Origin: Candidatus Tayloriibacteriota bacterium
GTDB lineage: Bacteria > Patescibacteriota > Minisyncoccia > Phycocordibacterales > PALSA-1337
NCBI GenBank assembly: GCA_031384385.1
Contig: JANNAN010000007.1
Coordinates: forward strand, 10,236 to 74,235
DNA: 64,000 bases
Direction of reading: 5' to 3'
In this document: piece by piece, positions 1 to 64,000 of the stretch
Numbering within the stretch: the stretch's first letter is position 1
How the letters are laid out: every line of letters begins with the position of its first letter
Made by a program: the position numbers and the translations under genes
Notes under the pieces: model-generated
Databases searched by the model: none
The model's input: the letters and a program-made list of their open reading frames with translations, nothing else
What the model was told of the DNA's origin: nothing

Positions 1-2386
1 TGTTGGACGCTTCCGTTTTAATAAGCGTTTCGGTAAATCAATGGATGAAAAAGAATTAGAAAGAAGAACAATTTCTGCTGACGATATAACAACTGTTATT
101 GCCCATATTGTTCTTTTGAATAATACTCCAGATGCAGTTGAAGATGATATTGATCATCTAGGTTCAAGACGCGTTAGATATGTTGGAGAACTTCTACAAC
201 AAAAACTGCGTGTTGGTATGACACAGATGAAAAGAAATATTCAGGACAGAATGTCTACGGTTGAACCAGATGTAACTCTTCCTGTAAATTTTGTTTTTCC
301 AAGACCATTACAAGCTCGTATAAAAGAATTTTTTACTACAAATCAGCTCTCACAATTCATGGGACAGGAAAATGTTCTATCAGAAATTGAAAATCTTAGA
401 AAACTTACAGCTCTAGGTCCAGGAGGGCTTACAAGAGAGCGTGCAGGTTTTGAAGTTAGAGATGTTCATCCTTCTCACTATGGAAGAATTTGTCCTATTC
501 ATACACCAGAAGGTCCAAACATTGGTCTTATTCTTAACCTTGCAACTTATGCCAGAATAAATGATTTTGGAATGATTGAAACTCCATATGCAAAAGTTAA
601 AAATGGAAAAGTTACAAAGGATATTGTTTATCTGAATGCATTAGAAGAAGAAGGATATAGAATTGCTCACGGTGCTATTCCATACGATGCATCTGGAAAA
701 ATTACAGAAGAAGAAGTTGAAGTTCGTATCAATGGTAAACCAGGTCTAGCAAAAGCAGACGATGTCGACTATATTGATGTATCAACAAATCAAGCATTTT
801 CAATTGCAACTTCTCTTATTCCATTCCTAAATCACGACGATGCAAACAGAGCACTCATGGGATCTAATATGCAAAAGCAGGCAACACCATGTTTAGTCCC
901 AGAAGCGCCACTAGTTGCTACGGGAATTGAAAAACAAGCAGTTATTGATACAGGACGCATTGTTCTTGCACCAGAAGATGGAGAAATTACATATGTTGAT
1001 GCAAAGAAGGTTATTTTTACAGGAAAAAAGAATGGAAAGAAAGAATACGATCTGGTTCATTTCTCAAGAACAAACGGATTCACTGCATTTCATCAGAGAC
1101 CTATTGTTAGTCTTGGAGATAAGGTAAAGAAGGGTGATGTTCTTGTAGATACATCTACTTCAGATAATGGAGAAATAGCTCTAGGGCAAAATATGCTAGT
1201 GGCATTTATGTCATGGTCTGGAAACAATTATGAAGATGCTATTATTCTTTCAGAAAGAGTTGTTAAAAATAGTAAATTTAGTTCAATTAACATTGAAGAA
1301 TTTGTAGTTAATGTTCGTGATACAAAATTAGGTCCAGAAGTTACAACTTGTGATATTCCAAATGTTGGAGAAGCAAAACTTAAAAATCTAGCAGAAGATG
1401 GAGTTGTCAGAGTTGGAGCAGAAGTAAGACCTGGGGATATTCTTGTTGGTAAAATTTCACCAAAGGGAGAAACTCAACTTACTCCAGAAGAAAGACTTTT
1501 GAGATCAATTTTCGGCGAAAAAGCTCGTGATGTAAAAGATACATCAAAAAGAATGGAAGGAGGAAAGAGAGGTCGTGTTATTTCAGTAAAGATTTTTTCA
1601 AGAGAAAAGGGAGATAAACTCGAATCAGGAATTATAAAAAGAATTTATATTGAAGTTGCTGAATTAAGAAATGTTTCTGTTGGAGATAAACTTGCTGGAC
1701 GACACGGAAACAAAGGAGTTATTTCAAGAATTCTTCCAGAAGAGGATATGCCATATATGGAAGATGGAACTCCAGTAGATGTTATTCTAACTCCACTTGG
1801 AGTGCCTTCTCGTATGAATCTTGGACAGATTCTAGAACTTCACTTAGGTCTTGCTGCACACACATTAAATTATCAAGCGATTGTTCCACCATTTACAGGT
1901 GCTACTGATGTAGAAATAAAAGAAGAGCTTGTAAAAGCAGGATTTGATGCATCAGGAAAAATGAAATTAAGAGATGGAAGAACTGGTGAACATTTCGATC
2001 AACCAATTGCTGTTGGATATATGTATATTTTGAAACTTCATCACATGGTTGAAGATAAAATCCATATGCGTTCAATTGGTCCTTATTCACTTATTACACA
2101 ACAGCCACTTGGAGGTAAGGCTCAAGGAGGAGGACAGAGATTTGGAGAAATGGAAGTCTGGGCACTTCTTGGACACGGCGCGGCTTATACATTGAGAGAA
2201 ATACTAACGATTAAGTCCGATGATATACAAGGTCGTTCACAAGCATTTGATTCGATTGTTAAGGGAGAAAGATTGAAACAACCAAACTTGCCAGCATCAT
2301 TTAATGTTCTTCTAAAGTCATTGAGAGGTCTAGCATTAGATGTCGAATTGATTAAAAAGAATAGAGATGAAGAAGAAACCGAATAA
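1..2386 (+). CDS. rpoB: DNA-directed RNA polymerase subunit beta, C-terminal ~780 aa (5' end lies upstream of the window)
   Basis: The reading frame is open from base 1. The translation shows RpoB regions (GPNIGLI, NMQKQA, GDKLAGRHGNKGVISRI, the C-terminal GGQRFGEMEVWAL motif). rpoC follows immediately. Confidence 0.95.
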   Translation, partial: VGRFRFNKRFGKSMDEKELERRTISADDITTVIAHIVLLNNTPDAVEDDIDHLGSRRVRYVGELLQQKLRVGMTQMKRNIQDRMSTVEPDVTLPVNFVFPRPLQARIKEFFTTNQLSQFMGQENVLSEIENLRKLTALGPGGLTRERAGFEVRDVHPSHYGRICPIHTPEGPNIGLILNLATYARINDFGMIETPYAKVKNGKVTKDIVYLNALEEEGYRIAHGAIPYDASGKITEEEVEVRINGKPGLAKADDVDYIDVSTNQAFSIATSLIPFLNHDDANRALMGSNMQKQATPCLVPEAPLVATGIEKQAVIDTGRIVLAPEDGEITYVDAKKVIFTGKKNGKKEYDLVHFSRTNGFTAFHQRPIVSLGDKVKKGDVLVDTSTSDNGEIALGQNMLVAFMSWSGNNYEDAIILSERVVKNSKFSSINIEEFVVNVRDTKLGPEVTTCDIPNVGEAKLKNLAEDGVVRVGAEVRPGDILVGKISPKGETQLTPEERLLRSIFGEKARDVKDTSKRMEGGKRGRVISVKIFSREKGDKLESGIIKRIYIEVAELRNVSVGDKLAGRHGNKGVISRILPEEDMPYMEDGTPVDVILTPLGVPSRMNLGQILELHLGLAAHTLNYQAIVPPFTGATDVEIKEELVKAGFDASGKMKLRDGRTGEHFDQPIAVGYMYILKLHHMVEDKIHMRSIGPYSLITQQPLGGKAQGGGQRFGEMEVWALLGHGAAYTLREILTIKSDDIQGRSQAFDSIVKGERLKQPNLPASFNVLLKSLRGLALDVELIKKNRDEEETE

Positions 2387-2419
2387 TTGCAATCATAATC
2401 ATAATTAATATAAAAAACT

Positions 2420-5400
2420 ATGAATAATCCAATAAAAAGAAATAGTGATCCTCAGGATTTTGATGCAGTGAAGCTCGGTGTTGCTTCTCCAGAAAAAATC
2501 TTAGAATGGTCATTTGGTGAAATTACAAAGCCAGAGACAATTAACTACAGAACTCAGCGTTCAGAAAAGAACGGTCTTTTCGATGAAAAAATCTTCGGTC
2601 CAGATAAGGACTATGAATGTTACTGTGGAAAATACAGAGGAATTCGTTATAAGGGAATTACTTGTGAAAAATGTGGAGTTGAAATAACCAGATCAATAGT
2701 TCGTAGAGAAAGAATGGGTCATATTGAATTGGCAACACCGGTATCACATATTTGGTTTTTGCGTTCAATGCCTTCAAGAATTGGTTTGATTCTTGGAATG
2801 ACAACTTCGAGTCTTGAGAAGGTTGTTTACTTTGCTGGATATATTGTCACAAAGATTCATCAAGGTGAAAAAGATTCATTTTTAAAAGAACTTGATTCAG
2901 AATTCAAAACAAAAGTAAAAGCAGCTCAAGATGAAAAAACTAAGGAAGCTTTGAAAGAGCTTGTTACTACAGCTCGAAAAGAAATTGAAAGTCTAGAACC
3001 AGGATTTGTGATGGATGAAGTTGTTTATCATAAATTCTCAATGAAATATGGTTCATTATTTGAAGCAAATATTGGCGCAGAAGCTATATTTGATATTTTA
3101 AAGAAAACAGATCTAAATAAATTACTTGCACAATTAGAAACAGAATTACAAAAAGCAGGTGCTCTTGATAAAGAAAAACTTTCAAAAAGAATTTCATTGA
3201 TTAAGTCAATGATTAAATCTGAAATTCGACCAGAATGGATGTTTCTTACAAGAATTCCAGTTATTCCACCAGCATTAAGACCGATGGTGGCTCTTGATGG
3301 AGGTCGTTATGCTACTTCAGATGTGAATGATCTTTACAGAAGAGTTATAAATCGAAATAATCGTCTTTTGAAATTAAAAGAAATTGATGCTCCAGATGTT
3401 ATATTGAGAAATGAAAAAAGAATTCTACAAGAAGCTGTTGATGCGCTTATAGATAATTCAATTCGTCACGGCGCAGCTACAGGTGCTGCTGCTATTCAAG
3501 CCCAAAAGCGTGCATTGAAATCTCTTTCAGATAATCTAAAGAGCAAGAGAGGTCTATTTCGTCAAAATCTTCTAGGAAAGCGTGTGGACTATTCAGGACG
3601 ATCTGTAATCGTCGTAGGTCCAGAGCTTGCTCTTGATCAATGTGGCCTTCCAAAACATATGGCATTAGAATTATTCCGTCCATTTGTTATTTCAGGACTA
3701 TTAAAAAGAGAATTAGCATACAATATTCGTGGCGCGGGAAGACTTATTGATGATGGTTCAAAAGAAGTTTGGGAAATTCTAGAAGAAGTTATTGCAGGTA
3801 AATATGTTCTCCTAAACCGTGCTCCTACTCTACACAGACTTGGTATTCAAGCTTTCAGACCAACTTTGATTGAAGGAAATGCTATTCAAGTTCATCCACT
3901 CGTATGTACAGCTTTCAATGCTGACTTTGATGGAGATCAAATGGCTGTCCATGTTCCACTTGGAGTTGAGGCTCAATTAGAGGCAAAAGAAATTATGGCT
4001 TCTGATAAAAATATATTAAAGCCTGGAAATGGAGATCCTACAGTTGTAGCAAAGTTGCTTGATATTGTGCTTGGATGTTTTTGGATAACAAAGACAGTTG
4101 AAAATGATAAGGGAGAAGGTAAAATATTCGAAAGTCCTGAGGCGGCACTTATCGCTCACAATTATGGTGAAGTAACTTATCGTGCAAAAATTAAAATTCT
4201 TCCAACGGATTGCGAAAAGTTCGCTAAATTTGAAGGTAAAATATTTGAGACTACAGTTGGACGCCTTTTATTCAATGATATGTTGCCACCTGACTATCCT
4301 TTCATAAATAAGGAAATTGATAGAAAAAAATTATCAGCAATTATTGATGATTTAATTATTTCTCATGGTCTTGATAAAATTCCAGCTATCTTAGATGGAA
4401 TTAAAACATTCGGATTCAAGTACGCCACACATTCAGGAACAACTTGGGGTATTGATGATGTTGTTATTCCAGTAGGAAAGAAAGATGTAATAGCAAAAGC
4501 GAAAGCACATTCAGAAGAAGTAATGGGTCAATATAATGAAGGACTTTTGACTGATGAAGAAAGAATTAGAAAAAATATTGAAATTTGGCACAAAGCAAAG
4601 AATGATGTTGAAAAATTAATTCCTGGCTCACTTGATAGAATGGGATCTGTTTACGATATGGTTAATTCTGGAGCAAGAGGATCATATTCACAGATTACAC
4701 AGATGGCAGGTATGAAAGGTCTTATTGCATCTACTTCTGGAGAAACCATTGAATTTCCAATTCTATCTTGTTCAAAAGAAGGTCTAACACCTATTGAATA
4801 TTTCATTACAACTCACGGTTCAAGAAAAGGTCTAACCGACACAGCTTTGAATACAGCTAAGGCTGGTTATCTAACAAGAAAACTATTCGTAGTTGCTCAA
4901 GATGTTATGGTGAATGAAGATGATTGTGGTACAAAAGATTCAATAATTATAAAGAGACAAACAGCATCAGGTATTAATATTCCACTTTCAAAGAATATTA
5001 GAGGGCGTGTACTTTCAGAAGATTTGATTGGTGATAAGGGTGATGTCTTATTTAAAAAGAATCATCTTCTAACAAAACTTGAAGCAATGAAAGTTGAAGA
5101 AACTGGAGTTACAGAAGTACATGTAAGATCCCCTCTTTCATGTAAAAGTGTTCGTGGTGTTTGTGCTCAATGTTACGGAGTTGATTTGGGAAGAAATAAA
5201 CTTGTAGAACTTGGAGAAGCCGTGGGAACAGTTGCAGGTCAAGCTATTGGAGAACCGGGAACACAATTAACAATGCGTACATTCCATGCGGGAGGTACAG
5301 CTTCAGTTGGCGGAGATATTACTCAAGGTTTACCAAGAGTTGAAGAAATTTTTGAAAAGAGAAGACCAAAGAATCCTGCGGTTGTTGCTACAGTTACAGG

Positions 5401-6097
5401 AACAGTTACAGAGGTAAAAGATCTTGGAAAAGAAAAAATAATTAAAATTATGCCAGAATTAGAAGATCGGGCTAAAGGTCATAAGGCAAGTGAAGTAGAA
5501 TATTCTTTTCATCCAAAGCGTATGTCTCTTATAAAAATTGGTGATAATGTAAATAAGGGAGATCTAATAACAGATGGTTCTGCTGACATCGATGAAGTGT
5601 TTGAATTCGGTGGAGCAGAGAAGGCGAAGGACTATGTTATTAGTGAAGTTGGAAAGATCTACGAACTTCAAGGAGAAACTGTGGCAAGAAAGCACATTGA
5701 AGTTATTGTGAAGCAAATGTTCTCAAGAAGAAAAATTACACTTGCAGGAGATACAAATTTTGCAGAAGGTATGATTATTGATGATACTTATCTTCGTGAA
5801 GAAAATGATAAGGCAAAGGAAAAAGGTGGTTCAGTAGCAAAAGCTGAGGCAGTAGTTATGGGAATTACAGAAGTTTCTTTATCAAGAAAATCTTTCCTTT
5901 CAGCGGCTTCATTCCAACATACAACTCGGGTTCTTATAAATAGTGCAGTTCGAGGAAGTGAAGACGATCTAATAGGTCTAATGGAGAATGTTATTATCGG
6001 ACGCTTGATTCCAGCAGGTTCAGGATTTGCAGGAAGTCCAAAGCAGAAGATGATTGAAACAGTACAGCCAACAGAGGAGGAAATGAGAGGGTATTAG
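2420..6097 (+). CDS. rpoC: DNA-directed RNA polymerase subunit beta'
   Basis: 1225 aa with an N-terminal Zn-binding CxC..CxxC segment (YECYCGKY...CEKCGV), the catalytic NADFDGDQM motif and the C-terminal trigger loop/jaw. It lies 34 nt after rpoB. Confidence 0.95.
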   Translation: MNNPIKRNSDPQDFDAVKLGVASPEKILEWSFGEITKPETINYRTQRSEKNGLFDEKIFGPDKDYECYCGKYRGIRYKGITCEKCGVEITRSIVRRERMGHIELATPVSHIWFLRSMPSRIGLILGMTTSSLEKVVYFAGYIVTKIHQGEKDSFLKELDSEFKTKVKAAQDEKTKEALKELVTTARKEIESLEPGFVMDEVVYHKFSMKYGSLFEANIGAEAIFDILKKTDLNKLLAQLETELQKAGALDKEKLSKRISLIKSMIKSEIRPEWMFLTRIPVIPPALRPMVALDGGRYATSDVNDLYRRVINRNNRLLKLKEIDAPDVILRNEKRILQEAVDALIDNSIRHGAATGAAAIQAQKRALKSLSDNLKSKRGLFRQNLLGKRVDYSGRSVIVVGPELALDQCGLPKHMALELFRPFVISGLLKRELAYNIRGAGRLIDDGSKEVWEILEEVIAGKYVLLNRAPTLHRLGIQAFRPTLIEGNAIQVHPLVCTAFNADFDGDQMAVHVPLGVEAQLEAKEIMASDKNILKPGNGDPTVVAKLLDIVLGCFWITKTVENDKGEGKIFESPEAALIAHNYGEVTYRAKIKILPTDCEKFAKFEGKIFETTVGRLLFNDMLPPDYPFINKEIDRKKLSAIIDDLIISHGLDKIPAILDGIKTFGFKYATHSGTTWGIDDVVIPVGKKDVIAKAKAHSEEVMGQYNEGLLTDEERIRKNIEIWHKAKNDVEKLIPGSLDRMGSVYDMVNSGARGSYSQITQMAGMKGLIASTSGETIEFPILSCSKEGLTPIEYFITTHGSRKGLTDTALNTAKAGYLTRKLFVVAQDVMVNEDDCGTKDSIIIKRQTASGINIPLSKNIRGRVLSEDLIGDKGDVLFKKNHLLTKLEAMKVEETGVTEVHVRSPLSCKSVRGVCAQCYGVDLGRNKLVELGEAVGTVAGQAIGEPGTQLTMRTFHAGGTASVGGDITQGLPRVEEIFEKRRPKNPAVVATVTGTVTEVKDLGKEKIIKIMPELEDRAKGHKASEVEYSFHPKRMSLIKIGDNVNKGDLITDGSADIDEVFEFGGAEKAKDYVISEVGKIYELQGETVARKHIEVIVKQMFSRRKITLAGDTNFAEGMIIDDTYLREENDKAKEKGGSVAKAEAVVMGITEVSLSRKSFLSAASFQHTTRVLINSAVRGSEDDLIGLMENVIIGRLIPAGSGFAGSPKQKMIETVQPTEEEMRGY

Positions 6098-6232
6098 GAG
6101 GAAAAGTTTGTAAGCGCAGAAGTCTTTTTTATGAAACATGTTGAGGAAAAAAGAGCTTGTGCGCTTTAAAGAACTTTTCGTAAGTAATTAAAAGTAACAA
6201 AAGGAGCCCTAGAAACAGGGTTCTTTTTGTGG

Positions 6233-6262
6233 TTGACAAGGGTAGGTTTGATGTGCTATAAT
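6233..6262 (+). promoter_or_regulatory. Sigma70-like promoter: TTGACA-N18-TATAAT with an extended -10 (TGTGCTATAAT)
   Basis: TTGACA at 6233-6238 and TATAAT at 6257-6262, preceded by TGn. It lies ~40 nt upstream of the GTG start at 6303 and is nearly identical to the promoter at 50223-50252. Confidence 0.5.
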
Positions 6263-6302
6263 ATGAGAGTAGTTCGGTAAACAATTTACGAAAGGCAAAA
6301 TA

Positions 6303-6917
6303 GTGAACATTGAAAATTTGATCGGATACGCAGCCATATTCTTCGGAATTATCGGCTCGTGGGGTCTTTATAGACAGACACGGCTTATTTGGAAATCAAA
6401 ATCTGCAGAGTCGGTGTCGGGGGTTTGGGTAATCATCTTCCTTGCGATGTTTGCGAGCTTTCTGATTTATGGTTCGCAACATGGAAGTTTTCCAATGAAG
6501 TTTCAGGGATGGCTAAGGGTTATTTTTTCAGTTCCAGTTACAGTGGGTTTCTACCTTTATGGTAAGCATACATGGAAACATAATGTGCTTGCGATAATTT
6601 GTGTGATCCTACTTGTAACAATGGAATGGAGAGAGTTTTCCTCGGTAATCTTTCTGGGATTCTCATTCGCGGGAATTGGAAGTTCTTTTCTACAAGCCTA
6701 CACAATCTTTAAGAATCGTTCGAGGGGTAAGGTTGCGGTTGAACTGCAAATTATCTATCTTTCGGCGATTACTTGCTGGTTAGTGTATGCCATTCTTCGG
6801 AAGGACACTCCGCTCCTTGCCGTATCAATCGGTTTTATACTCTCATACTCATCCACAATCGTTATGTGGGTAAAGTATCCAGGGTTGCGGATTTCACAAC
6901 ACCAACTTGCTTCATAG
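6303..6917 (+). CDS. Small polytopic membrane protein with two LAB_N/PQ-loop-like repeats (MtN3-like clan). GTG start. GC-rich relative to neighbours.
   Basis: 204 aa and hydrophobic. Two internal repeats have the pattern G..G...R...W.SK/R...VS..W...F....L.YG. An AAAGG ribosome-binding site lies 9 nt upstream. GC is visibly higher than in rpoC or the downstream genes. Confidence 0.5.
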   Translation: MNIENLIGYAAIFFGIIGSWGLYRQTRLIWKSKSAESVSGVWVIIFLAMFASFLIYGSQHGSFPMKFQGWLRVIFSVPVTVGFYLYGKHTWKHNVLAIICVILLVTMEWREFSSVIFLGFSFAGIGSSFLQAYTIFKNRSRGKVAVELQIIYLSAITCWLVYAILRKDTPLLAVSIGFILSYSSTIVMWVKYPGLRISQHQLAS

Positions 6918-6936
6918 CGGTTGGTGTTTCTTTTTA
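6900..6936 (+). terminator. Rho-independent terminator candidate (CACCAAC...GTTGGTG stem followed by a T-tract)
   Basis: A 7-bp stem at 6900-6906/6920-6926 is followed by TTTCTTTTTA. It overlaps the stop codon of the 6303-6917 gene. Confidence 0.4.
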
Positions 6937-6967
6937 TATTAGAGATTATTTGTGATACAATTTAAAT

Positions 6968-7369
6968 ATGAAAAAGTATGAAAATCTTATTACTTATGGT
7001 GACGAACAGTCCTTGGCTAATGTTGCTTATCACCACGAAGCCCCACTAACTCGATATGTAATGCTTCAAAAAGATAAAGTGGAAGGTGATGGTGGTTTTA
7101 GAGTGGTATCTCATATAATTAATAATTTACCAGAAGTCGTATCTTCTTATTGTGAATTACATTGGCATGATTTTGATGAAATTAATTTGATTCAATCTGA
7201 AGATAACTCTCTTAAATATAAAATTAAATTAGAAGATGAAACTTATGAAGTTATTGCTCCGGCAACTGTCTATATACCAAAAGGAATTAGGCATTCTGCA
7301 GAAGTTATTTCAGGAAGGGGAGTATTTACTGCAATAACTTTTACTAAAAATTATAGGGCGCAACAATAA
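6968..7369 (+). CDS. Cupin-fold protein (hypothetical)
   Basis: 133 aa. Cupin-like motifs are present: HWHDFDE(x)NL and PKGIRHSAE. Confidence 0.5.
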   Translation: MKKYENLITYGDEQSLANVAYHHEAPLTRYVMLQKDKVEGDGGFRVVSHIINNLPEVVSSYCELHWHDFDEINLIQSEDNSLKYKIKLEDETYEVIAPATVYIPKGIRHSAEVISGRGVFTAITFTKNYRAQQ

Positions 7370-7397
7370 AAATCTTTATCAAATCTTTATTCCGTCT
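7369..7397 (+). promoter_or_regulatory. Copy A of a conserved 27-nt intergenic motif (AAAATCTTTATCAwwTCTTTATTCCGTCT)
   Basis: Near-identical copies occur at 24338-24367 and 28497-28518, and in reverse complement at 60793-60821. Confidence 0.5.
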
Positions 7398-7478
7398 TTA
7401 GAGTTTCTTTATCTCGATCTGGTAAAATCCATGGATTATTAGATAAATTATATAAAATATTAATTTAGGCACCAATTC

Positions 7479-7503
7479 AACCTGTTCCAAAATGGAACAG
7501 GTT
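7479..7503. promoter_or_regulatory. Perfect 10-bp inverted repeat with a 5-nt loop (AACCTGTTCC-AAAAT-GGAACAGGTT): hairpin or operator
   Basis: Read directly from the sequence. It sits in the 300-nt gap between the cupin gene and the DinD-like gene, with no clean T-tract immediately after it. Confidence 0.35.
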
Positions 7504-7602
7504 CAAATAGGTGGAATTTTTGTTCACATCTTACAAACACCTTTTAAACAAAAATAAATTAGATATTTATAACTAAATGTTATAATAGGTAAATAAAATT
7601 AA

Positions 7603-7625
7603 GTTGTAAAGAATTTCTTTACAAC
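7603..7625. promoter_or_regulatory. Perfect 23-bp palindrome GTTGTAAAGAA-T-TTCTTTACAAC, a candidate operator 45 nt upstream of the DinD-like gene
   Basis: 11/11 inverted-repeat arms around a single central T. The position is typical of a repressor operator overlapping a promoter. Confidence 0.45.
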
Positions 7626-7669
7626 TACCAAAATCATCTAAATCTATTATTAATCTAATTTATATAAAT

Positions 7670-8491
7670 ATGGAATATAATCAAATTATTTTATTTAAAG
7701 GAAAGAATATAAGGAGAAAATTACATGAAAATGAATGGTATTTTTCTATTGTTGATATTATTAAGGTTTTAACAGATTCAGATAGTCCTAGTGTATATTG
7801 GTCTGTAATGAAAAGTCGATTAGAAACAGAAGAGAAAATTGAACTGTTTACAATTTGTAAACAGTTGAAATTGGAAGCAGAAGATGGAAAGATGCGAGAA
7901 ACAGACTGCGCAAATCCAGAAGGAATCTTTCGTATTATTCAATCGATCCCATCACCTAAAGCTGAACCATTTAAAAAATGGTTAGCAAAGGTAGGATATG
8001 AAAGAATACAAGAAATTGAGAATCCAGAATTAGCCACAAAGCGTACTAGAGCTTTATATAAATTAAAGGGATATTCTGATGACTGGATAGAAAAAAGAAT
8101 GAGAGGTATTGCTATAAGAGAGGAATTAACTGATGAATGGAAAAATAGAGGAGCAAAAGAACAAAGTGATTATGAAATTTTAACGGCAGAAATATCCAAA
8201 GCTACTTTTGGTGTAACTCCAAATGAATATAAAAAATTAAAAGGATTAGAAAAGGAAAATCTTCGAGATTATATGAATGATTTTGAATTAATATTTACTA
8301 TGCTTGGTGAGAAGTCTACCACAGAGATTCATAAAACAGAGGATTCAAAAGGTATTCCAAAACTTAAAGAAGATGCTAAATTTGGTGGCGAAATCGCTGG
8401 TGGAGCAAGAAAGCAATTAGAGAAAAAGCTTAAGAAATCAATTGTTTCTGAGAGAAATTATAAAAATTTAAATAATAAAAAATTGAAGTAA
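7670..8491 (+). CDS. DinD-like (DNA-damage-inducible protein D family) protein, paralog 1
   Basis: 273 aa. The C-terminal region KGLEKENLRDYMNDFELIFTMLGEKSTTEI resembles E. coli DinD (KGLKKNQKILDHMGSTELAANLFRATQTEE). The N-terminal WYFSIVDIIKVL region is also conserved. It is about 50% identical to the ORF at 19644-20474. Confidence 0.65.
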   Translation: MEYNQIILFKGKNIRRKLHENEWYFSIVDIIKVLTDSDSPSVYWSVMKSRLETEEKIELFTICKQLKLEAEDGKMRETDCANPEGIFRIIQSIPSPKAEPFKKWLAKVGYERIQEIENPELATKRTRALYKLKGYSDDWIEKRMRGIAIREELTDEWKNRGAKEQSDYEILTAEISKATFGVTPNEYKKLKGLEKENLRDYMNDFELIFTMLGEKSTTEIHKTEDSKGIPKLKEDAKFGGEIAGGARKQLEKKLKKSIVSERNYKNLNNKKLK

Positions 8492-8548
8492 AAAAGACTC
8501 GATTTTGTCAATCGTGACTTTATGCCTTAATTAGCTATAATGTAATCA

Positions 8549-10291
8549 ATGTCATCTAATGTAGAAAAAATCAAGGAAAGGCTTGGTATTGAGGAAGTAA
8601 TCAGCTCATATATCAAGCTGGACAAAGCAGGGAAAAATTCCAAAGGAAAATGCCCATTTCATAATGAAAAGACCCCATCTTTTTTTGTATCTCCAGATAG
8701 GGGTGGATATTATTGTTTCGGATGTGGAGCTAAGGGAGATATTTTTTCTTTTGTGGAACAATTTGAAGGGTTAGATTTTATGGGAGCTTTGAAACTTTTG
8801 GCGGAAAGAGCCGGAGTTCAACTTGAATTTGATAAAAATACTCAAGAACATAAAAGTGAAAAAGAAAAATTATTAGCGATAATGGAAGACGCCGCAGTAT
8901 TTTTTGAAGGTGGACTAGCACATTCCGAACAAGCTAGAGATTATTTAAAAAAGAGAGGAATTAAAGAAGAAACCGCAAAGAAATTTAGAATTGGATATAT
9001 TCCTGCAGACTGGCGATTACTTTATAATTATTTAATTTCTAAAAAATATTTTGAGAATGATATTGAAAAAGCTGGTTTAATTAAAAAGCCAGAAGCAATA
9101 GATGGTGCAATTCAAAAAGGGTATTACGATCGATTCCGTGGAAGAATAATGTTTCCAATTTCAGATTCAAGTGGAAGAATTGTTGCTTTTTCTGGAAGAA
9201 TTTTAATTGATGATGGAAAGTCTGCAAAATATTTGAATAGCCCAGATACAGTTCTATTTAATAAATCGAATGTGCTTTATGGGATCGATAAGGCAAAGCA
9301 AGATATTCGCATAAAAAATTATTCAATAATGGTCGAGGGTCAAATGGATCTCGTCCTATCTCATCAAGCTGGAATAAAAAATACAGTGGCAGTTTCTGGA
9401 ACGGCATTAGCTGATACTTTGATTACAAAAGATAATGTAATAAATAATTTAGGAATTGTGAAAAGACTTTCAAATAATATTATTTTGGCTTTTGATTCTG
9501 ATAATGCCGGACGAAAAGCAGCAATGAGATCTGCTGGAATCGCATTAAGTCTCGGAATGGATGTAAAAATTGCAGATTTACCAGAAGGGAAAGATCCAGC
9601 TGATCTTGTTCTGACAGATCCAGAATCATGGAAGAATGTATTGCGTAATTCTAAACCTGTGGTAGAATTTCAAATTGATACTGTGCTGAAACAAAAGCTT
9701 GACCCGCGCAAATTGCCACAGGCATTGCGGGACAATGTCCTTCCATTTATTGCTCCTCTTACAGGCGCGATGGAAAAAGCACACTATATAAAGTTAATAA
9801 AGGAGAAAACAGGTCTTTCTGAAGAATCTATCAAAGAAGATTTGAAAAAAGTAGAATCTTTAATGAAAGGTGAAATAGCACAAATTAAAACTCAAGAAGT
9901 TTTAAAATCATCAGCTTCACGCCTAGATTCAATTACAAGAAAACTGTTCGGTCTACTTTATTTTTTAGAAAAAAATCCAATATCTAGTATATCTGTTGAT
10001 AGTCAAAAAACTATTATAAAAGAAATAGCTGGAGAAAAGTATGATAATTTAATAAAAAATACTGAACCATTCAAAGATGGACTGCTCCTTGAAGCAGAAA
10101 TCACTTTTGGTTCAAGTACAAAAGAAATTGAAAAAGATCTCAAAGAGTTATTGATCAATTTTGAAGATGATTTAATAAGAGAAGAATTTAATGAAGTAGA
10201 TTCAAATATCCACTCGGAAGAAACTTATAAAAAGATAAATGAATTAAATAAAAGAAGACTATCATTAGAAAATAAAAAGAAAAATTTATAA
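8549..10291 (+). CDS. dnaG: DNA primase
   Basis: CHC2 zinc finger (CPFHNEKTPSF...CFGCG) and a Toprim domain (EGQMDLVLSHQAG...DSDNAG). It lies immediately upstream of rpoD. Confidence 0.9.
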   Translation: MSSNVEKIKERLGIEEVISSYIKLDKAGKNSKGKCPFHNEKTPSFFVSPDRGGYYCFGCGAKGDIFSFVEQFEGLDFMGALKLLAERAGVQLEFDKNTQEHKSEKEKLLAIMEDAAVFFEGGLAHSEQARDYLKKRGIKEETAKKFRIGYIPADWRLLYNYLISKKYFENDIEKAGLIKKPEAIDGAIQKGYYDRFRGRIMFPISDSSGRIVAFSGRILIDDGKSAKYLNSPDTVLFNKSNVLYGIDKAKQDIRIKNYSIMVEGQMDLVLSHQAGIKNTVAVSGTALADTLITKDNVINNLGIVKRLSNNIILAFDSDNAGRKAAMRSAGIALSLGMDVKIADLPEGKDPADLVLTDPESWKNVLRNSKPVVEFQIDTVLKQKLDPRKLPQALRDNVLPFIAPLTGAMEKAHYIKLIKEKTGLSEESIKEDLKKVESLMKGEIAQIKTQEVLKSSASRLDSITRKLFGLLYFLEKNPISSISVDSQKTIIKEIAGEKYDNLIKNTEPFKDGLLLEAEITFGSSTKEIEKDLKELLINFEDDLIREEFNEVDSNIHSEETYKKINELNKRRLSLENKKKNL

Positions 10292-10294
10292 TAT

Positions 10295-11515
10295 ATGAAG
10301 AAAAATAAAAAAATATTAAAAAAGTCAGCAAAGAAAATTATTAAAAAAATAAAATCAAAGTCAAAAAACTCAGCAAAGAATGTTACAAAAAAGACAAATT
10401 TAAAGTCTGTATCTCCATCAAAAAAAAATAAAAATAAGGAATTTGAATTAAAGGCCACAAAACTTACAACAAAAGGTAAAGAAAGAGGTTTTGTTACCTA
10501 TGATGAAATTTTGAAGGAATTTCCAAATATTGAGACAGATATTATATTTCTAGATGAACTTTATTCAAAATTTTCAGTAGCAGGAATAGATGTTCTAGAA
10601 GGCGGAGGTCTTCTTGAAGTTGAGCCAGAAGTTCATCATGCCCCAAAGAAATATTCCTATGGTTCTAGAGGTTCTGATTCTTCATATGATTCAATTCAAA
10701 TTTATTTGAAGGAAATCGGACAATACGCACTTATTTCTGCTACAAATGAAAAAGATTTAGCAAAGAGAATTCAGGCTGGTGATAAAGAAGCTAAAAATCT
10801 TTTGGCTCGTGCAAACTTGCGTCTTGTGGTTTCTATTGCAAAGAAATATGTTGGTAGAAGTCCAGATCTCACACTTTTAGATCTTATTCAAGAAGGAAAT
10901 CTTGGTCTTTTTAAGGCTGTAGATAAATTTGATTGGACAAAAGGATATAAATTTTCAACTTATGCTACATGGTGGATTCGTCAGGCCATTACTCGTGCAT
11001 TAGCTGATCAATCAAGAACCATTCGTGTACCTGTTCACATGGTAGAAACAATTGCAAAGTACAAGCAAGTTGTTAGAAGACTTACTCAAGATTTGGGACG
11101 CGATCCATTAGCAGAAGAAGTAGCTACAGAGATGGGTCTTGATGTTGAAAAGATTTATAATATTGAAAAAATTGATCAAAGTGTCGCTTCATTAGATGAT
11201 CAGGTTGGAGATGATAGTGATGATGGAAAATCTACTCTGGGAGATTTTCTGGCTGATGATAAAATACTTTCTCCAGATCAAGAATCTTCAAGAAGGATTT
11301 TACGCGATCAAGTAAATGAAATTTTAGGTGATCTTTCTGAAAAAGAAAAGAAAATTCTTGAAATGAGACATGGATTAAATGATGGCGTAACTCATACATT
11401 AGAAGAGGTAGGTAAAGAATTTGGAGTTACTCGAGAACGTATTCGTCAAATTGAAGCAAAAGCTCACGAAAAAATCCGCCAACATGATAAAATCAATAGA
11501 CTAAAGAATTACTAA
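10295..11515 (+). CDS. rpoD: RNA polymerase sigma-70 factor (primary sigma)
   Basis: Regions 2-4 are recognisable ([22 protein letters not shown], and a C-terminal helix-turn-helix [18 protein letters not shown]). The N-terminus is Lys-rich. The dnaG-rpoD order is classical. Confidence 0.9.
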
Positions 11516-11535
11516 AAAGGGGTTATAATAAACCT

Positions 11536-14460
11536 ATGGTGAATAAAGTTAAAAGTTCGGATAATCTTATAGATTTCGAAACTCTCTATAAAAGATTAAA
11601 TTCTGCCCAGAAGAAAGCCGTAGATACTACAGAGGGTTCTGTTATGGTTATTGCTGGTCCTGGAACTGGTAAGACCTCCATTCTGACTTTGCGTATCGCA
11701 AATATTCTACAAAAAACTGACATTTCGCCAGAGAATATTTTAGCACTTACTTTTACAGAAAGTGGTGCTTATGCGATGCGTAAGAAACTTGTAGAAATTA
11801 TTGGCACGGCAGGATATAAAGTAAATATAAATACATTTCATGGATTTTGTAATGAAATAATAAAACAATATCCAGAAAGATTTCCAAGAATAATTGGCTC
11901 AACAGCAATTACAGATATTGATCAGATTGCTTTGATGGAAAAAATAATTGAATCTAATGATTTGGAATTATTGAAACCTTATGGAGATATATTTTTTTAT
12001 GTTAGACCTACATTGGGAGAAATAAGAAATTTAAAAAGAGAAGCTATTTCTGTTGAAGATTTTGCAAAAATAATAAAGAAACAAGAGACTGACTACGATG
12101 AAATTCCAGACAAGGTTCATATGAAAGGAGCTCACAAAGGAAAGATGAAGGGTGAATTTATTAAATTAAAAGAAAAAATTGAAAAAAATAAAGAACTTCT
12201 TAGTCTCTATGATTCTTATGAAAAGGTTTTAATAAAAGGAAAGTTCTATGACTTTGAGGATATGATAGTGGAAGTTATTAAAACTCTTAAAAAAGATTCT
12301 GATTTACTACTAATCCTTCAAGAATCATATCAGTATATTCTTGCTGATGAACATCAAGATACAAATAATGCACAGAATGCCATTCTTGAATTGCTTTCAA
12401 ATTTTCATAAAAATCCAAATCTTTTTATTGTTGGAGATGAAAAACAAGCGATTTTTAGATTTCAAGGTGCATCATTAGATAATTTCCTTTATTTCAAAAA
12501 ACTTTATCCAGAAGCTGAACTTATTCATCTCGAAGAAAATTATCGCTCAACTCAGCCAATTCTAGACGCTTCTCATTCATTGATTTCAAATAATAAAATG
12601 CCGGAAAATCATCAGAGGATTTCTTTAAAGGCAAAAGCTGAAAAAGGAAAAGAACCAATTCACATTTATGAAGCTATAAGTTTTGATAGCGAATATGCTT
12701 TTATAATTAAAGATATAAAAGAAAAAATAAAAGCTGGTACAAAGCCTGATGAAATAGCTATTCTGTATAGAGATAATAAAGATGCTTTTCCGATGGCACA
12801 TGCTTTAGAAAAAACTGGTATTCCATTTAGAATAGAAAGTGATAATGATATTTTGAAAGATGAAAATATTGTTAAATTACTTTCAATTTTAGAATCAATC
12901 AACAATCTTTCTAATGAAGAAAAACTCGGTAAAGCTTTATTTGTAGATTTTTTTAAATTAAATTCAATCGATATTTATAAAGTTTTTGATCAAATCAGAA
13001 AAGAAAAAACATCTCTAATTGATGGAATTACTGAAAAGTTTCCAGAAATATCTAAAAATTTTTCTTCATGGGCTAGTTATGCACACAATAAAACATTCAT
13101 AGAACTTTTTGAAATAATCATTCGTGAATCTGGATATCTGGAGTATGCATTATCAAGTATTGATTCATTAGAAAAAATGGCAACTCTGGATTCATTTTTT
13201 AATGAAATTAGAAAGATGACGGGCGCACGAAATGAATATTATTTAAAAAATTTTATTGAACATTTAGATAGGGTACGCGAACACGGTATTCTCACAAAAA
13301 CAGGTAAGGGAATATTAAAATCAGGAATACGTATGATGACAGCTCATAAATCGAAAGGTTTGGAGTTTGATTATGTTTATATTATTGGTGCTTATGATGG
13401 TCATTGGGGTAATAAAAAGAGTAGAAATTATTTTACAACAATAAATTCTTTTGAGGCTGGTATGGATGATGAAAGAAGACTTTTTTATGTAGCCCTTACT
13501 CGTGCTAGAAAGGAGGTTGCAATAACCTATTCAAAAGAAGGAAATGATGGTCGTGAACTTTTACCAAGTCAATTTATCTCTGAAATTTCGGATGAATTTA
13601 AAAAGGTAGAATCAATTAAAGATTCTTTCGATATATCTACTCATTTTAAAGAATCTATTTTGCATGAGAATCATGAAATAAATAATAAAGAATATTTACG
13701 AAATCTTTTTTTAGAACAAGGACTTTCTGTTACTGCATTAAATAATTATTTAAAATGTCCATTAGAGTATTTCTTTGTAAATTTGATTCGTCTTCCAAAA
13801 GCTCAAAGTAAACATCAAATGTATGGTATTGCCATACATGAAACTCTCAAGATTTTTTTTGATAAATATCGTGATGAGTATGATATGAGTAAAAAGAACC
13901 TATTAGAACTATTTGAATTTAATTTGAATAAAACACTCCTTTCTCCAAATGATCTGAAAGATAGCCTAAAGAAAGGTAAAGAAGCCTTAGATGGCTATTT
14001 TGAGGCTTATAAGGGTATATGGAATCGTAATTTACTCACAGAATATAGTATTCGAGGGGTTCATTTAAGAGTTGCTAATTTTGAGTTAATTTTGAAGGGT
14101 CAATTAGATAAAATAGAAATGCTTGATGAGAAAAATGTCATTGTCGTAGACTATAAAACTGGCAAAAGAAAATCTGATCATAAAGAAAATTATCATCGTC
14201 AATTAATTTTTTATAAACTTTTATTATCTCTTGATGAAAAGAAAAAATATATTATGAAAGGTGGGGAACTTGATTTTATTGAGCCAGATGATAGAAATAA
14301 ATATAAAAAAGATATTTTTGAAATTACTGATGAAGAAGTTGAAGATCTAATTAAATTAATTAAAGAAAAAGCCGTAGAAATATACAGCTTAAACTTTTTT
14401 AATAAGGGGTGTGAGGAAAAAGATTGTGAATACTGTAAGTTGGGGAAATCACTTAAATAA
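11536..14460 (+). CDS. UvrD/PcrA-family SF1 helicase fused to a C-terminal PD-(D/E)xK nuclease with a 4-Cys (Fe-S, Cas4/AddB-like) cluster
   Basis: Walker A AGPGTGKTS and UvrD helicase motifs (FRFQGA, YRST, the C-terminal VALTRAR). C-terminal nuclease motifs: C..H (CPLEYF...HETL), VVDYKTGK (DxK) and QLIFYKLL (QxxxY). The final CEEKDCEYC three-Cys cluster completes the 4-Cys set. Confidence 0.8.
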   Translation: MVNKVKSSDNLIDFETLYKRLNSAQKKAVDTTEGSVMVIAGPGTGKTSILTLRIANILQKTDISPENILALTFTESGAYAMRKKLVEIIGTAGYKVNINTFHGFCNEIIKQYPERFPRIIGSTAITDIDQIALMEKIIESNDLELLKPYGDIFFYVRPTLGEIRNLKREAISVEDFAKIIKKQETDYDEIPDKVHMKGAHKGKMKGEFIKLKEKIEKNKELLSLYDSYEKVLIKGKFYDFEDMIVEVIKTLKKDSDLLLILQESYQYILADEHQDTNNAQNAILELLSNFHKNPNLFIVGDEKQAIFRFQGASLDNFLYFKKLYPEAELIHLEENYRSTQPILDASHSLISNNKMPENHQRISLKAKAEKGKEPIHIYEAISFDSEYAFIIKDIKEKIKAGTKPDEIAILYRDNKDAFPMAHALEKTGIPFRIESDNDILKDENIVKLLSILESINNLSNEEKLGKALFVDFFKLNSIDIYKVFDQIRKEKTSLIDGITEKFPEISKNFSSWASYAHNKTFIELFEIIIRESGYLEYALSSIDSLEKMATLDSFFNEIRKMTGARNEYYLKNFIEHLDRVREHGILTKTGKGILKSGIRMMTAHKSKGLEFDYVYIIGAYDGHWGNKKSRNYFTTINSFEAGMDDERRLFYVALTRARKEVAITYSKEGNDGRELLPSQFISEISDEFKKVESIKDSFDISTHFKESILHENHEINNKEYLRNLFLEQGLSVTALNNYLKCPLEYFFVNLIRLPKAQSKHQMYGIAIHETLKIFFDKYRDEYDMSKKNLLELFEFNLNKTLLSPNDLKDSLKKGKEALDGYFEAYKGIWNRNLLTEYSIRGVHLRVANFELILKGQLDKIEMLDEKNVIVVDYKTGKRKSDHKENYHRQLIFYKLLLSLDEKKKYIMKGGELDFIEPDDRNKYKKDIFEITDEEVEDLIKLIKEKAVEIYSLNFFNKGCEEKDCEYCKLGKSLK

Positions 14461-14483
14461 AAAAATAGTAATTACTATTTTTA

Positions 14484-15335
14484 TTAGTAAGTAAACATCA
14501 AATCAATTGTGGCTTTCATTATATCGATCGGCATTGCTCCACCAAGAACTATCATTTTTGAATCAGTACTTATACGAATTGGATATTCTCCAGTATTTCG
14601 ATCTTTGTATGGTTCATATATAGCCATTAATTTTTCTTTTATTGAATCAGGAAAAACCTTACTTAATACTATAATGCTAGTTGGTGTTCCATTAATTCCA
14701 ATATTAACTCCGTCAAGATAATCAGCTTCTACCTTGTCTTTGAATTTATTTGTTGCAAGACAATTATTGAAATCATCTATATTCAATTCTGCGAACTTTG
14801 CAATATTTTGTAATTCTTTAGGATCAAGACCTTTTGGAGAATTGTTCGTAACTGATGGTGTTATTTCATAAAGACGATTTGTATAAGTCCAGAATTTTTC
14901 ATTTCCACCAAGAGAAGCTGCACATTCAAAAGCTTGAGATTCTCGTCCTGCATTTGGATGAAGAATACTTCCATCTGGTTTGGGTTTATCTAATGGAAAA
15001 CTTCTGTATACCCAGGCAACATTTCCTGTAGCACCATAATCAGCCATAACTTTTTTCATAGTATTGTGAAAAACTTTGCAGAAAGGACAAGATGGATCAG
15101 AATATTCAACTATTCTTACTTTTGCATTTGGATTGCCATTAATATGATCAGCCGCAGTAATTGCTCGCATTTGTTGTTCTGGAGAACTTTTGATTACTTG
15201 TTTAGCAGGTGACGGGCCTTTTGTGTAAATTATTGCAATTGCAATAATTGCACCGGCAATAACTATTGCTGTTGGAATATTTAATGATTTAGAATGATTC
15301 TTTATTTCTATTTGCGGTTCTTGTGTTGGTTCCAT
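14484..15335 (-). CDS. DsbA-family thiol:disulfide oxidoreductase, membrane-anchored
   Basis: An N-terminal TM helix and a thioredoxin-fold CPFC active site in the context SDPSCPFCKVFH. Confidence 0.7.
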   Translation of the reverse strand: MEPTQEPQIEIKNHSKSLNIPTAIVIAGAIIAIAIIYTKGPSPAKQVIKSSPEQQMRAITAADHINGNPNAKVRIVEYSDPSCPFCKVFHNTMKKVMADYGATGNVAWVYRSFPLDKPKPDGSILHPNAGRESQAFECAASLGGNEKFWTYTNRLYEITPSVTNNSPKGLDPKELQNIAKFAELNIDDFNNCLATNKFKDKVEADYLDGVNIGINGTPTSIIVLSKVFPDSIKEKLMAIYEPYKDRNTGEYPIRISTDSKMIVLGGAMPIDIMKATIDLMFTY

Positions 15336-15375
15336 TGTATGTTATTGTTATAATAATTATATTAAATTATAACAT

Positions 15376-16098
15376 ATGATTCTTACTTTAATAGCAATAT
15401 TAGCCTTTTTAACTACATTACTTGGTGGTTTATTGGCACTTAAATTTAAAGATAAATTACATCTAGTTCTTGGTTTTAGTGCCGGTGCCCTAATAGGAGT
15501 AGCTTTTTTTGATCTTTTGCCAGAAGCTATTGATCTTGCAGGAAAAAGTTTTCAATATTCCACAATCACAACATTTGTGGCTTCGGGCTTCATCATATTT
15601 ATGATTGTAGATCGTTTTATTACACCCCACCATCATAATGATGAGAATTGTGAAAATGTGAATCATCGCGGAAGAGTTGGAGCTGGTAGTCTTTCATTCC
15701 ATAGTCTTTTGGACGGTCTTGCTATAGGCTTGGCATTTCAGGTATCTATTTCAGTGGGTTTAATCGTAACTATTGCTGTTTTGGTCCATGATTTTTCTGA
15801 CGGAATAAATACAGTTGCTTTAATTTTGAAAAATGGTGGAAGTAAAAAAGAGGCAGGAAAATGGTTGTGTTTGGACGCCATTGCACCAGTTATCGGAATC
15901 ATCCTCTCTACTTTTTTAGTCCTTCCAGAAGCAATTCTTGGAATTATTCTAGCTTTATTTTGTGGATTCTTTTTGTATCTTGGTGCTAGTGACCTTCTTC
16001 CAGAAAGCCATCATCAACATCCAACAATATGGACAACATTTATGACCGTTCTAGGAATTATCGTTCTGTATATTGCGATTAAATTAGCTGGGGTTTAG
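15376..16098 (+). CDS. ZIP-family divalent metal (zinc) transporter, ZupT-like
   Basis: A multi-TM protein with a His-rich loop (HHHNDENCENVNH) and the conserved HDFSDG and LLPESHH motifs. Confidence 0.8.
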   Translation: MILTLIAILAFLTTLLGGLLALKFKDKLHLVLGFSAGALIGVAFFDLLPEAIDLAGKSFQYSTITTFVASGFIIFMIVDRFITPHHHNDENCENVNHRGRVGAGSLSFHSLLDGLAIGLAFQVSISVGLIVTIAVLVHDFSDGINTVALILKNGGSKKEAGKWLCLDAIAPVIGIILSTFLVLPEAILGIILALFCGFFLYLGASDLLPESHHQHPTIWTTFMTVLGIIVLYIAIKLAGV

Positions 16099-16164
16099 TA
16101 TCTAAATTATAAATAAAATGATGCGAGTATATAATTGGTATTCTAAATTTGCATAGATAAAAAC

Positions 16165-16200
16165 CAACCCCAGGACGTCGAGCGTCGCTGGGGTTTGTCG
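16165..16200. terminator. GC-rich hairpin (CCCCAG...CTGGGG) with a flanking T-tract: a bidirectional terminator between convergent genes
   Basis: AACCCCAGG-acgtcgagcgtcg-CTGGGGTTTG lies between the 15376-16098 (+) and 16204-16581 (-) genes. Confidence 0.5.
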
Positions 16201-16203
16201 TGT

Positions 16204-16581
16204 TTAGTTCCGGTGAAAGCATCCAAGAACTTCTCGTTTCTCGATACCGATCAGACGGTATAGATCTCCGGGAACTTGGACTGTTTTTGAATGAGCTTTG
16301 AGGAAATGATGGTATAATCCTGAACTTTTACCATCACTTGTTGTTACTTGGGAAATAAAGACCCTTCCAATATAGTTCCCAATAATGTATAGACCGGGTT
16401 GCATCTGCATTTTAACCGAAACAACGACCCCGTCGTTCAGTCGATCAACATAAGCCAATTCTCCAACATTGGAAGTTGCCATTACTCTTGAGATCCCGCG
16501 AAGGATCCTCGACAGATTTACACTTTTTGTTGGGGCATCGATAATAAAACCATCTACCGCATTTAAGAATTCAATTGTCAT
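16204..16581 (-). CDS. Hypothetical protein (125 aa) with atypically high GC
   Basis: A long ORF with no recognisable motifs. GC is clearly above that of the flanking genes. Confidence 0.45.
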   Translation of the reverse strand: MTIEFLNAVDGFIIDAPTKSVNLSRILRGISRVMATSNVGELAYVDRLNDGVVVSVKMQMQPGLYIIGNYIGRVFISQVTTSDGKSSGLYHHFLKAHSKTVQVPGDLYRLIGIEKREVLGCFHRN

Positions 16582-16643
16582 AATTTTTCCTCCTAGTATC
16601 TATTATACCATAAGTAATATATATGTCAATATTTTAATTGTAA

Positions 16644-17228
16644 TTAAAAAGGCAAGGTGAAAGTCATTGCAGAATCATCTTTATTTTCCCATTTAGATGT
16701 ATCTAATTTAATATCTTTAATTTCACCACCAACTCCTAAATCTTTGTATTTTAATTTGCTATTTGTTAAAGCATAATCATAAAGTTGTCTTGTGATTTTT
16801 ACATCTTCTATACAATATTTAATTATTTTATCTATTTCGCCAGTTCTCCACCATTCTACAGCTTGAAGTCCGTGTCCGATTTTCTTTGTACCAAGAGTCG
16901 CCTCTGCTATAGTATCTAATTTAATTCTTCTACCAAGAGAATTTTTTATTTCGACCATTAAATCTAGGCTTTTTATTTTTGTTAAATCTCCTGAGTAGTA
17001 CTTATTTAAAAGTGGAATGTCGAAATGGTTACCATTAAAAGTAATTAGCATATCCGCCTGCTCGATAATTGGCCAAAGTTTCGGTAAATCTTCCTGAAGA
17101 TAGCTAGTATATTTATCAGTCTTTGAATCATGTATGCAGACAACAGAAATATCAAGAGCTGTAGATTCTGTAGAACCTACATCCTGAAAAATATTTCTTG
17201 TTTCAATATCAAATGTGATTTTTCTCAT
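16644..17228 (-). CDS. DEDDy-type 3'-5' exonuclease (DnaQ/RNase D-like fold)
   Basis: Exo I FDIET, Exo II FNGNHFDIPLL and Exo III YCIED (YxxxD). Confidence 0.65.
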   Translation of the reverse strand: MRKITFDIETRNIFQDVGSTESTALDISVVCIHDSKTDKYTSYLQEDLPKLWPIIEQADMLITFNGNHFDIPLLNKYYSGDLTKIKSLDLMVEIKNSLGRRIKLDTIAEATLGTKKIGHGLQAVEWWRTGEIDKIIKYCIEDVKITRQLYDYALTNSKLKYKDLGVGGEIKDIKLDTSKWENKDDSAMTFTLPF

Positions 17229-17240
17229 TAATTTAAAAAA

Positions 17241-18530
17241 TTAATTTAGTGTAATTGTTTCGGCGGTAAAAACTTTTTGTTTACCAGATTTAAGATTTTT
17301 TAATTTAAATTCACCAGATTTTATTTCTTCTTCACCAATACAAATGATATTTGGAATATGAACTTTATCAGCATTTTTTATTTGTTCACCAATTTTTCTA
17401 AATGAGAAATCAATAGCAACTCTGATACCTTTATTACGAATAGACTGGGCTAATTCTTGACCATAATATGCGACCTCTCTATTCATTAAACAGATGTAAA
17501 TATCGGCAGGGAATTCAGCTTCAGCTTTTGTGATTTTGCCATAAGTTTCAAGTAAATCTCTTGCTGTAACATCACCAGCTCCAAAACCAACAGCTGTAAC
17601 TTTTTCATTTCCAAATATTGATAATAAATCATCATATCTTCCACCACCAAGCACAGCACGACGGTTTAGAGGGTTTTTATCAAATACTTCAAAAACTACG
17701 CCAGTATAATAATCAAAGCCACGCATTAATGTTTGATCAAACTGTGCATTTGTAATTCCTAATTTCTCTAATCCTTCTATTACAAATTTTATTTCTTTAA
17801 TTCCAATATGTTCATCTTTTGTTTGAGGAAGATTCTTTGTGAATTCTTCAAAATTATTAGAATTAATTAGAGTTAAGAATTGTTGAGTTTTTTCATTTAA
17901 AATTTCTTCAGCAAGTAATTTGAATGTTTCAATTGTAATTTTATTCTTTTTATCAATTAATTTTGAAATTTTATGAGCCTTATTATCATCCAAAGAAAAA
18001 ACCTCTTTTGTTACATAATTCATCAGTTTTCTATTATTGATCCGAATTTCAAAATCAGTATCAGTAAGACCATATGACTTTGTAATATCATAAGCCATTT
18101 GGATAACTTCAATTTCTGATTGTAGACTTTCAGAACCAAAAATATCAACATTTAATTGCCAATGTTCACGAAGACGGCCACGCTGAGGCTGTTCGTATCT
18201 GAAAAGATTTGGTATTGAAAACCAACGCAATGGATATCCCAATTCCATTCTTTTTGCAGAAACCATTCTAGCAACAGAAGGTGTCATTTCTGGACGAAGA
18301 GTAACTTCGCGATCGCCACGATCTTTAAAGGTATATGTTTGCTCATTAATTATTTCTTCACCAGATTTTGCACGATAAAGATCTGCTGGTTCTAAAACCG
18401 AAGCATTATATTCCTGATATCCGTATTTTTTAACAATATCTCGCCAAATGGTAAAAATTTGATTCTGAACCGCCATATCTGCTGGATAGAAGTCACGAAC
18501 ACCTTTATATGAGTCTGTTGATAATTTCAT
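17241..18530 (-). CDS. hisS: Histidine--tRNA ligase
   Basis: Class II aaRS motifs, the HisRS signatures GGGRYDDL and LRPEMTPS, and a C-terminal anticodon-binding domain. Confidence 0.9.
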   Translation of the reverse strand: MKLSTDSYKGVRDFYPADMAVQNQIFTIWRDIVKKYGYQEYNASVLEPADLYRAKSGEEIINEQTYTFKDRGDREVTLRPEMTPSVARMVSAKRMELGYPLRWFSIPNLFRYEQPQRGRLREHWQLNVDIFGSESLQSEIEVIQMAYDITKSYGLTDTDFEIRINNRKLMNYVTKEVFSLDDNKAHKISKLIDKKNKITIETFKLLAEEILNEKTQQFLTLINSNNFEEFTKNLPQTKDEHIGIKEIKFVIEGLEKLGITNAQFDQTLMRGFDYYTGVVFEVFDKNPLNRRAVLGGGRYDDLLSIFGNEKVTAVGFGAGDVTARDLLETYGKITKAEAEFPADIYICLMNREVAYYGQELAQSIRNKGIRVAIDFSFRKIGEQIKNADKVHIPNIICIGEEEIKSGEFKLKNLKSGKQKVFTAETITLN

Positions 18531-18550
18531 GGTAGTATTGTAACAAAATT

Positions 18551-19279
18551 ATGAGAAAAGTCATTATTGCTAATAAATTAATAGGCGAGACACCACTTGA
18601 GGCTCTTGAAAAAATTCGTATTCAAGAAGAAATCAGGGCTGATATACCAATGACTTATGCCGGACGTCTTGACCCTATGGCAGAGGGTCTCTTAATTATT
18701 CTTGCTGGCGATGCTTGTAAAGATAAAGAAAAATATACAAAACTTGATAAAGAATATGAAATTGAAGTATTATTTGGAATTTCTACTGATACTTACGATA
18801 CTTTAGGTATTATTGAAAAAGTTGAAAAGAAAAGTTTTGATTCAATTGATTTTGAAAAATATAAGGGTAAATTCATTCAAGAATATCCAGCATATTCATC
18901 AAAAACAGTAAATGGAAAACAATTACATAATTTAGCTCGCGAAGGGAATTTACCAGATGAAATGCCCACAAAAGAAGTTGAAATTTATTTAATTGAAAAA
19001 ATAGGATCTACAGCGCTTTCAGGAAAAAGAATAGCCGATACGGTAATTGAAAATATTAAAAAAGCAAAAGGAGACTTTAGACAAAAAGAAATATCAGAAA
19101 AATGGGATAAATTTGGTAAAGATTATGAATTGATTAAATTTATAGTAATTAAATTAAAGGTAGCATGTTCAAGTGGAACTTATATGCGCACTTTGGCAGA
19201 TAGAATTGGAAAAGATGCTGAAATACCGGCATTAGCGTATTCGATAAAGAGGACTAGGGTGGGGGATAATAGAGCCTAG
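18551..19279 (+). CDS. truB: tRNA pseudouridine(55) synthase
   Basis: Catalytic Asp motif (AGRLDPMAEGLL) and CSSGTYMRTL (compare E. coli CSKGTYIRT). Confidence 0.8.
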   Translation: MRKVIIANKLIGETPLEALEKIRIQEEIRADIPMTYAGRLDPMAEGLLIILAGDACKDKEKYTKLDKEYEIEVLFGISTDTYDTLGIIEKVEKKSFDSIDFEKYKGKFIQEYPAYSSKTVNGKQLHNLAREGNLPDEMPTKEVEIYLIEKIGSTALSGKRIADTVIENIKKAKGDFRQKEISEKWDKFGKDYELIKFIVIKLKVACSSGTYMRTLADRIGKDAEIPALAYSIKRTRVGDNRA

Positions 19280-19464
19280 TTTTTTGACTTTTGTGATTCT
19301 TTTTTAAGAAATTTATTGATTACCTTATCTAAGGCAATACAACATTTGCCACAAAAATATTGATTTTTGTATATAAATTTCTCAATATTTCCCATGAAAG
19401 ATATTCTTACATATTCATTATTAATAATTTCAACCCCACAATTATCACAATAATTTTTTGTCAT
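19276..19464 (-). CDS. Small zinc-ribbon protein (62 aa)
   Basis: CDNCG...CGKCC, two CxxC pairs. Short, so low confidence. Confidence 0.3.
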   Translation of the reverse strand: MTKNYCDNCGVEIINNEYVRISFMGNIEKFIYKNQYFCGKCCIALDKVINKFLKKESQKSKN

Positions 19465-19643
19465 TTATTTTATAGTTAATTTAATAATAAATAAATTTTA
19501 TAACTTTTAAAAATTGGCACAATTATTTTTTCTAAGATTTATGTTGTAATGAGGTAGTAAGACATAAGAATAAATTTTTTCAATAGACACGAAACTTTTT
19601 TGTGATAATATTTAGCTAATATCAATACTAATTAATAAAAATT

Positions 19644-20474
19644 ATGAATATAAATACTAAAATTACATTTTTTGAGGATAAGGAAATTAGAAAGGTTTGG
19701 GATGATAAGGAGGAGAAATGGTATTTTTCTGTTGTTGATATTGTTAAAGCATTAACCAATAGTTCAATCCCACGAAGATATTGGTCAGATTTGAAAAATA
19801 ACTTGAAAAATGAGGGAAGTGAAGTGTACGAGAAAATCGTACAGTTCAAAATGATAGCCGAAGACGGAAAAGAACGTGATACAGATACAGCAGATGTTGA
19901 GGGTATTTTCCGTCTTATCCAATCAATCCCATCCCCAAATGCTGAACCATTCAAGCTTTGGCTAGCTAGAGTTGGATATGAACGTGTAGAAGAAGCTAAT
20001 GATCCAGAATTGGCTATTAATCGCGCCCTACAAATATACTTAAAGAAAGGATATAGTTTAAATTGGATTAATCAAAGATTAAAGAGTATAGAAATTAGAA
20101 AAGACTTAACAGATGAATGGGATAAAAGAGGTGTAAAGAAAGGTCTAGAATATGCGTTGCTTACTGATGAAATAACTTTTGCTTGGGCTGGACTTTCTAC
20201 AAAAGAATATAAGAATCATAAAGGACTTAAAAAAGAAAATCTTCGAGATAATATGACAAATCTTGAGCTTGTATTAAATATGCTTGCTGAAGCTTCTACA
20301 ACTGCCATATCTGAGAAAGTAGAACCAAAAGATTTTGAAGAAAATAAAAAAGTAGCGCAGGAAGGCGGATCTGTGGCTGGAGTAGCTAGAAAGAAATTGG
20401 AAGAAAAAGTAGGGAAGACGGTGTTGAGTAGTAAGAAGTTTGGGGGTAGAAGAGATAAAGAGAAGTTAAAATAG
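19644..20474 (+). CDS. DinD-like (DNA-damage-inducible protein D family) protein, paralog 2
   Basis: 276 aa, collinear with the 7670-8491 product (WYFSVVDIVKAL, EGIFRLIQSIPSPNAEPFKLWLARVGYERV, KGLKKENLRDNMTNLELVLNMLAEASTT). Confidence 0.65.
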   Translation: MNINTKITFFEDKEIRKVWDDKEEKWYFSVVDIVKALTNSSIPRRYWSDLKNNLKNEGSEVYEKIVQFKMIAEDGKERDTDTADVEGIFRLIQSIPSPNAEPFKLWLARVGYERVEEANDPELAINRALQIYLKKGYSLNWINQRLKSIEIRKDLTDEWDKRGVKKGLEYALLTDEITFAWAGLSTKEYKNHKGLKKENLRDNMTNLELVLNMLAEASTTAISEKVEPKDFEENKKVAQEGGSVAGVARKKLEEKVGKTVLSSKKFGGRRDKEKLK

Positions 20475-20504
20475 AAGATGTGTTTGTGATATAATTATGT
20501 TTAT

Positions 20505-21602
20505 ATGGAGAAATATAACCCAATTAATACTGGAGAAAATGTTCAAGAGCCCATATTGATAGATAAGAATGGACAAACCCAAGATAAAAATAAAGATTTA
20601 AATAGAAATATTATTTTGTATGAGAAAACTCAAAATCAGCTTTCATTAATTAATAGCAAATTATCTAAAGAAAATATTACAGATATTGATCGCATTACTC
20701 TATTACAAGAAAGGGAATATAAAATTAAGCAAAGAAATTATCTTGGCCCACATATTGGAATACCAGATAGAGATTCTTGGAAAGATAAAGACCCTTTTGT
20801 TTTTAGAGAGGATAATATATTCTCACTTAAAAAAATATTAGAATACTGGCATGAATATTCACCCGATTATATTTTTTTAACAGAAACAAGTGCTGTACCT
20901 TATGGATATGCAATTAAAGAAGCATGGAAGAATGCATATCCCAGTGAAAAAATACCGATATTTTATCGAATAGAATCTTGGACAGAACAAGATCATATTG
21001 TAGAAATTGACCATGAAAATGAAAGTATAGATGGTCTTATTAGATATGCCCAAAAAGACAATTTAGATTTACCAATTTTAAAACAAATGAAAATCGGTGT
21101 AAAAAAATATATTGATAATAGAATTATTATTCAAAATCCTAAAATAATTATTTTTGATCAATATGATAAAATGATGAGACCGACAAGAATTAGACCAGGT
21201 GAAAACACTGGTGGTAGAACAATATCAGGATTAAGTAAAGAGTTACAAAAAAGATTTCCAGGTGCAGATATATATAGTGCTGGGGTAAATCTTGATTCTG
21301 AATATAAAAATAGGAAAATGGACTTTGGACGTGGAGGTATCATTAAAAAAAATCACCCCCGTGTTACGTTAAAAAGAAATGCAGATCAGAGTAGGGATCC
21401 AGATATAAACGAAAATTTAGTAGACCCATTATCATTAAGGTCTAGAGAAGAAATAGTCAGTGATATATTAGAGAAAGGATATAGGCCAGTCGGGAGATTG
21501 ATTAAAGATCCAGAGAGAAGAAAGGAGGCTTTAAAATATATAGATGAATTAAAGGAGTTGGGTATGATTGCTGGAAAAGAATTTAGAGATGGAAATAAAT
21601 AA
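20505..21602 (+). CDS. Hypothetical protein (365 aa)
   Basis: A long ORF with no recognisable family. It immediately follows DinD-like paralog 2. Confidence 0.5.
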   Translation: MEKYNPINTGENVQEPILIDKNGQTQDKNKDLNRNIILYEKTQNQLSLINSKLSKENITDIDRITLLQEREYKIKQRNYLGPHIGIPDRDSWKDKDPFVFREDNIFSLKKILEYWHEYSPDYIFLTETSAVPYGYAIKEAWKNAYPSEKIPIFYRIESWTEQDHIVEIDHENESIDGLIRYAQKDNLDLPILKQMKIGVKKYIDNRIIIQNPKIIIFDQYDKMMRPTRIRPGENTGGRTISGLSKELQKRFPGADIYSAGVNLDSEYKNRKMDFGRGGIIKKNHPRVTLKRNADQSRDPDINENLVDPLSLRSREEIVSDILEKGYRPVGRLIKDPERRKEALKYIDELKELGMIAGKEFRDGNK

Positions 21603-21635
21603 AAAACCCGTCTTTCGACGAGTCTTTTATTTTCT

Positions 21636-23429
21636 TTATGCTATATCCTTTCTTCTATTCTTTGCTCTATCTGTATCTGTCAAAAACTTCTTACGCAATC
21701 TAACATTCTTTGGGGTAATTTCTAGATATTCATCTTCACGCATTGTTTCCAATCCTTTTTCTACATCAAGAGTCCAAGCTGGTGTTAGCATAATATGCTC
21801 GTCGTTTCCTGAAGAACGCATATTTGACATTGCCTTACCTTTACATGGATTTACATCCATATCATCACCCTTTGATGTATCACCAACAACCATTCCTTCA
21901 TAAACTTCTGTTGTTGGCTCAATAAATACACGTCCTCTTTCTTGTAGATTCCAAAGTGCGAATGCCAAAGCCTTTCCAGTCATCATAGATGTCATTGATC
22001 CTGTTGTATGCTTTTCAATTTCACCAGCATATGGTTTGAAATCAATAAAACGACTAGCTAGAATTCCATTTCCTTTTGTATCAATAACGAAAGCACCTCT
22101 ATAGCCTAGAAGACCTCGAGTTGGAATTTCGAAAATCATTCTACTGATACCTTCTTTTGTCTTCATATCTGTCATCATTGCCTTTCTTTTTCCAAGCTTT
22201 TCGATAATTGCTCCAGTAAATTCATCTGGAGTATCAATTGTAAGCTCTTCGAAAGGTTCACTTTTTATACCATCAATATTTTTAACAATAACTTGAGGTT
22301 GTGATACTTGTAATTCATATCCTTCTCGTCTCATATTTTCTAGAAGAACAGCAATGTGTAATTCTCCACGACCGTATACTGTATAAAATTCATTTGCATT
22401 AAAATTTACTTTCAATCCAACATTTATCTCTAATTCCTTCTCAAGTCTTTCGCGGATTTGACGACCAGTTACAAATTTACCTTCACGACCTGCGAATGGT
22501 GAACTATTTACATAGAAATTTAGAGAAATTGTAGGTTCATCAATTTTAATTGCTGGAAGAGCTGGAGTATCTGCATTATCTGTAAGTGTTTCTCCAATAT
22601 AAATTTCAGGAAAACCTGCGATAGTAACAATATCACCAGCAGTTGCTTCTTGGATTTCGACTCTTTTCTTTCCTTCAAATGTAAAAAGTTTAGTTACTTT
22701 TCCAGAATTTACAGTTCCATCTATTTTCTTTTCAAAAACGATTTGACCAGTTTTAATTGTTCCGTCATAAATACGTCCAATAGCCAAACGACCTAAAAAA
22801 TTATCATAACCAAGGTTGAATGTTTGTACTGTTAATGCGGCTGTAGCACTATGATCTTTATTTGCTGGTGGAACATGTTCAAGAATCATATCAAGAAGTG
22901 GTGTAAGATCTTTTCTTTCATCGTCTAATTTTTTCATAGCAACTCCTTGGCGTCCGATAGCATAAATAGTAGGGAAATCTAGCTGAGCATCATTTGCACC
23001 TAATTCCATAAATAGCTCGAGAACCATTTCATGACAATGATTTGCATCTGCTGCTGGTTTATCTATTTTATTTATAATTACAATTGGCTTTAGACCAAGT
23101 TCAAGAGATTTTTTTAATACGAAACGAGTTTGTGGCATTGGACCTTCTTGGGCATCAACAACAAGTAAAACTGTATCAATAGATCGTAGAACACGCTCTA
23201 CTTCAGAACCGAAGTCTGCGTGACCTGGTGTATCAACAATGTTGATTTTTGTACCCTTGTATTCAATAGAAGTATTCTTTGCATAAATAGTAATACCACG
23301 CTCTTGTTCAAGAGCATTTGAGTCCATTGTTCCATCATCTCCATGACCACATTGAGTCATGATGGCATCTGTTAAGGTTGTTTTTCCATGGTCCACATGG
23401 GCGATAATTGCGATGTTTCTTATATCCAT
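21636..23429 (-). CDS. typA: Translational GTPase TypA/BipA
   Basis: N-terminal G domain [13 protein letters not shown] and DTPGHADF. The 597-aa length and EF-G-like domain order are typical of TypA. Confidence 0.9.
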
Positions 23430-23511
23430 AAAAATACCCGTACACGGGCGATTAAGTTGAATGTCAATTAAAGCACGGAAATATATTAAAAGTCAAATAT
23501 AAAATTTGTAT

Positions 23512-23551
23512 AAAAAAGCGGCCGGACATCCATTTGGATGCCGGCACGCGT
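23512..23551 (-). terminator. Rho-independent terminator of the 23571-24185 gene (GC hairpin GCCGGCATCC/GGATGTCCGGC followed by a T6 tract on the minus strand)
   Basis: The reverse complement reads GCCGGCATCCAAATGGATGTCCGGCCGCTTTTTTATA. Confidence 0.6.
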
Positions 23552-23570
23552 TTGTGAGTTTTGCTGAGTA

Positions 23571-24185
23571 TCAAGCCATGCTGGCGAGAATCCCCGGATC
23601 AAACTTTTGTCCAGTGATATTTTTCATGTGAGTTGCAACTTCAAGAGCAATCACGTCCAGTGGAGCATCTCCATCAATGTGTCTGATGGTGACTCCGACA
23701 TTGCTTGCCGCCCTGATTATGGATGAGAGATGATGGCGATGCAATTCAAAACGCTCATTAAACCATGCTTCATCATTTCTTGGCCCGTCAATTTGGGCCT
23801 TTGTTCTGTGAAAGTGCCGATTTTGGCACGTGGATCTTGATGCATTGAGAATGCAAAACGTATCACCATCACCAATGTGTCCATTTCCATTGAGGGCTAT
23901 GATTTGATTTGCTGTCCTACAGATACCATCCATGGCAGCAATTTCACCTTGGATACCGCTGATCAAATGTCCGCTGTGTGGAATCACAACCACGTCAGGC
24001 AATAAGTTGCCAGCATCCATGGTCGGTCCATATTTAGTGTCGAAGTCGAGACTTTTTTTCCGTAAATCGCGGAGATATTCCCCAAGGACGATAGTGGGCA
24101 CTTGTGGAAATGCCGCACGAAGACGTTTAATTGTGAATCCTTTTCCGACTGATACCGCACCGATAAGAACGAGTTTTCTTGCCAT
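23571..24185 (-). CDS. Divergent adenylate-kinase-family (NMP kinase-like) P-loop protein. GC-rich, probably horizontally acquired.
   Basis: P-loop LIGAVSVGKG. Collinear with Adk (GKGTQA...DMLRAAV...DAGKLV vs VGKGFTIKRL...GEYLRDL...DAGNLL) including the C-terminal segment. GC is well above the genome background. Confidence 0.5.
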   Translation of the reverse strand: MARKLVLIGAVSVGKGFTIKRLRAAFPQVPTIVLGEYLRDLRKKSLDFDTKYGPTMDAGNLLPDVVVIPHSGHLISGIQGEIAAMDGICRTANQIIALNGNGHIGDGDTFCILNASRSTCQNRHFHRTKAQIDGPRNDEAWFNERFELHRHHLSSIIRAASNVGVTIRHIDGDAPLDVIALEVATHMKNITGQKFDPGILASMA

Positions 24186-24337
24186 AATTTTAATTTAGTC
24201 TACTAACGTTGTTGTTTACCGTGGGTTGTTCAAAAAGTCCTCATTTCCTCAATGAGAAGAACAGCGACTTAAAATGATACCATAAAAAATAGAAATAGCA
24301 AGTTTATTGTTTAAGCCATTATTTACTTAAATTATCC

Positions 24338-24367
24338 ACATCTTTATCATTTCTTTATTCCGTCTAC
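24338..24367 (+). promoter_or_regulatory. Copy B of the conserved 27-nt motif, 84 nt upstream of the pilB start codon
   Basis: ACATCTTTATCATTTCTTTATTCCGTCT. A TATAAT-like box lies downstream at 24388-24393. Confidence 0.5.
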
Positions 24368-24424
24368 AGCGTTTCTTTATTCTATCTTTATAATTTCTTC
24401 ATAACTTTTTGATAGATTATCTAT

Positions 24425-25555
24425 ATGTCAGAAAATAAATATCAAATAAATTTAAATGAAAAAATATTACATGATATTCAATCAATAATTGAATTAGTAG
24501 ATTCTATTATTTATCATGCCTATAATCGTAATGCCTCGGATATTCATATGGATCCAACTCCAGAGGGAATTGTAGTCAGATTTAGAATTGATGGTGTTCT
24601 TCTGTATATAGATACATTAAAAAAAGAATATCACGAAGAATTAATAGCTAGAATAAAAGTTTTGGCGAGTTTGAGAACCGATATTCATTTTGTACCACAA
24701 GATGGTCGTTTTAAATTTAATTATGGGAACTGTAATTGTGATATTAGGGTTTCAATTATTCCAACACACTATGGTGAAAATGCAGTTTTAAGAATTTTAA
24801 AAAATGACAATAATATTTCAACTTTATTAAATTTAGGCTTTTCAAACATTGATTGCGAACGAATCACAAATGCATTATCGAATCATCAGGGAATGATTTT
24901 GATTACAGGCCCAACTGGTTCTGGTAAAACTTCTACTCTCTATGCTCTGATTTCTATGCTTTCAACAAAAAATAATTCAATAATAACTCTGGAAGACCCT
25001 ATAGAGTATACAATTCAAGGTGTCAGACAAATTCAAATTCATTCAAAACACGGTATTACTTTTGCGAACGGTCTTCGTTCAATAGTAAGACAAGATCCAG
25101 ATATTATCATGTTAGGTGAAATTCGTGATTCTGAAACAGCACAAGTTGCTACAAATATTTCATTAACAGGCCATTTACTTTTATCAACAATTCATACAAA
25201 TTCTGCGCTCGGAGTTATTCCAAGACTTATGGATATGAAAGTCGATTCATATTTAGTGTCTTCAACTCTTTCTTTGATAATAGCACAAAGACTTGTTCGT
25301 ACTCTATGTCAAATTTGTAAAGGTGATGGCTGTAATATGTGTGGAAATTTGGGATATAAAGGTCGAACAGTTATTGCTGAAGTTATTGTTATTGATGATG
25401 AATTAAGAAAATATATAATGTCACACATTTCAATTTCTGAAATTTCTAGGTATGTAAGAAGTAAAGGTATGTTAAGTATGTATGAAGATGGAATAGAAAA
25501 AGTAGAAAAAGGTATTACAACAAAAGAAGAGATTTTAAGGGTAATTCAAAATTAA
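24425..25555 (+). CDS. pilB: Type IV pilus assembly ATPase (GspE/PilB family, short form lacking the N-terminal domain)
   Basis: Walker A GPTGSGKTST, Walker B/Asp box and His box, and a C-terminal tetracysteine zinc motif (CQICKGDGCNMCG). Confidence 0.85.
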   Translation: MSENKYQINLNEKILHDIQSIIELVDSIIYHAYNRNASDIHMDPTPEGIVVRFRIDGVLLYIDTLKKEYHEELIARIKVLASLRTDIHFVPQDGRFKFNYGNCNCDIRVSIIPTHYGENAVLRILKNDNNISTLLNLGFSNIDCERITNALSNHQGMILITGPTGSGKTSTLYALISMLSTKNNSIITLEDPIEYTIQGVRQIQIHSKHGITFANGLRSIVRQDPDIIMLGEIRDSETAQVATNISLTGHLLLSTIHTNSALGVIPRLMDMKVDSYLVSSTLSLIIAQRLVRTLCQICKGDGCNMCGNLGYKGRTVIAEVIVIDDELRKYIMSHISISEISRYVRSKGMLSMYEDGIEKVEKGITTKEEILRVIQN

Positions 25556-25564
25556 TTTTAAAAT

Positions 25565-26623
25565 ATGAATATAAAATCTAGATTTTCAATTTCAGATCAA
25601 ATTTTCTTTGCTCAAAAACTCTCTTTGCTTTTGAATTCAAATATTTCTCTAGCTGAATCATTAAATATTATTAAATCAATCGACAATTCAAATAATCATA
25701 AAAATTTTTATGAGAAATTGATAAATGATGGCGAGCATGGAATTTCATTATCAAAAAGTATTGTTGATTCAAAGGTTAAATTTGATTCGCTTTTAATTGT
25801 TCTTATAAAAAATGGAGAATATTCAGGCTCTCTCGTTGATTCATTGAATCAAGTTGCTAATAATTTAGATAAAAGAAATGAATTAAATAAAAAATTAATT
25901 AGTACATTAATTTATCCATTATTTATTTTGTTCGCTACCATTGGCATGGCTTTGTTTCTTATTCTTTATATTTTTCCAAAGATTTTACCGTTACTTAGTA
26001 GTTTGAATATTAAACTACCATTGATAACTATTATTATTAAATTTATTTATGAATTTTCAATTTCCTATGGATTATATACATGTTTGATTCTTGTGCTCTC
26101 ATTTATTTGTATAGTTTTTTTAATTAAAAAAAATAAATATATAAAAAATAGATTTCACTATATTTTATTAAAAATTCCAATGTTGGGTTTATATATCAAA
26201 ATAAATACTTTAGCCACAATCTCGGGTACTGGAGAAATTATCTTATCTTCTGGTAGATCATTGAGTGAATTCCATGCTTTTTCTAGAGATTCTGTTAATA
26301 ATTTAATTTTCAAAAATACCTTTGAATCAATTTATTATCAATCAATTCAAGGAATTTCTTTTACAAATTCAATGAAATTATATCCAGATATTTTTGTAAA
26401 GATGATGGTTGATATGTGTGCAATTGGTGAAAAAACAGGTAATTTAGCATTGATGCTTGGTCACTGCTCTAAAATATTTGAACAAGATATTGATTTATTT
26501 TTGAAAAGATTCTCATCCTTAATTGAACCAGTTTTAATGATATTTATGGGTTTAATCGTTGGTTCAATTGCTTTATCAATAATTTTGCCAGTATATGAAA
26601 TCACGAATCATCTTAGTAAATAA
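25565..26623 (+). CDS. pilC: Type IV pilus platform protein (GspF/PilC family)
   Basis: A polytopic membrane protein with T2SS-F-type repeats (FFAQKLSLLLNSNISLAESLNII). Confidence 0.85.
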   Translation: MNIKSRFSISDQIFFAQKLSLLLNSNISLAESLNIIKSIDNSNNHKNFYEKLINDGEHGISLSKSIVDSKVKFDSLLIVLIKNGEYSGSLVDSLNQVANNLDKRNELNKKLISTLIYPLFILFATIGMALFLILYIFPKILPLLSSLNIKLPLITIIIKFIYEFSISYGLYTCLILVLSFICIVFLIKKNKYIKNRFHYILLKIPMLGLYIKINTLATISGTGEIILSSGRSLSEFHAFSRDSVNNLIFKNTFESIYYQSIQGISFTNSMKLYPDIFVKMMVDMCAIGEKTGNLALMLGHCSKIFEQDIDLFLKRFSSLIEPVLMIFMGLIVGSIALSIILPVYEITNHLSK

Positions 26624-27926
26624 TAAAATAAAGACTGATATGTTTGGTTTTATGATGATTGAAATTATTTTAGCTTTTTCTTTATTTTCACTTTTTACAA
26701 TTTCATATTTTACTTTAAATTTATCAATGCAATCTTTAAAAATTTGGTCTATAAAAGAATTGAATCTTTTAAAAAATTCGGTTTTTCAATTAGATAATTT
26801 TATTAAAAATGAAAATATTAATAAAAACTTTAATCAAATAAATTATGGAAATTATTCAAAATTAATTAATTTAAATGATTTAAGTATTGTAAAATCAAAT
26901 TTCGTAGATTCTTGGGGAAGTTCAAATTGTTTATCTAGAATAAATTTTGATTTATCAAAAATACAATATTATTCAAATGGGGTATTTTTAGGAACAGGGA
27001 ATATTAGTACAAATATCGAAGTCAGAAATTCTGTTATTTATTTAACAACTGATTCAAATGTACAATCTCAGTCAGACTTTTTTATTATTGATTCAACTGA
27101 TTTTATAAGTCCAATTATTATTTCTTCATTAAATACTGGTCCCGGTTTGTCGTCGATTGCTGTTGCTGGGCCATATGTCTATGCTGCTAATACAGGTTCA
27201 ATCTCACAATTACAAATTATTGATATTCATGATCGTAAAAACCCCTTTTTAATTTCTCAATTAAAAGTTCCATTTCCTGAAGCTTCCTCAACACCACCAA
27301 AAGCAAATTCTATTTTTTATAAAGATTCTTTTATTTATTTAGGGACTAGTAAGTGGGACGGACCAGAATTTTATATTATTGATATTTCAAATCCTATGAT
27401 ACCAAAGATAGTAGGAAATTTTGAAACTAATACATTAATTAATGATATTTATATTTATGAAAATATCGCATATTTAGCAACTTCAGATAATTTACAAATG
27501 CGTATTTTGGATATTTCAAATAAAAGTCAACCTATTCTTACGGATTCTTTCTCACCATCAGGATGGCAAACTCAAGGTGGCAAGGCTATTGATTTTTTTG
27601 AGGGGAAATTAGCACTAGGAAGAACTGTTGGTGGATTCAATAATATTTCGAATCATGAAGGTTTTATTTTTTCTACATCTACTAATTTAAATAATTTTAT
27701 CTCACATGATATTTTGGGTGGCATTTATGATTTTTTAATACGGTCATCTCATATTTTTCTGGCTACGCATAGTCCATCAGCTGAATTTCAAATATGGGAT
27801 TCTACTTTTTCAACAAAAATTTTTGAGAAAAAACTTGGATTTCAACCTCTAAGTTTTTCTTGTGATTGGTCTAATATATTCTTTACTACTGGAAATGATA
27901 TGGGTTTTGCTATTTTAAAATTATGA
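26595..27926 (+). CDS. Prepilin-like protein with LVIVD-type beta-propeller repeats (candidate pilus tip or adhesin subunit)
   Basis: N-terminal class-III signal-like segment MFG|FMMIEIILA. Repeated Y.YAAN...L.I.DI.....P motifs (YVYAANTGSISQLQIIDIHDRKNP; FIYLGTSKWDGPEFYIIDISNPMIP; IAYLATSDNLQMRILDISNKSQP) match LVIVD repeats. The true start may be the ATG at 26640. Confidence 0.55.
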   Translation: MKSRIILVNNKIKTDMFGFMMIEIILAFSLFSLFTISYFTLNLSMQSLKIWSIKELNLLKNSVFQLDNFIKNENINKNFNQINYGNYSKLINLNDLSIVKSNFVDSWGSSNCLSRINFDLSKIQYYSNGVFLGTGNISTNIEVRNSVIYLTTDSNVQSQSDFFIIDSTDFISPIIISSLNTGPGLSSIAVAGPYVYAANTGSISQLQIIDIHDRKNPFLISQLKVPFPEASSTPPKANSIFYKDSFIYLGTSKWDGPEFYIIDISNPMIPKIVGNFETNTLINDIYIYENIAYLATSDNLQMRILDISNKSQPILTDSFSPSGWQTQGGKAIDFFEGKLALGRTVGGFNNISNHEGFIFSTSTNLNNFISHDILGGIYDFLIRSSHIFLATHSPSAEFQIWDSTFSTKIFEKKLGFQPLSFSCDWSNIFFTTGNDMGFAILKL

Positions 27927-28105
27927 ATAAAATAAATTTAAATCTTGGTTTTTCATTAATCGAAATAATACTGTATGTATCACTTTTATCGTTAATGATG
28001 CTGGGCATTTTTTCTACACTTATATCATCTATTCAATTAAAAAATTTAGCAAAAACTATTTCAGATGAGGATTATAAATTATTAGTATCTAATTTTCATG
28101 AATAA
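27923..28105 (+). CDS. Minor (pseudo)pilin, 60 aa
   Basis: Prepilin N-terminus LG|FSLIEIILYV. Confidence 0.55.
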   Translation: MNKINLNLGFSLIEIILYVSLLSLMMLGIFSTLISSIQLKNLAKTISDEDYKLLVSNFHE

Positions 28106-28490
28106 AAAGATAATCAAAAAGAAAAAGGGTTTTGCTGCTTTTATTCTAATCATTTATATATCAACATTGATGCTTGTTTTTTCTTTTATGCAAGGAATTG
28201 AAATTGGACATTTTTTTGATCAGGTCAAAATAAAGCAATATAGATTAATGAATTATTACTTTGCATATTCTTGTATCGATCAGGCTATTCTTGCTTTGTC
28301 GCGTGATTATTTTCTTAATCTTAAAAAAGAAATTGAATTTTCTGATTTAAACTGCTCAATTGATTCAATTTCTAGTACAAATGAACAAAAAATGATTAAG
28401 GTTCATGGGAAATATAAAAATATTAATGTCTACCGCGTTGCAAACATTAAGCTTTTTGAGGACCACCTTGAAATTATTTCAATAGAATGA
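28098..28490 (+). CDS. Pseudopilin-like protein, 130 aa
   Basis: KKKG|FAAFILIIY N-terminal hydrophobic segment after a basic leader. Overlaps the previous gene. Confidence 0.5.
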   Translation: MNKKIIKKKKGFAAFILIIYISTLMLVFSFMQGIEIGHFFDQVKIKQYRLMNYYFAYSCIDQAILALSRDYFLNLKKEIEFSDLNCSIDSISSTNEQKMIKVHGKYKNINVYRVANIKLFEDHLEIISIE

Positions 28491-28496
28491 TGTATT

Positions 28497-28518
28497 TAAA
28501 ATCTCTATCATTTCTTTA
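28497..28518 (+). promoter_or_regulatory. Copy C of the conserved motif (degenerate), 84 nt upstream of the major pilin start codon
   Basis: TAAAATCTCTATCATTTCTTTA followed by further TTTCTTTAT-like repeats. Confidence 0.45.
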
Positions 28519-28585
28519 GAATTTCTTTATCAGATCTTTATCTCATTTGTGTAAGATTAAATTATTATAAATTTAATATTTAAAT

Positions 28586-29086
28586 ATGATTTTTAAAAAA
28601 ATAAACATAAAACCAAGAAGAAAAAAGGGATCTAAAAAAGGTGGTTTTACATTGATAGAAATTTTGGTAGTTATTGGGATTATTGCGGTTTTAGCAGCGG
28701 TAGTTCTTGTCGCAATAAACCCAGCAAGACAATTTAAACTAGCGCGTGATTCTCAAAGAGTAAGTAATATAACAGCCATTTTGAATGCAATTGGGCAAAA
28801 TATTGCAGAACATAAAGGACTTTTAAATTGTGGGAGTTCAACACCAAATATTAATGCATCTTCAACACTAATGACAAATGCTGTTGAATTAAATGGAATT
28901 GATATTTCTCGTTGCATTGTACCAAATTATATTTCTTCATTACCATTTGATCCAAGTAAAAATAATGCTTATATTCATGATGATGGAAAATATAATACAG
29001 GATATTATATTTCTCAGGATTCAAATGGACGCATTACTATTTCAGCCGATGGTGAAATTAATAATCCAATTAGTATAAATCGTTAA
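28586..29086 (+). CDS. Type IV major pilin (prepilin with a basic leader)
   Basis: Leader ...KKGG|FTLIEILVVIGIIAVLAAVV is the canonical N-methylation site with Glu+5. Confidence 0.75.
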   Translation: MIFKKINIKPRRKKGSKKGGFTLIEILVVIGIIAVLAAVVLVAINPARQFKLARDSQRVSNITAILNAIGQNIAEHKGLLNCGSSTPNINASSTLMTNAVELNGIDISRCIVPNYISSLPFDPSKNNAYIHDDGKYNTGYYISQDSNGRITISADGEINNPISINR

Positions 29087-29115
29087 TTTCTTGTACATGT
29101 TATAATTAGTATTCA

Positions 29116-30084
29116 ATGAATACCCACAAGAATTTATACTTCCTTACATTATTCTGTATCATTATTCTTCTTGGAATGATAATTGTTAAGGGGTATATAA
29201 ATAATATGAAAATCGATCATAATGATTATTTTCAAAGTATTAAAAAAATACTGATTACTGATAAGATTGATGACTCTATTCTTTTTCCAGAAAATAAATC
29301 ACAAAAAGTTAAAATTCCTGTTCTTAAACCAATAATAGATCCAAATATAATTAGTGCAGAATCCTATTTGATTGGTAATTTAGAAAATGGCAAAATATAT
29401 TTAGATTATAATTATGATAAAGTCTTTCCGATTGCTTCACTTAGTAAACTTTTTACAGCGATTGTTTCTATTCACGATATGGATCAAACTAAGAAAGTTA
29501 TTATTACTCAGGAATCTCTGGATACTTTTGGTGATGCTGGCAATCTTATTAAAGATGAGAAATTTACACCAAGTGAATTATTGTATCCATTGCTTTTAGA
29601 ATCAAGTAATGATGCTGCAGATGCTCTAGCTAGATCTTTTGATTATGATAAATTTATTAAAAAAATGAATGATTATACAATTGAATTAGGAATGAATTCT
29701 ACATCATTTAAAGATGCATCTGGATTGAGTTCTTCTAATACTTCAAATTCTAAAGATTTGTTCATATTATCTAAATATCTCTATAATAATGAAAAAGATT
29801 TATTAGATATTACAAAACAAAAAGAAGTCGAATTTGCTACGACCACAGATCATAAATATCATCATTTCTTTTCAATAAATCCATTTATATTCTACAAGCC
29901 ATTTATTGGCGGGAAAACTGGTAGAACCTTTGAAGCTCAAGAAAGTATGATTACTTTATTAAATTACAAAGTTGGCACAACGACCTATCCTATTTCTATT
30001 ATTGTTTTAAGATCAAAATATAGTGAAAGAGAAACAGATACAGAGAAGATTTTAGAATTATTTGAAAAAAAGATTAATAATTAA
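29116..30084 (+). CDS. D-alanyl-D-alanine carboxypeptidase (serine peptidase S11, PBP5-like)
   Basis: SxxK (ASLSK), SxN (SSNDAA) and KTG (GGKTGRT) motifs, with an N-terminal TM anchor. Confidence 0.8.
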   Translation: MNTHKNLYFLTLFCIIILLGMIIVKGYINNMKIDHNDYFQSIKKILITDKIDDSILFPENKSQKVKIPVLKPIIDPNIISAESYLIGNLENGKIYLDYNYDKVFPIASLSKLFTAIVSIHDMDQTKKVIITQESLDTFGDAGNLIKDEKFTPSELLYPLLLESSNDAADALARSFDYDKFIKKMNDYTIELGMNSTSFKDASGLSSSNTSNSKDLFILSKYLYNNEKDLLDITKQKEVEFATTTDHKYHHFFSINPFIFYKPFIGGKTGRTFEAQESMITLLNYKVGTTTYPISIIVLRSKYSERETDTEKILELFEKKINN

Positions 30085-30129
30085 ATAAAAGAAAAACTAG
30101 TCTGTATATTTTGCATATAATATTATTTT

Positions 30130-32994
30130 TTATTGTATGGATTTTTTAGTAAGAGGTCCAAATATTCCTGTTGGTGATATGTTCATATTTATCTGATATT
30201 TCATAACAGCGTCGCGTGTAAAACTACCAAAGAATCCTTTGACTGTACCGACAGGGAGTATGAGATAACCTCTTGATTCAAGTAATGTTTGAAGTGATAT
30301 GACATCATCTCCTGTAAAACCGAATGAAAGATCTCTAGAATATGTACTTGTGCCTATTATAATTGGAGTAATGACAGGTGTGATAATGTTATTTGGTGTA
30401 ATATATTGAGATAATATTGTCTTACAAGTTGCAGTTCTAGTCATTGGTCCAAAATATCCCGTTGTCGGAACATTCACAATTCCTTGATGAGTCATAACCG
30501 AAGCTTTAGTGATTGCTCCAAAATATCCTTTGCTTACATTAACGGGCATTATTAAAAGTCCCTGAGATTCAAGATGGGTTTGAAGTGCGGATACTTCGAC
30601 GCCGCTATCGCCCATAGAAAGATTGCGTTCGAAATTACAACTTGCTGGTGTTATCACAACTGGCGTTGAAGCCGCAAAAGGTAAAATTATTTTCCTAATA
30701 CTACTTCCTCCTGACCTACTACTTGAAGATGAATTTGAAGATCCAACACCTGATGAGACAACTGTGGCAATAAGTCCGCGCCCTGTTCCTGATGAACCTC
30801 CACTTGAAAGATCGCCGGTAAATGGTGTTGAGCCATTAAGTATTACGATAGTTTGTCCTGAACTTGTCACACCAACATTAGCAAAACCACTATCGATACT
30901 TGTACTCAAATTGTCAAAACCAGATTTTGATACAGCGATTGATCCAGAACTTGTTGAAATAAAATAATATGCATTTGATACTGAAGTCGCAGCAGATGTT
31001 CCTCCATGAGTTACAGTCGCACCAGTCACAGCTGACCCGTTTGCATCACTGACCAATACTTTGAGAGTGTATTGTGTATCAGATAAAGTTTGAATTGATT
31101 GAGTATCTACATTGGCACTACGATTTGTGGTATCTCCAGAGGTACTTGTGACATATCCGCTTTTTGTGATGGTGATATCATTTGCAGTTCCATCTTCGCT
31201 GGTTGGTACTGGACAATATGCAATATTGGAAACAATGGTACATATAGTATTAGAAGAACCTGCAGTGACTGTTGCACCTGTTAGATTTTCTCCTGCTTCC
31301 GTTTGAAGTGTAATCTTCTGTGCAAATTGCAAACCTTGTCCACTCGCATTATTTCCTGCGGATACAGAAGATGTGAGAATAGATCCTGATCCGAAAGTGA
31401 TTGAAGTTGTGCTAGTTTGATTTGCGCTTACATTTGTAAGTCCTGTATTGTTTGTGGTTGCGGTGACATATCCGTTTTTTGCAAGAATAAGTGATCCTGA
31501 ACTGGTAGTTGTTGCCCAGTATGCGATATTTGATGTACTCGTAGAAACAGTAATACCGCCAAATGTTTTAGTCAGAAGATCAGAAATGTTAATTGCAGTT
31601 CCTAGTTCATCTGCAACAGTAACTTTTAAAGGATAACCGAAGCCGACAGTTGTCTGAATATTTCCACTTGCTTGTCCAATGCCAAATGTTTTTTGACTTG
31701 TAAGTGCTGAAATCAAATTTCCTGTGTCAGCAACAGTTCCTGCTGTCAGGTAGGCAGTATTTGCAGTCATACCATCAACAGTCACATTGTTTAAACTAAG
31801 TCTTATAGCATCATCGCCACCTCCATTTCCTGTAGTTGCGATATAGATCACATCACTTGCAACAGCTGAAGCAATGATAGATATACCACCAGATCCTGTA
31901 ATAGAAATATCAGTCGATGTAGCTCCAGGAATGCCGTTTGCGATATTTGTTATGTTTCCACCCAATTCTGATTTAAGGGCTGTAGATTTTAATGCGTATT
32001 CAAGACCTTTTAAGTTGAGCGTCTGTCCAATACTTATAGGGCTTGAGTTTATAGCATTTGCACCGAGAGTGATATTTGTTTGTCCTGTACTGTCTGCTGA
32101 TACATTTGCGAGTGCTGTGTTTGTAATGGCATTTGGAATAAATCCTGTTTTATTGATAACAATAACTTTTGACAATCCTGCACTAGGTGCAAAATAAAAG
32201 ACATTTGAAGAGGATGCAGTTTCAATTGATCCATCGAAAGTGATAGATGTTGGAGTTATACTATTTCCCAATTCATCTGCTACGCTAACTTTTACTTGAA
32301 ATAAAATATTTGTAGGAGAGATAGATCCTTGAACATCAGTAAGAGATGTTCGATTTCCGACACTTGATGAAGTATTTGTAACATAACCAGACTTTGCAAT
32401 ACTCAATGCTGCACCATCTGATGCAATAGGAACTGGACAATAAAAAATGCCTAGTGTTTGGGCTTCGATACAAACTGTTGCACCGACTCCGACCGTAGCA
32501 CCAGAAAGTGCACCCCCATCTCCTTCACGAGTGATTGTTGCTTTGTGTGCAAACTTTACCGAGTCAGAGCCAGTGAATGTGAAAGAGTTAACACTATTGA
32601 GAAGCGATTCGATGGCTCCAAGTTTTTCTTTTGTCACATAGCCGTCTTTACTCACTTGTATATCAAGGGAACTACCAACAATACATGTACCAGCATTTAA
32701 AAGGAGATTGGTAAGTGTTGTAAGATCAGTTATAGATACCACACCAGAAGAATTAGTGGTAACTCCAACATCAGTATATGATCCTGCATTACATTTTATT
32801 TTCACTATCGCTCCTTCAAGGGCAGTGGCTGAGACTGCCTCACGATTGACTGTGATAGTTAGCCCATCAGTGATGGCTGCATGAGCACTCTGTGGTGTAT
32901 ATAAAAAGTTGATAATAGAAATAAAAAATAGGACCATAAAAATAGACCCCATTCGAAACGATCCACGCGCATGTATAAAATTTTTCATTATCAT
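30130..32994 (-). CDS. Large secreted surface protein: signal peptide, at least 5 Thr/Ser/Gly-rich beta-sandwich repeats each ending in KSGYVT, and two C-terminal PG_binding_1-like peptidoglycan-binding domains
   Basis: 954 aa. Repeats: SKDGYVTKE, AKSGYVTNTSSS, AKNGYVTATTNN, TKSGYVTSTSGD. Two C-terminal ~60-aa units LS.G..G..V..LQ..LE..G.L......G.FG..T..AV...Q. An SSSSS linker is present. Confidence 0.7.
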   Translation of the reverse strand: MIMKNFIHARGSFRMGSIFMVLFFISIINFLYTPQSAHAAITDGLTITVNREAVSATALEGAIVKIKCNAGSYTDVGVTTNSSGVVSITDLTTLTNLLLNAGTCIVGSSLDIQVSKDGYVTKEKLGAIESLLNSVNSFTFTGSDSVKFAHKATITREGDGGALSGATVGVGATVCIEAQTLGIFYCPVPIASDGAALSIAKSGYVTNTSSSVGNRTSLTDVQGSISPTNILFQVKVSVADELGNSITPTSITFDGSIETASSSNVFYFAPSAGLSKVIVINKTGFIPNAITNTALANVSADSTGQTNITLGANAINSSPISIGQTLNLKGLEYALKSTALKSELGGNITNIANGIPGATSTDISITGSGGISIIASAVASDVIYIATTGNGGGDDAIRLSLNNVTVDGMTANTAYLTAGTVADTGNLISALTSQKTFGIGQASGNIQTTVGFGYPLKVTVADELGTAINISDLLTKTFGGITVSTSTSNIAYWATTTSSGSLILAKNGYVTATTNNTGLTNVSANQTSTTSITFGSGSILTSSVSAGNNASGQGLQFAQKITLQTEAGENLTGATVTAGSSNTICTIVSNIAYCPVPTSEDGTANDITITKSGYVTSTSGDTTNRSANVDTQSIQTLSDTQYTLKVLVSDANGSAVTGATVTHGGTSAATSVSNAYYFISTSSGSIAVSKSGFDNLSTSIDSGFANVGVTSSGQTIVILNGSTPFTGDLSSGGSSGTGRGLIATVVSSGVGSSNSSSSSRSGGSSIRKIILPFAASTPVVITPASCNFERNLSMGDSGVEVSALQTHLESQGLLIMPVNVSKGYFGAITKASVMTHQGIVNVPTTGYFGPMTRTATCKTILSQYITPNNIITPVITPIIIGTSTYSRDLSFGFTGDDVISLQTLLESRGYLILPVGTVKGFFGSFTRDAVMKYQINMNISPTGIFGPLTKKSIQ

Positions 32995-33130
32995 TTATTT
33001 TCCATTTTGTTTGCACGACAATATTTAAATGTACGCACAAAAAATTGATTATTAATATTTAAATTGTATCGCATATATTATAAAAAATAAATAGTTTGAA
33101 ATATAATGTGGTATAATTATCTATAAAAAT

Positions 33131-33613
33131 ATGAGTATTCATCCAAAAGTAAGTATTGGTCATGTACATTTAACAGTCGCTGATCTAGATCGATCACTTA
33201 GGTTCTACCGAGATCTTTTGGGGTTTGAAGTAACAACATGGTATGGAGATTCTGCAGTGTTCCTATCAGCAGGAGGATATCATCATCATATTGGATTGAA
33301 TACATGGGCAGGAAAAGATAGTACATCTGCTCCTAAGGGACATACAGGCTTGTATCATTTTGCAATTCTTTTTCCCACAAGAAAAGAATTAGCTAAGATT
33401 GTTAAGAAATTATTGGATAGTAATTATCAAATAGATGGATCAGCAGATCATGGCGTATCTGAAGCAATATATATTCGTGATTCTGATAATAATGGAGTTG
33501 AATTGTATGTCGACAGGCCGCGTGAGATGTGGAAGAAGGGTTCGGACGGCAAGTTCATAATGGAAACTTTGCCTCTCGATCTTAAAAAGTTACTTGAGGA
33601 AATTGATAATTAA
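33131..33613 (+). CDS. VOC-family (glyoxalase/bleomycin-resistance/dioxygenase fold) protein
   Basis: IGHVHLTVADLDRSLRFYRDLLGFEV, a typical VOC N-terminal module. Confidence 0.7.
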   Translation: MSIHPKVSIGHVHLTVADLDRSLRFYRDLLGFEVTTWYGDSAVFLSAGGYHHHIGLNTWAGKDSTSAPKGHTGLYHFAILFPTRKELAKIVKKLLDSNYQIDGSADHGVSEAIYIRDSDNNGVELYVDRPREMWKKGSDGKFIMETLPLDLKKLLEEIDN

Positions 33614-33938
33614 TTTTTAAGATAAATAATTAGGTGTGTATAAATTAAAAATCCTTACTAAGGTAAGCATATTAATTTCACTTCAAATATTCAGGAGGCA
33701 AAATAATCTTCATCTTTTCGAATCCTAATGCGACGCCAGCAGAGGCGTCGTTCCTTCTGTGAATTAAAAATAGGCACATACACCGCGTTTTTTAATTGCT
33801 CGACATGGTGCGGGATATCGGAACCTTTTGGAAGACAAACAAAGAGCATATTTGGCTACCGAATATCAGGCAGGGTTTCTTTGGGATAGTACGACCAACG
33901 GACAAGGAAATGGCGAAATATCGCTAAATTACCGAAAG

Positions 33939-34160
33939 TGCATAGTGCAGTATGCGAAAAATACCTTTTCTGCATAGTACAGCGTGATGAGTATGCAAAA
34001 AAGGCAAATTTTGACCACTAAATACACTGTACTGGTCAAAAAGTACGTTTTTTGACCAGTACAACGTGTGAAGTGTACAAAAAAGGTAATTCTGTCCAGT
34101 AAAACAGGTTTGTTGGACAAAATCGGTACTTTTTGTCCAGTTGAGCGATGGTCCCAAGCT
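33939..34160. repeat. Array of ~5.5 direct repeat units (~40 bp, alternating two unit types), each containing an imperfect palindrome (TGACCAGTA...TACTGGTCA / TGTCCAG...TGGACA / TGCATAG...TATGCA) followed by AAAAAG(G/T)AC...TTTT
   Basis: Read directly: units at ~33939, 33971, 34013, 34054, 34094, 34135. The array shares a GTCCAGTAAAA/AAAAAGTA core with the 42760-43140 array. Confidence 0.6.
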
Positions 34161-34666
34161 TATTTCGGCCTGTCTCCCTTCAACAATCTCTCAAAAGCCT
34201 CAAGGTTCCCCATAGCATCATGCACTGGATGATGATCGTGCTTTGTTATACTTAGCCTTTTCCAAGATGAGGCGTCTTTGAAGTCTCCGATTAAGCCAGC
34301 ATAAAAATCACCGATTCTTCTAGCAGAATATCCAAATGGATTTCTGCCTAGGGTTCGATGAAAACTATCATTGATCCACTGCCAGTCAAAAGCAGGATTG
34401 TCACTGACAAATTTAGGTCTCTCCTCGCCGCTTATTTCTTGTAGCCAGGCATCAAACTTTTTGAACACCTCCACTTCATCAAAGACCACGCCGGTCGCCA
34501 CTTTGATATTAGAATCTTCATTAGAAGGCTTTCGTTCTACCAAGACGCCATGAAAAGTAGCCTTCGATGGATATGCAACCGCACCAAATTCAGTAAGTTG
34601 TCCCATACTCGGACACTTACCGTTTGCCTCACAATCTACAAAGATTAAATTTTTTAGACTTTCCAT
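34160..34666 (-). CDS. DEDDh 3'-5' exonuclease domain protein (DnaQ epsilon-like)
   Basis: Exo I FVDCEANG, Exo II SDNPAFDWQWI and Exo III HHPVHDAMGNLEAF (H-x4-D). Confidence 0.65.
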   Translation of the reverse strand: MESLKNLIFVDCEANGKCPSMGQLTEFGAVAYPSKATFHGVLVERKPSNEDSNIKVATGVVFDEVEVFKKFDAWLQEISGEERPKFVSDNPAFDWQWINDSFHRTLGRNPFGYSARRIGDFYAGLIGDFKDASSWKRLSITKHDHHPVHDAMGNLEAFERLLKGDRPK

Positions 34667-34740
34667 ACCTATAGTTTAGCTTCAGATCCAAAATTTATGA
34701 AGCCCCCTCAAACTCTTGATGACCACTTATCCACATTTAA

Positions 34741-34823
34741 GTTTGAATACATTGATTGACTGGATGTATCCAAACATGTATACTTTGAATACATTATAAA
34801 AAAGATGTATACAAACATGAATT
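34741..34823. repeat. 42-bp direct repeat x2 (TTTGAATACATT-N8-GATGTATnCAAACATG) in the divergent promoter region, extending over the Fic start codon
   Basis: Unit 1 at 34741-34782 and unit 2 at 34783-34823. Both carry short TGTAT/ATACA inverted elements. Confidence 0.5.
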
Positions 34824-35959
34824 CTATCCAAATTGGCGAACTAAAAGAGCAGAAAGAAGGCTTCAAAGCTTTCATCCCAGGATCTTTTCCTCCGAAAGGC
34901 GGCTTTGAATTTGACCCTAAAATCGTAAAGAAAAGCGATGAGGCTACCCGTTTGCTCGGAAAGCTCGACGGCATCACTAAGCTTTTGCCAGATGCAGATT
35001 TTTTCTTGCTTATGTACTTGAGAAAAGATGCTGCATCATCAAGTCAGATCGAGGGTACAATGGCAACAATGGTTGATGCTATTGAAGCTGAAGTTCAGTC
35101 AAGCACAAAGATTCCGGAAGATGTAGATGATATTTTGCATTACATTAAAGCACTCAATTATGGAATGGAGCGGGTACAACAGGACAATTTTCCTATCTCG
35201 CTGAGGTTCATTCGAGAGCTACATAAGCAATTGATGGATAAGGCGCGCACTACACACTTCTCAGACCCAGGTGAGTTTAGGAAAACTCAAAACTGGATTG
35301 GTGGCACTCGTCCCGACAATGCTCGATTTGTTCCTCCACCGGTTGATGACATGAATAATGCACTGACTGATCTGGAAAAGTTCATGCACACTGACGATCC
35401 GACACTTACTTTGATCAAAGCGGCTCTTGTTCATGCCCAGTTTGAAACTATTCACCCGTTTCTAGATGGAAATGGCAGGACGGGCCGTATGCTTATAACC
35501 TTTTATTTATGGAAGGAAGGTTATCTCGAAAGACCGGTATTGTTTTTGTCATCCTTCTTTAAGAAGCACCAAAAAGTGTACTACGAGAGACTCTTCGGCT
35601 ATCACTTTGGTAATGCCGCGGAATGGGTTGATTTCTTTCTCGACGGCGTAATAGAGATCGCGAATGAAGCAATTGAAATTGTTTCGAAGATAACCGCACT
35701 CCGTGAAAAGGATGTCGTGAAGATACAGACGCTCGGTAAACGTGCTTCAGAAAGTGCGGTCCTTGTGCTGCCTAAATTGTATGGACAGCCAATTGTAAAT
35801 GTCTCCTTGATTCAAAAATGGACAGGGTTTAATCGTGCCGCATCTCAAACTGTAATCAAACGCTTTATAGACATGGGTATTCTTACTCCTAAGGATAAAG
35901 ATAAGAAGTATGGCAAATCATACATATACAAGAAATATGTAGATATTTTCTCTGAATAA
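34805..35959 (+). CDS. Fic/Doc-family protein (AMPylator-type Fido domain) with a C-terminal winged-helix
   Basis: Canonical Fic motif HPFLDGNGRTGRML. The start may instead be the ATG at 34817. Confidence 0.85.
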   Translation: MYTNMNSIQIGELKEQKEGFKAFIPGSFPPKGGFEFDPKIVKKSDEATRLLGKLDGITKLLPDADFFLLMYLRKDAASSSQIEGTMATMVDAIEAEVQSSTKIPEDVDDILHYIKALNYGMERVQQDNFPISLRFIRELHKQLMDKARTTHFSDPGEFRKTQNWIGGTRPDNARFVPPPVDDMNNALTDLEKFMHTDDPTLTLIKAALVHAQFETIHPFLDGNGRTGRMLITFYLWKEGYLERPVLFLSSFFKKHQKVYYERLFGYHFGNAAEWVDFFLDGVIEIANEAIEIVSKITALREKDVVKIQTLGKRASESAVLVLPKLYGQPIVNVSLIQKWTGFNRAASQTVIKRFIDMGILTPKDKDKKYGKSYIYKKYVDIFSE

Positions 35960-35964
35960 AATCT

Positions 35965-36153
35965 ATGAATCCCGTTGCAAACCAAAACCAAAAAGAAACC
36001 TATATCAAGTGCAGGAAATGCGGCACTGAGGTTTTTACCATTACAAATGGTGGTTTAATTCCATGTAAATGCGGTGCTATTTCCGTTGATGGCTCTACAG
36101 ACCTCGTGAGGGTACTTGGTAATCCCGAGGACTACGAGGAAATACAAAAATAA
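35965..36153 (+). CDS. Small zinc-ribbon protein (62 aa)
   Basis: CRKCG...CKCG. Lies between Fic and the RM gene. Confidence 0.35.
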   Translation: MNPVANQNQKETYIKCRKCGTEVFTITNGGLIPCKCGAISVDGSTDLVRVLGNPEDYEEIQK

Positions 36154-36157
36154 TTAT

Positions 36158-38833
36158 ATGAATCCTGTCGAACTTCAAGAAAATTTAGAGGATCTAACTG
36201 AAAACCTTTCGCGAGAAACGTTTATTTTTGAATTGTTGACAGCATACAGGTTGCCAAAAAGCACAGTCAGTCTTCTTAAGAAGAGTCCTTCTAAGTTATC
36301 TGGAAATAACAATCAAATTATTTTAAAAAATAAGGTCCTATTTCAAGCAACTACAATTGAGGAAGATGAGCATATTGTTATAGATAATCTCCAAAAAGAC
36401 AAAAATACATTTAGATACAACCCGAGATTTTTGATTGTTACTGATTTTCAAACATTACTTGCAGTAGATACCAAAACAAAAGAGACCCTAGATATCAAAA
36501 TAAATGACTTAGGGAGATACTATACCTTTTTCTTACCATGGGCAGGAATGGAGAAGGCACAACACGTAAACGAAAATCCTGCGGATATTCGTGCCGCAAG
36601 CAAGATGGCTAAGCTGTATGATCAAATAATAAAGGATAATCCCAATCACACTGAAAACGGACTCTATGATTTAAATGTTTTCCTATCACGGCTACTTTTT
36701 TGTTTTTTTGCTGAAGATACGGGGATATTCAAAAAGGGATTATTTACAAATTCGATTGATTCCAACACTCAAATATCAGGAGACGGCATTGGTGATTATT
36801 TCGACTCACTTTTTGATGTTTTAAATACAAAAGATACAGAGAGGTCGTCTTTTGCACATCATTTTACAGAATTTCCATATGTAAACGGCGGGCTGTTTGA
36901 AAAAAAGATCAAACTACCTATTTTTACTGCTAACTCACGTAGATTGATAATTGAGTGTGGGAAACTAGGTTGGGATGCTATCAATCCTGATATCTTCGGA
37001 TCAATGATCCAAGCGGTGGTTCATCCTGGTCAAAGAGAGAATCTGGGAATGCACTACACTTCTGTTCCGAATATAATGAAAGTCATTGAACCTCTTTTTC
37101 TAAATGATTTATATGATGAACTAGAAAATTCAAAAGATGATATTAAAAAACTAACAAAGCTACGAGAGCGTATATCAAAGATTAAAATATTTGATCCTGC
37201 TTGTGGCTCCGGTAATTTCCTGATTATTTCATATAAGGAATTATCAAAATTAGAATCAAAAATAATTGGTTGTGCTAAGGACATAGGACATCAAATGATG
37301 CCCTATTCAGGTGTGTCTCTAAACTCTTTTTATGGAATAGAGATAGATGATTTTGCACACGAGATTGCAAGGCTTTCATTGTGGCTTGCTCAGCACCAGA
37401 TGAATACCTATTTTGATGATCTGTTTGGAATGATGAAACCTACACTACCCCTCAAAGAGAGCGGAATAATTGTATGTAAAAATGCTGCAAGGATTGACTG
37501 GAATGTAGTGTGTCCTCGCATTGATTATAAAAATGAGAAATTTGAAATTTATATGGTCGGTAACCCACCATATCTAGGGTTCTTGCAACAGAAAGCTGAA
37601 CAAAAAAAAGACATGGATTTAGTTTTACCATTGGTTAATGGATATAGAAAACTAGATTACATCTCTTGCTGGTTCTATAAAGCAGCAGAATACATCTCAG
37701 AATCATTTGATATAAAAATTGCCTTTGTATCAACTAATTCGACTTCGCAAGGAGAACAGGCCTCTATTTTCTGGCCTGAAATATTCAAAATGAATGTCGA
37801 AATATTCTTCGCATACCAATCATTTAAATGGCAGAATAATGCCAAAAATAATGCTGGCGTTACCTGTGTGATTATTGGCTTGAGGAAAGTATCAAGTAAA
37901 CCAAAGTATTTATATGTTGATAATTTAAAAACTAGCGCAACAAATATAAACGCTTACTTAGCAAATTCAAGTAATGTCGTTGTTACCAAGAGAACAAAAC
38001 CGCTTTCAAATCTACCAACCATGGATCTTGGTAGTGCGGCGTATGATGGAGGTTACTTGATGCTTACTCAGGAAGAACGCAACGCCTTTATCAGTAATTC
38101 ACCTAAATCAGAGGATTTCATTAAACCTTTCATGGGATCAGCGGAGTTTATACGAAACATAAAAAGATATTGTATTTGGATTGAAGATAAAGATTCAGTT
38201 GAGGCAACTAAAATTCCAGATATTAAAAATAGATTAGAAATAGTAAAACTTTTTAGAGAAAAAAGCGGAAGAGGAAAAACACTTGAGACTGCTGAGACCC
38301 CCTATAAATTTACAGAAATAAGATATAAAAAAGCTCCAGCAATTATTGCACCGATCATTTCTTCTGAGACAAGAGAATATATACCTTTTGGTTTTATAAA
38401 GGAGGGTATCGTTGTGCCAAATTCAGCAAGAATTATATATAATTCTGAACCTCATATTTTTGCAATCATAACTTCTAGAATGCATATGGTATGGGTCCGC
38501 GCTGTTGCGGGCAGATTAAAAACTGATATTAGATACTCAGGAACGATTTGCTATAACACCTTTCCGTTTCCCTCAATTACTCTTCAACAAAAAGAAGAAC
38601 TTACTGGCCATGTTTACAATATCTTAGGTGAGCGAGAAAAATATCCCAATAGAACAATGGCAGAACTCTATGATCCAGATAAGATGCCAGATGGATTAAA
38701 AGTTGCGCATAAATATCTCGATACAGCAATTGACCAAATATATAGAAGTAAACCATTTGAAAATGACGAGAGCCGACTGTCGCATCTATTTAAACTCTAC
38801 GAAGAAATGATTATTAATGAAACAAACCAATAA
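36158..38833 (+). CDS. MmeI-like Type IIL/IIG restriction-modification fusion enzyme: N-terminal putative PD-DxK nuclease, gamma-class N6-adenine methyltransferase and a C-terminal target-recognition region
   Basis: MTase motif I KIFDPACGSGNFLI and motif IV VGNPPYLG. The YVNGGLF helical-domain motif is present. N-terminal D...VDTK is a possible PD-(D/E)xK. About 890 aa. ATG 36158 is preferred over the TTG-extended ORF at 36116. Confidence 0.7.
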   Translation: MNPVELQENLEDLTENLSRETFIFELLTAYRLPKSTVSLLKKSPSKLSGNNNQIILKNKVLFQATTIEEDEHIVIDNLQKDKNTFRYNPRFLIVTDFQTLLAVDTKTKETLDIKINDLGRYYTFFLPWAGMEKAQHVNENPADIRAASKMAKLYDQIIKDNPNHTENGLYDLNVFLSRLLFCFFAEDTGIFKKGLFTNSIDSNTQISGDGIGDYFDSLFDVLNTKDTERSSFAHHFTEFPYVNGGLFEKKIKLPIFTANSRRLIIECGKLGWDAINPDIFGSMIQAVVHPGQRENLGMHYTSVPNIMKVIEPLFLNDLYDELENSKDDIKKLTKLRERISKIKIFDPACGSGNFLIISYKELSKLESKIIGCAKDIGHQMMPYSGVSLNSFYGIEIDDFAHEIARLSLWLAQHQMNTYFDDLFGMMKPTLPLKESGIIVCKNAARIDWNVVCPRIDYKNEKFEIYMVGNPPYLGFLQQKAEQKKDMDLVLPLVNGYRKLDYISCWFYKAAEYISESFDIKIAFVSTNSTSQGEQASIFWPEIFKMNVEIFFAYQSFKWQNNAKNNAGVTCVIIGLRKVSSKPKYLYVDNLKTSATNINAYLANSSNVVVTKRTKPLSNLPTMDLGSAAYDGGYLMLTQEERNAFISNSPKSEDFIKPFMGSAEFIRNIKRYCIWIEDKDSVEATKIPDIKNRLEIVKLFREKSGRGKTLETAETPYKFTEIRYKKAPAIIAPIISSETREYIPFGFIKEGIVVPNSARIIYNSEPHIFAIITSRMHMVWVRAVAGRLKTDIRYSGTICYNTFPFPSITLQQKEELTGHVYNILGEREKYPNRTMAELYDPDKMPDGLKVAHKYLDTAIDQIYRSKPFENDESRLSHLFKLYEEMIINETNQ

Positions 38834-40784
38834 ATTCATGAAAACAATTCAAGTAGCGGAAGCTACATACAAACAAACCGGAGAAAGTACAAAAATAAAT
38901 GAACTTGGAATGCGCGAAATGCAGGCTAAAGCATTTGAAAAACGTACTGCTCAATACCTACTTTTAAAAGCACCTCCAGCTTCAGGAAAGTCTCGTGCGC
39001 TGATGTTCCTTGCACTCGATAAGTTACAGAATCAAAATATCAAAAAAGTTATTGTTGCTGTTCCAGAAAAAACAATTGGTGGATCTTTCAGTGATACAAA
39101 TCTCAAAACTGAAGGTTTCTTTGCTGACTGGAAATTAAATGACGATTATAACTTGTGTACGCCAGGTACCGATGGTAGCAGTAGCAAGGTCCAAGCCTTT
39201 AAAAACTTTATGGACAATAACGAGAAGGTTCTTGTTTGCACCCACGCAACTTTGAGATTTGCCTGCGAACAGATCGAGGATTCAAAATTTAATGATACTT
39301 TGATTGCTATTGATGAATTTCACCATGTCTCTGCGGACAAAGAGAGTAGTACGCTTGGGCGCGTTTTACATGGAATAATGACTAATTCAAGTGCTCACGT
39401 GATTGCAATGACAGGATCTTATTTTAGAGGTGATGGTGTGGCGGTCCTATTACCTCAGGATGAAGAAAAATTTACAAAAGTTACGTATAACTATTACCAG
39501 CAACTCAACGGATATAATTTTTTGAAGTCGCTTGGTATCGGGTACCATTTTTATCAAGGTAAATATACATCAGCAATCAGTGAGGTTCTTGATACAAACA
39601 AAAAAACGATACTACATATTCCAAATGTTAATTCAGGTGAATCAACAAAAGATAAACTAAACGAGGTCGATCTTATTTTAGATATTATTGGCGAAGTAGA
39701 TCATCAAGATCATGATACTGGGGTTATTTACGTAAAAAGAGACGGAGACAGCAAGATATTAAAAGTCGCTAACCTTGTGGATGATTCTGTAGACCGTGAA
39801 AAAATATCAGGATATCTAAGGACAATGAAGAAGGAAGACGACATGGACATTATTATTGCACTTGGTATGGCAAAGGAAGGTTTTGATTGGCCATACTGTG
39901 AGCACGCTCTTACTGTCGGCTACCGAAGCTCTTTAACAGAGATCATTCAAATAATCGGTCGCTGCACTCGTGATAGTTCAAATAAGACACATGCTCAATT
40001 TACAAATCTTATTGCTCAGCCAGACGCACAAGATAGTCAGGTAAAGATATCAGTCAACAATATGCTTAAGGCAATTACATGCTCGCTACTCATGGAGCAA
40101 GTAATGGCCCCTCATTACAATTTTAAACCAAAGTTTCCGAATGACGGTACCGACTTTATCCCTGGTGAAATAAAAATAAATGGATTTAAAGAGCCGAGTT
40201 CAGACAGAGTAAGAGAAATTATTGAATCAGATATCAATGATCTCAAGGCTTCAATTTTACAGGACGACCAGATCGTAAGAGCCCTTCCTGGTAATGTTGA
40301 TCCAGAAGTTATAAACAAAGTAATGATCCCAAAGATTATTCGGATCAAGTACCCTGATCTGAGTGATCTTGAGGTTGAAGAAGTGAGACAGCATGTAGTT
40401 GTTGATTCTGTAATCAAGAATGGCGAAATAAAAGAAATCGGAGATAAACGTTTTGTTAGAATGGCAGGACAATTTGTAAATATTGATGAACTTAACATAG
40501 ACCTTATCGATAGGATAAACCCATTCCAGGAAGCCTTTGAGATACTTTCAAAATCAGTCACATCAAATATACTAAAAGTCATTCAGGATACAATCGACTC
40601 ATCAAGAATTGAAATGACTCCTGAGGAGGTTAGAATCCTATGGCCTAAGGCGAAAGAGTTTAAAGAAAGAACTGGTCGAGTCCCAGAACTTAACTCTGCG
40701 GACCCTCTGGAAAAGCGTTTAGCAGAGGCGTTGGTATACTTGAGAAAGATAAAAGTTGAACAAGCAAACAATAAGCATGAGTAA
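38817..40784 (+). CDS. SF2 DExH-box helicase (restriction Res-subunit-like ATPase) lacking its own nuclease domain
   Basis: Walker A APPASGKSRA, DExH box AIDEFHHV and motif VI QIIGRCTRD. The start overlaps the upstream gene by 17 nt (alternative ATG at 38838). Confidence 0.8.
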   Translation: MKQTNKFMKTIQVAEATYKQTGESTKINELGMREMQAKAFEKRTAQYLLLKAPPASGKSRALMFLALDKLQNQNIKKVIVAVPEKTIGGSFSDTNLKTEGFFADWKLNDDYNLCTPGTDGSSSKVQAFKNFMDNNEKVLVCTHATLRFACEQIEDSKFNDTLIAIDEFHHVSADKESSTLGRVLHGIMTNSSAHVIAMTGSYFRGDGVAVLLPQDEEKFTKVTYNYYQQLNGYNFLKSLGIGYHFYQGKYTSAISEVLDTNKKTILHIPNVNSGESTKDKLNEVDLILDIIGEVDHQDHDTGVIYVKRDGDSKILKVANLVDDSVDREKISGYLRTMKKEDDMDIIIALGMAKEGFDWPYCEHALTVGYRSSLTEIIQIIGRCTRDSSNKTHAQFTNLIAQPDAQDSQVKISVNNMLKAITCSLLMEQVMAPHYNFKPKFPNDGTDFIPGEIKINGFKEPSSDRVREIIESDINDLKASILQDDQIVRALPGNVDPEVINKVMIPKIIRIKYPDLSDLEVEEVRQHVVVDSVIKNGEIKEIGDKRFVRMAGQFVNIDELNIDLIDRINPFQEAFEILSKSVTSNILKVIQDTIDSSRIEMTPEEVRILWPKAKEFKERTGRVPELNSADPLEKRLAEALVYLRKIKVEQANNKHE

Positions 40785-41925
40785 CGATAATTTATTAGAT
40801 TTGATAAATGACGATGATTCCGGACTTCTTGATATTAAAGAGAAGGCTATTTCTATCACCCCAGACGATCGATTATTAGAATCATTTATGGAGATTAATG
40901 ACTTTTTTAAAACTCATAACTCAGAGCCAAAATCTGGTGGTGATATTCACGAGCACAAGCTTTCTTCAAGGTTGAAACATATCAGGGAAAATAAAGATCT
41001 CAAAGAATTTTTATCGAAGTATGATACATATAAACTATTAGCCGTAAGTACTAAGAATTTAGAGACCGTTAGTGATATCTTTGAAGATGATAGTCTTGGC
41101 CTGCTATCAGTTGAAGATACGTCAATTTTTAACATAACAAATGTTCCTGAAGTAGACAAAGATCGTTCGGATCCCGATTTTATTGCCAAGAGAGAAAGAG
41201 TTGTTGATTTTGAAAAATATAAGCATTTGTTTGATCAGTGTCAGAGAGAACTAAAAAACGGAACTAAAAAAATATCAAGTTTTGTTGAGGGTGAAATGAA
41301 AAAAGGTGACTTCTTTGTTTTAAGTGGAGTACTTGTGTATCTTGAGGACATCTTCAACCCTTACAGAGGTAATAGTCAGAAAATAAACCGAAGAACAAGA
41401 TGTATTTATGAAAACGGCACAGAATCAAATGTCTTACTGAGATCTCTTGGAAAGAGACTGTCTGAAGTCGGATATGCTGTTAAGGACAACGACCCGATGC
41501 CTGAAATTGATACCGACGATAAAGAAACTGGATATATTTATGTTTTAAAATCACTCAGTATGGATCCTAGAATTAATAGTACAAGAAATCTTTTTAAGAT
41601 TGGTTTTTCTACCATAACCGTTGAAGAAAGAATTAAAAATGCTGATCAGGATCCTACTTATCTTATGGCACCTGTTTCTATTGTGGCAACCTATAGGTGC
41701 TTTAACATGAACCCTCAAAGACTTGAAAGATTACTTCACCGATTCTTTACTGACTCATGTCTTGATATCGAAATAACTGATAAAAGCGGAAATAAATATA
41801 CTCCCAAGGAATGGTTCGTAGCGCCGATTGTTGTTGTCGAGAAAGTTATAGACCTAATCATAAAGGGAGATATCGTTAATTATGTATATGACAAAAGTAC
41901 TGAAAAAGTCATTTTAAATCAATAA
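40777..41925 (+). CDS. T5orf172/MUG113-type (GIY-YIG superfamily) domain protein
   Basis: GYIYVLKS...(17 aa)...KIGFSTITVEERI matches the T5orf172 pattern GyvYvl...KIGxT...R. The ATG overlaps the helicase stop (ATGAGTAA). The six-frame ORF is extended to 40756 by TTG. Confidence 0.55.
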   Translation: MSNDNLLDLINDDDSGLLDIKEKAISITPDDRLLESFMEINDFFKTHNSEPKSGGDIHEHKLSSRLKHIRENKDLKEFLSKYDTYKLLAVSTKNLETVSDIFEDDSLGLLSVEDTSIFNITNVPEVDKDRSDPDFIAKRERVVDFEKYKHLFDQCQRELKNGTKKISSFVEGEMKKGDFFVLSGVLVYLEDIFNPYRGNSQKINRRTRCIYENGTESNVLLRSLGKRLSEVGYAVKDNDPMPEIDTDDKETGYIYVLKSLSMDPRINSTRNLFKIGFSTITVEERIKNADQDPTYLMAPVSIVATYRCFNMNPQRLERLLHRFFTDSCLDIEITDKSGNKYTPKEWFVAPIVVVEKVIDLIIKGDIVNYVYDKSTEKVILNQ

Positions 41926-41928
41926 AGA

Positions 41929-42654
41929 TTGTTCATGAAAAATATAGAAGAAGGACTCAAAGAGATCTACGAAAATATAAGAAAATTAGAATCCTTAATA
42001 AATACTAAAAATGATCTTACTAGGATACATAAGGACAATGTATTTAATAGGAGATTTTCTGTTGTTCTCAGTGATTTTTCTGATCTTGAAACTATAGGAA
42101 TGAGACTTAATAAAAACATACCTGAAGTTGAGACTTTACAGAGGATTATACAAAAACGCTTCAAGTCCGAAGATAAGGACAGAATTACAGATGAAGGTCA
42201 AAGACTGCACCAAGAATCGGATAAGATTAATCGAGAAAATCAGGTAGATTTCAAATGTTTATATATTTTTTCAAAGATATTTCTTGATCAATATACTACT
42301 CTAATCAAATTATTATTTAATTGGCGAGGTATTGGCGACAAGTCAATTACAAGTTTTTATAATAGCCTAGAAAAATATAAAGGAGAGGAAGAACAGATCA
42401 TTTCTTTTAAAGATAGTTGCTTAAAAAGACTTAAAGCAATTGATGTTTTTGTAACAGAATACCGTGATCAATATGTTGTGCATGATCAAACTAAACATAA
42501 AGATACAAGATGGTTTTTAAATGATATGACGGGCAGTGTTAGATTTATTGGTGGTAGGCCATCAATAACACCACAGGAGTTGGTTTTTGTTGTTTCTAAT
42601 TATATTAAGGACTCCGTCACCTTTATAAAAGATCAAGAAAGCACCCTGAATTAG
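41929..42654 (+). CDS. Hypothetical protein (241 aa), last gene of the four-gene cluster
   Basis: Starts 4 nt after the T5orf172 gene on the same strand. No recognisable motifs. Confidence 0.5.
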   Translation: MFMKNIEEGLKEIYENIRKLESLINTKNDLTRIHKDNVFNRRFSVVLSDFSDLETIGMRLNKNIPEVETLQRIIQKRFKSEDKDRITDEGQRLHQESDKINRENQVDFKCLYIFSKIFLDQYTTLIKLLFNWRGIGDKSITSFYNSLEKYKGEEEQIISFKDSCLKRLKAIDVFVTEYRDQYVVHDQTKHKDTRWFLNDMTGSVRFIGGRPSITPQELVFVVSNYIKDSVTFIKDQESTLN

Positions 42655-42759
42655 GGCCTAAATTGCCCTGTGTACGCTTTTCCAAGCCTATTCAGGGCTT
42701 TTTACGTGTCTTGGCCAATACCCACTAATTTGCACTAATTCCGACCCCATACTTACTGG

Positions 42760-43140
42760 GTCCTGGGAAATTGATTGCACACACTTTTCAACATTTTTAG
42801 CGCCTCATACTATGTGGGTCCAGTAAAAAAGTAGAAATTGACTCCGCACGATTTTCCACGTTTTTACCAGGACATACTTATAGGATCCAAAGAGATAAAA
42901 GTAATTCCTACAGTTAGGAACTTTATACACCTTAGGATAAACCCATAATCTTAGGCCTAAAAAGTAATGCACCATATTTTGCATTTTTTAGAGCCTAGGA
43001 TTAAGTAGTTCTCTGGTCCGAAGTAATTCCTGCAATTAGTGAATTACAAGACCTCAGAATAGACAAATCGGATGACCCAAAAGTAATGCACGTAATTTTG
43101 CATTAAATAAGGTCTACGATACATACATTCCCATTGCACG
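42760..43140. repeat. About six degenerate tandem repeats of ~65 bp (GGRTCC..AAAAGTAR..ATT..GCAC..TTTT..AGGNCT), iteron-like
   Basis: Units begin near 42760, 42819, 42886, 42953, 43016 and 43073. Examples: TAATGCACCATATTTTGCATTTTTTAGAGCCTAGGA vs TAATGCACGTAATTTTGCATTAAATAAGGTCTACGA. Confidence 0.6.
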
Positions 43141-43185
43141 GAAAGAGCTGAGTCAACTTGCAATGGGGACTCAGCTCTTTCTGTT
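43126..43185 (+). promoter_or_regulatory. Two interleaved inverted repeats (CCCATTGCA...TGCAATGGG and AGAGCTGAGTC...GACTCAGCTCT), a pseudoknot-like or alternative-hairpin element followed by CTGTTTTC
   Basis: The arms are ordered a-b-a'-b' with 9-bp and 11-bp stems, immediately upstream of or overlapping the 43163 ORF start. Confidence 0.45.
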
Positions 43186-43510
43186 TTCAAAAAGAGCCAG
43201 CTCGATAAAGGTCGAAAGAAAAACCCTCATGCTTACCAAACACGCACTAGAAGAATACAAAGAAATACATCGCCAGGAAACCGGCGCGGTTTTTCCTGAT
43301 GACGTGTTGGCTAATGAGGCAATTAACTTGCTTACTCTTTTTAACTTTGTCTATCGACCGATCAAAAAAGAGTGGCTGAAAGAATATGGACGACAAAATA
43401 AATCTAAACGAGGAATGGCAGAGAATTCTCAGTCAGAAGAACAAATCGCCGAAACGAGTGGCGAAGTTCGAAGAATTCAAAAAGACCCATCTCGAACAAA
43501 CCAGGAGTGA
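43163..43510 (+). CDS. Small hypothetical protein (115 aa). Overlaps the next ORF in another frame, so possibly not real.
   Basis: ORF only. The start lies inside the hairpin element. Confidence 0.25.
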   Translation: MGTQLFLFSKRASSIKVERKTLMLTKHALEEYKEIHRQETGAVFPDDVLANEAINLLTLFNFVYRPIKKEWLKEYGRQNKSKRGMAENSQSEEQIAETSGEVRRIQKDPSRTNQE

Positions 43511-44375
43511 AATAAATCCGGACACACTTCGCAGTAAGAAAAAGCCTAACAGGTTTGTTGTCGATAACGAGTATGTCAAAGGTTATTATCTGGCGAAATT
43601 TCCACCGGTCTGTTCCCAGGTGCTTTTGACGTTACTTGTCCACTGCAATCTCAATAGACAGGATGCGTTTCCGAGCATTGTCACTATTCAAGAACTCTCC
43701 GGATGTACCAACACTCGAAGTGTCATTAGTGCTCTTAGGATTCTTGAGGCCTACGGGATAATTAACATTCGTCGGTCCAAGAGAGGGGTAAAAGCAGTGA
43801 ATGTCTATTTCTTTCAGTCGGTCCGACATTGGAGACCACTCTCAAAGAGCATGAAAAAGATTAAGCTCACCGATCCATTACCGCAATGGCAAAATCCCGT
43901 CCAGAGCACTGGCAGAAAACAGACCTATCGTACTGGCCCTACTGCCAGTCTAACTAACCTAAGAGAAAACTATAATAATAAAATACAAAATATTGGAGAT
44001 ATTTTAAGGGAAAGATTCAAAATGCCAGAAGACCCGTCTAAGGTTGCTATTCCTACACCTTCTAGCAATACTGTCGTCGATGACAAAAAGGCAGAAGACA
44101 TGGAACCTGATACGCCTGTTAGAACAGGTGAAAAACAAGGGTATCGTACTGGCACTAATGCCACTACGATTGATACCCGTAATAACGGGAAATTAACGGG
44201 AACCGAAAGTCAGAGACATGGCATGTCATCAGCCGTTTATAAACGGGAAATAACGGTCGAAAAACCTCCCGAGGATCCATTTGTAAATGGTGAAAAATGG
44301 ACTAAGGAAGATGAGGGTATCGGTCTGATGAATATCAACAATGAAGATATCGGACCAGGAAGCGCAACATTATAA
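43386..44375 (+). CDS. Winged-helix DNA-binding protein, plasmid/phage replication-initiator-like (Rep-type HTH)
   Basis: LLTLLVHCNLNRQDAFPSIVTIQELSGCTNTRSVISALRILEAYGIINIRR is a typical replication-protein winged-helix. C-terminal repeated ...TGxKQxYRTG... motifs. Located downstream of the iteron-like array. Confidence 0.5.
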   Translation: MDDKINLNEEWQRILSQKNKSPKRVAKFEEFKKTHLEQTRSEINPDTLRSKKKPNRFVVDNEYVKGYYLAKFPPVCSQVLLTLLVHCNLNRQDAFPSIVTIQELSGCTNTRSVISALRILEAYGIINIRRSKRGVKAVNVYFFQSVRHWRPLSKSMKKIKLTDPLPQWQNPVQSTGRKQTYRTGPTASLTNLRENYNNKIQNIGDILRERFKMPEDPSKVAIPTPSSNTVVDDKKAEDMEPDTPVRTGEKQGYRTGTNATTIDTRNNGKLTGTESQRHGMSSAVYKREITVEKPPEDPFVNGEKWTKEDEGIGLMNINNEDIGPGSATL

Positions 44376-44380
44376 AAACT

Positions 44381-46042
44381 ATGAATAATAAAATACCCAC
44401 AATCAAATACTTCCTCTACGCTAGAAAATCTAGTGAAGCGGAAGACAGACAAGCGGCATCAATCGATGCCCAGAAAGATGAACTCTTAAAGATTGCACAA
44501 GAGCAAGGTTTAACCATTGTTGAGATTCTTACCGAATCACAGTCAGCTAAGAAACCAGGAAGACCGATATTCAACAAGATGCTTGAGCGAATCTACAAAG
44601 GCGAAGCAAATGGAATCATTTGTTGGAAGTTGGACCGACTTGCTCGTAACCCAGTAGATGGCGGGCAGATAAGCTGGATGTTACAGCAGAGTGCGATCGC
44701 ACAGATCGTTACGTTCGGCCGAACATACTATCCGACTGATAACGTTCTCATGATGCAGGTTGAGCTTGGAATGGCGAATCAATACATCCGAGACTTGTCG
44801 GTAAACGTAAAGCGAGGACTGGCAAAGAAGGTCCGAGAAGGCTGGCTACCAAGTATGTGTCCAGTCGGGTACATGAGTACACCTGACAGAGAAAAGGGAT
44901 TCAAGACAATCATGAAGGACCCTGATAGATTTCCTGTAGTAAAAAGATTGTTCGATTTAATGCTCAGTGGTAATTACAGCACCTGCCAAATATGGGACGT
45001 GGCTCGTAAGGAGTTGAATCTGAAAACATATCAGCGCAGACATATGGGTGGCAAACATCTTTCCAAAAGTGGTATCTATGCACTCTTGAGCAATCCTTTC
45101 TACTACGGCTGGTTTGAATATCCCTACAAGAGCGGAGAATGGCACAAAGGTGCGCATGAGGCCATGATCACCGAAGAAGAATTCAACAAGGTCCAGATCA
45201 TTATGGGTAGGACTATGCAACCTCGGCCAAGACCAGAGCGCAACTTTGCATTTACTTCACTCATGAAATGTGGCACGTGTGGCTGTAGCATTACTGCTCA
45301 GGCGAAAGTAAAACGCCAGAAGAACGGCAACGTCCACCACTACGTTTATTACAATTGCACCAAGAAAAAAGTAGACGTGAAGTGTCCCGAGCAATGTCTC
45401 GAACTCAAGAACCTCGAACTAGATATCAAAGGCAAGCTAAGCGAGATCACTATTTCAGAAAGATTCAAAGACTGGGCGATCAAGCACCTCCATGAACTCC
45501 GAAAGACGGAAGTCGATAGCGACACCTTGGTCTTTAAGGGCAAACACAAAGAGCTTGAGGAGGTAACAAAGAATTTGCAGTCACTCACGCTCAACTTCAC
45601 CTCACCTAAAAACAGCGAAAGAGCGATAATTACAGACGAAGAATACCAAACTCTCAAAGTTGGAATGGTGAAAAAGAAATTGATCCTCGAAGACGAACTG
45701 AAAGTAAAAAATAAAGAGGTTTTGGAATGGATAGACCTCACCGAGCAGACCTTTGACTTTGCCTGCTATGCCCACATTTGGTTTGAAAAAGGAGACGATA
45801 AAGCCAAAAGAGCGATACTTGCATGTTTAGGCTCGAACCTCACCCTAAAAGGCAAAAAGGTCTTTGTAAATTACCATTCTTTCGTAAAGACACTCATAAA
45901 AAGTCGTCAGGCGGTTGAAGACGAATTAGAGAAGGTTAGAACCTCCAAAGTATCAAGCAATAAAAGACAAAACCCCACAAATTGTGAGGTTTCGTCACTA
46001 GGGCTCCGGCGGCAGGGATCGAACCTGCGACCTTTCCGTTAA
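44381..46042 (+). CDS. Large serine recombinase (integrase). The 3' end overlaps tRNA-Asn on the opposite strand.
   Basis: N-terminal resolvase domain YARKSSEAEDRQAASIDAQ (Ser nucleophile region), a recombinase domain, a zinc ribbon (CGTCGC...YYNCTKKK..C..C) and a C-terminal coiled-coil. 553 aa. Confidence 0.85.
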   Translation: MNNKIPTIKYFLYARKSSEAEDRQAASIDAQKDELLKIAQEQGLTIVEILTESQSAKKPGRPIFNKMLERIYKGEANGIICWKLDRLARNPVDGGQISWMLQQSAIAQIVTFGRTYYPTDNVLMMQVELGMANQYIRDLSVNVKRGLAKKVREGWLPSMCPVGYMSTPDREKGFKTIMKDPDRFPVVKRLFDLMLSGNYSTCQIWDVARKELNLKTYQRRHMGGKHLSKSGIYALLSNPFYYGWFEYPYKSGEWHKGAHEAMITEEEFNKVQIIMGRTMQPRPRPERNFAFTSLMKCGTCGCSITAQAKVKRQKNGNVHHYVYYNCTKKKVDVKCPEQCLELKNLELDIKGKLSEITISERFKDWAIKHLHELRKTEVDSDTLVFKGKHKELEEVTKNLQSLTLNFTSPKNSERAIITDEEYQTLKVGMVKKKLILEDELKVKNKEVLEWIDLTEQTFDFACYAHIWFEKGDDKAKRAILACLGSNLTLKGKKVFVNYHSFVKTLIKSRQAVEDELEKVRTSKVSSNKRQNPTNCEVSSLGLRRQGSNLRPFR

Positions 46043-46075
46043 CAGCGGATTGCTCTACCTCTGAGCTACACCGGA
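46004..46075 (-). tRNA. tRNA-Asn (anticodon GTT)
   Basis: Manual fold on the minus strand: 7-bp acceptor stem (one G-U pair), D arm GCTC-AGAGGTA-GAGC, anticodon loop CTGTTAA, 5-nt variable loop, T arm GCAGG-TTCGATC-CCTGC, discriminator G. No encoded CCA. Confidence 0.8.
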
Positions 46076-46200
46076 ATGTGTATTAATTTCGTTCCTTTTG
46101 TTAAGAACATAAGTATACTATCAGATATATATATAAAAGTGAAGATAAAATAGATTATTATAAATAATAATAAAAGATTATTTGAGCTAGATTTTAAACA

Positions 46201-46229
46201 TTGAAATTAAAGAAAAATGAGAGTATAAT
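46201..46229 (+). promoter_or_regulatory. Sigma70-like promoter TTGAAA-N17-TATAAT upstream of hpf
   Basis: TTGAAA at 46201-46206 and TATAAT at 46224-46229. Confidence 0.4.
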
Positions 46230-46254
46230 TTATATATAATATTAAAATACCATT

Positions 46255-46623
46255 ATGAATATACAAATAAAAACAACAACAATTAGTCTTACTCCAGCAA
46301 TCTCAGAATATGTAGAAAAAAAGTTAAATTCAATTGAAAAATTTTTCAAAAATGATAGTACATTAAAATTTGATCTTGAATTGGGAAAAACAAACAATCA
46401 TCATAAAAATGGAGATATATTTAAGGCAGAAATTCATATAGTAGCAATGGATACAAATATTTATGCTAGTGCAGAAAAAGAAGATTTATATGTTGCTATT
46501 GATTCTGTAAAAGATGAAATTTTGAGAGAAATAAAAAGTTCAAATAGTAAAAGAAGATCATTAATTAGAAGAGGAGGTGCTAGAATTAAAAATATTTTAA
46601 AAGGTATTTGGCCAAATAAATAA
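46255..46623 (+). CDS. hpf: Ribosome hibernation promoting factor / RaiA (YfiA) family
   Basis: MNIQIKTTTISLTPAISEYVEKKLNSIEKFF is the characteristic HPF N-terminus. 122 aa. Confidence 0.8.
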   Translation: MNIQIKTTTISLTPAISEYVEKKLNSIEKFFKNDSTLKFDLELGKTNNHHKNGDIFKAEIHIVAMDTNIYASAEKEDLYVAIDSVKDEILREIKSSNSKRRSLIRRGGARIKNILKGIWPNK

Positions 46624-46771
46624 TTATTTTTTTAATGCCTAATTATTTTAAACAACAAATAAATAAATGGCTTTGTTTAATTTTTATAGGAGTTTTATTA
46701 TTTTGGATTGCTGTCTATTATCTAAAAGGTATCGCTGAAGTTGCTGGAATGAAACAACCACCAATAGAACT

Positions 46772-47620
46772 TTATCTTAGTTCATAATAATTAATTTCAC
46801 TTTTTCCTTCTGGAATTATTTTCTCAATAATTAATTTATTATCTTTAAATGAAGCTTTTGTTATTTTTATTCTAGTTTTGATACCATTCTTTTCAATGAA
46901 GAAAAATGCAGAAGGCCATCCCTCGTAGGCTTGAATTTTTAAATAGTTTTTATAATCATCATTTTTTAAATCAATTAGACCATCATTTTTCTCAATCATT
47001 TTTGTATAAGTAGCTTGTGTATGATCTTGTTCAATTTCTTTTAATTTGCCATCTATCCAGTCAGGAAGTATTGATATTAGTAAATCAGCTCCAACATTTA
47101 CCAATTCTTTTCCTAATGTATCTGCCGTAGGTGGCCAAGGTTCAAATGTAACTTCTTTTTGTACTAATATCGGACCATGATCCATTTCATTGTCCATTCT
47201 CATAATGGTTATTCCTGTAGTTTTTTCATCATTCAAAATGGCAGTTTCAATCGGACATGAACCTCTTAATTTTGGCAAAAGAGAAGCGTGAATATTCAAT
47301 GATTTTGTTTTTGGAATATTTAAAATTTCATTTGGGATTATTTTTCCATAAGCAATAACTACGAATACATCAGCATTGTGATTTTTTAATGTTTTAAATA
47401 ATTCCTCATCCTTTAACTTTTCTGGTTGATAGACTGGTATTTTATTTGCATTAGCCCATATTTTTGCTGGCGGGGGAGTTAATAGCATTTTTCTCCCACT
47501 TGGTCGATCAGGCATAGTTACAATAAAAACAATATCATAACCAGCTGTATTTAACTTTTCTAAGGTCATTACTGAATATTCTGATGTTCCAAAAAATCCT
47601 ATTTTAATTTTGTTTTTCAT
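46772..47620 (-). CDS. fmt: Methionyl-tRNA formyltransferase
   Basis: N-terminal formyltransferase domain with HASLLPKLRG (SLLPxxRG) and the catalytic N/H/D context. Lies downstream of def. Confidence 0.9.
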   Translation of the reverse strand: MKNKIKIGFFGTSEYSVMTLEKLNTAGYDIVFIVTMPDRPSGRKMLLTPPPAKIWANANKIPVYQPEKLKDEELFKTLKNHNADVFVVIAYGKIIPNEILNIPKTKSLNIHASLLPKLRGSCPIETAILNDEKTTGITIMRMDNEMDHGPILVQKEVTFEPWPPTADTLGKELVNVGADLLISILPDWIDGKLKEIEQDHTQATYTKMIEKNDGLIDLKNDDYKNYLKIQAYEGWPSAFFFIEKNGIKTRIKITKASFKDNKLIIEKIIPEGKSEINYYELR

Positions 47621-47722
47621 AGTTTGTCATTCGAAAGGTTTAGATAAATTGTGGTGAGGAGGTTCTTTTATTTTCCTAGCTTGCGTAGAAAATGAAAGAA
47701 GCCTCCGAGCACAAGTAATTTA

Positions 47723-48244
47723 TCAAACCTTTCCTAAACTTTCTGGTGGAATGTCTTCAACATCTGTGGCCTTATCAATAAATAGTACACCATCAAGATG
47801 ATCCGTTTCATGTTGGAAAATTTGAGCAAGTAAACCACTAGCACCACGCTCAACAATTTCTCCTAACTCATTATAACCTTTCACTGTTGCTTTTATGGAT
47901 CTATTAACTTTTCCATATTTCCAACGAACAGAAAGACATCCTTCCTCAACAGAATGTTTTTCTTTCGAAAGCTTACTAATTTCTGGATTAATAAAAATTA
48001 AATCTTTACCAATGCTCCTATATTCTTTATCAGCTTCGCATAAAATATTATCAGAAACAATAAAAATTCTTAGTGGAACACCAATTTGAGGTGCAGCAAT
48101 AGCAACTCCATCTTTTTGACTATCTAAGGCAATTTTCATATTAAAAAGAATCTTCTGAATCTTTTTTGACTTTATATCCTTTGTGGATACTGTTTGAGCA
48201 CATTCTCTCAATACAGGATCACTTTGTTGAACTATATTTATCAT
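47723..48244 (-). CDS. def: Peptide deformylase
   Basis: Motifs GVAIAAPQIG, EGCLS and HETDHLDG. Confidence 0.92.
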   Translation of the reverse strand: MINIVQQSDPVLRECAQTVSTKDIKSKKIQKILFNMKIALDSQKDGVAIAAPQIGVPLRIFIVSDNILCEADKEYRSIGKDLIFINPEISKLSKEKHSVEEGCLSVRWKYGKVNRSIKATVKGYNELGEIVERGASGLLAQIFQHETDHLDGVLFIDKATDVEDIPPESLGKV

Positions 48245-48267
48245 AGTATTTTTATATTGAAAGATTA

Positions 48268-50184
48268 CTATAAAAGCGTCTCCGGGTCTACCTTCACAAT
48301 TACAGCAGGTGAAAGTGAACGGATTTTTTCAATTAAATTTTTATCTGGCCATTTTCCTTTTTGAAGACGAATCAAACCATGTAAAACTTGATTACCTCTA
48401 ACTGTTTGAGTAAAAGCTGGAAATACTTCAACCTCATAAGGATCTAGAGTATTTTGAACATTTTCCATTTCTTTAATTATTTCATTTTTCTTACCTTCAA
48501 GGGTTATTTTAATTAAATTTGAAAATGGCGGATAATTAAATTTTTCTCTTTCTGAAATTTCTCCTCTATAAAAATCACTCATATTTCCACTAAGACCATA
48601 TTTGAAAACTTTCTCATCAGATTTACGAGTTTGAACAATGAAATGTTTTGTTGTTAAAGAACGAATACGAATTAACATATATAAAATTTTTTCTTGAATT
48701 CTAAAATCCGGTAAAGAGAAAAGAGAATCAAGAGAAATAATTGCAGAATTTTCTACCTTTTCGTGAAGATATTGAAGTATCATTTCAGTGCCGATTAGGA
48801 TACTTCCGGGCTTTGCTTTGAATTCTCTCACTATTTCTTTTGCAGTTTTATTTGCATTTTCTTTTTTCAATAGAGTATCTGAATCTAATTGAAAAATATT
48901 TATATCTGGAAATTTATCTTTTATTTTTTCAATTACCAAATCAATTCCAATTCCTACAACTCCCAATTTCCAACTCCCACAAATTTTGCAGTATTCTTCT
49001 GTAGATCTTCTTTCTCCACAACGATGACACATAAAGAAATTTTTCTCACCATTTTCTCTTGAAGCATTATGTAGAACAACGGGTGAACTACAATTATTAC
49101 AAATAACAATATTTTGACAATCTCCACAAACTGTAGTTGGTGCAACACCCCTACGAGTAGCCAAAATTACCATGTGTTCACTTTCATTTTTTGTTCTATT
49201 TATTAATTTCTCGACTTCATCTGAAAGAATTTTAAAGCTAGTTTTTACAGCTGATTTATAAACTTTCATATCCACAAGTTCATCTTTTGCTGTACTTAGT
49301 GAGCGAAATTTAAATGGAGAAGCTTGAATAATTTCACCTTGATTTTCTCTATATAGTGTTTCTACTCTTAAAAAATTATCTGCAAAAAATATTTTTATTC
49401 CAAGTTTATCTGCAAGTGTTTCTGTAATTTGTCTAATGTCCAAATATGGTCTTCTTTGGATTTTGTAATTCTTACTACTTTCTCTTTCAACTACTATCGT
49501 TTCAATATCTGTGCGGGGAATAGAAAGAAAACCTCCAGTGATGATTATTATAACAGGATGTTCTTCTTGTATTATATTATTCCAAGTTTCAATTATCTTT
49601 TTGGGTTTTAATGAACCATTTAAAATAAAAGCATAACCCTCAATTCCTTTTTCAAGTATTTCAAAAGCTCTTTCCGTATCTTCAATTGTTGGCATTATGA
49701 AAAGTAAAGATCTTTTCTTTGCAAATTCTTGCCTAATTAAACTTTTCCAAGTTCCATATCGCTCTTCATCATCTCCTTGAACTGCATATTTTTCTTGAAC
49801 AGTTTTAATTTCAACTTTTTCTTCAACTTTATTTACTTTTAATTTATTTGTATTTTTTAAAATATATTCAGGAACAAGTACATCGATAATTGCACCCATA
49901 CTAGTAGCGTAATAGTCGGCAGTCTCTTTTACCATTTCCATAAATGCTCTTGAGAAAAACTCAGTACTTTTTATTGTATCTATTTTTTTTAAAGTAAAGC
50001 TGGCATTTTTAATTTCACTTTTCATATCTTCAGCTTTTTTAATTGAAAGAACAATTCCATGCACCTTCTTATTTCGTAAGGGAATATCAACAATAGCACC
50101 AATAGGTACTTCTTTTGAAGTGAAGTAGGAAAGGGTATCGGTTCCAATACCACGGCTTATGGGAATTACCTCGATGATGTTCAT
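48268..50184 (-). CDS. priA: Primosomal protein N' (replication restart helicase PriA)
   Basis: An N-terminal 3'-DNA-binding domain, an SF2 helicase core, and a Cys-rich zinc-binding insert (CGDCQNIVICNNCSSP...CHRCG...CKICGS). Confidence 0.85.
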   Translation of the reverse strand: MNIIEVIPISRGIGTDTLSYFTSKEVPIGAIVDIPLRNKKVHGIVLSIKKAEDMKSEIKNASFTLKKIDTIKSTEFFSRAFMEMVKETADYYATSMGAIIDVLVPEYILKNTNKLKVNKVEEKVEIKTVQEKYAVQGDDEERYGTWKSLIRQEFAKKRSLLFIMPTIEDTERAFEILEKGIEGYAFILNGSLKPKKIIETWNNIIQEEHPVIIIITGGFLSIPRTDIETIVVERESSKNYKIQRRPYLDIRQITETLADKLGIKIFFADNFLRVETLYRENQGEIIQASPFKFRSLSTAKDELVDMKVYKSAVKTSFKILSDEVEKLINRTKNESEHMVILATRRGVAPTTVCGDCQNIVICNNCSSPVVLHNASRENGEKNFFMCHRCGERRSTEEYCKICGSWKLGVVGIGIDLVIEKIKDKFPDINIFQLDSDTLLKKENANKTAKEIVREFKAKPGSILIGTEMILQYLHEKVENSAIISLDSLFSLPDFRIQEKILYMLIRIRSLTTKHFIVQTRKSDEKVFKYGLSGNMSDFYRGEISEREKFNYPPFSNLIKITLEGKKNEIIKEMENVQNTLDPYEVEVFPAFTQTVRGNQVLHGLIRLQKGKWPDKNLIEKIRSLSPAVIVKVDPETLL

Positions 50185-50222
50185 TCCTTATTTATAGCCT
50201 ATTTTAAGGGTTTTTATTAGAG

Positions 50223-50252
50223 TTGACAGGACAGTGTCCAGTGTGCTATAAT
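50223..50252 (+). promoter_or_regulatory. Sigma70-like promoter TTGACA-N18-TATAAT with an extended -10 (TGTGCTATAAT). Near-duplicate of the 6233-6262 promoter.
   Basis: TTGACAGGACAGTGTCCAGTGTGCTATAATA vs TTGACAAGGGTAGGTTTGATGTGCTATAATA. Confidence 0.5.
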
Positions 50253-50373
50253 AATATTGTTAAGTACATTGAAATAGTGATAAGTATTTGTTGGGGCTTC
50301 TAGTATATTTCAAAGCAAGTATATTAAAAGCCCTTACAAATACCAATTCCGGTTTTGTGTGTGGATTTAGATT

Positions 50374-50649
50374 ATGAAAAACACAATCATCCTCAGTTGT
50401 CTCTTGTTGGTCGTCACTCTTGCTTTAACCGCTTGCACCGAACAACAGCGGGCCAGGGAATTTGGTGGCAGCGCAACAGTTGAACTCCCTGCTGGCAGGA
50501 AACTCGTTACTGCGACATGGAAAGCAGATCATCTTTGGTATCTCACTCGTCAGATGCACACAAATGAGATTGCTGAAGAGTATGAATTCAGGGAATCCAG
50601 TTCGTTTGGACTCATTGAAGGAAAGGTGGTTTTCAAGGAGAAAAAATAA
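50374..50649 (+). CDS. Small lipoprotein (91 aa), GC-rich
   Basis: Signal peptide with a lipobox LTAC. High GC. Strong terminator downstream. Confidence 0.5.
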   Translation: MKNTIILSCLLLVVTLALTACTEQQRAREFGGSATVELPAGRKLVTATWKADHLWYLTRQMHTNEIAEEYEFRESSSFGLIEGKVVFKEKK

Positions 50650-50683
50650 CCCCATACAGCCTCCCGACCTCTCGCAGGTCCCG

Positions 50684-50730
50684 CCCGCTTCAAAAAAGAC
50701 TCGCTGTCTTCATGAAGCGGGTTTTTTATT
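50684..50730 (+). terminator. Rho-independent terminator (CCCGCTTCA...TGAAGCGGG stem followed by TTTTTTATTTG)
   Basis: A perfect 9-bp GC-rich stem followed by a T6 tract. Confidence 0.7.
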
Positions 50731-50936
50731 TGTCTAAAATATCACAACACAAAATTTAAATAATTATAATTGTTTTTATTTTTATAAATGAGAAAATTAA
50801 TTAATAAATTTTACTAATTATTAATTTAAATAAATAAAAATATGAATAATGTACTTATAAAAATAGAAAAAGATTTGGATTCAATTAAAAAGTATAAATT
50901 TGTAAATCTCCTCTTAAACAAGTACAATATAAATCA

Positions 50937-52247
50937 ATGAAAAATGACTCATTTATCATAGAAGGCTTAGGGGGTGAAAAATCATTAAATGGTGAAATAT
51001 CTGTTTTTGGTGCAAAAAATGCTGTATTGAAGGCAATGGCAGCTACTATTCTTTTTTCTGATATTGTAAAACTTGAAAATGTTCCTGATACAGAAGATGT
51101 TAAAAAAATGAATATTTTACTCGAAAAGTTGGGTGCGAAAATCACACATCTTGATCATACTGTTGAAATCGATACAAAAAATATAAATATTTCAAATCTG
51201 GATGAGAGCCTTGCGCAAAGTATGCGAGCTTCAGTAGTTTTGACTGGCCCATTACTTGCGAGATTTGGTAAAACATCTTTTCCAGCTCCTGGTGGTTGTG
51301 TTATCGGCACAAGACCAATCGATCTTTTTATTGAAGGATATAAAAAAATGGGAGCAAAAATCGAATTGAAAGAGGATACATATTTCATGACTACTTTAAA
51401 TGATAAATTGAAAGGTGCTGAAATATTTTTTAATATTCAAACGGTTGGTGGAACAGAAACATTAATGATGGCAGCGGTGCTTGCAGATGGAAAAACAATT
51501 CTGAAGAATTGTGCAATGGAGCCTGAAATAGTTTCAGTTGCTGAATATTTGAATTCTTGTGGTGCTCAAATAAAAGGTGCTGGAACTTCCACAATAGAAA
51601 TTATTGGTGGAAAATTATTGGAATCAAAAGGAAAGCCATATATAACAGTACCAGATCGTATTGAAGCTGGGAGTTTTCTTATTTTGGGTGCTTTGTGTGC
51701 TGATAATTTAAAAATTAAAAATTGTAATCCACTTCACTTGGAATCTGTAATTAATTTATTAAGAGAATCAGGCGTAAGTATTTACACAAGTGAAAATTCA
51801 ATAGAAATTAAAAATAATGGAAAAGTAAAAAATTCTGCATTTAAAAGTTTTAATGTTAGAACACATGAATACCCAGGATTTCCAACTGATCTTCAAGCAC
51901 CAATAGTTACTTTTTTAACTCAAGCTACTGGTGAAAGTATTGTTCTTGAAACTATTTATGAAGGACGATTCAAATTTATTCAAAATTTAATTAAATTAGG
52001 AGCTGAAATTACATCTATGAATCCTCGTGAAATATTAATTCATGGAAATACAAATTTTAAAAATGTTAATGGAGAAAATCTTGAAGCATTCGATATAAGA
52101 GCGGGTTTTGCTACTATCATTGCTTCGTTACTTGCAAAGGGTACATCAGTTGTGAATAATGTGTATTATATAGACAGGGGATATGAAAATATTGAAGGAA
52201 GACTTAATTCTATTGGCACAAAAATAGTTCGTAAGAATATTTGTTAA
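50937..52247 (+). CDS. murA: UDP-N-acetylglucosamine 1-carboxyvinyltransferase
   Basis: EPSP-synthase fold, N-terminal GGEKSLNGEISVFGAKNA, and an active-site Cys context (PGGCVIGTRPIDL). Confidence 0.9.
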   Translation: MKNDSFIIEGLGGEKSLNGEISVFGAKNAVLKAMAATILFSDIVKLENVPDTEDVKKMNILLEKLGAKITHLDHTVEIDTKNINISNLDESLAQSMRASVVLTGPLLARFGKTSFPAPGGCVIGTRPIDLFIEGYKKMGAKIELKEDTYFMTTLNDKLKGAEIFFNIQTVGGTETLMMAAVLADGKTILKNCAMEPEIVSVAEYLNSCGAQIKGAGTSTIEIIGGKLLESKGKPYITVPDRIEAGSFLILGALCADNLKIKNCNPLHLESVINLLRESGVSIYTSENSIEIKNNGKVKNSAFKSFNVRTHEYPGFPTDLQAPIVTFLTQATGESIVLETIYEGRFKFIQNLIKLGAEITSMNPREILIHGNTNFKNVNGENLEAFDIRAGFATIIASLLAKGTSVVNNVYYIDRGYENIEGRLNSIGTKIVRKNIC

Positions 52248-52252
52248 ATTAA

Positions 52253-53266
52253 ATGAAATTCTTTTCACAAAAACTCGGCATAGATTTGGGAACTGCGAAT
52301 ACGCTAGTTTTTCTTCCTGGAAAGGGAATTGTTTTGAATGAGCCATCTGTTGTTGCTGTTTCTGAACAAGATAAAAAAGTTCTTGCAGTAGGTTTTGAAG
52401 CAAAGGAAATGATTGGAAGAACTCCAGATAATATTATTGCTTATCGTCCAATGCGTGATGGTGTGATAGCAGATTATAGAGTTACAGAGGCAATGCTTAG
52501 ATATTTTATAAATAAAGCTTTGGGAACTTGGAATATTTTTAAGCCTGAAGTTATGGTTTCTGTACCGGCTGGGATTACTTCTACAGAGAGAAGGGCTGTT
52601 ATTGAGGCCACTATTCGTGCTGGAGCTAGAAATGCTTATGTTGTAAAAGAGCCCATTCTTGCTGCTATTGGTGCTGGAATTTCTATTCAAGAAGCTTGCG
52701 GGCATATGATTGTGGATATTGGCGGTGGAACAACAGATGTTGCTGTGATTTCTCTTGGGGGTATTGTGGCTTCAACATCAGTGAAATGTGCTGGAAGTAA
52801 AATTGATGCAGCGATTACGGATTATATTAAAAAGACTTTCAATTTAGCGATTGGTGATAAGACTGCAGAGGATATAAAAATTAAAATAGGATCGGCAATT
52901 CCACTTGAAGAAGAACTTTCTATGCAAGTAAAGGGTCGTGATTTTATATCTGGACTTCCTCGTTCAACTGAAGTTAAGACAAATGAAATTGTAAAAGCTA
53001 TTTCAAAAGAACTTAGAGATATGATAAAAGCAATTAAAGATGTACTTCAAGAAACTCCACCAGAACTTTCTTCAGATATTATTGATCAAGGTATAATTAT
53101 GACAGGTGGTTCATCAATGCTTCGTAATCTTCCAGAGTTGGTTTTTCGTCGAACTGGTGTAAAGGCTCGTCTTGCTGATGATGCATTGTTCTGTGTGGCA
53201 AAGGGAACAGGAATTGCACTTGAACATTTGGATACATATAAGAAGAGTATAATTAGTAAGAGGTAA
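52253..53266 (+). CDS. mreB: Rod-shape determining actin homolog MreB (copy 1)
   Basis: LGIDLGTANTLVF phosphate-1 motif, DIGGGTTD and the C-terminal adenosine motif. Confidence 0.9.
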   Translation: MKFFSQKLGIDLGTANTLVFLPGKGIVLNEPSVVAVSEQDKKVLAVGFEAKEMIGRTPDNIIAYRPMRDGVIADYRVTEAMLRYFINKALGTWNIFKPEVMVSVPAGITSTERRAVIEATIRAGARNAYVVKEPILAAIGAGISIQEACGHMIVDIGGGTTDVAVISLGGIVASTSVKCAGSKIDAAITDYIKKTFNLAIGDKTAEDIKIKIGSAIPLEEELSMQVKGRDFISGLPRSTEVKTNEIVKAISKELRDMIKAIKDVLQETPPELSSDIIDQGIIMTGGSSMLRNLPELVFRRTGVKARLADDALFCVAKGTGIALEHLDTYKKSIISKR

Positions 53267-53288
53267 GGCTGGGTGTATAATATAGTCT

Positions 53289-53966
53289 ATGAACCCATTC
53301 CAATTCCTAAAATCTCTAGACCATCATGCCTACTTTATTTATTCTTCTAAAGATGATGTAGAGAAGCTAAAAGAATATCTAAAAGATAAATTTGGAATTT
53401 CATATATTCAAAATCCTGATTTTTATTATGAAAAATTTGAAACTCTTGGTATTGATGAAAGTAGAAAAATAAAAGAAAATCATTTATCAAAAAGTTTTAA
53501 GGAGGGTGATAAAAGAATGTTTATTATTAAAACATCAAATATTACTCATGAAGCACAAAATGCTTTACTTAAAATTTTCGAAGAACCACACGAGGATAGT
53601 CATTTTTTCTTAATAATGCCATCATCAGAAGTTCTTTTGCCGACTCTGCTCTCTCGTCTTTTGATTATTCAAAAAAGTAAAGATACGGATGATTTACAAG
53701 TCTTAAAAAATGCTGAAGACTTTTTAAAATTTTCCAAAAAAGAGAAAATAGATTTTGTCGATGATTTGGCAAAGAGAATTAGTGACGAAAAAGTCAATAA
53801 ATCTGATGCGCAAGAATTTCTTACTTCATTAGAAATCATTTTATATAAAAAAGAAGGATTAAAAAATCCTCAAAGAATAACGGCTGTTTTGAAAGCTAAG
53901 GATTATTTGAATGATAGATCACCATCAATAAAGCAATTATTAGAATATGTTGCGTTGAATCTATAG
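53289..53966 (+). CDS. holB: DNA polymerase III clamp-loader delta' subunit-like (short)
   Basis: EAQNALLKIFEEP and LPTLLSRL, the sensor/SRC-like motifs of clamp-loader delta'. Confidence 0.65.
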   Translation: MNPFQFLKSLDHHAYFIYSSKDDVEKLKEYLKDKFGISYIQNPDFYYEKFETLGIDESRKIKENHLSKSFKEGDKRMFIIKTSNITHEAQNALLKIFEEPHEDSHFFLIMPSSEVLLPTLLSRLLIIQKSKDTDDLQVLKNAEDFLKFSKKEKIDFVDDLAKRISDEKVNKSDAQEFLTSLEIILYKKEGLKNPQRITAVLKAKDYLNDRSPSIKQLLEYVALNL

Positions 53967-54088
53967 CTATAAAACTGTTGATAACTTTTTTGCAATTAAA
54001 TTTCAATTATTTTATATTTATGTATGTTGTGCTGACCATGATGATGCACATTACAAAAATTAGGAAAGGGGGTGACTTCTATCTGAAT

Positions 54089-54128
54089 GAGGGTTGACAC
54101 TTGTCAACCCTCTTTTTTATTTATTTTT
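54089..54128 (+). terminator. Rho-independent terminator (GAGGGTTGAC...GTCAACCCTC followed by a T-tract)
   Basis: A 10-bp stem followed by TTTTTTATTTATTTTTTT. Confidence 0.65.
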
Positions 54129-54152
54129 TTAATATGATATACTATCCATATT

Positions 54153-54704
54153 ATGGCATACGATTTTACAAAATTTAAGAAATCATTATCAGGTACTGAA
54201 GAGTGGATAAAGAAAGAGTTTTCAGTTATTAGAACAGGTCAAGCAAGTCCTATGTTACTTGATGGTATTAAGGTTGAATCTTATGGAGTTCCATCACCAT
54301 TGGTACAAGTTGGCTCTGTTATGACAGAAGGACCAAGAACTATTCGTATCGTTCCATTCGACAACTCTCTTTCAAAGGAAATAGAAAAAGCTATTACAAT
54401 AGCCAATCTTGGAGTATCAGTTTCTGTTGACGATAAAGGTTTGAGAGTTAATTTTCCAGAACTTACTTCAGAAAGTAGAGTTTCTATTGTTAAACTTGCA
54501 AAGGAAAAATTGGAAGATGGTAAAAAACAGATTCGATTACACAGAGATGATGCAATGAAGGATTTGAAAGCAAAAGAAAAGGCTGGTGGTATTGGAAAAG
54601 ATGAAGTATTTCGCCACGAAAAGGAAATTCAAAAATTTGTAGATGATGTGAACAAGAAGTTAGATGAAATTTATTTAAAAAAGGAAAAGGAAATAACACA
54701 ATAA
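54153..54704 (+). CDS. frr: Ribosome recycling factor
   Basis: 183 aa with the RRF pattern (LDGIKVE.YG...PL..V) and a C-terminal helical arm. Confidence 0.9.
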   Translation: MAYDFTKFKKSLSGTEEWIKKEFSVIRTGQASPMLLDGIKVESYGVPSPLVQVGSVMTEGPRTIRIVPFDNSLSKEIEKAITIANLGVSVSVDDKGLRVNFPELTSESRVSIVKLAKEKLEDGKKQIRLHRDDAMKDLKAKEKAGGIGKDEVFRHEKEIQKFVDDVNKKLDEIYLKKEKEITQ

Positions 54705-54712
54705 AATCATAA

Positions 54713-55792
54713 ATGATAAATACTATAATTTTCCTAATTGTTCTTGCTGTATTAATTTTTGTTCACGAATTAGGACATTTTTTGGTGGCTAAATGGTGTG
54801 GAATAAGAGTTGATGCTTTTGCTATTGGTTTTGGTCCTAAAATTTTTTCAAAACAGGTTGGCGAGGTTAAATATTCATTAAATTTAATTCCTTTTGGCGG
54901 ATATGTAAAAATCTTCGGTGAAAATCCAGAAGATGAATCAATTAACGGTCCAGACAAAGCAAGAAGTTTTATACATAAACCAAAGTGGCAACAAATTTCA
55001 GTTCTTTTTGCTGGAATATTTTTTAATTTTGTTTTTGCATGGTTCTTGATAGTGATTGCTTTTTCTTCTGGAGTTCCTGCATCTATTGATAGTTATCCAG
55101 AATATAAGGATTTAATGAAAAATCCAAATATTACAATTACCTTTGTAAATTCAGGTTCTCCTGCAGAAAAAGCTGGTTTAAAAGCTGGTGATAAAATAAT
55201 TGGCTCAAATACTCTCGCTGAGGTTCAAGAAAAAATAAATAGTAGCGGTACGGTTGGAATTGAATTAGTTTATTTAAGAAATAATATACAAGGAAAAGCA
55301 AAAGTTATTGCAGAAAAGGGAATTGTAGAAGGAAAGTATGCCATTGGAATCGCAATGGATAATGTAGCCACTTTACAATTACCAGTTCATAAAGCGATTG
55401 TTGAATCATTCAGACTTACTTATCATATGATTTCAGCTACAGTTATGGGTATCTATAATCTTATTTCTGGAATATTCAGTGGTACAGCAAAATTAGCATC
55501 CATAAGTGGCCCAGTTGGCATTGCTGGACTTATTGGTGATGCAGCAAAACTTGGATTTACTTATTTAATAATGTTTACTGCAATTATCTCTATAAATCTC
55601 GGAGTATTAAATTTAGTTTCATTTCCAGCTCTTGATGGTGGAAGAATATTTTTTGTAATTATTGAAACAATTATTCGTAAACAAATAAAACCTATCTTTG
55701 CGAATACGATAAATACAATTGGCTTTTTCTTACTCATTTTACTTATGGTTGTTGTGACTTATAGAGATATTGCAAAATTATTTGTGAAATAA
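54713..55792 (+). CDS. rseP: Site-2 protease, RseP/RasP family zinc metalloprotease with a PDZ domain
   Basis: HELGHFLVAK (HExxH), a PDZ segment, a second metal-ligand region LNLVSFPALDGGR, and TM helices. Confidence 0.85.
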   Translation: MINTIIFLIVLAVLIFVHELGHFLVAKWCGIRVDAFAIGFGPKIFSKQVGEVKYSLNLIPFGGYVKIFGENPEDESINGPDKARSFIHKPKWQQISVLFAGIFFNFVFAWFLIVIAFSSGVPASIDSYPEYKDLMKNPNITITFVNSGSPAEKAGLKAGDKIIGSNTLAEVQEKINSSGTVGIELVYLRNNIQGKAKVIAEKGIVEGKYAIGIAMDNVATLQLPVHKAIVESFRLTYHMISATVMGIYNLISGIFSGTAKLASISGPVGIAGLIGDAAKLGFTYLIMFTAIISINLGVLNLVSFPALDGGRIFFVIIETIIRKQIKPIFANTINTIGFFLLILLMVVVTYRDIAKLFVK

Positions 55793-55841
55793 GGAGTTTT
55801 CTTGTATTATTGTCACATTACCCATTTACTAAGGCATATTT

Positions 55842-57077
55842 ATGCGACAATCATTACTATTCACAAAAACTCGTAAAGATGCGCCAAAAGATGAAGTTTC
55901 AAAGAATGCTCAGCTATTGATTCGTGCAGGATTTGTTCACAAAGAAATGGCTGGAGTTTATTCGTATTTACCACTCGGTTTGCGTGTGATGAATAAAATT
56001 ATTGGAATTATTCGGGAAGAGATGAATGCCATTGATGGACAAGAACTTTCTCTAACTGCTTTGCAAGATAAAAATGTCTGGGAAAAATCTGGAAGATGGT
56101 CAGATGAAATTATCGATATCTGGTTTAAAACAGCTTTAAAAAATGGAACTGAAATCGGACTTGGTACAACGCATGAAGAAGAACTTACAAATCTTATGAA
56201 GGATTATGTTCATTCATACAGAGATCTTCCTGTTTATGCTTATCAATTCCAAACAAAATTTAGAAATGAAACTCGTGCAAAGTCTGGAATAATGAGATGT
56301 AGAGAATTCATTATGAAAGATCTATACTCTTTTAGTAAAGATCAAAAATCACATGATGATTATTATGAAAAAGTAAAGCAGTCATATATAAATATCTATA
56401 AAAAAGTTGGTCTTGGCGATAAGACTTATGTTACATTTTCTTCTGGTGGAACATTTTCTAAATATTCTCATGAATTTCAAACAATAACTGATGCTGGTGA
56501 GGATTCTATTTTTATTGATGAAAAGAAAAAGATTGCAATTAATAAAGAAGTTTTAAATGACGAAGTCCTAAAAGATTTGGAAGTTAATAGATCAGACTTA
56601 GTTGAAAAAAAGTCTGTTGAAGTCGGAAATATATTCAATTTGGGAACAAAATTTTCAGATGCATTGGACTTAACTTATTCTGATGAAAAAGATATCAAAC
56701 AAAAGGTAATTATGGGTAGCTATGGAATCGGTCCGGGAAGAGTTATGGGAACTATAGCTGAAGTTCTTTCGGACGATAAGGGTCTAGTATGGCCAGAAGC
56801 CGTTGCTCCATTTGCAATTCATTTAATTTCTATTGAAGATAAAGCAGGAAAGGTCAAGATTGAAGCAGATAAACTTTATGATAGATTGATAAAAAAAGGT
56901 ATTGATGTTCTTTATGATGATAGAGATGCTCGTCCCGGAGAAAAATTCGCAGACAGTGATTTAATTGGAATTCCAAAAAGAATTGTTATAAGTGAAAAAA
57001 CTATAGCGATAGACTCTATAGAAGTAAAAGATCGAATTACAGGGAATACGGAAATAATTAAAAATGAAAGAATTTAA
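55842..57077 (+). CDS. proS: Proline--tRNA ligase (compact form)
   Basis: A class II core with an N-terminus like bacterial ProRS (LLIRAGFVHKEMAGVYSYLPLGLRV) and a C-terminal anticodon-binding domain. Confidence 0.85.
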   Translation: MRQSLLFTKTRKDAPKDEVSKNAQLLIRAGFVHKEMAGVYSYLPLGLRVMNKIIGIIREEMNAIDGQELSLTALQDKNVWEKSGRWSDEIIDIWFKTALKNGTEIGLGTTHEEELTNLMKDYVHSYRDLPVYAYQFQTKFRNETRAKSGIMRCREFIMKDLYSFSKDQKSHDDYYEKVKQSYINIYKKVGLGDKTYVTFSSGGTFSKYSHEFQTITDAGEDSIFIDEKKKIAINKEVLNDEVLKDLEVNRSDLVEKKSVEVGNIFNLGTKFSDALDLTYSDEKDIKQKVIMGSYGIGPGRVMGTIAEVLSDDKGLVWPEAVAPFAIHLISIEDKAGKVKIEADKLYDRLIKKGIDVLYDDRDARPGEKFADSDLIGIPKRIVISEKTIAIDSIEVKDRITGNTEIIKNERI

Positions 57078-58122
57078 GAAAAAATTATATAATTATCTAT
57101 CTAATGATATTGGAATAGATTTAGGAACTGCAAATACACTGGTATATCTTCGTGGTCATGGAATTGTTGTGAATGAACCTTCTGTGGTAGCGGTAAATCA
57201 AAAAACTGGAAGAATCGTGGCTGTGGGTGTTGCGGCAAAAGATATGATTGGGAGAACTCCTTCTCATATTATTGCTATTCGCCCTTTAGTTGATGGAGTT
57301 ATTTCTGATTTTGAAGTTACTGAAGAAATGATTTCATATCTTGTAAAAAAGGCTGAACTTTATTCAAAGAAAATGCTAGGGCCACGCGTTGTTGTTGGTG
57401 TTCCTTCTGGTGTTACAAATGTTGAAATTCGTGCCGTTCGTGATGCTACTAAAAATGCTGGCGCTAGAGAAGTTTACATTGTCGAAGAACCAATGGCGGG
57501 TGCAATCGGAATACGACTCCCTGTTCATGATCCAGTTGGAAGTATGATAATTGATATCGGCGGCGGAACGACAGACATTGCTGTTATTTCTCTTGGTGGC
57601 ATTGTACGCTCTAAAAATTTAAAAATTGCTGGTGATAAATTGAATAATGATATAATTTCTTATATTCGAAATGAATTTAAAATTTTAATTGGTGAAAAAA
57701 CAGCTGAATATATAAAAATTTCTGTTGGTGCGGTTGTAGTAGGTGAACCTCTAGAAACTACGATTCGTGGTCGAGATTTGATAACAGGTCTTCCTAGGGA
57801 GGTTGTTATTACTGACTCTGATATTCGTGAATCAATGAATTCATCGATTGATCTTTTGCTTGAGGCTGCAAAAGAAGTATTGGAGATAACTCCGCCAGAA
57901 ATTCTTTCAGATGTAATGAATAGAGGCATTCATCTTGTCGGTGGAGGTGCTTTGATAAAAGGCCTGGACAAGCTTTTGTCTGAAACTTTAAAGATTCCAG
58001 TTTATATTGCCGAAGATCCATTAACAGCAATTGCTCGTGGCACAGGAATTATTTTAGAAGAATTAGATAAATATCAAGATGTTCTAATACAAAATGAAGA
58101 TGAATTACGAGCTCAAAAGTAG
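57064..58122 (+). CDS. mreB: Rod-shape determining protein MreB (copy 2), first gene of mreBCD-mrdA
   Basis: IGIDLGTANTLVY and DIGGGTTD. It is a paralog of the 52253-53266 gene. Confidence 0.9.
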   Translation: MKEFKKKLYNYLSNDIGIDLGTANTLVYLRGHGIVVNEPSVVAVNQKTGRIVAVGVAAKDMIGRTPSHIIAIRPLVDGVISDFEVTEEMISYLVKKAELYSKKMLGPRVVVGVPSGVTNVEIRAVRDATKNAGAREVYIVEEPMAGAIGIRLPVHDPVGSMIIDIGGGTTDIAVISLGGIVRSKNLKIAGDKLNNDIISYIRNEFKILIGEKTAEYIKISVGAVVVGEPLETTIRGRDLITGLPREVVITDSDIRESMNSSIDLLLEAAKEVLEITPPEILSDVMNRGIHLVGGGALIKGLDKLLSETLKIPVYIAEDPLTAIARGTGIILEELDKYQDVLIQNEDELRAQK

Positions 58123-58840
58123 TATAAAAAGAGGTGGCATCGGTCATACAATAAAAATTGTCCTGGGTATTATTTTGGTGCTTATTATTTTGCATTTTAT
58201 TGCACCAAATTTATTACCATCAATTTTTACAACAATTGTAAAACCATTTTGGAGTTTGGGAAATGTAGAAAATCCAGATATAAATTCTTTTTCAATTAAT
58301 GCACAAAATTCTATAATTGCTCAATTAGAAAAAGAAAATATTGCTCTGAAAGAACGATTGGGTAGACCTATTATAAAAAATTCTGTACTTGCATATATTC
58401 TTAAAAAACCACCATTCACTGTCTATGATTCATTTATTTTAGATATTGGAGTAAAACAAGGAATTTCAATAGGTGATAGTGTATATACTTTTGGTGATAT
58501 TCTAATAGGTGAAATATCAGAAATTTTTCCAACTACTTCAAAAGTGAAATTATATTCTTCATACGGTGAAAAATATAATGTTTTGGTAAGTGATAAAAAT
58601 ATTCAAGCAAGTGCTATCGGTCGAGGTGGCGGATCTTTTGAAATTGTAATTCCTAGAGATATTAAGATTTTAGAAGGTGATACTATTACAATTCCTAATA
58701 TTTCAAATACAGTCTTTGGTCTTGTTGGTAAAATAATTACTGAGCCTGCTAGAGCGTTCTCTACTATTATTTTTTCTCAACCCATAAATATCTATGAACA
58801 AAAATGGGTTATTGTTTCTCTTAAAAATTCTAAAATTTAA
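58094..58840 (+). CDS. mreC: Rod-shape determining protein MreC
   Basis: N-terminal TM segment, a coiled-coil (LEKENIALKERL) and a beta-rich C-terminus. Positioned after mreB. Confidence 0.7.
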   Translation: MKMNYELKSSIKRGGIGHTIKIVLGIILVLIILHFIAPNLLPSIFTTIVKPFWSLGNVENPDINSFSINAQNSIIAQLEKENIALKERLGRPIIKNSVLAYILKKPPFTVYDSFILDIGVKQGISIGDSVYTFGDILIGEISEIFPTTSKVKLYSSYGEKYNVLVSDKNIQASAIGRGGGSFEIVIPRDIKILEGDTITIPNISNTVFGLVGKIITEPARAFSTIIFSQPINIYEQKWVIVSLKNSKI

Positions 58841-59115
58841 TGAAGAAAAATATTTTAATTAGAATTATATTAGGTATCATTATGTTTTGTTGCATGATGT
58901 GGGGTTATTGGTGGTTAACATGGTGTCTAGCGATTGTTCTACTTTTTTATTTTCCAATTTATTATGAAATAATAGCGTGGGGTATTTTGTATGATTCATT
59001 ATATGGTATTGCATTACCAGAATTTTGGAATATAAATTATATTTTTACAATATCAAGTATTATTCTATTTTTAATTTCAATATTTCTTAAAAAAAGATTA
59101 ATAATTTATGAATAA
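58840..59115 (+). CDS. mreD: Rod-shape determining protein MreD-like small membrane protein
   Basis: 91-aa polytopic membrane protein in the canonical position. Confidence 0.5.
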   Translation: MKKNILIRIILGIIMFCCMMWGYWWLTWCLAIVLLFYFPIYYEIIAWGILYDSLYGIALPEFWNINYIFTISSIILFLISIFLKKRLIIYE

Positions 59116-60778
59116 AAATTTAAGAAAAAATAGAGAAATTGAACCAGATGAGATTTTTTTAGATTCTCACAATTTACCACAATTCGATGATCAGCAATTT
59201 GAAGGTCGTATGGAAAAACCTATATCAAGACTAAGTCTTGTGTCGGTTATTATTTTTTTTGTAATTATCATTTTAACATTTGGTACTAAAATATGGGCAT
59301 TACAAATAAATAATGGTACAAAATATAATAATATTAGTGAACAAAATAGGCTTCGTCATACACCCATTTTTGCTGCAAGAGGTGTTATTTATGATAAAAA
59401 TGCCGTGGAATTAGCTTGGAATGCTCCCGGTAATGATCCAGATATTTCTTTAAGAAAATATAAAGATTTACCAGGTCTAGCACATGTTATTGGTTATGTT
59501 CAATATCCAACAAAAGATAATGCTGGATTCTATTATCGTGAGGATTTCGAAGGTGTTGACGGCATTGAAAAATATTTCAATTTGAAATTAAAAGGTAAAA
59601 ATGGTTTGAAATTAATTGAAGTTGATGCACATAATCAAATTCAATCAGAAAATACAATTGAACCACCAAAAGAAGGTGATAGTGTTAATCTTTCAATTGA
59701 TTATCGTCTTCAGTCAGAAATGTACAGAGCAATAAAAGATATTGCTGAAAGAGTGGGTTTTGATGGTGGCGCTGGGGTAATGATGGATATTACAACCGGT
59801 GAAATCGTTGCAATGACTAGTTATCCAGAATATAGTTCAGAAATAATGTCATCAAAAACTGATTCTGTAAAAGTAAAATCATTTTTAAAAAATAAGAATA
59901 AACCTTTTTTGGATAGAGTAATTGATGGATTATATACTCCCGGTTCTATTCTAAAAACATATGTAGGACTTGGCGCATTAAATGAAGGTATTGTGACTGA
60001 GTTCACAAGTATTTTAAGTACAGGTTCTATTTCTGTTCAAAATCAATATTATAAAGATATACAAACAGTTTTTAGAGATTGGAAAGCCCATGGATATGTT
60101 GATATTAGACACGCAGTTGCTGTTTCTTCAGATGTTTATTTTTATGAAGTAGGAGGAGGTTATAAAGATCAAAAAGGTCTTGGAATCACTTTATTAGAAA
60201 AATATTTCAAAATGTTTGGTTTTGGTGAAAGAATAGAGAATTCTTTTTTTACAGGTGCTATTGGAACAATTCCTAACCCTGATTGGAAAAAAAAGTATTT
60301 TAATGGAGAATCTTGGAATTTGGGAGATACATATCATACAGCAATTGGGCAATATGGTTTTCAAGTCTCTCCTTTGCAGGCGGTTCGCGCATTAGTTGCT
60401 ATCATAAATAATGGTTTATTGAGAGATCCAAGTATTATAAAAGGTCAAGCTGGTCCAGTACTTAGACAAATAGATATTCCAGTAAAATATTTTAATATAA
60501 TAAAAGAGGGAATGCGTCTTGGTGTTTTAAAAGGAACTGGAACTTCACTAAATGTTCCTTATGTGGAAGTTGCTTCAAAATCTGGAACAGCAGAACTTGG
60601 TGTAGCCAAAGACAATGTTAATTCTTGGATGACTGGATATTTTCCATATAAAAATCCCAAATATGCTTTTGCGGTATTAATGGAAAGAGGTTCTATTCAT
60701 AATCTTATTGGTGCTGGGGCTGTAATGAGAGAAATGCTAGATTGGATGAATGTGAATACACCGGAGTATTTTATGTAA
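59108..60778 (+). CDS. mrdA: Penicillin-binding protein 2 (elongasome transpeptidase)
   Basis: An N-terminal TM and dimerisation domain with a transpeptidase carrying SxxK (GSILK), SxD (SSD) and KSG(T) motifs. Confidence 0.85.
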   Translation: MNKNLRKNREIEPDEIFLDSHNLPQFDDQQFEGRMEKPISRLSLVSVIIFFVIIILTFGTKIWALQINNGTKYNNISEQNRLRHTPIFAARGVIYDKNAVELAWNAPGNDPDISLRKYKDLPGLAHVIGYVQYPTKDNAGFYYREDFEGVDGIEKYFNLKLKGKNGLKLIEVDAHNQIQSENTIEPPKEGDSVNLSIDYRLQSEMYRAIKDIAERVGFDGGAGVMMDITTGEIVAMTSYPEYSSEIMSSKTDSVKVKSFLKNKNKPFLDRVIDGLYTPGSILKTYVGLGALNEGIVTEFTSILSTGSISVQNQYYKDIQTVFRDWKAHGYVDIRHAVAVSSDVYFYEVGGGYKDQKGLGITLLEKYFKMFGFGERIENSFFTGAIGTIPNPDWKKKYFNGESWNLGDTYHTAIGQYGFQVSPLQAVRALVAIINNGLLRDPSIIKGQAGPVLRQIDIPVKYFNIIKEGMRLGVLKGTGTSLNVPYVEVASKSGTAELGVAKDNVNSWMTGYFPYKNPKYAFAVLMERGSIHNLIGAGAVMREMLDWMNVNTPEYFM

Positions 60779-60792
60779 TTCACTACTTATCC

Positions 60793-60821
60793 CCACGAAA
60801 TAAAGAAATGATAAAGATTTT
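60793..60821 (-). promoter_or_regulatory. Copy D of the conserved 27-nt motif, in reverse orientation
   Basis: The reverse complement reads AAAATCTTTATCATTTCTTTATTTCGTGG, one mismatch from copy B. Confidence 0.45.
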
Positions 60822-60894
60822 GTGATTTTATCTATTGCATATATAAAGATATAAATATTATAATTACAACATTAAATATTAATCAAAAACTAAA

Positions 60895-61389
60895 ATGCAA
60901 GAAAAAGAACCACAATATTTTAAAGAATTTAGAGAAAAACTAGATATTAGACTTGAAACCGAAGAGCCAAAGTATTTCAAAGAATTTAGAGAAAAACTAG
61001 ATATTAGACTTGAAACCCAAGAGCCAAAGTATTTTAAGGAGTTTAAAAAAGAAACAAAGGTTGGTGTTGACGCCTTAAGATCAGATATGAAGCAAAGTAC
61101 AAAAAATATGGAAGCTAATCTAGAGCTTTATAGATTAGATATGAAGCAATATACAAAAGATTTAGTAGTCAGTTTCAATGAAAAGATTAGGGGGATAGGA
61201 GATTATGTAAAATCAATTGATGAAAAAGTTACGAGAATAGACAAAAGAGTCGTCGGAATGGATCATAAATTATCATTAATACAACATGATGTATTAAGTA
61301 TTAAGGGTACTTTAGATAATAAGGCAGATGAAAATGATTCGATTAATTTAAAAAGAAGAGTCGTAATTTTGGAATCAAAAATAGCTTAA
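60895..61389 (+). CDS. Coiled-coil protein with internal 19-aa tandem repeats (hypothetical)
   Basis: EPKYFKEFREKLDIRLET x2.5, followed by DMKQxTK repeats. Confidence 0.55.
   Translation: MQEKEPQYFKEFREKLDIRLETEEPKYFKEFREKLDIRLETQEPKYFKEFKKETKVGVDALRSDMKQSTKNMEANLELYRLDMKQYTKDLVVSFNEKIRGIGDYVKSIDEKVTRIDKRVVGMDHKLSLIQHDVLSIKGTLDNKADENDSINLKRRVVILESKIA
60907..61050 (+). repeat. 57-nt tandem repeat x~2.5 inside the coiled-coil gene
   Basis: ...AAAGAATTTAGAGAAAAACTAGATATTAGACTTGAAACC... occurs twice nearly identically, plus a partial third unit. Confidence 0.7.
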
Positions 61390-61576
61390 ATTTGATCTTG
61401 ATTAAGATAACAGCAGATATAGTCTATATCTGCTGTTTTTATTGTGAAAAAGTGGATAACTTTGTTTGCAACGATGTATTAAGTGGTGTAAAATGGTAGA
61501 TAAGTGGGAAGAAGTAGGAAATATATTTTATGATCGACCATAAAAAATATTTAATAAATTCATACCACTTACATAT

Positions 61577-62020
61577 ATGTTAATTGGAGAACACCTACAT
61601 ACGATAGATGATAAAAGTAGAGTTTCTCTTCCTTCGAAATTTCGAAAGGAAATGGGAAGCAATGTTGTCATAGCTCCAGGGATAGATAGCTGTCTTTTCA
61701 TTTTTACACTGAAAGGATGGAAAGAATTCGCTGAGAGATTATCTAAACCAGATTCTTCTTCAGTTTTACAAGCAGATAATCGAAATTTCAACCGTATTAT
61801 TTTTGGTCGAGCAACCGAGGTTGAAGTGGATTCGATTGGTCGCATTCTTATACCAACTCATTTGTGTGAACATGCTGGGATTACAACAAAAGTTGCAATT
61901 ATTGGTGTTCTAAATCGAGTTGAAATATGGGATGAGAAATTGTGGTTATCATATCGTACTACGGTTGAGAAAAAAACTGATGCGTTAGCTGAAAAGCTAG
62001 GTTCAGTTGGAATTCTTTAA
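61577..62020 (+). CDS. mraZ: Transcriptional regulator MraZ
   Basis: Two MraZ repeats (DDKSRVSLP... and DSIGRILIP) at the head of the dcw cluster. Confidence 0.9.
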   Translation: MLIGEHLHTIDDKSRVSLPSKFRKEMGSNVVIAPGIDSCLFIFTLKGWKEFAERLSKPDSSSVLQADNRNFNRIIFGRATEVEVDSIGRILIPTHLCEHAGITTKVAIIGVLNRVEIWDEKLWLSYRTTVEKKTDALAEKLGSVGIL

Positions 62021-62924
62021 TCAGAGTAAATATATGATACATAAAACTGTTCTTTTACATGAATCAATTGATGGTCTAAATATTCATTCAGGTGATATTT
62101 ATTTAGATGGCACTTTGGGAAGTGCTGGTCACGCGGAGGAAGCTCTTAAAAAGGCAAATAATGATTTGATTATTATTGGTCTCGATAGGGATACTGAAGC
62201 TTTGAATAGATCCAAAAATAGATTAGGTGAATCTAAAAATATTTTCTTAATCGAATCTAGTTATGTTGATTTGGATAAAGTCTTATCTGGAATCGGAATA
62301 GAAAAGATAAATCGCTTTATACTTGATCTTGGACTTTCATCAGATCAATTTGAAACATCAGGTAGAGGATTCACTTTTAAAAATGACGAGCCTTTATTGA
62401 TGACATTTAAAAAAGATTTGAATGAAGACGATCTCACAGCCAAGTTTATTGTAAATAATTGGGGTGAAGAAACTTTGGCGGATATTATTTATGGTTACGG
62501 AGAAGAAAAATATTCAAGAAGAATAGCAAAGGCGATAGTAAATTATAGAGAAAAAAAATCAATTGAAACAACGGGCGAATTGGTAGAAATTATTTCACAA
62601 TCTGTACCCGCATTTTATAGAAGAGGTCGTCTGCATCCTGCAACAAGAACATTTCAGGCTTTAAGAATTACAGTAAATGATGAATTGAATTCATTAAAAA
62701 TTGGTCTAGCTAAGGCTTTCGAAAGACTTGAAAAGGGAGGAAGAATGGCAATAATTTCATTTCATAGTTTAGAGGATAGAATAGTTAAAAATTTTAATAA
62801 AGAAAAAGCAGATTCTGAAGAGGCAAAAATAATTACAAAAAGACCGATTGTTCCAACAAAAGAAGAAATTATAAATAATTCAAGATCAAGAAGTGCAAAA
62901 TTAAGAATATTAGAAAAATTATAA
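62007..62924 (+). CDS. rsmH: 16S rRNA (cytosine1402-N4)-methyltransferase
   Basis: VDGTLGSAGHA SAM-binding motif and ISFHSLEDR. Confidence 0.9.
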   Translation: MEFFNQSKYMIHKTVLLHESIDGLNIHSGDIYLDGTLGSAGHAEEALKKANNDLIIIGLDRDTEALNRSKNRLGESKNIFLIESSYVDLDKVLSGIGIEKINRFILDLGLSSDQFETSGRGFTFKNDEPLLMTFKKDLNEDDLTAKFIVNNWGEETLADIIYGYGEEKYSRRIAKAIVNYREKKSIETTGELVEIISQSVPAFYRRGRLHPATRTFQALRITVNDELNSLKIGLAKAFERLEKGGRMAIISFHSLEDRIVKNFNKEKADSEEAKIITKRPIVPTKEEIINNSRSRSAKLRILEKL

Positions 62925-62932
62925 GTAAAAAT

Positions 62933-63262
62933 ATGACAAAAGTAATTGCAGAAAATTTAAACATAGTAAAAAAACATAAAGAAATTATTTTTATAATACT
63001 TGTTATTGGATTAATTGTTTTTTCATTAAATTATGCATATTTTATACATTCTACTATTGTTAATATTGTAGAAAGAGAGCAAATTCTGAAAGACATAAGA
63101 GATAAATCAACAACCGTTAGTATTTTGGAATCAAAGTATTTTAGTGAAAAAAATAAGGTCAATATTCAATTGGCACATGCAAAAGGTTTTCAAGATGCAG
63201 AAGTTTCTTCATATATTTCTAGAAAATCTGTAACAGCATTTATTGTTCATAATGAACTCTAA
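62933..63262 (+). CDS. ftsL: Cell division protein FtsL-like (small single-pass membrane protein)
   Basis: 109 aa with one TM helix and a coiled-coil, between rsmH and the PBP gene. Confidence 0.5.
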   Translation: MTKVIAENLNIVKKHKEIIFIILVIGLIVFSLNYAYFIHSTIVNIVEREQILKDIRDKSTTVSILESKYFSEKNKVNIQLAHAKGFQDAEVSSYISRKSVTAFIVHNEL

Positions 63263-64000
63263 TTCAAACATAAGAATTCGAATAGTACTTTATTGTTTGT
63301 GTACAGTGACACTATTTATAATTGGTAAATTATATTGGCTACAAATAGTTCAGGGAGATAATTATCGCGATAAAGCTGAAAAACAATATTCAAGACCAAT
63401 AGATTCTTCATTAGATCGTGGTTCTATTTTCTTTGAATCAAAAGATCAAATAAAAATTGCAGCAGCTACAATGAAAGAGGGTTATATATTAGCTATAAAT
63501 CCTAAATTAATTAAAGATATTAAAAATACATATGAATCATTAATTACCTATATAAAAATTGATAAAACACTATTTACTGAAAAGGCTATCAAAATTAATG
63601 ATCCGTATGAAGAAATTTCTAAAAAACTAGATAAAAATATTGGTGAATCTATTAAGAGTTTGAAACTTCCCGGTATTGTAATTTCTAAGGAAAATTGGAG
63701 AGTTTATCCAGCAGATACATTGGCGGCTAATACTGTTGGTTTAGTTGGATTTGATGACAATAATAATATTGCAGGAAGATATGGTCTTGAAAGATATTAT
63801 CAAAATATTTTATCAAGAATACAACAAAAAAGTTATAAAAATATTTTTGCTGAAATCTTTTCTGATGGGAAAAAAAAAGTTACTGGATTTGATAATAAAG
63901 AAGGAGATATTGTAACCTTGATTGAACCATCAGTTGAAAATTTTCTTGATAAAACTTTAATTGATACAAAAAATAAATGGAATTCAGATTCAATTGGTGG
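63252..64000 (+). CDS. ftsI: Penicillin-binding protein (FtsI/PBP3-like), N-terminal part. Continues beyond the window.
   Basis: ATG at 63252 in an open frame to the window end. It has an N-terminal TM anchor and a PBP dimerisation-domain-like sequence (GDNYRDKAEKQYSRPIDSSLDRGSIFF). dcw position. Confidence 0.7.
   Translation, partial: MNSNSNIRIRIVLYCLCTVTLFIIGKLYWLQIVQGDNYRDKAEKQYSRPIDSSLDRGSIFFESKDQIKIAAATMKEGYILAINPKLIKDIKNTYESLITYIKIDKTLFTEKAIKINDPYEEISKKLDKNIGESIKSLKLPGIVISKENWRVYPADTLAANTVGLVGFDDNNNIAGRYGLERYYQNILSRIQQKSYKNIFAEIFSDGKKKVTGFDNKEGDIVTLIEPSVENFLDKTLIDTKNKWNSDSIG

Follow-up and report, generated by a model that had tools for sequence, protein, structure and literature searches.

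The 64-kb window, by which we mean the whole stretch of DNA analysed, comes from a Paceibacteria-type Patescibacterium of an uncultivated lineage and carries a pilus operon led by a gene for a short PilB-type ATPase, with the major type IV pilin gene downstream of it, and, farther away on either side, the genes for a Bro-N domain protein and for a coiled-coil protein. The operon was delineated from Pfam matches, ORF translations and synteny in three related loci (L001, L003 and L004), and the pilin gene from its Pfam N_methyl motif and tblastn orthologs. Upstream of each of these transcription units lies a set of short direct repeats, here called arrays A, B and C and copy D. The features are as follows:

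7372..7412, + strand: array A, four 11-bp-phased units (TCTTTAT at 7373, 7384 and 7406; TCTTTAG at 7395)
7420..7428, + strand: extended -10 element TGg TAAAAT, 10 bp past the last unit of array A
7435..7669, + strand: predicted structured 5' leader of the Bro-N mRNA, with a hairpin at 7476-7506 and a long-range helix pairing about 7443-7468 with 7638-7664
7670..8491, + strand: Bro-N domain protein gene (Pfam Bro-N, E 1.6e-13)
24332..24340, + strand: TTATCCACA box, adjoining unit 1 of array B and identical to the canonical DnaA-box 9-mer
24341..24402, + strand: array B, six phased units upstream of pilB, starting at 24341, 24352, 24363, 24374, 24385 and 24396
24410..24418, + strand: extended -10 element TGa TAGATT (hexamer 24413-24418), 10 bp past the last unit of array B and 6 nt before the pilB ATG
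24425..28490, + strand: pilus operon, consisting of the next five genes
24425-25555, + strand: short PilB-type ATPase
25565-26623, + strand: PilC/T2SSF protein
26595-27926, + strand: pilin-like LVIVD protein
27923-28105, + strand: 60-aa minor-pilin-like ORF
28098-28490, + strand: 130-aa membrane protein
28502..28541, + strand: array C, four phased units (28502, 28513, 28524, 28535) upstream of the major pilin gene
28552..28557, + strand: -10 hexamer TAAGAT, 10 bp past the last unit of array C and 28 nt before the pilin ATG
28586..29086, + strand: major type IV pilin gene
60787..60795, + strand: TTATCCCCA box of copy D, oriented toward the gene at 60895
60800..60817, - strand: copy D, two contiguous inverted units (ATAAAGA on the + strand at 60800-60806 and 60811-60817)
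60834..60864, + strand: ATTGCAT-N18-TATAAT, the likely core promoter of the gene at 60895, downstream of copy D
60895..61389, + strand: gene for a 164-aa coiled-coil protein with N-terminal PKYFKEF repeats

Heptamer arrays in 11-bp phase

The initial annotation of this DNA had reported four copies of a conserved 27-nt motif, and all four copies are real. The 64-kb window contains two perfect copies of ATCTTTATCAWWTCTTTATTCCGTCT, at 7372-7397 (+) and 24340-24365 (+), and one that deviates at 3 positions, at 60793-60818 (-); shuffled sequence yields 0 matches, and the fourth, degenerate copy at 28498-28545 is likewise genuine. The 27-nt length, however, does not define the unit, being merely the first 2.5 units of arrays in which 2-6 TCTTTAT heptamers follow one another at exact 11-bp steps. 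Each 11-bp unit comprises a conserved heptamer, TCTTWAK in generalised form with TCTTTAT predominating in the window genome, and four variable bases, and every unit carries an invariant C. The 11-bp phase places all heptamers on one face of the helix, one word per DNA turn. Degenerate internal units such as GTCTACAGCGT stay in this phase; within array B, the third unit (24363) is degenerate and reads TCTACAG, and the sixth reads TCTTCAT.

In the window only A, B and C reach a four-unit phased score of at least 22/28, the best of 30 shuffles scoring 21, and phased arrays are confined to these three and to D as a pair, with none arising in shuffles. The bare heptamer TCTTTAT is about 1.8-fold enriched in the window (57 observed against 31 expected), and matches to a two-unit 19-mer in AT-rich metagenomic DNA are mostly due to chance; thus, the signal resides in the phased arrays and not in the word.

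Promoter geometry, downstream genes and conservation

Across the window and its relatives, a TAnnnT -10 hexamer follows the last unit by 10-11 bp in 19/19 array promoters, a count in which two of the hexamers were reassigned by eye, and many of these hexamers bear an extended TG (TGn). No canonical -35 element was found in the array promoters. In the main form of the module, represented by copies A, B and C, the array stands where the -35 would be, its last heptamer ending 10-11 bp before the -10, so that on the predicted start sites the units would occupy about -29/-23, -40/-34, -51/-45 and so on. The units are themselves AT-rich and -10-like, and the arrays may contain alternative start sites. 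An UP element, as the motif had been tentatively labelled, would be an A/T-only tract at about -40 to -60 above a normal -35, a description poorly suited to units with an invariant C in arrays that extend to about -23 and replace the -35. The TATAAT-like boxes that had been pointed out between the motif and the pilus genes likewise give way to TAGATT (24413-24418) and TAAGAT (28552-28557), each 10 bp past the last unit, as the probable functional -10 hexamers.

The motif had also been placed at an identical 84-nt offset upstream of pilB and the major pilin gene. The arithmetic is correct (24425-24341 and 28586-28502), but the equality is coincidental, since it arises from six units plus 22 nt in one case and four units plus 44 nt in the other, and the two offsets are unequal in relatives (62 vs 84 nt in L004). 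As regards the distance between the -10 and the gene, exactly 6 nt separate a TAnnnT hexamer from the ATG of pilB in 8/8 genomes (7 scored, and that of L008 read by eye), a gap that is also the most frequent among the genes of the window; with its -10 so placed, the pilB mRNA is apparently leaderless, as far as can be predicted. For the pilin gene, six orthologs have an assigned start codon, and in these the -10 precedes it by 27-29 nt.

Arrays before both pilB and the major pilin gene are kept in six relatives (L001 and L003-L007, PilB 75-87% identical), and a seventh, L008 (PilB 73% identical), has a degenerate array before pilB; a lag-11 autocorrelation peak is seen at the pilB arrays in all 8 genomes. 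The unit word drifts among relatives (TCTTTAT, TCTTAAG, TCTTAAT) and the 11-bp phase is constant. This comparison of positions across related genomes bears out the earlier view of a promoter-associated motif common to the pilB operon and the major pilin gene, and the suggestion of a transcription-factor site co-regulating pilus genes fits it. Array similarity is 0.82 within one genome (100% in L004 and L007) vs 0.70 for orthologous arrays between genomes, which fits co-evolution with one trans-acting factor.

The arrays are not specific to pilus genes, for they also precede a Bro-N/KilA-N gene, a tmRNA-like RNA gene and a coiled-coil gene. In L004 and L006 the mature 5' end of the tmRNA-like RNA lies downstream of its array, which places the array upstream of the transcription start. 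Copies A and D had been thought to lack an obvious downstream gene; both prove to be associated with one. The slot before dnaG-rpoD holds a Bro-N ortholog in L135 and a KilA-N gene in L136, preceded by counterparts of array A with 5 and 4 units, respectively, and the Bro-N gene of the window is the probable target of array A. From the position of the -10, transcription is predicted to start at about 7435, and the resulting leader has a fold z-score of -5.25 and contains inverted repeat I1; comparison with L135 provides one compensatory change, U-A to C-G, which with two sequences compared is weak evidence.

Copy D can be aligned with copy B for ~24 nt, with a single mismatch, before the two part; only two of its units are contiguous, and a third, distal one lies at 60843-60849. 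The cassette of coiled-coil gene and copy D is missing between PBP2 and mraZ in L138 and L139, and a two-unit element identical to copy D is present upstream of a similar coiled-coil gene in L001/L135. Judged by these neighbourhoods, copy D travels with the coiled-coil gene and not with PBP2. A composite of a TTATCCCCA-type box and inverted units also occurs upstream of an NYN gene in L139. The ATTGCAT-N18-TATAAT promoter of the gene at 60895 was not called in a consensus promoter scan; an ATTGCAT...TTATACT pair is likewise present in L001, with the units 10 nt farther off. Lying ahead of an otherwise complete promoter, copy D is probably an upstream site.

Candidate readers of the arrays

We propose, with a probability of roughly 0.6, that the arrays are the operator of a tandem-binding activator and constitute a lineage-specific promoter module of 2-6 direct 11-bp units. 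A DNA-binding protein would occupy the units head-to-tail and cooperatively and, once bound, would recruit a sigma-70-type RNA polymerase, in the manner of PhoB, PhoP and other OmpR/PhoB-type regulators at pho boxes. Its regulon would include the pilB-pilC operon, the major pilin gene and the Bro-N/KilA-N gene upstream of dnaG-rpoD, to which relatives would add the tmRNA-like small RNA. A Pfam scan of ~50/63 window ORFs and the genes listed for 11 related loci, which cover roughly 230 kb, turned up no response regulator and no winged-helix (Trans_reg_C) gene; regulator repertoires are small in Patescibacteria. This negative result runs against an activator, as do the possible start sites within the arrays, the within-genome identity, which extends to the 'spacer' bases and could reflect gene conversion of a factor-independent cassette, and the inverted two-unit form, which is unusual for PhoB-type activators. 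A more ambitious version, to be regarded as speculative and improbable, has a clade-specific master regulator, possibly an unrecognised tandem-repeat binder such as a Bro-N/KilA-N protein, linking type IV pili, the tRNA-like-domain-only ssrA-like RNA and the dnaG-rpoD neighbourhood; the cassette would evolve in concert within each genome, and the pilB promoter would be coupled to the replication cycle through the 9-mer identical to a DnaA box. Among the conserved Bro-N/KilA-N proteins is one that an array probably controls.

RNA polymerase could instead read the T-rich heptamers itself, through the alpha C-terminal domain or a lineage-specific feature, or respond to intrinsic curvature, and the arrays would then be strong-promoter cassettes for highly expressed genes. 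The major pilin and the tmRNA-like RNA are indeed expected to be very highly expressed, the Pfam scan of window ORFs uncovered no regulator gene, and gene conversion could have spread the cassettes, which are nearly identical within a genome. We nevertheless consider such a factor-independent element unlikely: its units combine an invariant C with a defined heptamer, unlike the A/T-only UP elements; TTTA, with its TpA step, is ill suited as an A-tract for bending; arrays are absent at the promoters of rpoB/rpoC and further housekeeping genes in the same loci; the unit varies in concert from genome to genome, as expected of a protein-recognition word; and copy D works inverted. Slightly harder to credit is a repressor operator or nucleoid-type silencer, with a protein polymerising over the -35 region and keeping the pilus genes off until a signal arrives. 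The arrays do overlap the region that polymerase must occupy, and ArcA, which mainly represses, employs the same multi-repeat 11-bp architecture (PMC3798270). Yet these promoters have no recognisable -35 and would be weak unaided while serving pilin and stable RNA genes, and a fixed 10-11 bp to the -10 is typical of class II activation, repressors tolerating variable positions.

The boxes beside arrays B and D raise the question of DnaA. On this account TTATCCACA would seed a DnaA-ATP filament on weak sites spaced by 11 bp, coupling pilus transcription to replication or marking an origin. In E. coli oriC, weak sites lie next to a strong DnaA box with 11-bp spacing and in a single orientation, as the units do here; TTATCCACA adjoins array B, TTATCCCCA adjoins copy D, and 9/19 copies of TTATCC[AC]CA boxes in 296 kb of window and relatives adjoin an array. 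Against this, the DnaA-box consensus TTATNCACA is matched perfectly at 24332-24340, but the box at 60787-60795 and the boxes in half of the relatives read TTATCCCCA, in which a conserved position in the CACA half is broken; the units lack the CACA half altogether, and no box accompanies arrays A and C or most of the pilin arrays. We regard a DnaA-nucleated array as highly improbable. The oriC variant was rejected, the window showing no GC-skew switch (cumulative skew rises monotonically), no dnaA/dnaN and only single boxes with no cluster. The least credible reading, a mobile or selfish MITE-like repeat, as had been suggested for copies A and D, or a chance low-complexity repeat, can appeal to several dispersed copies, one of them inverted, and to the frequency with which the two-unit 19-mer occurs by chance in AT-rich metagenomic DNA. 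It is effectively refuted: the copies lack terminal inverted repeats, flanking inverted repeats and target duplications; related genomes carry the arrays at orthologous places, with the distance to the -10 hexamer fixed; and shuffled sequence never yields a phased array.

Significance and relation to known tandem-repeat operators

A central role in the epibiotic lifestyle and DNA uptake of Patescibacteria is ascribed to type IV pili, and in Saccharibacteria such a role has experimental support (PMC11623550, PMC10633639). In the literature searched we found no description of cis-regulatory logic in Paceibacteria (Parcubacteria). The conserved promoter module offers a handle for predicting the pilus regulon in metagenome-assembled genomes, the array sequence (about 45-65 bp) could serve as bait for regulator discovery, and array promoters might be used, as strong or regulated promoters, in genetic tools yet to be developed for the group.

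Several known systems resemble the array. The repeats bound by MraZ are also direct, with a 10-11 bp period and an oligomeric protein binder, but MraZ itself was rejected as the TCTTTAT binder: the region upstream of mraZ in the window has its own AAGTGG repeats (61450, 61481, 61502), and this region is kept in L138. PmrA/BasR boxes have the form CTTAAT/CTTAAG-N5-CTTAAT and CtrA boxes the form TTAA-N7-TTAA, both for OmpR/PhoB-family regulators with an 11-bp period, and CtrA activates pilA in Caulobacter. Units in L003, L004 and L006 read CTTAAG-N5-CTTAAT, equally TTAA-N7-TTAA, and so match these box forms, which we treat as a lead only; the window unit TCTTTAT lacks TTAA, and the comparator regulators are proteobacterial. 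At ArcA sites the number of repeats ranges from 2 to 5, and their centres are 11 bp, sometimes 22 bp, apart (PMC3798270). The arrays share the variable number of direct repeats at 11-bp spacing, and the distal third unit of copy D lies about three turns off; ArcA sites, in contrast, vary in place and orientation with respect to the promoter and serve mostly for repression, whereas the position relative to the -10 is fixed here.

The pho boxes are similar in more respects. E. coli pho promoters follow a 10-bp rule from box array to -10, and here too an array standing in for the -35 stops about 10 bp short of the -10, a class II geometry on predicted start sites. Pho boxes are 11-nt direct-repeat units of 7 conserved and 4 less conserved bases (PMC4415409), and Streptomyces PhoP operators contain 2-6 units, the poorly conserved internal ones being bound cooperatively (PMC2275107). 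Likewise, the arrays A, B and C and those of all relatives consist of 11-nt direct-repeat units with ~7 conserved and 4 variable bases, arranged as 2-6 head-to-tail units with weak internal ones tolerated. They differ in the heptamer, TCTTWAK as against CTGTCAT or GTTCACC; in their targets, which are pilus genes, the Bro-N/KilA-N gene and a small RNA and not phosphate genes; in that no cognate response regulator was found in the DNA examined (~50/63 window ORFs and 11 related loci); and in the inverted two-unit form and the adjoining TTATCC[AC]CA box. The mechanism is probably a familiar and fairly ordinary kind of gene switch.

Phased heptamer arrays and their conservation

The initial annotation described a conserved 27-nt motif in four copies. 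Such a motif does exist: the consensus ATCTTTATCAWWTCTTTATTCCGTCT is found exactly at 7372-7397 and 24340-24365, with no matches in shuffled sequences. At 60793-60818 the minus strand matches it with three mismatches, and the fourth, degenerate copy was likewise recovered at about 28498-28545. However, the 27 nt do not make up the whole unit and are merely the start of a larger array, in which the heptamer TCTTTAT recurs in exact 11-bp steps.

Phased heptamer units of the four arrays (A to D) and their gene neighborhoods
7373, 7384, 7395 and 7406, plus strand: array A; upstream rpoB, rpoC and then two small ORFs, downstream the Bro-N gene, dnaG and rpoD
24341, 24352, 24363, 24374, 24385 and 24396, plus strand: array B; between a divergent ADK-like gene and a short PilB-type ATPase of 376 aa, after which come PilC, a pilin-like LVIVD protein and two small ORFs (membrane or pilin-like)
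28502, 28513, 28524 and 28535, plus strand: array C; downstream the major pilin gene
60817 and 60806, with a distal unit at 60849, minus strand: copy D; around it PBP2 first, then a 164-aa coiled-coil gene, mraZ and mraW

Homologs of PilB, DnaG and PBP2 belong to Patescibacteria/Paceibacteria, in genomes that carry the labels Taylorbacteria, Nomurabacteria or Paceibacterota, and a PilB scan of species-representative genome contigs yielded only four close relatives. The GC content of the window is ~32%, rising up to 0.43 in a probable integrated element (34700-46080) that adjoins tRNA-Asn (46001-46076, minus strand) and encodes a Fic protein, an MmeI-type restriction-modification enzyme, a helicase, a T5orf172/MUG113 protein, an HTH_36 protein and a large serine recombinase.

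We compared the pilus loci of related Patescibacteria (L001 and L003-L008; PilB identity 73-87%). The pilB and pilin arrays are indeed conserved, both being present in six relatives with PilB 75-87% identical, and L008 (73%) has a degenerate array before pilB, its pilin gene lying outside the locus. The heptamer drifts among genomes (TCTTTAT, TCTTTAG, TCTTAAG and TCTTAAT) with the 11-bp phase remaining constant, and a lag-11 autocorrelation peak is seen in 8/8 genomes. Mean array identity is 0.82 within a genome versus 0.70 between orthologous arrays of different genomes; in each of L004 and L007 the pilB array matches the pilin array at 100% along 41 nt, even in the spacer bases. Hence, the arrays evolve in concert, either through co-evolution with one factor or else through gene conversion.

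Promoter geometry and predicted transcription starts

When all 19 array promoters were each anchored on the last good unit, a TAnnnT hexamer was found by rule 10 bp (sometimes 11 bp) past that unit in 17, and the remaining two fit the 10-11 bp spacing after removal of a spurious extra 'unit'. Many of these hexamers are preceded, after a one-base gap, by TG, in the manner of an extended -10, and a consensus promoter scan detected no -35/-10 pairs above chance, which fits promoters lacking a -35. Given the spacing to the -10, the units would lie at roughly -29/-23, -40/-34, -51/-45 and so on relative to the predicted starts. The identical 84-nt offset noted earlier for pilB and the pilin gene turns out to be a coincidence, arising from six units plus 22 nt in the one case and four units plus 44 nt in the other; the corresponding offsets in L004 are 62 and 84 nt.

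In 8/8 genomes (seven scored, L008 read by eye) the pilB hexamer, TAGATT at 24413-24418 in the window, is placed exactly 6 nt upstream of the ATG, and a leaderless pilB mRNA starting at about 24425 is therefore predicted. This prediction is plausible given that 6 nt is the commonest gap between TAnnnT and the start codon in the window (10 of 52 genes) and that a Shine-Dalgarno-like sequence precedes only four of the 52. These observations on the gene starts of the window (for example 6968, 11536, 17241 on the minus strand and 24425) suggest that leaderless mRNAs are widespread in this organism. In the six pilin orthologs for which a start codon was assigned, 27-29 nt separate the array-linked hexamer from the ATG; in the window the predicted pilin transcript would begin at about 28564.

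In two of the pilus-locus relatives, L004 and L006, a four-unit array with a -10 hexamer is predicted to drive a 73-nt RNA:

L004:5812-5884, minus strand: 73-nt tmRNA-like RNA gene; L006 has a partial copy at its left end

Against the Rfam tmRNA model this RNA aligns only at both ends, which form the tRNA-like domain and include a G3:U70 acceptor pair, while 12 nt stand in for ~304 model positions. The score of 32.9 bits falls short of the gathering score of 47, with E = 2e-11 in a small search. ARAGORN makes no call on it. It looks like a tmRNA-like RNA lacking the mRNA-like domain. The arrays are thus not pilus-specific, and the array before this gene is placed upstream of a transcription start. 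Rfam searches of the window assigned no known family to the copies or to the DNA downstream of them.

Genes downstream of copies A and D

Copies A and D had been thought to lack an obvious downstream gene, and in neither case does this hold. Copy A obeys the same rule as the other arrays, its last unit (7406-7412) being followed after 10 bp by TGg-TAAAAT at 7420-7428, and the array is kept upstream of the orthologous Bro-N gene in L135, the closest relative (DnaG 96% identical). In L136, another relative, the gene that immediately follows the array, in the same slot ahead of dnaG-rpoD, is a KilA-N gene. The predicted Bro-N leader (7435-7669, 235 nt) has a fold z of -5.25 against shuffles, with a predicted hairpin at 7476-7506 and a predicted helix of ~7443-7468 with 7638-7664, which would join the 5' end of the leader to the stretch immediately preceding the Bro-N ATG and thereby sequester that stretch. 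One compensatory change relative to L135 supports this helix in a comparison of two sequences only, and a structured leader is suggestive at best.

The window encodes two Bro-N paralogs (7670-8491 and 19644-20474), which are 50% identical to each other, and certain relatives have KilA-N proteins instead (L136:8953-9816; L137:264-1091), with weak C-terminal similarity to the Bro-N proteins (E = 0.005). This suggests that the DNA-binding domain was swapped in a conserved host gene adjoining dnaG-rpoD. Two ORFs between rpoC and array A (window:6303-7369), coding for a 204-aa membrane protein and a 133-aa protein, have no equivalents in the closest relative (L135:8615-9122).

Copy D comprises two inverted units flanked by TTATCCCCA, with an ATTGCAT-N18-TATAAT pair and then the coiled-coil gene downstream. 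That gene is missing between PBP2 and mraZ in the relatives L138 and L139, and in L001/L135 an identical two-unit element is found at another place in the genome, ahead of a similar coiled-coil gene, with one more helical turn between its units and ATTGCAT. Because the element accompanies the coiled-coil gene across relatives, copy D belongs to this downstream gene and not to PBP2. The same composite of box (TTATCC[AC]CA) and inverted units precedes an NYN gene in L139. As an antisense promoter into PBP2, copy D would rely on a hexamer at the right distance that reads TAAGTA, without the final T, and the L001 equivalent of copy D lacks such a hexamer; hence, a role as an upstream site is preferred, though TAAGTT at that position in L139 leaves the antisense reading conceivable.

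Upstream of PBP2, two MreB paralogs (52253-53266 and 57064-58122) occur within one 6-kb stretch, the second being followed by mreC, an mreD-like ORF and PBP2. Just upstream of mraZ (61577), AAGTGG direct repeats at 61450, 61481 and 61502 (window:61450-61520) in 10-11 bp phase, with weaker repeats at 61492 (AATGGT) and 61513 (AAGTAGG), are by their sequence typical MraZ-binding repeats, and this region is kept in L138.

Candidate binding factors and alternative readings

The arrays fit best as operators of a tandem-binding recruiter protein, which would bind head-to-tail once per helical turn and recruit polymerase to promoters lacking a -35. A mobile or chance repeat is one of the rival readings. 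The bare heptamer is enriched only ~1.8-fold in the window and, among the metagenome matches listed for the two-unit 19-mer ATCTTTATCATTTCTTWAK, nearly all are chance occurrences in coding DNA of unrelated AT-rich organisms, true-looking arrays being those of L088, L099 and perhaps L092. Therefore, it is the phased array that constitutes the feature, and four-unit phased scores of at least 22/28 are reached in the window exclusively by A, B and C (maximum of 21 across 30 shuffles), with three-unit position-weight scores of 29-34, where the null reaches 16 at most. A factor-independent promoter element, a repressor operator and DnaA-nucleated arrays are the other, less likely rivals. Nucleation by DnaA is favored by the box at the pilB promoter (TTATCCACA), a canonical DnaA box 9-mer, and by the finding that nine of the 19 copies of TTATCC[AC]CA in 296 kb adjoin an array. 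Against it, arrays A and C have no such box, in half of the genomes the box has C where DnaA normally needs A, and the window contains no origin signature. We treat the box as an array-associated element.

Several specific binders fared poorly. Autoregulation by the adjacent Bro-N/KilA-N protein is weakened by retention of the motif despite the swap from Bro-N (window, L135) to KilA-N (L136), though paralogs elsewhere in the genome may leave it conceivable. MraZ is rejected, as mraZ has its own, different repeats. The IHF consensus match TATCAAATCTTTA in copy A is absent from the other copies, and an ECF sigma -35 (GAAC) reading of the L004 units has the wrong spacing to the -10, the window units being devoid of GAAC.

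As for the tandem-binding recruiter, an OmpR/PhoB-type regulator is a candidate, but no such gene was found in the DNA covered (about 50 of the window's 63 ORFs and the listed genes of 11 relatives' loci). In the literature searched we found no description of a Patescibacteria promoter or regulatory motif or its regulators, nor of Paceibacteria promoter logic or such a motif. The arrays are real and form a conserved cis-regulatory module, built along familiar lines, in a lineage about which little is known. The same design is seen in pho boxes, with 11-nt units of seven conserved and four variable bases (PMC4415409), in Streptomyces PhoP operators, with 2-6 units of which weak internal ones are bound cooperatively (PMC2275107), and in ArcA sites, with 2-5 repeats at 11-bp spacing (PMC3798270).

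Follow-up and report, generated by a model that had tools for sequence, protein, structure and literature searches.

A pared-down type IV filament locus of Patescibacteria encoding a predicted modular prepilin with an LVIVD beta-propeller

Introduction

So-called modular pilins have been modelled at the tip of type IV filaments, owing to steric clashes in the filament body (PMC8179133). In their 2021 census, Raynaud et al. (Dataset S1 of PMC8179133) catalogued approximately 30 pilin architectures that combine IPR012902 with IPR013211, the latter being LVIVD (PMC10210494). LVIVD was named there a 'motif of unknown function', and the census gave no analysis of such proteins (PMC8179133). A further minor pilin, PilX2, belongs to the T4P-2 system of Nanosynbacter lyticus TM7x (Saccharibacteria), where filament extrusion does not require it but efficient binding to the host does (PMC11623550). 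In other systems PilX and GspK, both of which are without Glu5, have been assigned the outermost tip position in priming complexes (PMC7541494). As to the CPR at large, PilD is widespread (PMC6744442) and Paceibacteria hold pilBCDMT clusters (PMC9763046). Here we describe a locus from Candidatus Tayloriibacteriota bacterium (GCA_031384385.1, JANNAN010000007.1:10236-74235), the whole analysed stretch of 64,000 nucleotides being referred to as the window.

Results

Six ORFs on the + strand of the window, to which all coordinates below refer, occupy positions 24425-29086 and form a conserved six-gene type IV filament locus of the Patescibacteria/CPR, that is, of an ultra-small bacterium. A preliminary description had read a pilus locus of such a lineage here, and this is borne out. 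A T2SSE-type ATPase and a T2SSF platform protein are encoded together with the four claimed prepilin-type N-termini (MKSRIILVNNKIKTDMFG/FMMIE, MNKINLNLG/FSLIE, MNKKIIKKKKG/FAAFI and ...GSKKGG/FTLIE, a slash marking the predicted cleavage site), and homologs carry the source names Taylorbacteria, Paceibacterota and Nomurabacteria. The cassette runs in the order ATPase, platform protein, LVIVD pilin, head-less pilin of ~50 aa, E5-less pilin of ~125 aa and, usually, major pilin. Successive genes overlap by 29 nt (platform/LVIVD pilin), 4 nt (LVIVD/p60) and 8 nt (p60/p130), so that the three minor pilin genes are translationally coupled. A search for terminators inside the cassette found none, and its sole sizeable intergenic gap, of 95 nt, lies upstream of the major pilin gene. 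As judged from sequence, the locus appears to be a type IV filament operon in pared-down form, kept in much of the Patescibacteria (Paceibacteria/Taylorbacteria-like).

The labels pilB and pilC given previously hold at the level of Pfam family and no further: both proteins are short, N-terminally minimal and below every NCBIfam equivalog cutoff. The assembly ATPase (376 aa, 24425..25555) matches Pfam T2SSE with 389 bits (E = 2.3e-116) and shows a median identity of 71% to orthologs of related cassettes. Its scores against NCBIfam GspE (440 bits), PilB (386 bits) and ComGA (250 bits) each fall below the respective cutoff, with alignments beginning at position 104 of the GspE model and 176 of the PilB model. 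The N-terminal N1 domain is absent, and the tetracysteine motif CQIC...CNMC is present. The platform protein (T2SSF/PilC/GspF/ComGB family, 352 aa, 25565..26623) matches Pfam T2SSF in two stretches (133.5 bits), and none of its scores against NCBIfam GspF, PilC and ComGB reaches cutoff. The 29-nt overlap of its 3′ end with the LVIVD pilin gene is kept in distant cassettes.

The third gene (26595..27926) encodes a protein of 443 aa, assigned as a modular minor prepilin on the combined grounds of Pfam LVIVD, AlphaFold2 (AF2), Foldseek, motif statistics, hhalign and synteny. Its leader (aa 1-18, 26595-26648) ends at a predicted cleavage-type site G18/F19, with E23 at +5. In the family alignment of 46 members, G at -1 (38/38), F at +1 (38/38) and E at +5 (41/41) are invariant, sequences truncated at those positions being left out of the counts. 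Such a prepilin signature, as read from the aligned sequences, far exceeds chance. Moreover, alpha-1N is better conserved than alpha-1C, and hhalign places the mature N-terminus in register with that of the p60 family (E = 1.8e-4). The Pfam/TIGR N_methyl models recognise neither this protein nor any of its 46 relatives. The remainder of the protein matches Pfam LVIVD (PF08309) in three stretches with 42.4 bits (E = 4.4e-11, gathering cutoff 20.2), as do 46/46 aligned relatives, and three repeats are visible: GPYVYAANTGSISQLQIIDIHDRKNP, DSFIYLGTSKWDGPEFYIIDISNPMIP and ENIAYLATSDNLQMRILDISNKSQP. The AF2 model is confident (pLDDT 89.3, pTM 0.83) and consists of an alpha-1 helix of 53 residues (aa 20-72), a three-stranded pilin sheet (aa 80-101) and a propeller of 28 strands, or seven blades (aa ~124-443, 26964-27923). 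In Foldseek, the model aligns with WD40 propellers of seven blades at E = 1e-10, and the target-normalised TM reaches 0.76. The LVIVD repeats, the propeller fold and a prepilin leader in place of an ordinary signal peptide, all proposed in the preliminary description, are thus upheld. Sequence and model together mark the 443-aa product as a genuine modular prepilin in which a predicted LVIVD propeller replaces the ordinary globular head. C112 and C423 are invariant in the family and may form a disulfide.

Median identity is 54% for the propeller, 41% for its own pilin module and 51% for the platform protein, and so the propeller evolves as slowly as the platform protein. Invariant residues cluster on the D-A/B-C ('top') face. 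Positions conserved at ≥90% make up 36/104 in the top loops against 7/54 in the bottom loops (p = 5e-5), the strands being assigned to faces by DSSP order and the low conservation of strand D. The placement of this face with respect to the alpha-1 helix is inferred.

Two small pilin-like proteins follow. The first, p60 (60 aa, 27923..28105), is a head-less minor prepilin whose gene is joined to that of the LVIVD pilin by an ATGA overlap. Its mature part of ~51 aa is essentially alpha-1 only with a conserved C-terminal 'DYxLLxxNFHE' tail. It scores 18.6 bits against N_methyl (cutoff 21.2), and the motif G/[FSNIM][TS]LIE is retained in 36 orthologs. Moreover, hhalign places p60 in register with the N-terminus of the major pilin (E = 8e-6). 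The second, p130 (130 aa, 28098..28490; KKKKG/FAAFI), is pilin-like and without Glu5: the 45 orthologs all have F at +1, and their residue at +5 is one of T, I, V, A, S, M and F and never E/D. Its AF2 model (pLDDT 88.9) is a pilin lollipop with a helix at 3-69 and a four-stranded antiparallel sheet at 86-129. No match to p130 was found in Pfam and NCBIfam, N_methyl included, its model has no significant Foldseek match to solved pilins in the PDB, and its profile shows no significant similarity to the other three pilins by hhalign. By analogy with PilX and GspK, p130 is a candidate apex subunit.

The candidate major pilin, p166 (166 aa, 28586..29086; GG/FTLIEILVVIGIIAVLAAVVLVAINPARQFKLARDSQR), is the only protein of this locus above the threshold of the N_methyl models (Pfam N_methyl 30.5 bits, TIGR02532 27.6 bits). 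Its median identity to orthologs is 61%, the N-terminal 40 aa being near-invariant, and its gene directly follows that of p130 in 31/46 related loci holding p130. Approximately six direct repeats phased at 11 nt (unit ~wTTCTTTAtnn, TRF period 11/22) lie at 24339..24404, which is 20-85 nt upstream of the ATPase start. A second copy of the array lies inside the 95-nt gap at 28502..28540, 46-84 nt upstream of the major pilin start. TCTTTA-N5-TCTTTA occurs 17 times in the window against 2.2 expected, a count reached in 0/100 shuffles. Ahead of their ATPase gene, 9 related loci carry the element as well, and in three loci (L001, L008 and L009) the regions upstream of the ATPase and pilin genes share 44-47 identical nt. 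Across 643 kb of related loci, 35/36 of its + strand occurrences fall at one of these two positions. The array is therefore a putative shared promoter/operator element.

As noted in the preliminary description, the window lacks a prepilin peptidase: no ORF of ≥110 aa matches Peptidase_A24, and no polytopic ORF of the window carries the GxGD[VIFL]K motif. Nor was a prepilin peptidase found in ~640 kb of flanks from related loci, and prepilin processing is therefore assumed here. PilT, PilM/N/O, comEA, comEC and comF are likewise absent from the window. Downstream, a D,D-carboxypeptidase gene (29116..30084; Pfam Peptidase_S11, E = 7e-31) adjoins the major pilin gene and remains next to it in cassettes that are very distant. 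Synteny extends, however, to the surrounding genes (typA, hisS, dsbA-like), so this linkage may mirror a conserved backbone, and the membership of the Peptidase_S11 gene in the pilus system is uncertain. Partial ORFs at the right end of the window are FtsL- and FtsI-like.

Lastly, the fusion had been taken to be uncommon, which does not hold. The 443-aa family comprises at least 437 clusters at 90% identity, and its gene is a core gene with overlapping frames at a fixed operon position in ~50 species-representative Patescibacteria genomes. These genomes include the Asp5 sister group, and the cassette is absent around non-CPR LVIVD proteins. Moreover, of the 102 short top-ranking representatives in the LVIVD profile search, 75 open with a class III-type signal, and ~30 pilin-LVIVD architectures had already been catalogued. 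The propeller fusion is therefore common in Patescibacteria, and it falls within the recognised class of modular pilins. The 443-aa family itself was probably uncounted in the 2021 census, because Pfam N_methyl misses it.

Discussion

We think it rather probable that this pared-down operon builds a filament in which the propeller pilin belongs to a tip or priming complex of three minor pilins and displays its propeller. The prepilins would be cleaved by a prepilin peptidase encoded elsewhere, after which the E5-less p130, the propeller pilin and the head-less pilin of ~50 aa would assemble on the platform into a priming complex resembling a heterotrimer. The ATPase would then polymerise the 166-aa major pilin below this complex, which would arrive at the filament tip with its propeller of ~320 residues. 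Since a domain of this size is too bulky for the filament body, the tip is a reasonable location given also the precedents. There, the conserved top face may bind a ligand common to many habitats and hosts, such as a conserved envelope glycan, a peptidoglycan element or DNA. Slow evolution of the propeller is unusual for an adhesin, and together with the highly conserved top face it favours a conserved ligand over a host-specific adhesin. A structural role in priming, too, accords with such conservation more readily than host-specific adhesion does, and the slow evolution would be equally compatible with a function that is structural or in priming alone. The tip adhesin for host contact proposed in the preliminary description is weakened by this.

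Alternatively, the propeller protein could be a non-polymerised, membrane-anchored bitopic 'pseudopilin' at the base, its propeller lying in the wall zone, anchoring or aligning the machine or binding peptidoglycan and thereby replacing alignment proteins of the PilM/N/O type. The protein is indeed conserved like the platform protein and coupled to it by the conserved 29-nt overlap, in a cassette without PilM/N/O genes whose ATPase lacks N1, the usual contact for alignment partners, and whose conserved neighbour is a D,D-carboxypeptidase. However, the strict G/F...E/D(+5) is a hallmark of subunits that enter filaments and is needless for a static anchor. Moreover, the trio of an E5-less, a bulky and a small pilin matches known priming or tip complexes, and the precedents for bulky modular pilins sit at the tip. 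We therefore regard a base anchor as unlikely.

We judge it equally unlikely that the locus encodes a competence-type, Com-like pseudopilus for DNA uptake, with a propeller face that captures extracellular DNA and not a host surface. The scores for NCBIfam ComGA (250, cutoff 300) and ComGB (123, cutoff 240) argue against this, although both models align end to end and the lengths of ATPase and platform are ComGA/ComGB-like. Gene order is unlike that of comG, as the major pilin gene comes last and not first after the platform gene, and the window holds no comEA, comEC or comF. A strongly conserved binding face would suit a universal ligand such as DNA, yet acidic and polar side chains (D, E, N, Q) are numerous among its conserved positions, which is atypical for a DNA-binding surface. 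The cassette's want of a retraction ATPase, the monoderm-type lineage without secretin, and the reliance of CPR on imported nucleotides, with competence genes widespread among them (PMC6744442), are all in keeping with a Com-like system.

It is improbable in a still higher degree that the filament delivers the propeller as an enzyme or effector (a hydrolase or lyase, say, directed at host envelope polymers or at the cell's own wall) and not as a passive adhesin. Such an activity is brought to mind by the invariant polar/acidic cluster on one face (NTGPG, KW.G.E, SD..Q, GWQTQ.GK, GRT.GG.N...NHE, D.PGG.YG), by known modular pilins with predicted peptidase modules (PMC8179133) and by a marginal sequence match to a seven-bladed phosphotriesterase (5hrm, E = 0.19). 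Against it, profile searches of Pfam, NCBIfam and PDB gave no significant similarity to an enzyme family, the top structural matches are non-catalytic WD40 scaffolds, and LVIVD repeats are without known function (PMC10210494). Finally, the reading as a surface protein with LVIVD repeats that is secreted by Sec or anchored in the membrane in the ordinary way and happens to lie beside pilus genes, as the silent N_methyl models and the ordinary signal peptides of most giant LVIVD proteins might suggest, is largely refuted by the invariant G/F with acidic +5, foreign to Sec signals, by the 53-residue helix and pilin-type sheet of the AF2 model, by the fixed position and overlapping frames in ~50 genomes and by the mature N-terminus in register with neighbouring pilin profiles.

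The preferred reading, a filament operon with a propeller-bearing tip complex, has parallels in several described systems. Like ComG of monoderms (ComGA-GG), the cassette is a compact operon in which several pilins accompany a platform protein and an ATPase of minimal size, and PilM/N/O, PilT and secretin are absent. It differs in that the major pilin is third in comG and last here, that no Com minor pilin bears a propeller and that scores here lie below equivalog cutoffs. A role of the cassette in DNA uptake is putative. The T2SS trio GspK-GspI-GspJ resembles it in being a minor set of heterotrimer size that is encoded together, with one large member bearing an extra domain and one member without Glu5 that is proposed to sit at the apex. 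However, GspK is itself both bulky and E5-less, whereas here the E5-less protein is the small p130 and the bulky pilin retains E5. Moreover, the present lineage has no outer membrane or secretin, and neither sequence nor structure comparison gave a match to GspK, GspI or GspJ at threshold.

PilY1/PilC with FimU-PilVWX likewise pairs a tip beta-propeller with a few minor pilins, one of which (PilX) is without Glu5, in a complex that primes assembly (PMC7541494). That set has four minor pilins against three here. PilY1 is a non-pilin with a type I signal that is held non-covalently, whereas the propeller here is covalently part of a pilin. The propeller pilin may thus combine the PilY1 and minor pilin functions of type IVa pili in one polypeptide. 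Pfam shows no PilY1/Neisseria_PilC domain in the 443-aa protein, and PilY1 is absent among its top 50 Foldseek matches. PilX2, compared here by description, also comes from the CPR: it is a minor pilin whose C-terminal part is a seven-bladed beta-propeller, and an ATPase and a major pilin of its own are encoded alongside it. It has RCC1 repeats and a non-canonical signal peptide, whereas the present protein has LVIVD repeats, no Pfam RCC1 match and a strict G/FxxxE. The class here is Paceibacteria-like and the cassette has three minor pilins and an N1-less ATPase. Lastly, modular pilins such as PilB and PilC of S. sanguinis likewise join a class III signal, alpha-1 and a small sheet to a bulky, independently recognisable C-terminal module, for which tip display is expected as it is here, and the pilin-LVIVD combination is already in Dataset S1 (PMC8179133). 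In contrast to the modular pilins of that census, the present family is not an accessory pilin; it is a fixed core gene of its operon.

Results and Discussion

Organisation of the pilus cassette

All six ORFs of the type IV pilus locus outlined in the preliminary description were recovered on the forward strand, at 24425-29086, where they had been placed. The first encodes a T2SSE-family ATPase of 376 aa (24425-25555; Pfam, 389 bits) and the second a T2SSF platform protein of 352 aa (25565-26623; Pfam, 133.5 bits in two stretches). Four genes follow whose products begin with the prepilin-type N-termini read there previously (a vertical bar marks the putative cleavage site): the LVIVD pilin of 443 aa (26595-27926; ...TDMFG|FMMIE), p60 of 60 aa (27923-28105; ...LNLG|FSLIE), p130 of 130 aa (28098-28490; KKKKG|FAAFI, without Glu at +5) and p166 of 166 aa (28586-29086; ...KKGG|FTLIE). 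The platform gene runs 29 nt into that of the LVIVD pilin, the LVIVD pilin and p60 genes meet in a shared ATGA, and the p60 gene runs 8 nt into that of p130. The sole gap among the packed pilin genes is one of 95 nt, ahead of the 166-aa gene. A terminator scan found no terminator-like sites inside the cassette, and a sigma-70 promoter scan returned 53 promoter-like sites against 47.4 expected, which is chance level and hence uninformative in this AT-rich DNA.

The ATPase and the platform are both N-terminally minimal, with GspE and PilB equivalog alignments beginning at model positions 104 and 176, respectively. Neither reached an equivalog cutoff, the ATPase being compared with GspE, PilB, TfpB and ComGA and the platform with GspF, PilC and ComGB. 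The tetracysteine motif typical of assembly ATPases can be read in the ATPase as CQIC...CNMC. No prepilin peptidase was found in the window, as had been noted: Peptidase_A24 (Pfam) is absent from all ORFs of at least 110 aa, and searching by motif and hydrophobicity retrieved no candidate from the window or from 50 related loci. PilT and PilM/N/O were likewise absent from the 64-kb window and the cassette flanks and may be encoded elsewhere in the genome. There is no second ATPase or platform paralog close to the cassette.

The G+C content of the cassette region (24001-30000) is 0.25-0.29, markedly below that of its surroundings (0.31-0.38). Divergent from the ATPase promoter region lies an ADK-like P-loop protein (23571-24185, reverse strand; Pfam ADK 23.7 bits, below cutoff), a neighbour retained in many related, even distant, cassettes (L003, L009, L015, L065). 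Convergent to the cassette, and outside the conserved synteny examined, is the gene for a 954-aa Thr/Ser/Gly-rich predicted surface protein with two C-terminal PG_binding_1 domains (30130-32994, reverse strand). Elsewhere the window contains housekeeping genes (rpoB/C, dnaG, rpoD, hisS, typA, mreB/C, PBP2, mraZ/W), in DNA with a G+C of about 30%. Two MreB paralogs, MreC and a PBP2-type transpeptidase (52253-53266, 57064-58122, 58094-58840 and 59108-60778) make up the predicted full rod-shape apparatus of an ultra-small bacterium. A higher-G+C island (0.37-0.43; about 33100-46100) carries a glyoxalase, a Fic protein, an MmeI-type restriction-modification enzyme (36116-38833), a helicase, a T5orf172 protein and an HTH protein, together with a large serine recombinase (44381-46042) that abuts tRNA-Asn (46001-46076, reverse strand). 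This island is probably an integrated mobile element with defence genes.

A prepilin carrying an LVIVD propeller

A class III signal comprises a short basic leader ending in G (or A/S), a hydrophobic residue at +1 (usually F), Glu at +5 and about 20 hydrophobic residues, and every one of these features is present in the 443-aa protein (MKSRIILVNNKIKTDMFG|FMMIEIILAFSLFSLFTISYF). Aligning 46 members of the family shows the positions next to the putative cleavage site to be invariant (G at -1 in 38/38, F at +1 in 38/38 and E at +5 in 41/41), the members outside these counts being truncated gene calls. Conservation, as majority fraction, is higher in the hydrophobic alpha-1N (0.65) than in alpha-1C (0.42), a pilin-like pattern. 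Moreover, the mature N-terminus of the family aligns in register with that of the p60 family, residues 1-29 to 1-29 (hhalign E = 1.8e-4), and the p60 family in turn aligns in register with the p166 family (E = 8e-6). The N_methyl models (Pfam PF07963 and TIGR02532) gave no match to the 443-aa protein, and PF07963 matched 0/46 of its relatives at E <= 0.01. Therefore, annotation pipelines and domain-based censuses fail to recognise members of this family as pilins. The family also lacks the IPR012902 match used as a census criterion.

The gene start at the ATG at 26595 is favoured by the leader consensus MK[LS][QPR]I[IT]..., in which, in most orthologs, the sole Met before G|F is found. Given this support for the upstream ATG, the NCBI call (database entry P0001, 428 aa, MFG|F) is probably 15 aa too short, the affected stretch being 26595-26639. 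A separate Logan gene call gives 443 aa.

The LVIVD repeats recognised at first reading are borne out by Pfam PF08309 (IPR013211; E = 4.4e-11, 42.4 bits against a cutoff of 20.2, in 3 stretches), which also matches 46/46 relatives. The propeller proposed from them appears in the AlphaFold2 model (pLDDT 89.3, pTM 0.83) as seven four-stranded blades, 28 strands in all, the last blade being completed by an N-terminal strand at 124-126. Ahead of the propeller the model predicts a pilin fold, in which a helix (20-72) is followed by a three-stranded sheet (80-83, 88-93 and 96-101). Foldseek comparison with the PDB retrieved seven-bladed WD40 propellers (beta-TrCP, E = 1e-10, about 10% identity), with target-normalised TM of up to 0.76; neither a pilin nor PilY1 was among the top 50 PDB matches. 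A sequence-profile search of the PDB with the LVIVD family alignment gave nothing significant (best E = 0.19). The protein thus has the two parts of a modular pilin as described by Raynaud et al. 2021, namely a pilin module (aa 19 to ~110) and an LVIVD propeller (aa ~124-443). Taken together, we consider it very probable that this is a modular prepilin with an LVIVD propeller, encoded in a conserved type IV filament operon.

The partner pilins

The class III signal is likewise complete in p60 and p166, and p130 has all of it but Glu5. In 36 related loci p60 begins MNKG|[FSNIM][TS]LIE and has a median mature length of 51 aa, consisting of alpha-1 and a conserved acidic/aromatic tail, DYELLIxNFHE; on this reading of its sequence it is a head-less pilin. 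It scores 18.6 bits against N_methyl, just under the cutoff of 21.2. Among the related contigs inspected, two have the gene for the head-less pilin of about 50-60 aa left uncalled (L001, 11302-11472; L065, about 5130-5260).

The 32 database relatives of p130 are all unannotated. Among its orthologs (n = 45) the +1 residue is always F, whilst +5 is T, I, V, A, S, M or F and never acidic. The AlphaFold2 model (pLDDT 88.9) predicts a helix at 3-69 and a four-stranded antiparallel sheet, the 'lollipop' of a pilin. Neither the N_methyl models nor, with significance, other pilin families (hhalign) matched p130, and Foldseek against the PDB gave just non-significant NTF2/lipocalin-like partial matches. 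As no PDB match was significant, the assignment of p130 as a pilin leans on topology, motif and context. PilX homologs and GspK, which are without Glu5, have been assigned to the very tip of priming complexes (PMC7541494), and p130 has the features of such an apex minor pilin: a prepilin-type leader and alpha-1 without Glu5, encoded beside other minor pilins. No likeness of p130 to GspK or PilX was found in sequence or fold, and so the comparison is one of analogy, not of family membership.

The last gene product, p166, is the sole pilin of the four above the N_methyl thresholds (PF07963, 30.5 bits; TIGR02532, 27.6 bits). Its N-terminus is near-invariant (FTLIEILVVIGIIAVLAAVVLVAINPxRQFKLARDSQR) and it is the obvious candidate for the major subunit.

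Distribution and synteny of the cassette

A fusion of this kind had been thought uncommon. It is not: the proteins form a large family, and in a scan of species-representative genomes 50 of the 60 loci recovered were Patescibacteria MAGs, in which the fusion is a core gene of the cassette. At least 437 relatives of the 443-aa protein were found in a search of 5.8 billion proteins, more than 120 of them spanning the full length, with identities of 44-69%. None has a name other than 'hypothetical', and those few with a named source come from Candidatus Taylorbacteria, Paceibacterota or the 'Patescibacteria group'. By tblastn, the order ATPase, platform, LVIVD pilin, (p60), p130 is seen in every Patescibacteria locus with enough flank; in about 60% of those loci the major pilin and a Peptidase_S11 gene lie directly after p130, and typA is usually upstream. 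Metagenomic contigs with independent gene calls have the identical order and the identical 29-nt overlap. No cassette context was found around ten distant LVIVD proteins of other phyla.

When 1.84 billion cluster representatives were searched exhaustively by profile, 30,494 LVIVD proteins were identified at E <= 1e-3 and 3,293 at E <= 1e-30. The best 150 of the 30,494 divide into 102 short (<700 aa) and 48 giant proteins. A clear class III-type signal is present in 75/102 short proteins, with G at -1 in 75/75 and either D (43) or E (32) at +5; the other 27 are mostly fragments or gene calls beginning inside alpha-1. Among the giant proteins an ordinary signal peptide is the rule, P0278 being the one clear class III exception.

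The proteins with Asp at +5 form a sister group of LVIVD-propeller pilins (P0166, P0176, P0178, P0189, P0210 and others; loci L065-L068), with N-termini such as G|IILIDALLALS. A conserved Asp at this position is unusual among type IV pilins. Two Asp5 members lie in the same cassette: the ATPase is again short and the overlap again 29 nt, a ~52-aa pilin and the major pilin are present, as is Peptidase_S11, and the ~105-aa pilin has no acidic residue at +5. Since the Asp5 members and the related loci share the cassette, the operon is orthologous across a wide span of Patescibacteria.

Conservation of the propeller face and cysteines

Over 33 loci with full coverage, median identity to the window proteins is 71% for the ATPase, 61% for the major pilin, 51% for the platform, 49% for the LVIVD pilin, 46% for p60 and 44% for p130. 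Inside the LVIVD pilin, the propeller (54%) is better conserved than the pilin module (41%). With loops assigned by the DSSP strand order of the model, positions conserved at >=90% make up 36/104 of the D-A and B-C loops against 7/54 of the A-B and C-D loops (Mann-Whitney p = 5e-5), and of the propeller strands the outer one, D, shows the lowest conservation. In propellers, the canonical ligand-binding face, or 'top', is built by the D-A and B-C loops. Conserved propeller motifs are NTGPG, KWxGxE, ETNTxIND, SDxxQ, SGWQTQxGK, GRTxGGxN...NHE and DxPGGxYG. This loop pattern indicates a putative conserved binding or catalytic surface and argues against a rapidly diversifying, host-specific adhesin.

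Two minor pilins contain invariant cysteine pairs, C112 (26928-26930) and C423 (27861-27863) in the 443-aa protein and C59 (28272-28274) and C86 (28353-28355) in p130, which suggest disulfides. That of the 443-aa protein probably links the last blade to the linker. A DsbA-like/Thioredoxin_4 gene lies about 9 kb upstream (14484-15335, reverse strand), in a synteny that is conserved (also in L003 and L067), and disulfide oxidoreductases have been proposed to aid pilin folding in CPR (PMC6744442).

Phased repeats upstream of the machinery and major pilin genes

Direct repeats phased at 11 nt (TCTTTA-N5-TCTTTA) occur on the forward strand upstream of the ATPase gene (24339-24404) and in the 95-nt gap ahead of the major pilin gene (28502-28540). 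A third array lies away from the cassette (7373-7411, forward strand) and a single unit elsewhere in the window (60801-60817, reverse strand). The window contains 17 copies of the word TCTTTA-N5-TCTTTA, where 2.2 would be expected, and 0/100 shuffles reached 17. Across 643 kb of related loci, 35/36 forward-strand occurrences fall at the two upstream sites (loci with arrays: L001, L005, L006, L008, L009, L016 and L035). In the closest relatives, the ATPase- and pilin-upstream regions of one genome have 44-47 identical nt in common; in more distant genomes the upstream regions have different words in common. Direct repeats with 11-bp geometry resemble the binding sites of winged-helix response regulators. 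By analogy, the arrays may be a shared operator, possibly of a winged-helix regulator; alternatively, they may be a phased-T-tract or curved-DNA promoter element.

Two paralogous Bro-N proteins (7670-8491, 273 aa; 19644-20474, 276 aa) sit between housekeeping genes. The 273-aa paralog lies downstream of both the third repeat array and a hairpin, ACCTGTTCCAAAATGGAACAGGT (about 7481-7503).

A proposed mechanism and its alternatives

We propose that the prepilins would be cleaved by a prepilin peptidase whose gene would lie in another part of the genome; PilD occurs widely in CPR (PMC6744442) and pilBCDMT clusters occur in other Paceibacteria (PMC9763046). The three co-translated minor pilins would assemble as a priming complex on the platform, and the ATPase would polymerise the major pilin beneath it, carrying the propeller to the filament tip. 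The tip is proposed because a head of ~320 residues cannot fit the filament body, as was modelled for the bulky head of Streptococcus sanguinis PilB (PMC8179133). There, the conserved propeller face would bind its ligand, and one polypeptide would do the work of both PilY1 and a minor pilin (PMC7541494). We regard this tip or priming-complex arrangement as moderately likely. That its function is adhesion to a conserved ligand is a tentative reading, to which we give slightly less than even weight.

Three other readings are less likely. The propeller protein could be a non-polymerised, membrane-anchored component of the machine or of wall anchoring. The cassette could instead be a Com-like DNA-uptake pseudopilus with a DNA-binding propeller. 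The ATPase and platform do score against Com models, but below cutoff (ComGA, 250 vs 300 bits; ComGB, 123 vs 240 bits); in comG the major pilin ComGC comes right after ComGB, whereas here it is the last gene, and no com genes were found in the window. Thirdly, the propeller might be an enzymatic effector head. Finally, that the 443-aa protein is an unrelated, secreted LVIVD protein adjacent by chance is essentially excluded by the overlapping frames, the fixed operon position and the invariant G|F...E.

The tip arrangement may be extended further. An all-pilin priming or tip complex, made up of a PilY1-like propeller-minor pilin fusion, an apex pilin without Glu5 and a head-less ~50-aa pilin, could be an ancestral, near-universal capture device in a large part of the Patescibacteria, among lineages with Glu5 and with Asp5 alike. 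A single conserved ligand (an envelope glycan, a peptidoglycan motif or DNA) would be bound by its invariant top face, and it would be switched on via a dedicated 11-bp-phased operator common to the machinery and major-pilin promoters. We consider this extended proposal speculative and, as a whole, rather unlikely. If true, the family would provide a concrete molecular starting point, open to experiment, for learning how Paceibacteria that are not in culture hold on to their partners or feed on them.

Significance

Most Patescibacteria are uncultivated, and partner attachment and DNA or nutrient uptake are known experimentally in a few Saccharibacteria only. In the Paceibacteria/Taylorbacteria-like lineages, a separate and much larger group, an LVIVD-propeller pilin analogous to the propeller-bearing PilX2 of Saccharibacteria is fixed in a minimal pilus operon of six genes. 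The family goes unrecognised by standard pilin models, and the protein is therefore annotated merely as 'hypothetical protein'. New here are a much larger family that escapes N_methyl-based detection and the fixed position of the LVIVD pilin, beside a set of three minor pilins, in a minimal operon that is conserved. Also new are the concentration of conserved positions on one face of the propeller, the sister lineage with Asp5 and the duplication of the putative repeat operator. These data correct the idea of a rare pilin-LVIVD fusion and do not reveal a new kind of system. The conserved propeller face is a defined target for binding assays, and the cassette is compact enough for heterologous reconstitution.

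Comparison with known systems

Membership in the ComG, type IVa pilus and type II secretion systems was rejected, as every equivalog cutoff was missed. A type IVa system has a full-length PilB with N-terminal domains, PilT and PilM/N/O, a set not seen in the 64-kb window, where the ATPase scores 386 bits against a PilB equivalog cutoff of 676 and aligns only from model position 176. PilY1/PilC tip adhesins have the IPR008707 C-terminal propeller and a type I signal and are not pilins; the 443-aa protein differs from them in these respects.

Modular pilins are widespread, and the 443-aa family belongs to these modular type IV pilins, a kind already known. Dataset S1 of Raynaud et al. 2021 (PMC8179133) lists ~30 proteins (8+8+7+4+1+1+1) with IPR012902-IPR013211 architectures, IPR013211 being the LVIVD repeat (PMC10210494), and the same paper mentions an 860-residue Falkowbacteria pilin with 12 copies of this repeat, there termed a 'motif of unknown function'. 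A full-text literature search for LVIVD together with pilin returned no paper dealing with such proteins. By analogy, the arrangement would work like the PilY1/minor-pilin tip complex (PMC7541494). It parallels PilX2 of Saccharibacteria, a genetically characterised minor pilin that is needed for host binding and, like the 443-aa pilin, bears a propeller (PMC11623550).

Follow-up and report, generated by a model that had tools for sequence, protein, structure and literature searches.

A predicted 12.2-kb mobile element with defence-gene cargo, and a putative attachment site inside its recombinase gene, at a tRNA-Asn gene of a Parcubacteria bacterium

Gene content of the locus

The element described here lies within a 64-kb stretch of DNA that was analysed as a whole (hereafter the window). 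It spans 12,205 bp (33802-46006) between two copies of a 4-bp core, GCTC. Annotation of this interval and its right-hand tRNA gene gave the following features, where LSR denotes the large serine recombinase.

33798-33801, no strand: attL core GCTC, with host flank to the left and element to the right (left-end alignments and alignment to the attP of contig L007)
33802-33927, plus strand: attP P' arm, doubling as the LSR gene's detached 3' end, 41 codons DMVRDIGTFWKTNKEHIWLPNIRQGFFGIVRPTDKEMAKYR (open reading frame contiguous with the LSR gene in relatives)
33957-34141, no strand: AT-rich hairpins and inverted repeats TGGTCAAAAA...TTTTTGACCA (repeat families D3, I1, I3 and I9)
34160-34666, minus strand: DEDDh-type 3'-5' exonuclease, cargo (PADLOC exonuclease effector, 7.6e-16)
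34805-35959, plus strand: Fic_N and Fic domain protein of SoFic type, cargo (Pfam, 1e-20; PADLOC SoFic, 1.3e-109)
35965-36153, plus strand: 62-aa DUF7695 reading frame after Fic (precomputed Pfam annotation on L008, L005 and L007)
36116-38833, plus strand: MmeI-family type IIG restriction-modification enzyme, cargo (five of five MmeI Pfam domains; PADLOC REase_MTase_IIG, 4.7e-301)
38817-40784, plus strand: ResIII/DEAD helicase, cargo, its ends overlapping the neighbouring genes (Pfam; PHROG DNA helicase)
40756-41925, plus strand: T5orf172/MUG113 (GIY-YIG-like) domain protein, cargo (Pfam, 5.8e-13 and 2.8e-12)
41929-42654, plus strand: 241-aa reading frame without a family match
42638-43133, no strand: conserved non-coding block (42638-42890) and iteron-like units (42892-43133), putative origin (blastn; repeat families D1 and D2)
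43163-43510, plus strand: small conserved backbone reading frame, about 89 aa in relatives
43386-44375, plus strand: Rep-like HTH_36 protein (Pfam HTH_36, 25.7 bits against a cutoff of 25; PHROG "replication initiation protein", 6e-7)
44381-46042, plus strand: LSR, integrated isoform, 553 aa (Pfam and PHROG integrase matches, junction table, C-termini of homologues)
45956-45996, minus strand: predicted intrinsic terminator for tRNA-Asn, on the strand opposite the LSR 3' end and P arm (terminator scan)
46003-46006, no strand: attR core GCTC, made up of tRNA positions 71-73 and a single trailer base (P-arm end followed by host-specific tRNA sequence)
46004-46075, minus strand: intact tRNA-Asn(GTT), the B' arm of attB (ARAGORN and Rfam)

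SoFic, REase_MTase_IIG and the exonuclease effector fit PADLOC models, identifying the cargo as predicted defence genes. The exonuclease also gave a Rv2179c-like Pfam match under the cutoff, and the 241-aa frame matched nothing in Pfam, PADLOC or PHROGs. The pair of Fic and DUF7695 genes recurs in contigs L005 and L007, while L008 is a same-sample contig that matches the DUF7695 region of the window. The AT-rich hairpin cluster, which sits between the stop codon of the detached tail and the exonuclease gene, could comprise terminators or a protein-binding site.

To the right of the cargo lies a putative replication backbone. Its non-coding block shares 73-91% identity (blastn) with L001, L002 and L003, and the four iteron-like units, about 60 bp each, start with AAGTAAT and share 61-73% mutual identity; Tandem Repeats Finder did not detect these units. 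The small reading frame stands directly upstream of Rep in L001, L002, L005, L006 and L094. Assignment of Rep is by weak similarity, and the protein is 94% identical to that of L007, a contig of attP type. All relatives compared kept the Rep and iteron-like module. Family matches and the repeat search bore out the inventory of a first-pass annotation, which had listed a Rep-like gene behind iteron-like repeats, Fic, an exonuclease and a restriction-modification/helicase cluster.

Limits, composition and host

Alignments of left and right ends pinned both junctions to 4 bp. On the left, sequence to the right of the GCTC core is kept among loci and sequence to its left is not. The limits first proposed, 33640 and 46075, are thereby corrected to 33798/33802 and 46006. 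The GC discontinuity noticed at the outset persisted within these limits (38.2% in the element versus 31.8% in the remaining window). Among 12.2-kb intervals of the 64 kb, the GC maximum begins at 33501, and tetranucleotide deviation within the window peaks at 42-46 kb.

Housekeeping genes had been placed on both sides of the element. This held on the right, where the order hpf-fmt-def-priA is also present in relatives, but not on the left, where the VOC gene and the 954-aa PG-binding (surface protein) gene are GC-rich (37-39%) and without synteny in relatives. A Taylorbacteria MAG shares synteny with the window, an identical tRNA and fmt at 74% identity, placing the predicted host near Ca. 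Taylorbacteria. We interpret the locus as a 12.2-kb mobile element that abuts the tRNA-Asn 3' terminus in a CPR/Parcubacteria bacterium, with predicted anti-phage defence genes as cargo.

A large serine recombinase with a predicted C-terminal exchange

The 553-aa protein contains a catalytic domain (PF00239, 3.7e-22, residues 11-154) with the R-x-S nucleophile motif, followed by matches to PF07508 (Recombinase, 7e-9) and PF13408 (zinc ribbon, 1e-5). Across a 53-sequence LSR alignment, Y13, R15, K16 and S17 are invariant, as are C298, C301, C327 and C336 of the Cys4 zinc ribbon. The SPbeta integrase in the PDB is similar (1.4e-10), and an AF2 model adopts the canonical fold with a coiled coil at 361-471 (helices 361-408 and 420-471). 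The last confident helix in the model is 501-521, and the tail has pLDDT <50. The Resolvase, Recombinase and Zn_ribbon_recom domains, with the predicted fold, mark this as a large rather than a small serine recombinase, as initially proposed. Enzymes of this class catalyse attP x attB recombination and need a recombination directionality factor for excision; no candidate for such a factor was recognised among the backbone reading frames.

The element encodes residues 1-542, and the remaining 11 (RRQGSNLRPFR) are read from the antisense strand of the tRNA gene. The first-pass annotation had reported a 39-nt overlap of this gene with the opposite-strand tRNA gene. The Rfam call gives the same figure, because the LSR stop codon sits in the tRNA anticodon loop. 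The arrangement recurs in the family: the LSR stop codon lies inside an antisense tRNA in 37 loci, counting the window, of which 28 involve tRNA-Asn and the others Ser, Leu, Arg, Trp or His.

A reconstructed attP isoform of the recombinase has 583 residues. In L007, window positions 43331-46007 join directly and collinearly to 33798-33932, and the LSR frame gains 41 codons. The tail is likewise contiguous with the LSR frame in L038 and P0023, and in-frame fusions occur in P0023, P0008 and P0155. Since the insertion site lies within the LSR gene, the tail of the protein would differ between integrated and excised states.

The detached tail ends at 33925-33927 and has no conserved start codon. 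Its frame is open in seven of seven copies, with an identical stop position in all. Over the 41 alignment columns, third codon positions vary in 32, first positions in 14 and second positions in 17. Values of dN/dS were 0.05-0.3, codons past the att site included, and 0.05-0.25 for codons 10-41. These patterns indicate purifying selection on the tail at the left end of integrated copies, and the tail is therefore predicted to be functional in the attP state.

The tRNA target and attachment sites

On the minus strand, ARAGORN placed the tRNA-Asn(GTT) at 46001-46076 and Rfam at 46004-46075 (66.1 bits), a score equal to that of the identical tRNA in L010-L012. The 19-nt end of the P arm, GGTTTCGTCACTAGGGCTC, is exact in 35 loci (the window and 34 others). 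We reconstructed 50-bp sites, in which attP reads CACTAGGGCTC up to the junction and GACATGGTGCGG beyond it, and attB reads TTTTTTAATTGCTC and CGGCGGCAGGG, respectively. The crossover dinucleotide was placed to within the 4-bp GCTC. By this reconstruction the 3' part of the LSR gene contains attP, with a P arm of about 45 nt before codon 542, the GCTC core, and a P' arm formed by the next 41 codons. P and P' lack symmetry, and no conservation is seen in the B arm of attB.

A tRNA-like att core had been suggested at 33822-33838. The motif actually occupies 33812-33826 (GGGATATCGGAACCT), within the P' arm, where it encodes tail residues R-D-I-G-T. We rejected a duplicated tRNA fragment at ~33822, as the true duplication is GCTC only. 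Duplication of a few bp, such as GCTC, is expected for a serine recombinase. Five different types of P' arm carry GAAC at +20-24, versus +15-19 in the tRNA (B'). This offset matches the zinc-ribbon-domain motif rule for LSRs, a 5-bp shift between attP and attB (PMC3783163). We therefore assign the left-end motif to the attP P' arm, as a predicted mimic of the tRNA T-loop set 5 bp further out. The likeness would follow from recognition of one motif by the recombinase in both sites, with attB having it 5 bp nearer the crossover.

The P arm appears to have a further role. The terminator scan found a 14-pair stem and T-run in it, and a hairpin followed by TTTGTCTTTT recurs across the LSR family with compensatory changes in the stem. 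The P arm is thus predicted to double as a covarying tRNA terminator on the opposite strand.

Relatives and attP-type contigs

Five relatives (L001, L002, L003, L005 and L018) share the tRNA site and backbone and differ in cargo, which among relatives includes other restriction-modification, GmrSD or redox genes. Sister elements with other cargo thus occupy this site in further Parcubacteria genomes, in line with the integrated mobile element first proposed. The wider LSR family spans 42-95% identity and targets several tRNAs in the same geometry. We found no published description of this element family.

A search for an empty tRNA-Asn site found no clean one in a close relative. The site in L010 is occupied by an island without an LSR. 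That in L012 is seemingly unoccupied, yet holds debris of an unexplained kind.

Various sequences join exactly after ...SSLGL, including other tails, a Ste14-like gene and LSR-less islands at the same tRNA. These junctions may reflect LSR-mediated exchange with pseudo-sites, by which cargo modules could be left behind or replaced.

The contigs L007 and L038 can be tiled into a circular permutation about 11.8 kb long; no contig was terminally redundant. Exact-protein look-ups for the window element returned same-sample contigs only, with the element integrated, and no excised form. In L094, which has the same arrangement as L006, an attP-type junction is chromosomal, 3.5 kb from tRNA-Asn and beside an LSR-less segment. 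Because of this case, attP-type contigs are not in themselves proof of free circles.

Proposed mechanism and alternative explanations

The locus very probably holds an integrative, plasmid-like element, inserted into the 3' end of tRNA-Asn by an LSR whose gene contains attP. Integration would be a serine-recombinase exchange inside GCTC, with a stagger of 2 bp. The tRNA would remain intact, its native terminator being swapped for the antisense one in the P arm, and the 41-codon tail would be carried to the far end of the element. With the tail relocated, the 583-aa form would no longer be made from the integrated copy, whose product would be 553 aa long and finish with 11 residues encoded antisense to the tRNA. 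We infer that the zinc-ribbon domain recognises the tRNA T-arm (GATCGAACC) and the same GAAC 5 bp further out in P'. Once excised, the element would replicate by means of Rep and the iterons; the tail presumably functions in the attP state, and cargo may be swapped between elements as modules.

Several other readings were weighed against this model. The first-pass annotation had offered an integrative element or a plasmid remnant, and a decayed island that is unable to excise, its recombinase truncated because the element is dead, would account for an integrated LSR without its native 41-aa tail. Two observations point the same way: this tRNA also hosts islands that lack an LSR, in L010 and as the 3.5-kb segment of L094, and exact-protein look-ups gave no excised form of the window element. 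We nonetheless consider decay improbable, and retain only the mobile-element half of the proposal: the LSR domains and invariant residues are all intact, the detached tail is still open and under purifying selection, the P-arm end is the same as in 34 other loci, and Rep shares 94% identity with its counterpart in L007, a contig of attP type. A prophage or phage satellite at the tRNA is extremely improbable. An integrase beside a tRNA gene is a typical prophage trait, the LSR matches a PHROG integrase family, and IMG/VR includes a distant family member (L013, identical with contig L079). However, Pfam, PADLOC and PHROG searches (main reading frames; eight proteins for PHROG) found no capsid, portal, terminase, tail, packaging or lysis gene, 12.2 kb is too small, and the backbone consists of Rep and iterons.

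The left-end block (33798-33931) might instead owe its conservation to the DNA level alone, whether as att site, promoter or tRNA-fragment duplication, and form no part of the recombinase. Its first ~26 bp must indeed serve as P' arm, and L033 keeps GAACC at the same DNA position although the residues there are R-T versus G-T in the window type. Conservation over 126 bp with a synonymous-substitution pattern (the low dN/dS of codons 10-41), the constant stop and the three in-frame fusions make this account highly improbable. It is also conceivable, though unlikely, that attP-type junctions come only from tandem or nested chromosomal arrays, with a second element at a resident attR or attL, and that no free replicating circle exists. 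The full-length LSR gene in the chromosome of L094/L006, beside an LSR-less segment and att-half-site debris, and the absence of terminally redundant contigs favour arrays. Against them, a tRNA adjoins the LSR in 0 of 25 attP-type loci, complete attP-type contigs (9-16 kb) are close in size to integrated elements (7-12 kb), and L007 together with L038 can be tiled into a circle. The conserved Rep/iteron module would moreover have no obvious role unless replication is episomal.

A more speculative extension of the integrative-element model, which we regard as rather doubtful, is that swapping the tail gives the element an intrinsic state sensor, with the 583-aa and 553-aa forms differing in activity or direction, together with LSR pseudo-site exchange that shuffles cargo modules in genome-reduced CPR bacteria. 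For example, the full-length form might integrate, while the truncated form might excise without a directionality factor or be locked. Such a sensor would replace or supplement that factor.

Mobile elements and genetic tools are almost unknown for CPR/Patescibacteria. This family offers a compact, putative native replicon and an integrase whose precisely delimited sites of ~50 bp lie in the T-arm and acceptor end of a tRNA, a universal target. A single 45-nt stretch would serve as protein-coding sequence, att-site arm and antisense tRNA terminator, a case of overlapping constraints. The variable cargo marks these elements as likely vehicles of defence genes in streamlined symbionts. Should directionality prove to be controlled by the tail swap, the swap would represent a simple switch of a new kind, of interest to LSR-based genome engineering.

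Comparison with known systems

The LSR resembles those of phiC31, Bxb1, A118/LI and SPbeta (SprA) in its resolvase and recombinase domains, zinc ribbon and long coiled coil, although identity to phage LSRs is at most ~27%. As with phage and ICE serine integrases, the att sites are short, share few identical bp and show the 5-bp zinc-ribbon motif shift. In contrast to those enzymes, the element targets a tRNA 3' end, carries attP in the integrase frame and uses the P arm as a predicted tRNA terminator; the B arm is unconserved and no directionality factor was recognised. Serine integrases at tRNA gene 3' ends were noted as unreported by Mageeney et al. 2020 (PMC7192596), and the present family suggests that they can specialise on such genes.

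SSV-type tyrosine integrases (SSV1, pTN3 and pT26-2) also have attP within the integrase frame and a tRNA target, and their gene is partitioned on integration (PMC7253208). This disruption has been proposed as directionality control (PMC7253208), and the systems are reported as restricted to archaea. Those enzymes are tyrosine recombinases split into two inactive halves, whereas ours is a bacterial serine recombinase with an arrangement previously described only for the archaeal tyrosine integrases. We rejected a suicidal integrase of SSV type, given the serine domains and an exchange confined to the part of the 583-aa form that follows residue 542, past the final confident helix.

In mycobacteriophage BPs and its relatives, attP lies in a gene whose C-terminus changes on integration and so reports the integrated or free state (PMC4557955). 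The element here likewise has attP inside a gene whose product is altered at the C-terminus. In BPs a tyrosine recombinase carries out integration, the altered product is a repressor, and what it loses is an ssrA-like degron; here it is the recombinase itself that changes, and its tail bears no recognisable degron.

AICEs of actinomycetes (pSAM2 and SLP1) are small and combine a replication module, a tRNA-proximal site-specific recombinase and variable cargo. Among tycheposons of Prochlorococcus, 27 of 937 carry an LSR (bioRxiv 10.1101/2020.12.28.424599). No relaxase, T4SS, FtsK-like transfer protein or oriT was found by Pfam among the main reading frames of at least 115 aa, nor did the element yield an FtsK-like transfer gene, primase-helicase or packaging gene. 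Classification as an ICE, IME or AICE was rejected on the absence of transfer genes from these Pfam-scanned frames. The element, with its putative replication module, resembles AICEs and tycheposons in its small size, tRNA-proximal recombinase and variable cargo, and is set apart from them by its recombinase family, host phylum and split-gene geometry.

Boundaries and gene content of the element

Comparison by blastn with four relatives revealed only two conserved blocks in this region, the backbone at 42638-46032 and a short block at 33797-33931. At the right end, element sequence ending in …GGTTTCGTCACTAGGGCTC is followed by tRNA sequence that varies from host to host, and this 19-mer was matched exactly in 35 loci. 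At the left end, host DNA without conservation precedes GCTC, followed by GACATGGTGCGGGATATCGGAACC…. The core GCTC is shared by both ends (33798-33801 and 46003-46006), with the right copy made up of tRNA nucleotides 71-73 and one further base. The element itself therefore comprises 12,205 bp (33802-46006), and its insertion leaves the tRNA-Asn sequence unchanged. A direct-repeat copy of the tRNA was sought at the left end and none was found; the actual repeat is 4 bp only. For other integrated loci, a regex search yielded no left ends and blastn-short added only that of locus L025; most of these elements are probably longer than the 10-kb flank.

Features of the element and its target tRNA
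46001-46076 (ARAGORN) or 46004-46075 (Rfam, 66 bits), minus strand: tRNA-Asn(GTT)
44381-46042, plus strand: large serine recombinase (LSR) ORF, 553 aa, with Resolvase, Recombinase and zinc-ribbon domains
Upstream of the LSR, backbone: conserved non-coding block; four ~60-bp iteron-like units; small ORF; Rep-like HTH_36 protein
Upstream of the LSR, cargo: DEDDh exonuclease; SoFic-type Fic protein with a DUF7695 partner; MmeI-type IIG restriction-modification enzyme
Upstream of the LSR, further cargo: ResIII/DEAD helicase; T5orf172 protein
Upstream of the LSR, other: 241-aa ORF without assignment

Anticodon-loop bases, read as their reverse complement, supply the LSR stop codon, and the ORF therefore overlaps the minus-strand tRNA by 39 nt, as the first-pass annotation had reported. 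The rise in GC it described was also recovered: the element block has 38.2% GC vs 31.8% in the remaining window and is the GC-richest 12.2-kb stretch within the 64 kb. The genes identified upstream of the LSR likewise bear out its description of mobile-DNA cargo and a Rep-like gene behind iteron-like repeats. Its reading of an integrated element at tRNA-Asn (33640-46075) is supported, and the element is an intact integrative, plasmid-like element carrying defence cargo.

Three further features of the element were observed. The non-coding block 5' of the iterons (42638-42890) is 81-91% identical to the corresponding sequence in contigs L001 and L003, is better conserved than much of the coding backbone, and may serve as an origin or promoter or encode a small RNA. 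An AT-rich hairpin cluster (TGGTCAAAAA-N-TTTTTGACCA and variants; 33957-34141), in the stretch that separates the exonuclease gene from the detached LSR tail, is not kept in other elements. The Fic gene and a 62-aa DUF7695 ORF (34805-36153) recur as a unit in elements with otherwise different cargo (L005, 551-1940; L007, 3799-5188), and may be a two-gene module.

Relatives, host and flanking DNA

Metagenomes contain many close relatives of the recombinase, under the source names Ca. Brennerbacteria, Yonathbacteria, Paceibacterota and the Parcubacteria group. Fetched contigs share the backbone (small ORF, Rep and LSR) beside hpf-fmt-def-priA, while their cargo varies among other restriction-modification systems, Fic, GmrSD and methyltransferases. 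A tRNA-sequence scan of species-representative genomes gave two Ca. Taylorbacteria MAGs whose tRNA is identical to that of the window. One of these (L011) has the priA-def-fmt-hpf-tRNA synteny in common with the window, and its fmt is 74% identical. Based on the identical tRNA, common synteny and fmt identity, the host is judged to be a Taylorbacteria-like CPR bacterium. Exact-protein searches with the flanking VOC and hpf genes, run to look for a conspecific empty site, retrieved contigs from the same sample only, and in these the element is integrated.

The left flank (30130-33613) encodes a 954-aa PG_binding_1 protein (38.7% GC) and a VOC/glyoxalase protein (37.1% GC). Both genes are GC-rich for the genome and neither is syntenic in relatives; this flank may itself be acquired DNA. 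A similarly placed 974-aa ORF in L003 was rejected as a counterpart of the 954-aa ORF, as the two have no homology. In the host-side flank, 20 nt duplicate the 3' end of tRNA-Asn; next come ~170 nt that are partly conserved between genomes, and then a P-arm-like hairpin.

Host-side tRNA-copy stretches
L002: 4440-4595
L012: 3790-3950 and ~2445-2642
Window: 33708-33725

An Rfam scan of the conserved stretch gave chance-level matches only and no family. The stretch could be what is left of older insertions, or else a small repeat element.

The attachment site lies within the recombinase gene

Joining the right end of the element to its left end extends the LSR ORF by 41 codons, such that …SSLGL continues into DMVRDIGTFWKTNKEHIWLPNIRQGFFGIVRPTDKEMAKYR and a stop codon (583 aa in total). 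The database proteins P0023 (584 aa) and P0008 (582 aa) carry exactly such tails, and the DNA of contig L007 is collinear with this arrangement, passing from window 43331-46007 directly into window 33798-33932. We compared seven tail copies, of which five mark the left end of an element that is either integrated or LSR-less. Each of the seven is open to the same stop, and no conserved start codon is present among them. Variable columns fall at the third codon position in 32 of 41 codons, compared with 14 at the first and 17 at the second. Pairwise dN/dS was 0.05-0.3, a range that holds for codons 10-41 too, past the reach of any att site. The open frame, codon-position pattern and dN/dS indicate that selection maintains the tail as part of the recombinase, and it is predicted to be producible only from intact attP. 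The integrated copy would instead give a 553-aa enzyme with 11 tRNA-antisense residues in place of the tail.

An AF2 model of P0023 showed the canonical LSR fold to residue ~521, including a coiled coil at 361-471, with low confidence over 521-574. As the canonical fold precedes this region, the tail swap is predicted to leave every recognisable LSR domain untouched. On the tail itself the model carries no information (pLDDT <50, from an alignment with few attP-type sequences).

Architecture of the att arms

The tRNA-like motif noted in the first-pass annotation exists, at 33812-33826 rather than 33822-33838, and is the P' arm of attP. Numbered from the first base past GCTC, GAAC(C) occurs at +20-24 in five P' types (window, L006, L033, L039 and L051) and at +15-19 in every tRNA B' arm. 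The DNA position of this motif is constant even where the encoded residues differ, and it is therefore constrained at the DNA level. In LI integrase, the motif for the zinc-ribbon domain shifts 5 bp inward in attB, from base pairs 16-24 to 11-19 (PMC3783163), a shift matched by the GAAC(C) offset in the window LSR family. The B arm, formed by the host trailer, is without conservation.

On the tRNA strand, the P arm forms a GC-rich hairpin directly past the tRNA 3' end, and TTTTGTCTTTT comes after it (window 45996 to 45956). A hairpin and TTTGTCTTTT-type T-run were found in most family members folded, including those targeting other tRNAs, and the stems differ in sequence between members with compensatory changes. 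RNAalifold recovered only 3 pairs, owing to a one-column register difference between subgroups; single-sequence folds are the clearer evidence for the hairpin. In L012 and L094, where the site looks unoccupied, the same position holds a hairpin and T-run belonging to the site itself. One stretch of ~45 nt thus codes for LSR residues, serves as the P arm and is predicted to end the tRNA transcript, and this terminator would stop a transcript otherwise running antisense into the element.

The geometry recurs across a family

Across 93 loci (13 fetched before the metagenome scan and 80 from it), the LSR stop lies inside an antisense tRNA in 37, window included. The target is tRNA-Asn in 28 of the 37, the remainder being tRNA-Ser, Leu, Arg, Trp and His; LSRs at non-Asn tRNAs are 42-50% identical. 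Approximately 25 loci are of attP type, their tails sharing a (D/E)(D/E)(V/I)RT motif, and none of these has a tRNA adjoining the LSR. The window element belongs to a widespread, seemingly undescribed family.

In L011, the GCTC site of the identical tRNA-Asn is occupied by a second, unrelated LSR (4349-6049, minus strand; 566 aa, 25% identity). Its ORF likewise enters the tRNA, using another frame, so that a distant LSR lineage shares this geometry. In several related hosts, the target tRNA-Asn gene contains a group I intron (Rfam RF00028) in its anticodon loop.

Group I introns in target tRNA-Asn genes
L002: 11702-11978, 92 bits
L003: 11695-11932, 73 bits

The intron causes ARAGORN to miss these genes, and the LSR ORF extends into it. 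The tRNA-Asn genes of L016, L026 and L035 likely contain one too.

Circles, nested arrays and LSR-less islands

Terminal redundancy was absent from every locus tested, and L007 and L038 tile as an ~11.8-kb circle or head-to-tail concatemer. L094 and L006 are chromosomal, which makes an attP-type contig weaker evidence for a circle. A free circle of the window element is putative. The attP-type junction of P0155 in L094 (99.5% identical to L006) lies 3.5 kb from tRNA-Asn and adjoins an LSR-less segment and att-half-site debris. Within this 148-kb chromosomal contig, the region 2262-7662, arranged as in L006, holds a full-length attP-type LSR gene and, after it, genes for HTH, thioredoxin and DsbD/Msr proteins, att-half-site-like fragments, and then hairpin, GCTC and tRNA-Asn, a nested or tandem arrangement.

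L010 was considered as an empty site and rejected, because an attL-like junction, with all 41 tail codons intact, lies there at a distance of 5 kb from the tRNA. The cargo of this LSR-less island (1631-6670), 5 kb in length, encodes sigma and anti-sigma factors and an NYN-like protein and ends directly at …AAAAT, GCTC and the tRNA, without Rep or LSR.

LSR relatives at least 90% identical all break exactly past …SSLGL, and then continue into very different sequences. Nested or pseudo-site recombination evidently takes place. P0125 (cluster of P0001) joins a >90% identical LSR in frame to a Ste14-like membrane methyltransferase, with the fusion point exactly past …SSLGL; this suggests recombination with a non-tRNA pseudo-site.

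Comparison with known systems

The enzyme fits a large serine recombinase by its domains and checkable att-site features and is at most 27% identical to any phage LSR. We found no description of this CPR LSR family in the literature searched, where coverage is incomplete and an earlier description possible. Mageeney et al. (2020) described tRNA use by serine integrases as unreported (PMC7192596), whereas the window LSR family is found at tRNA genes. According to Badel et al. (2020), integrases with attP inside their own gene were so far restricted to archaea; these are tyrosine recombinases inactivated by the split (PMC7253208), in contrast to the serine recombinase of the window. In phage BPs, attP lies in the repressor gene and generates a state-dependent C-terminus (PMC4557955), while in the window element the gene holding attP is that of the recombinase. 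The integration module is a new form of a known kind of system.
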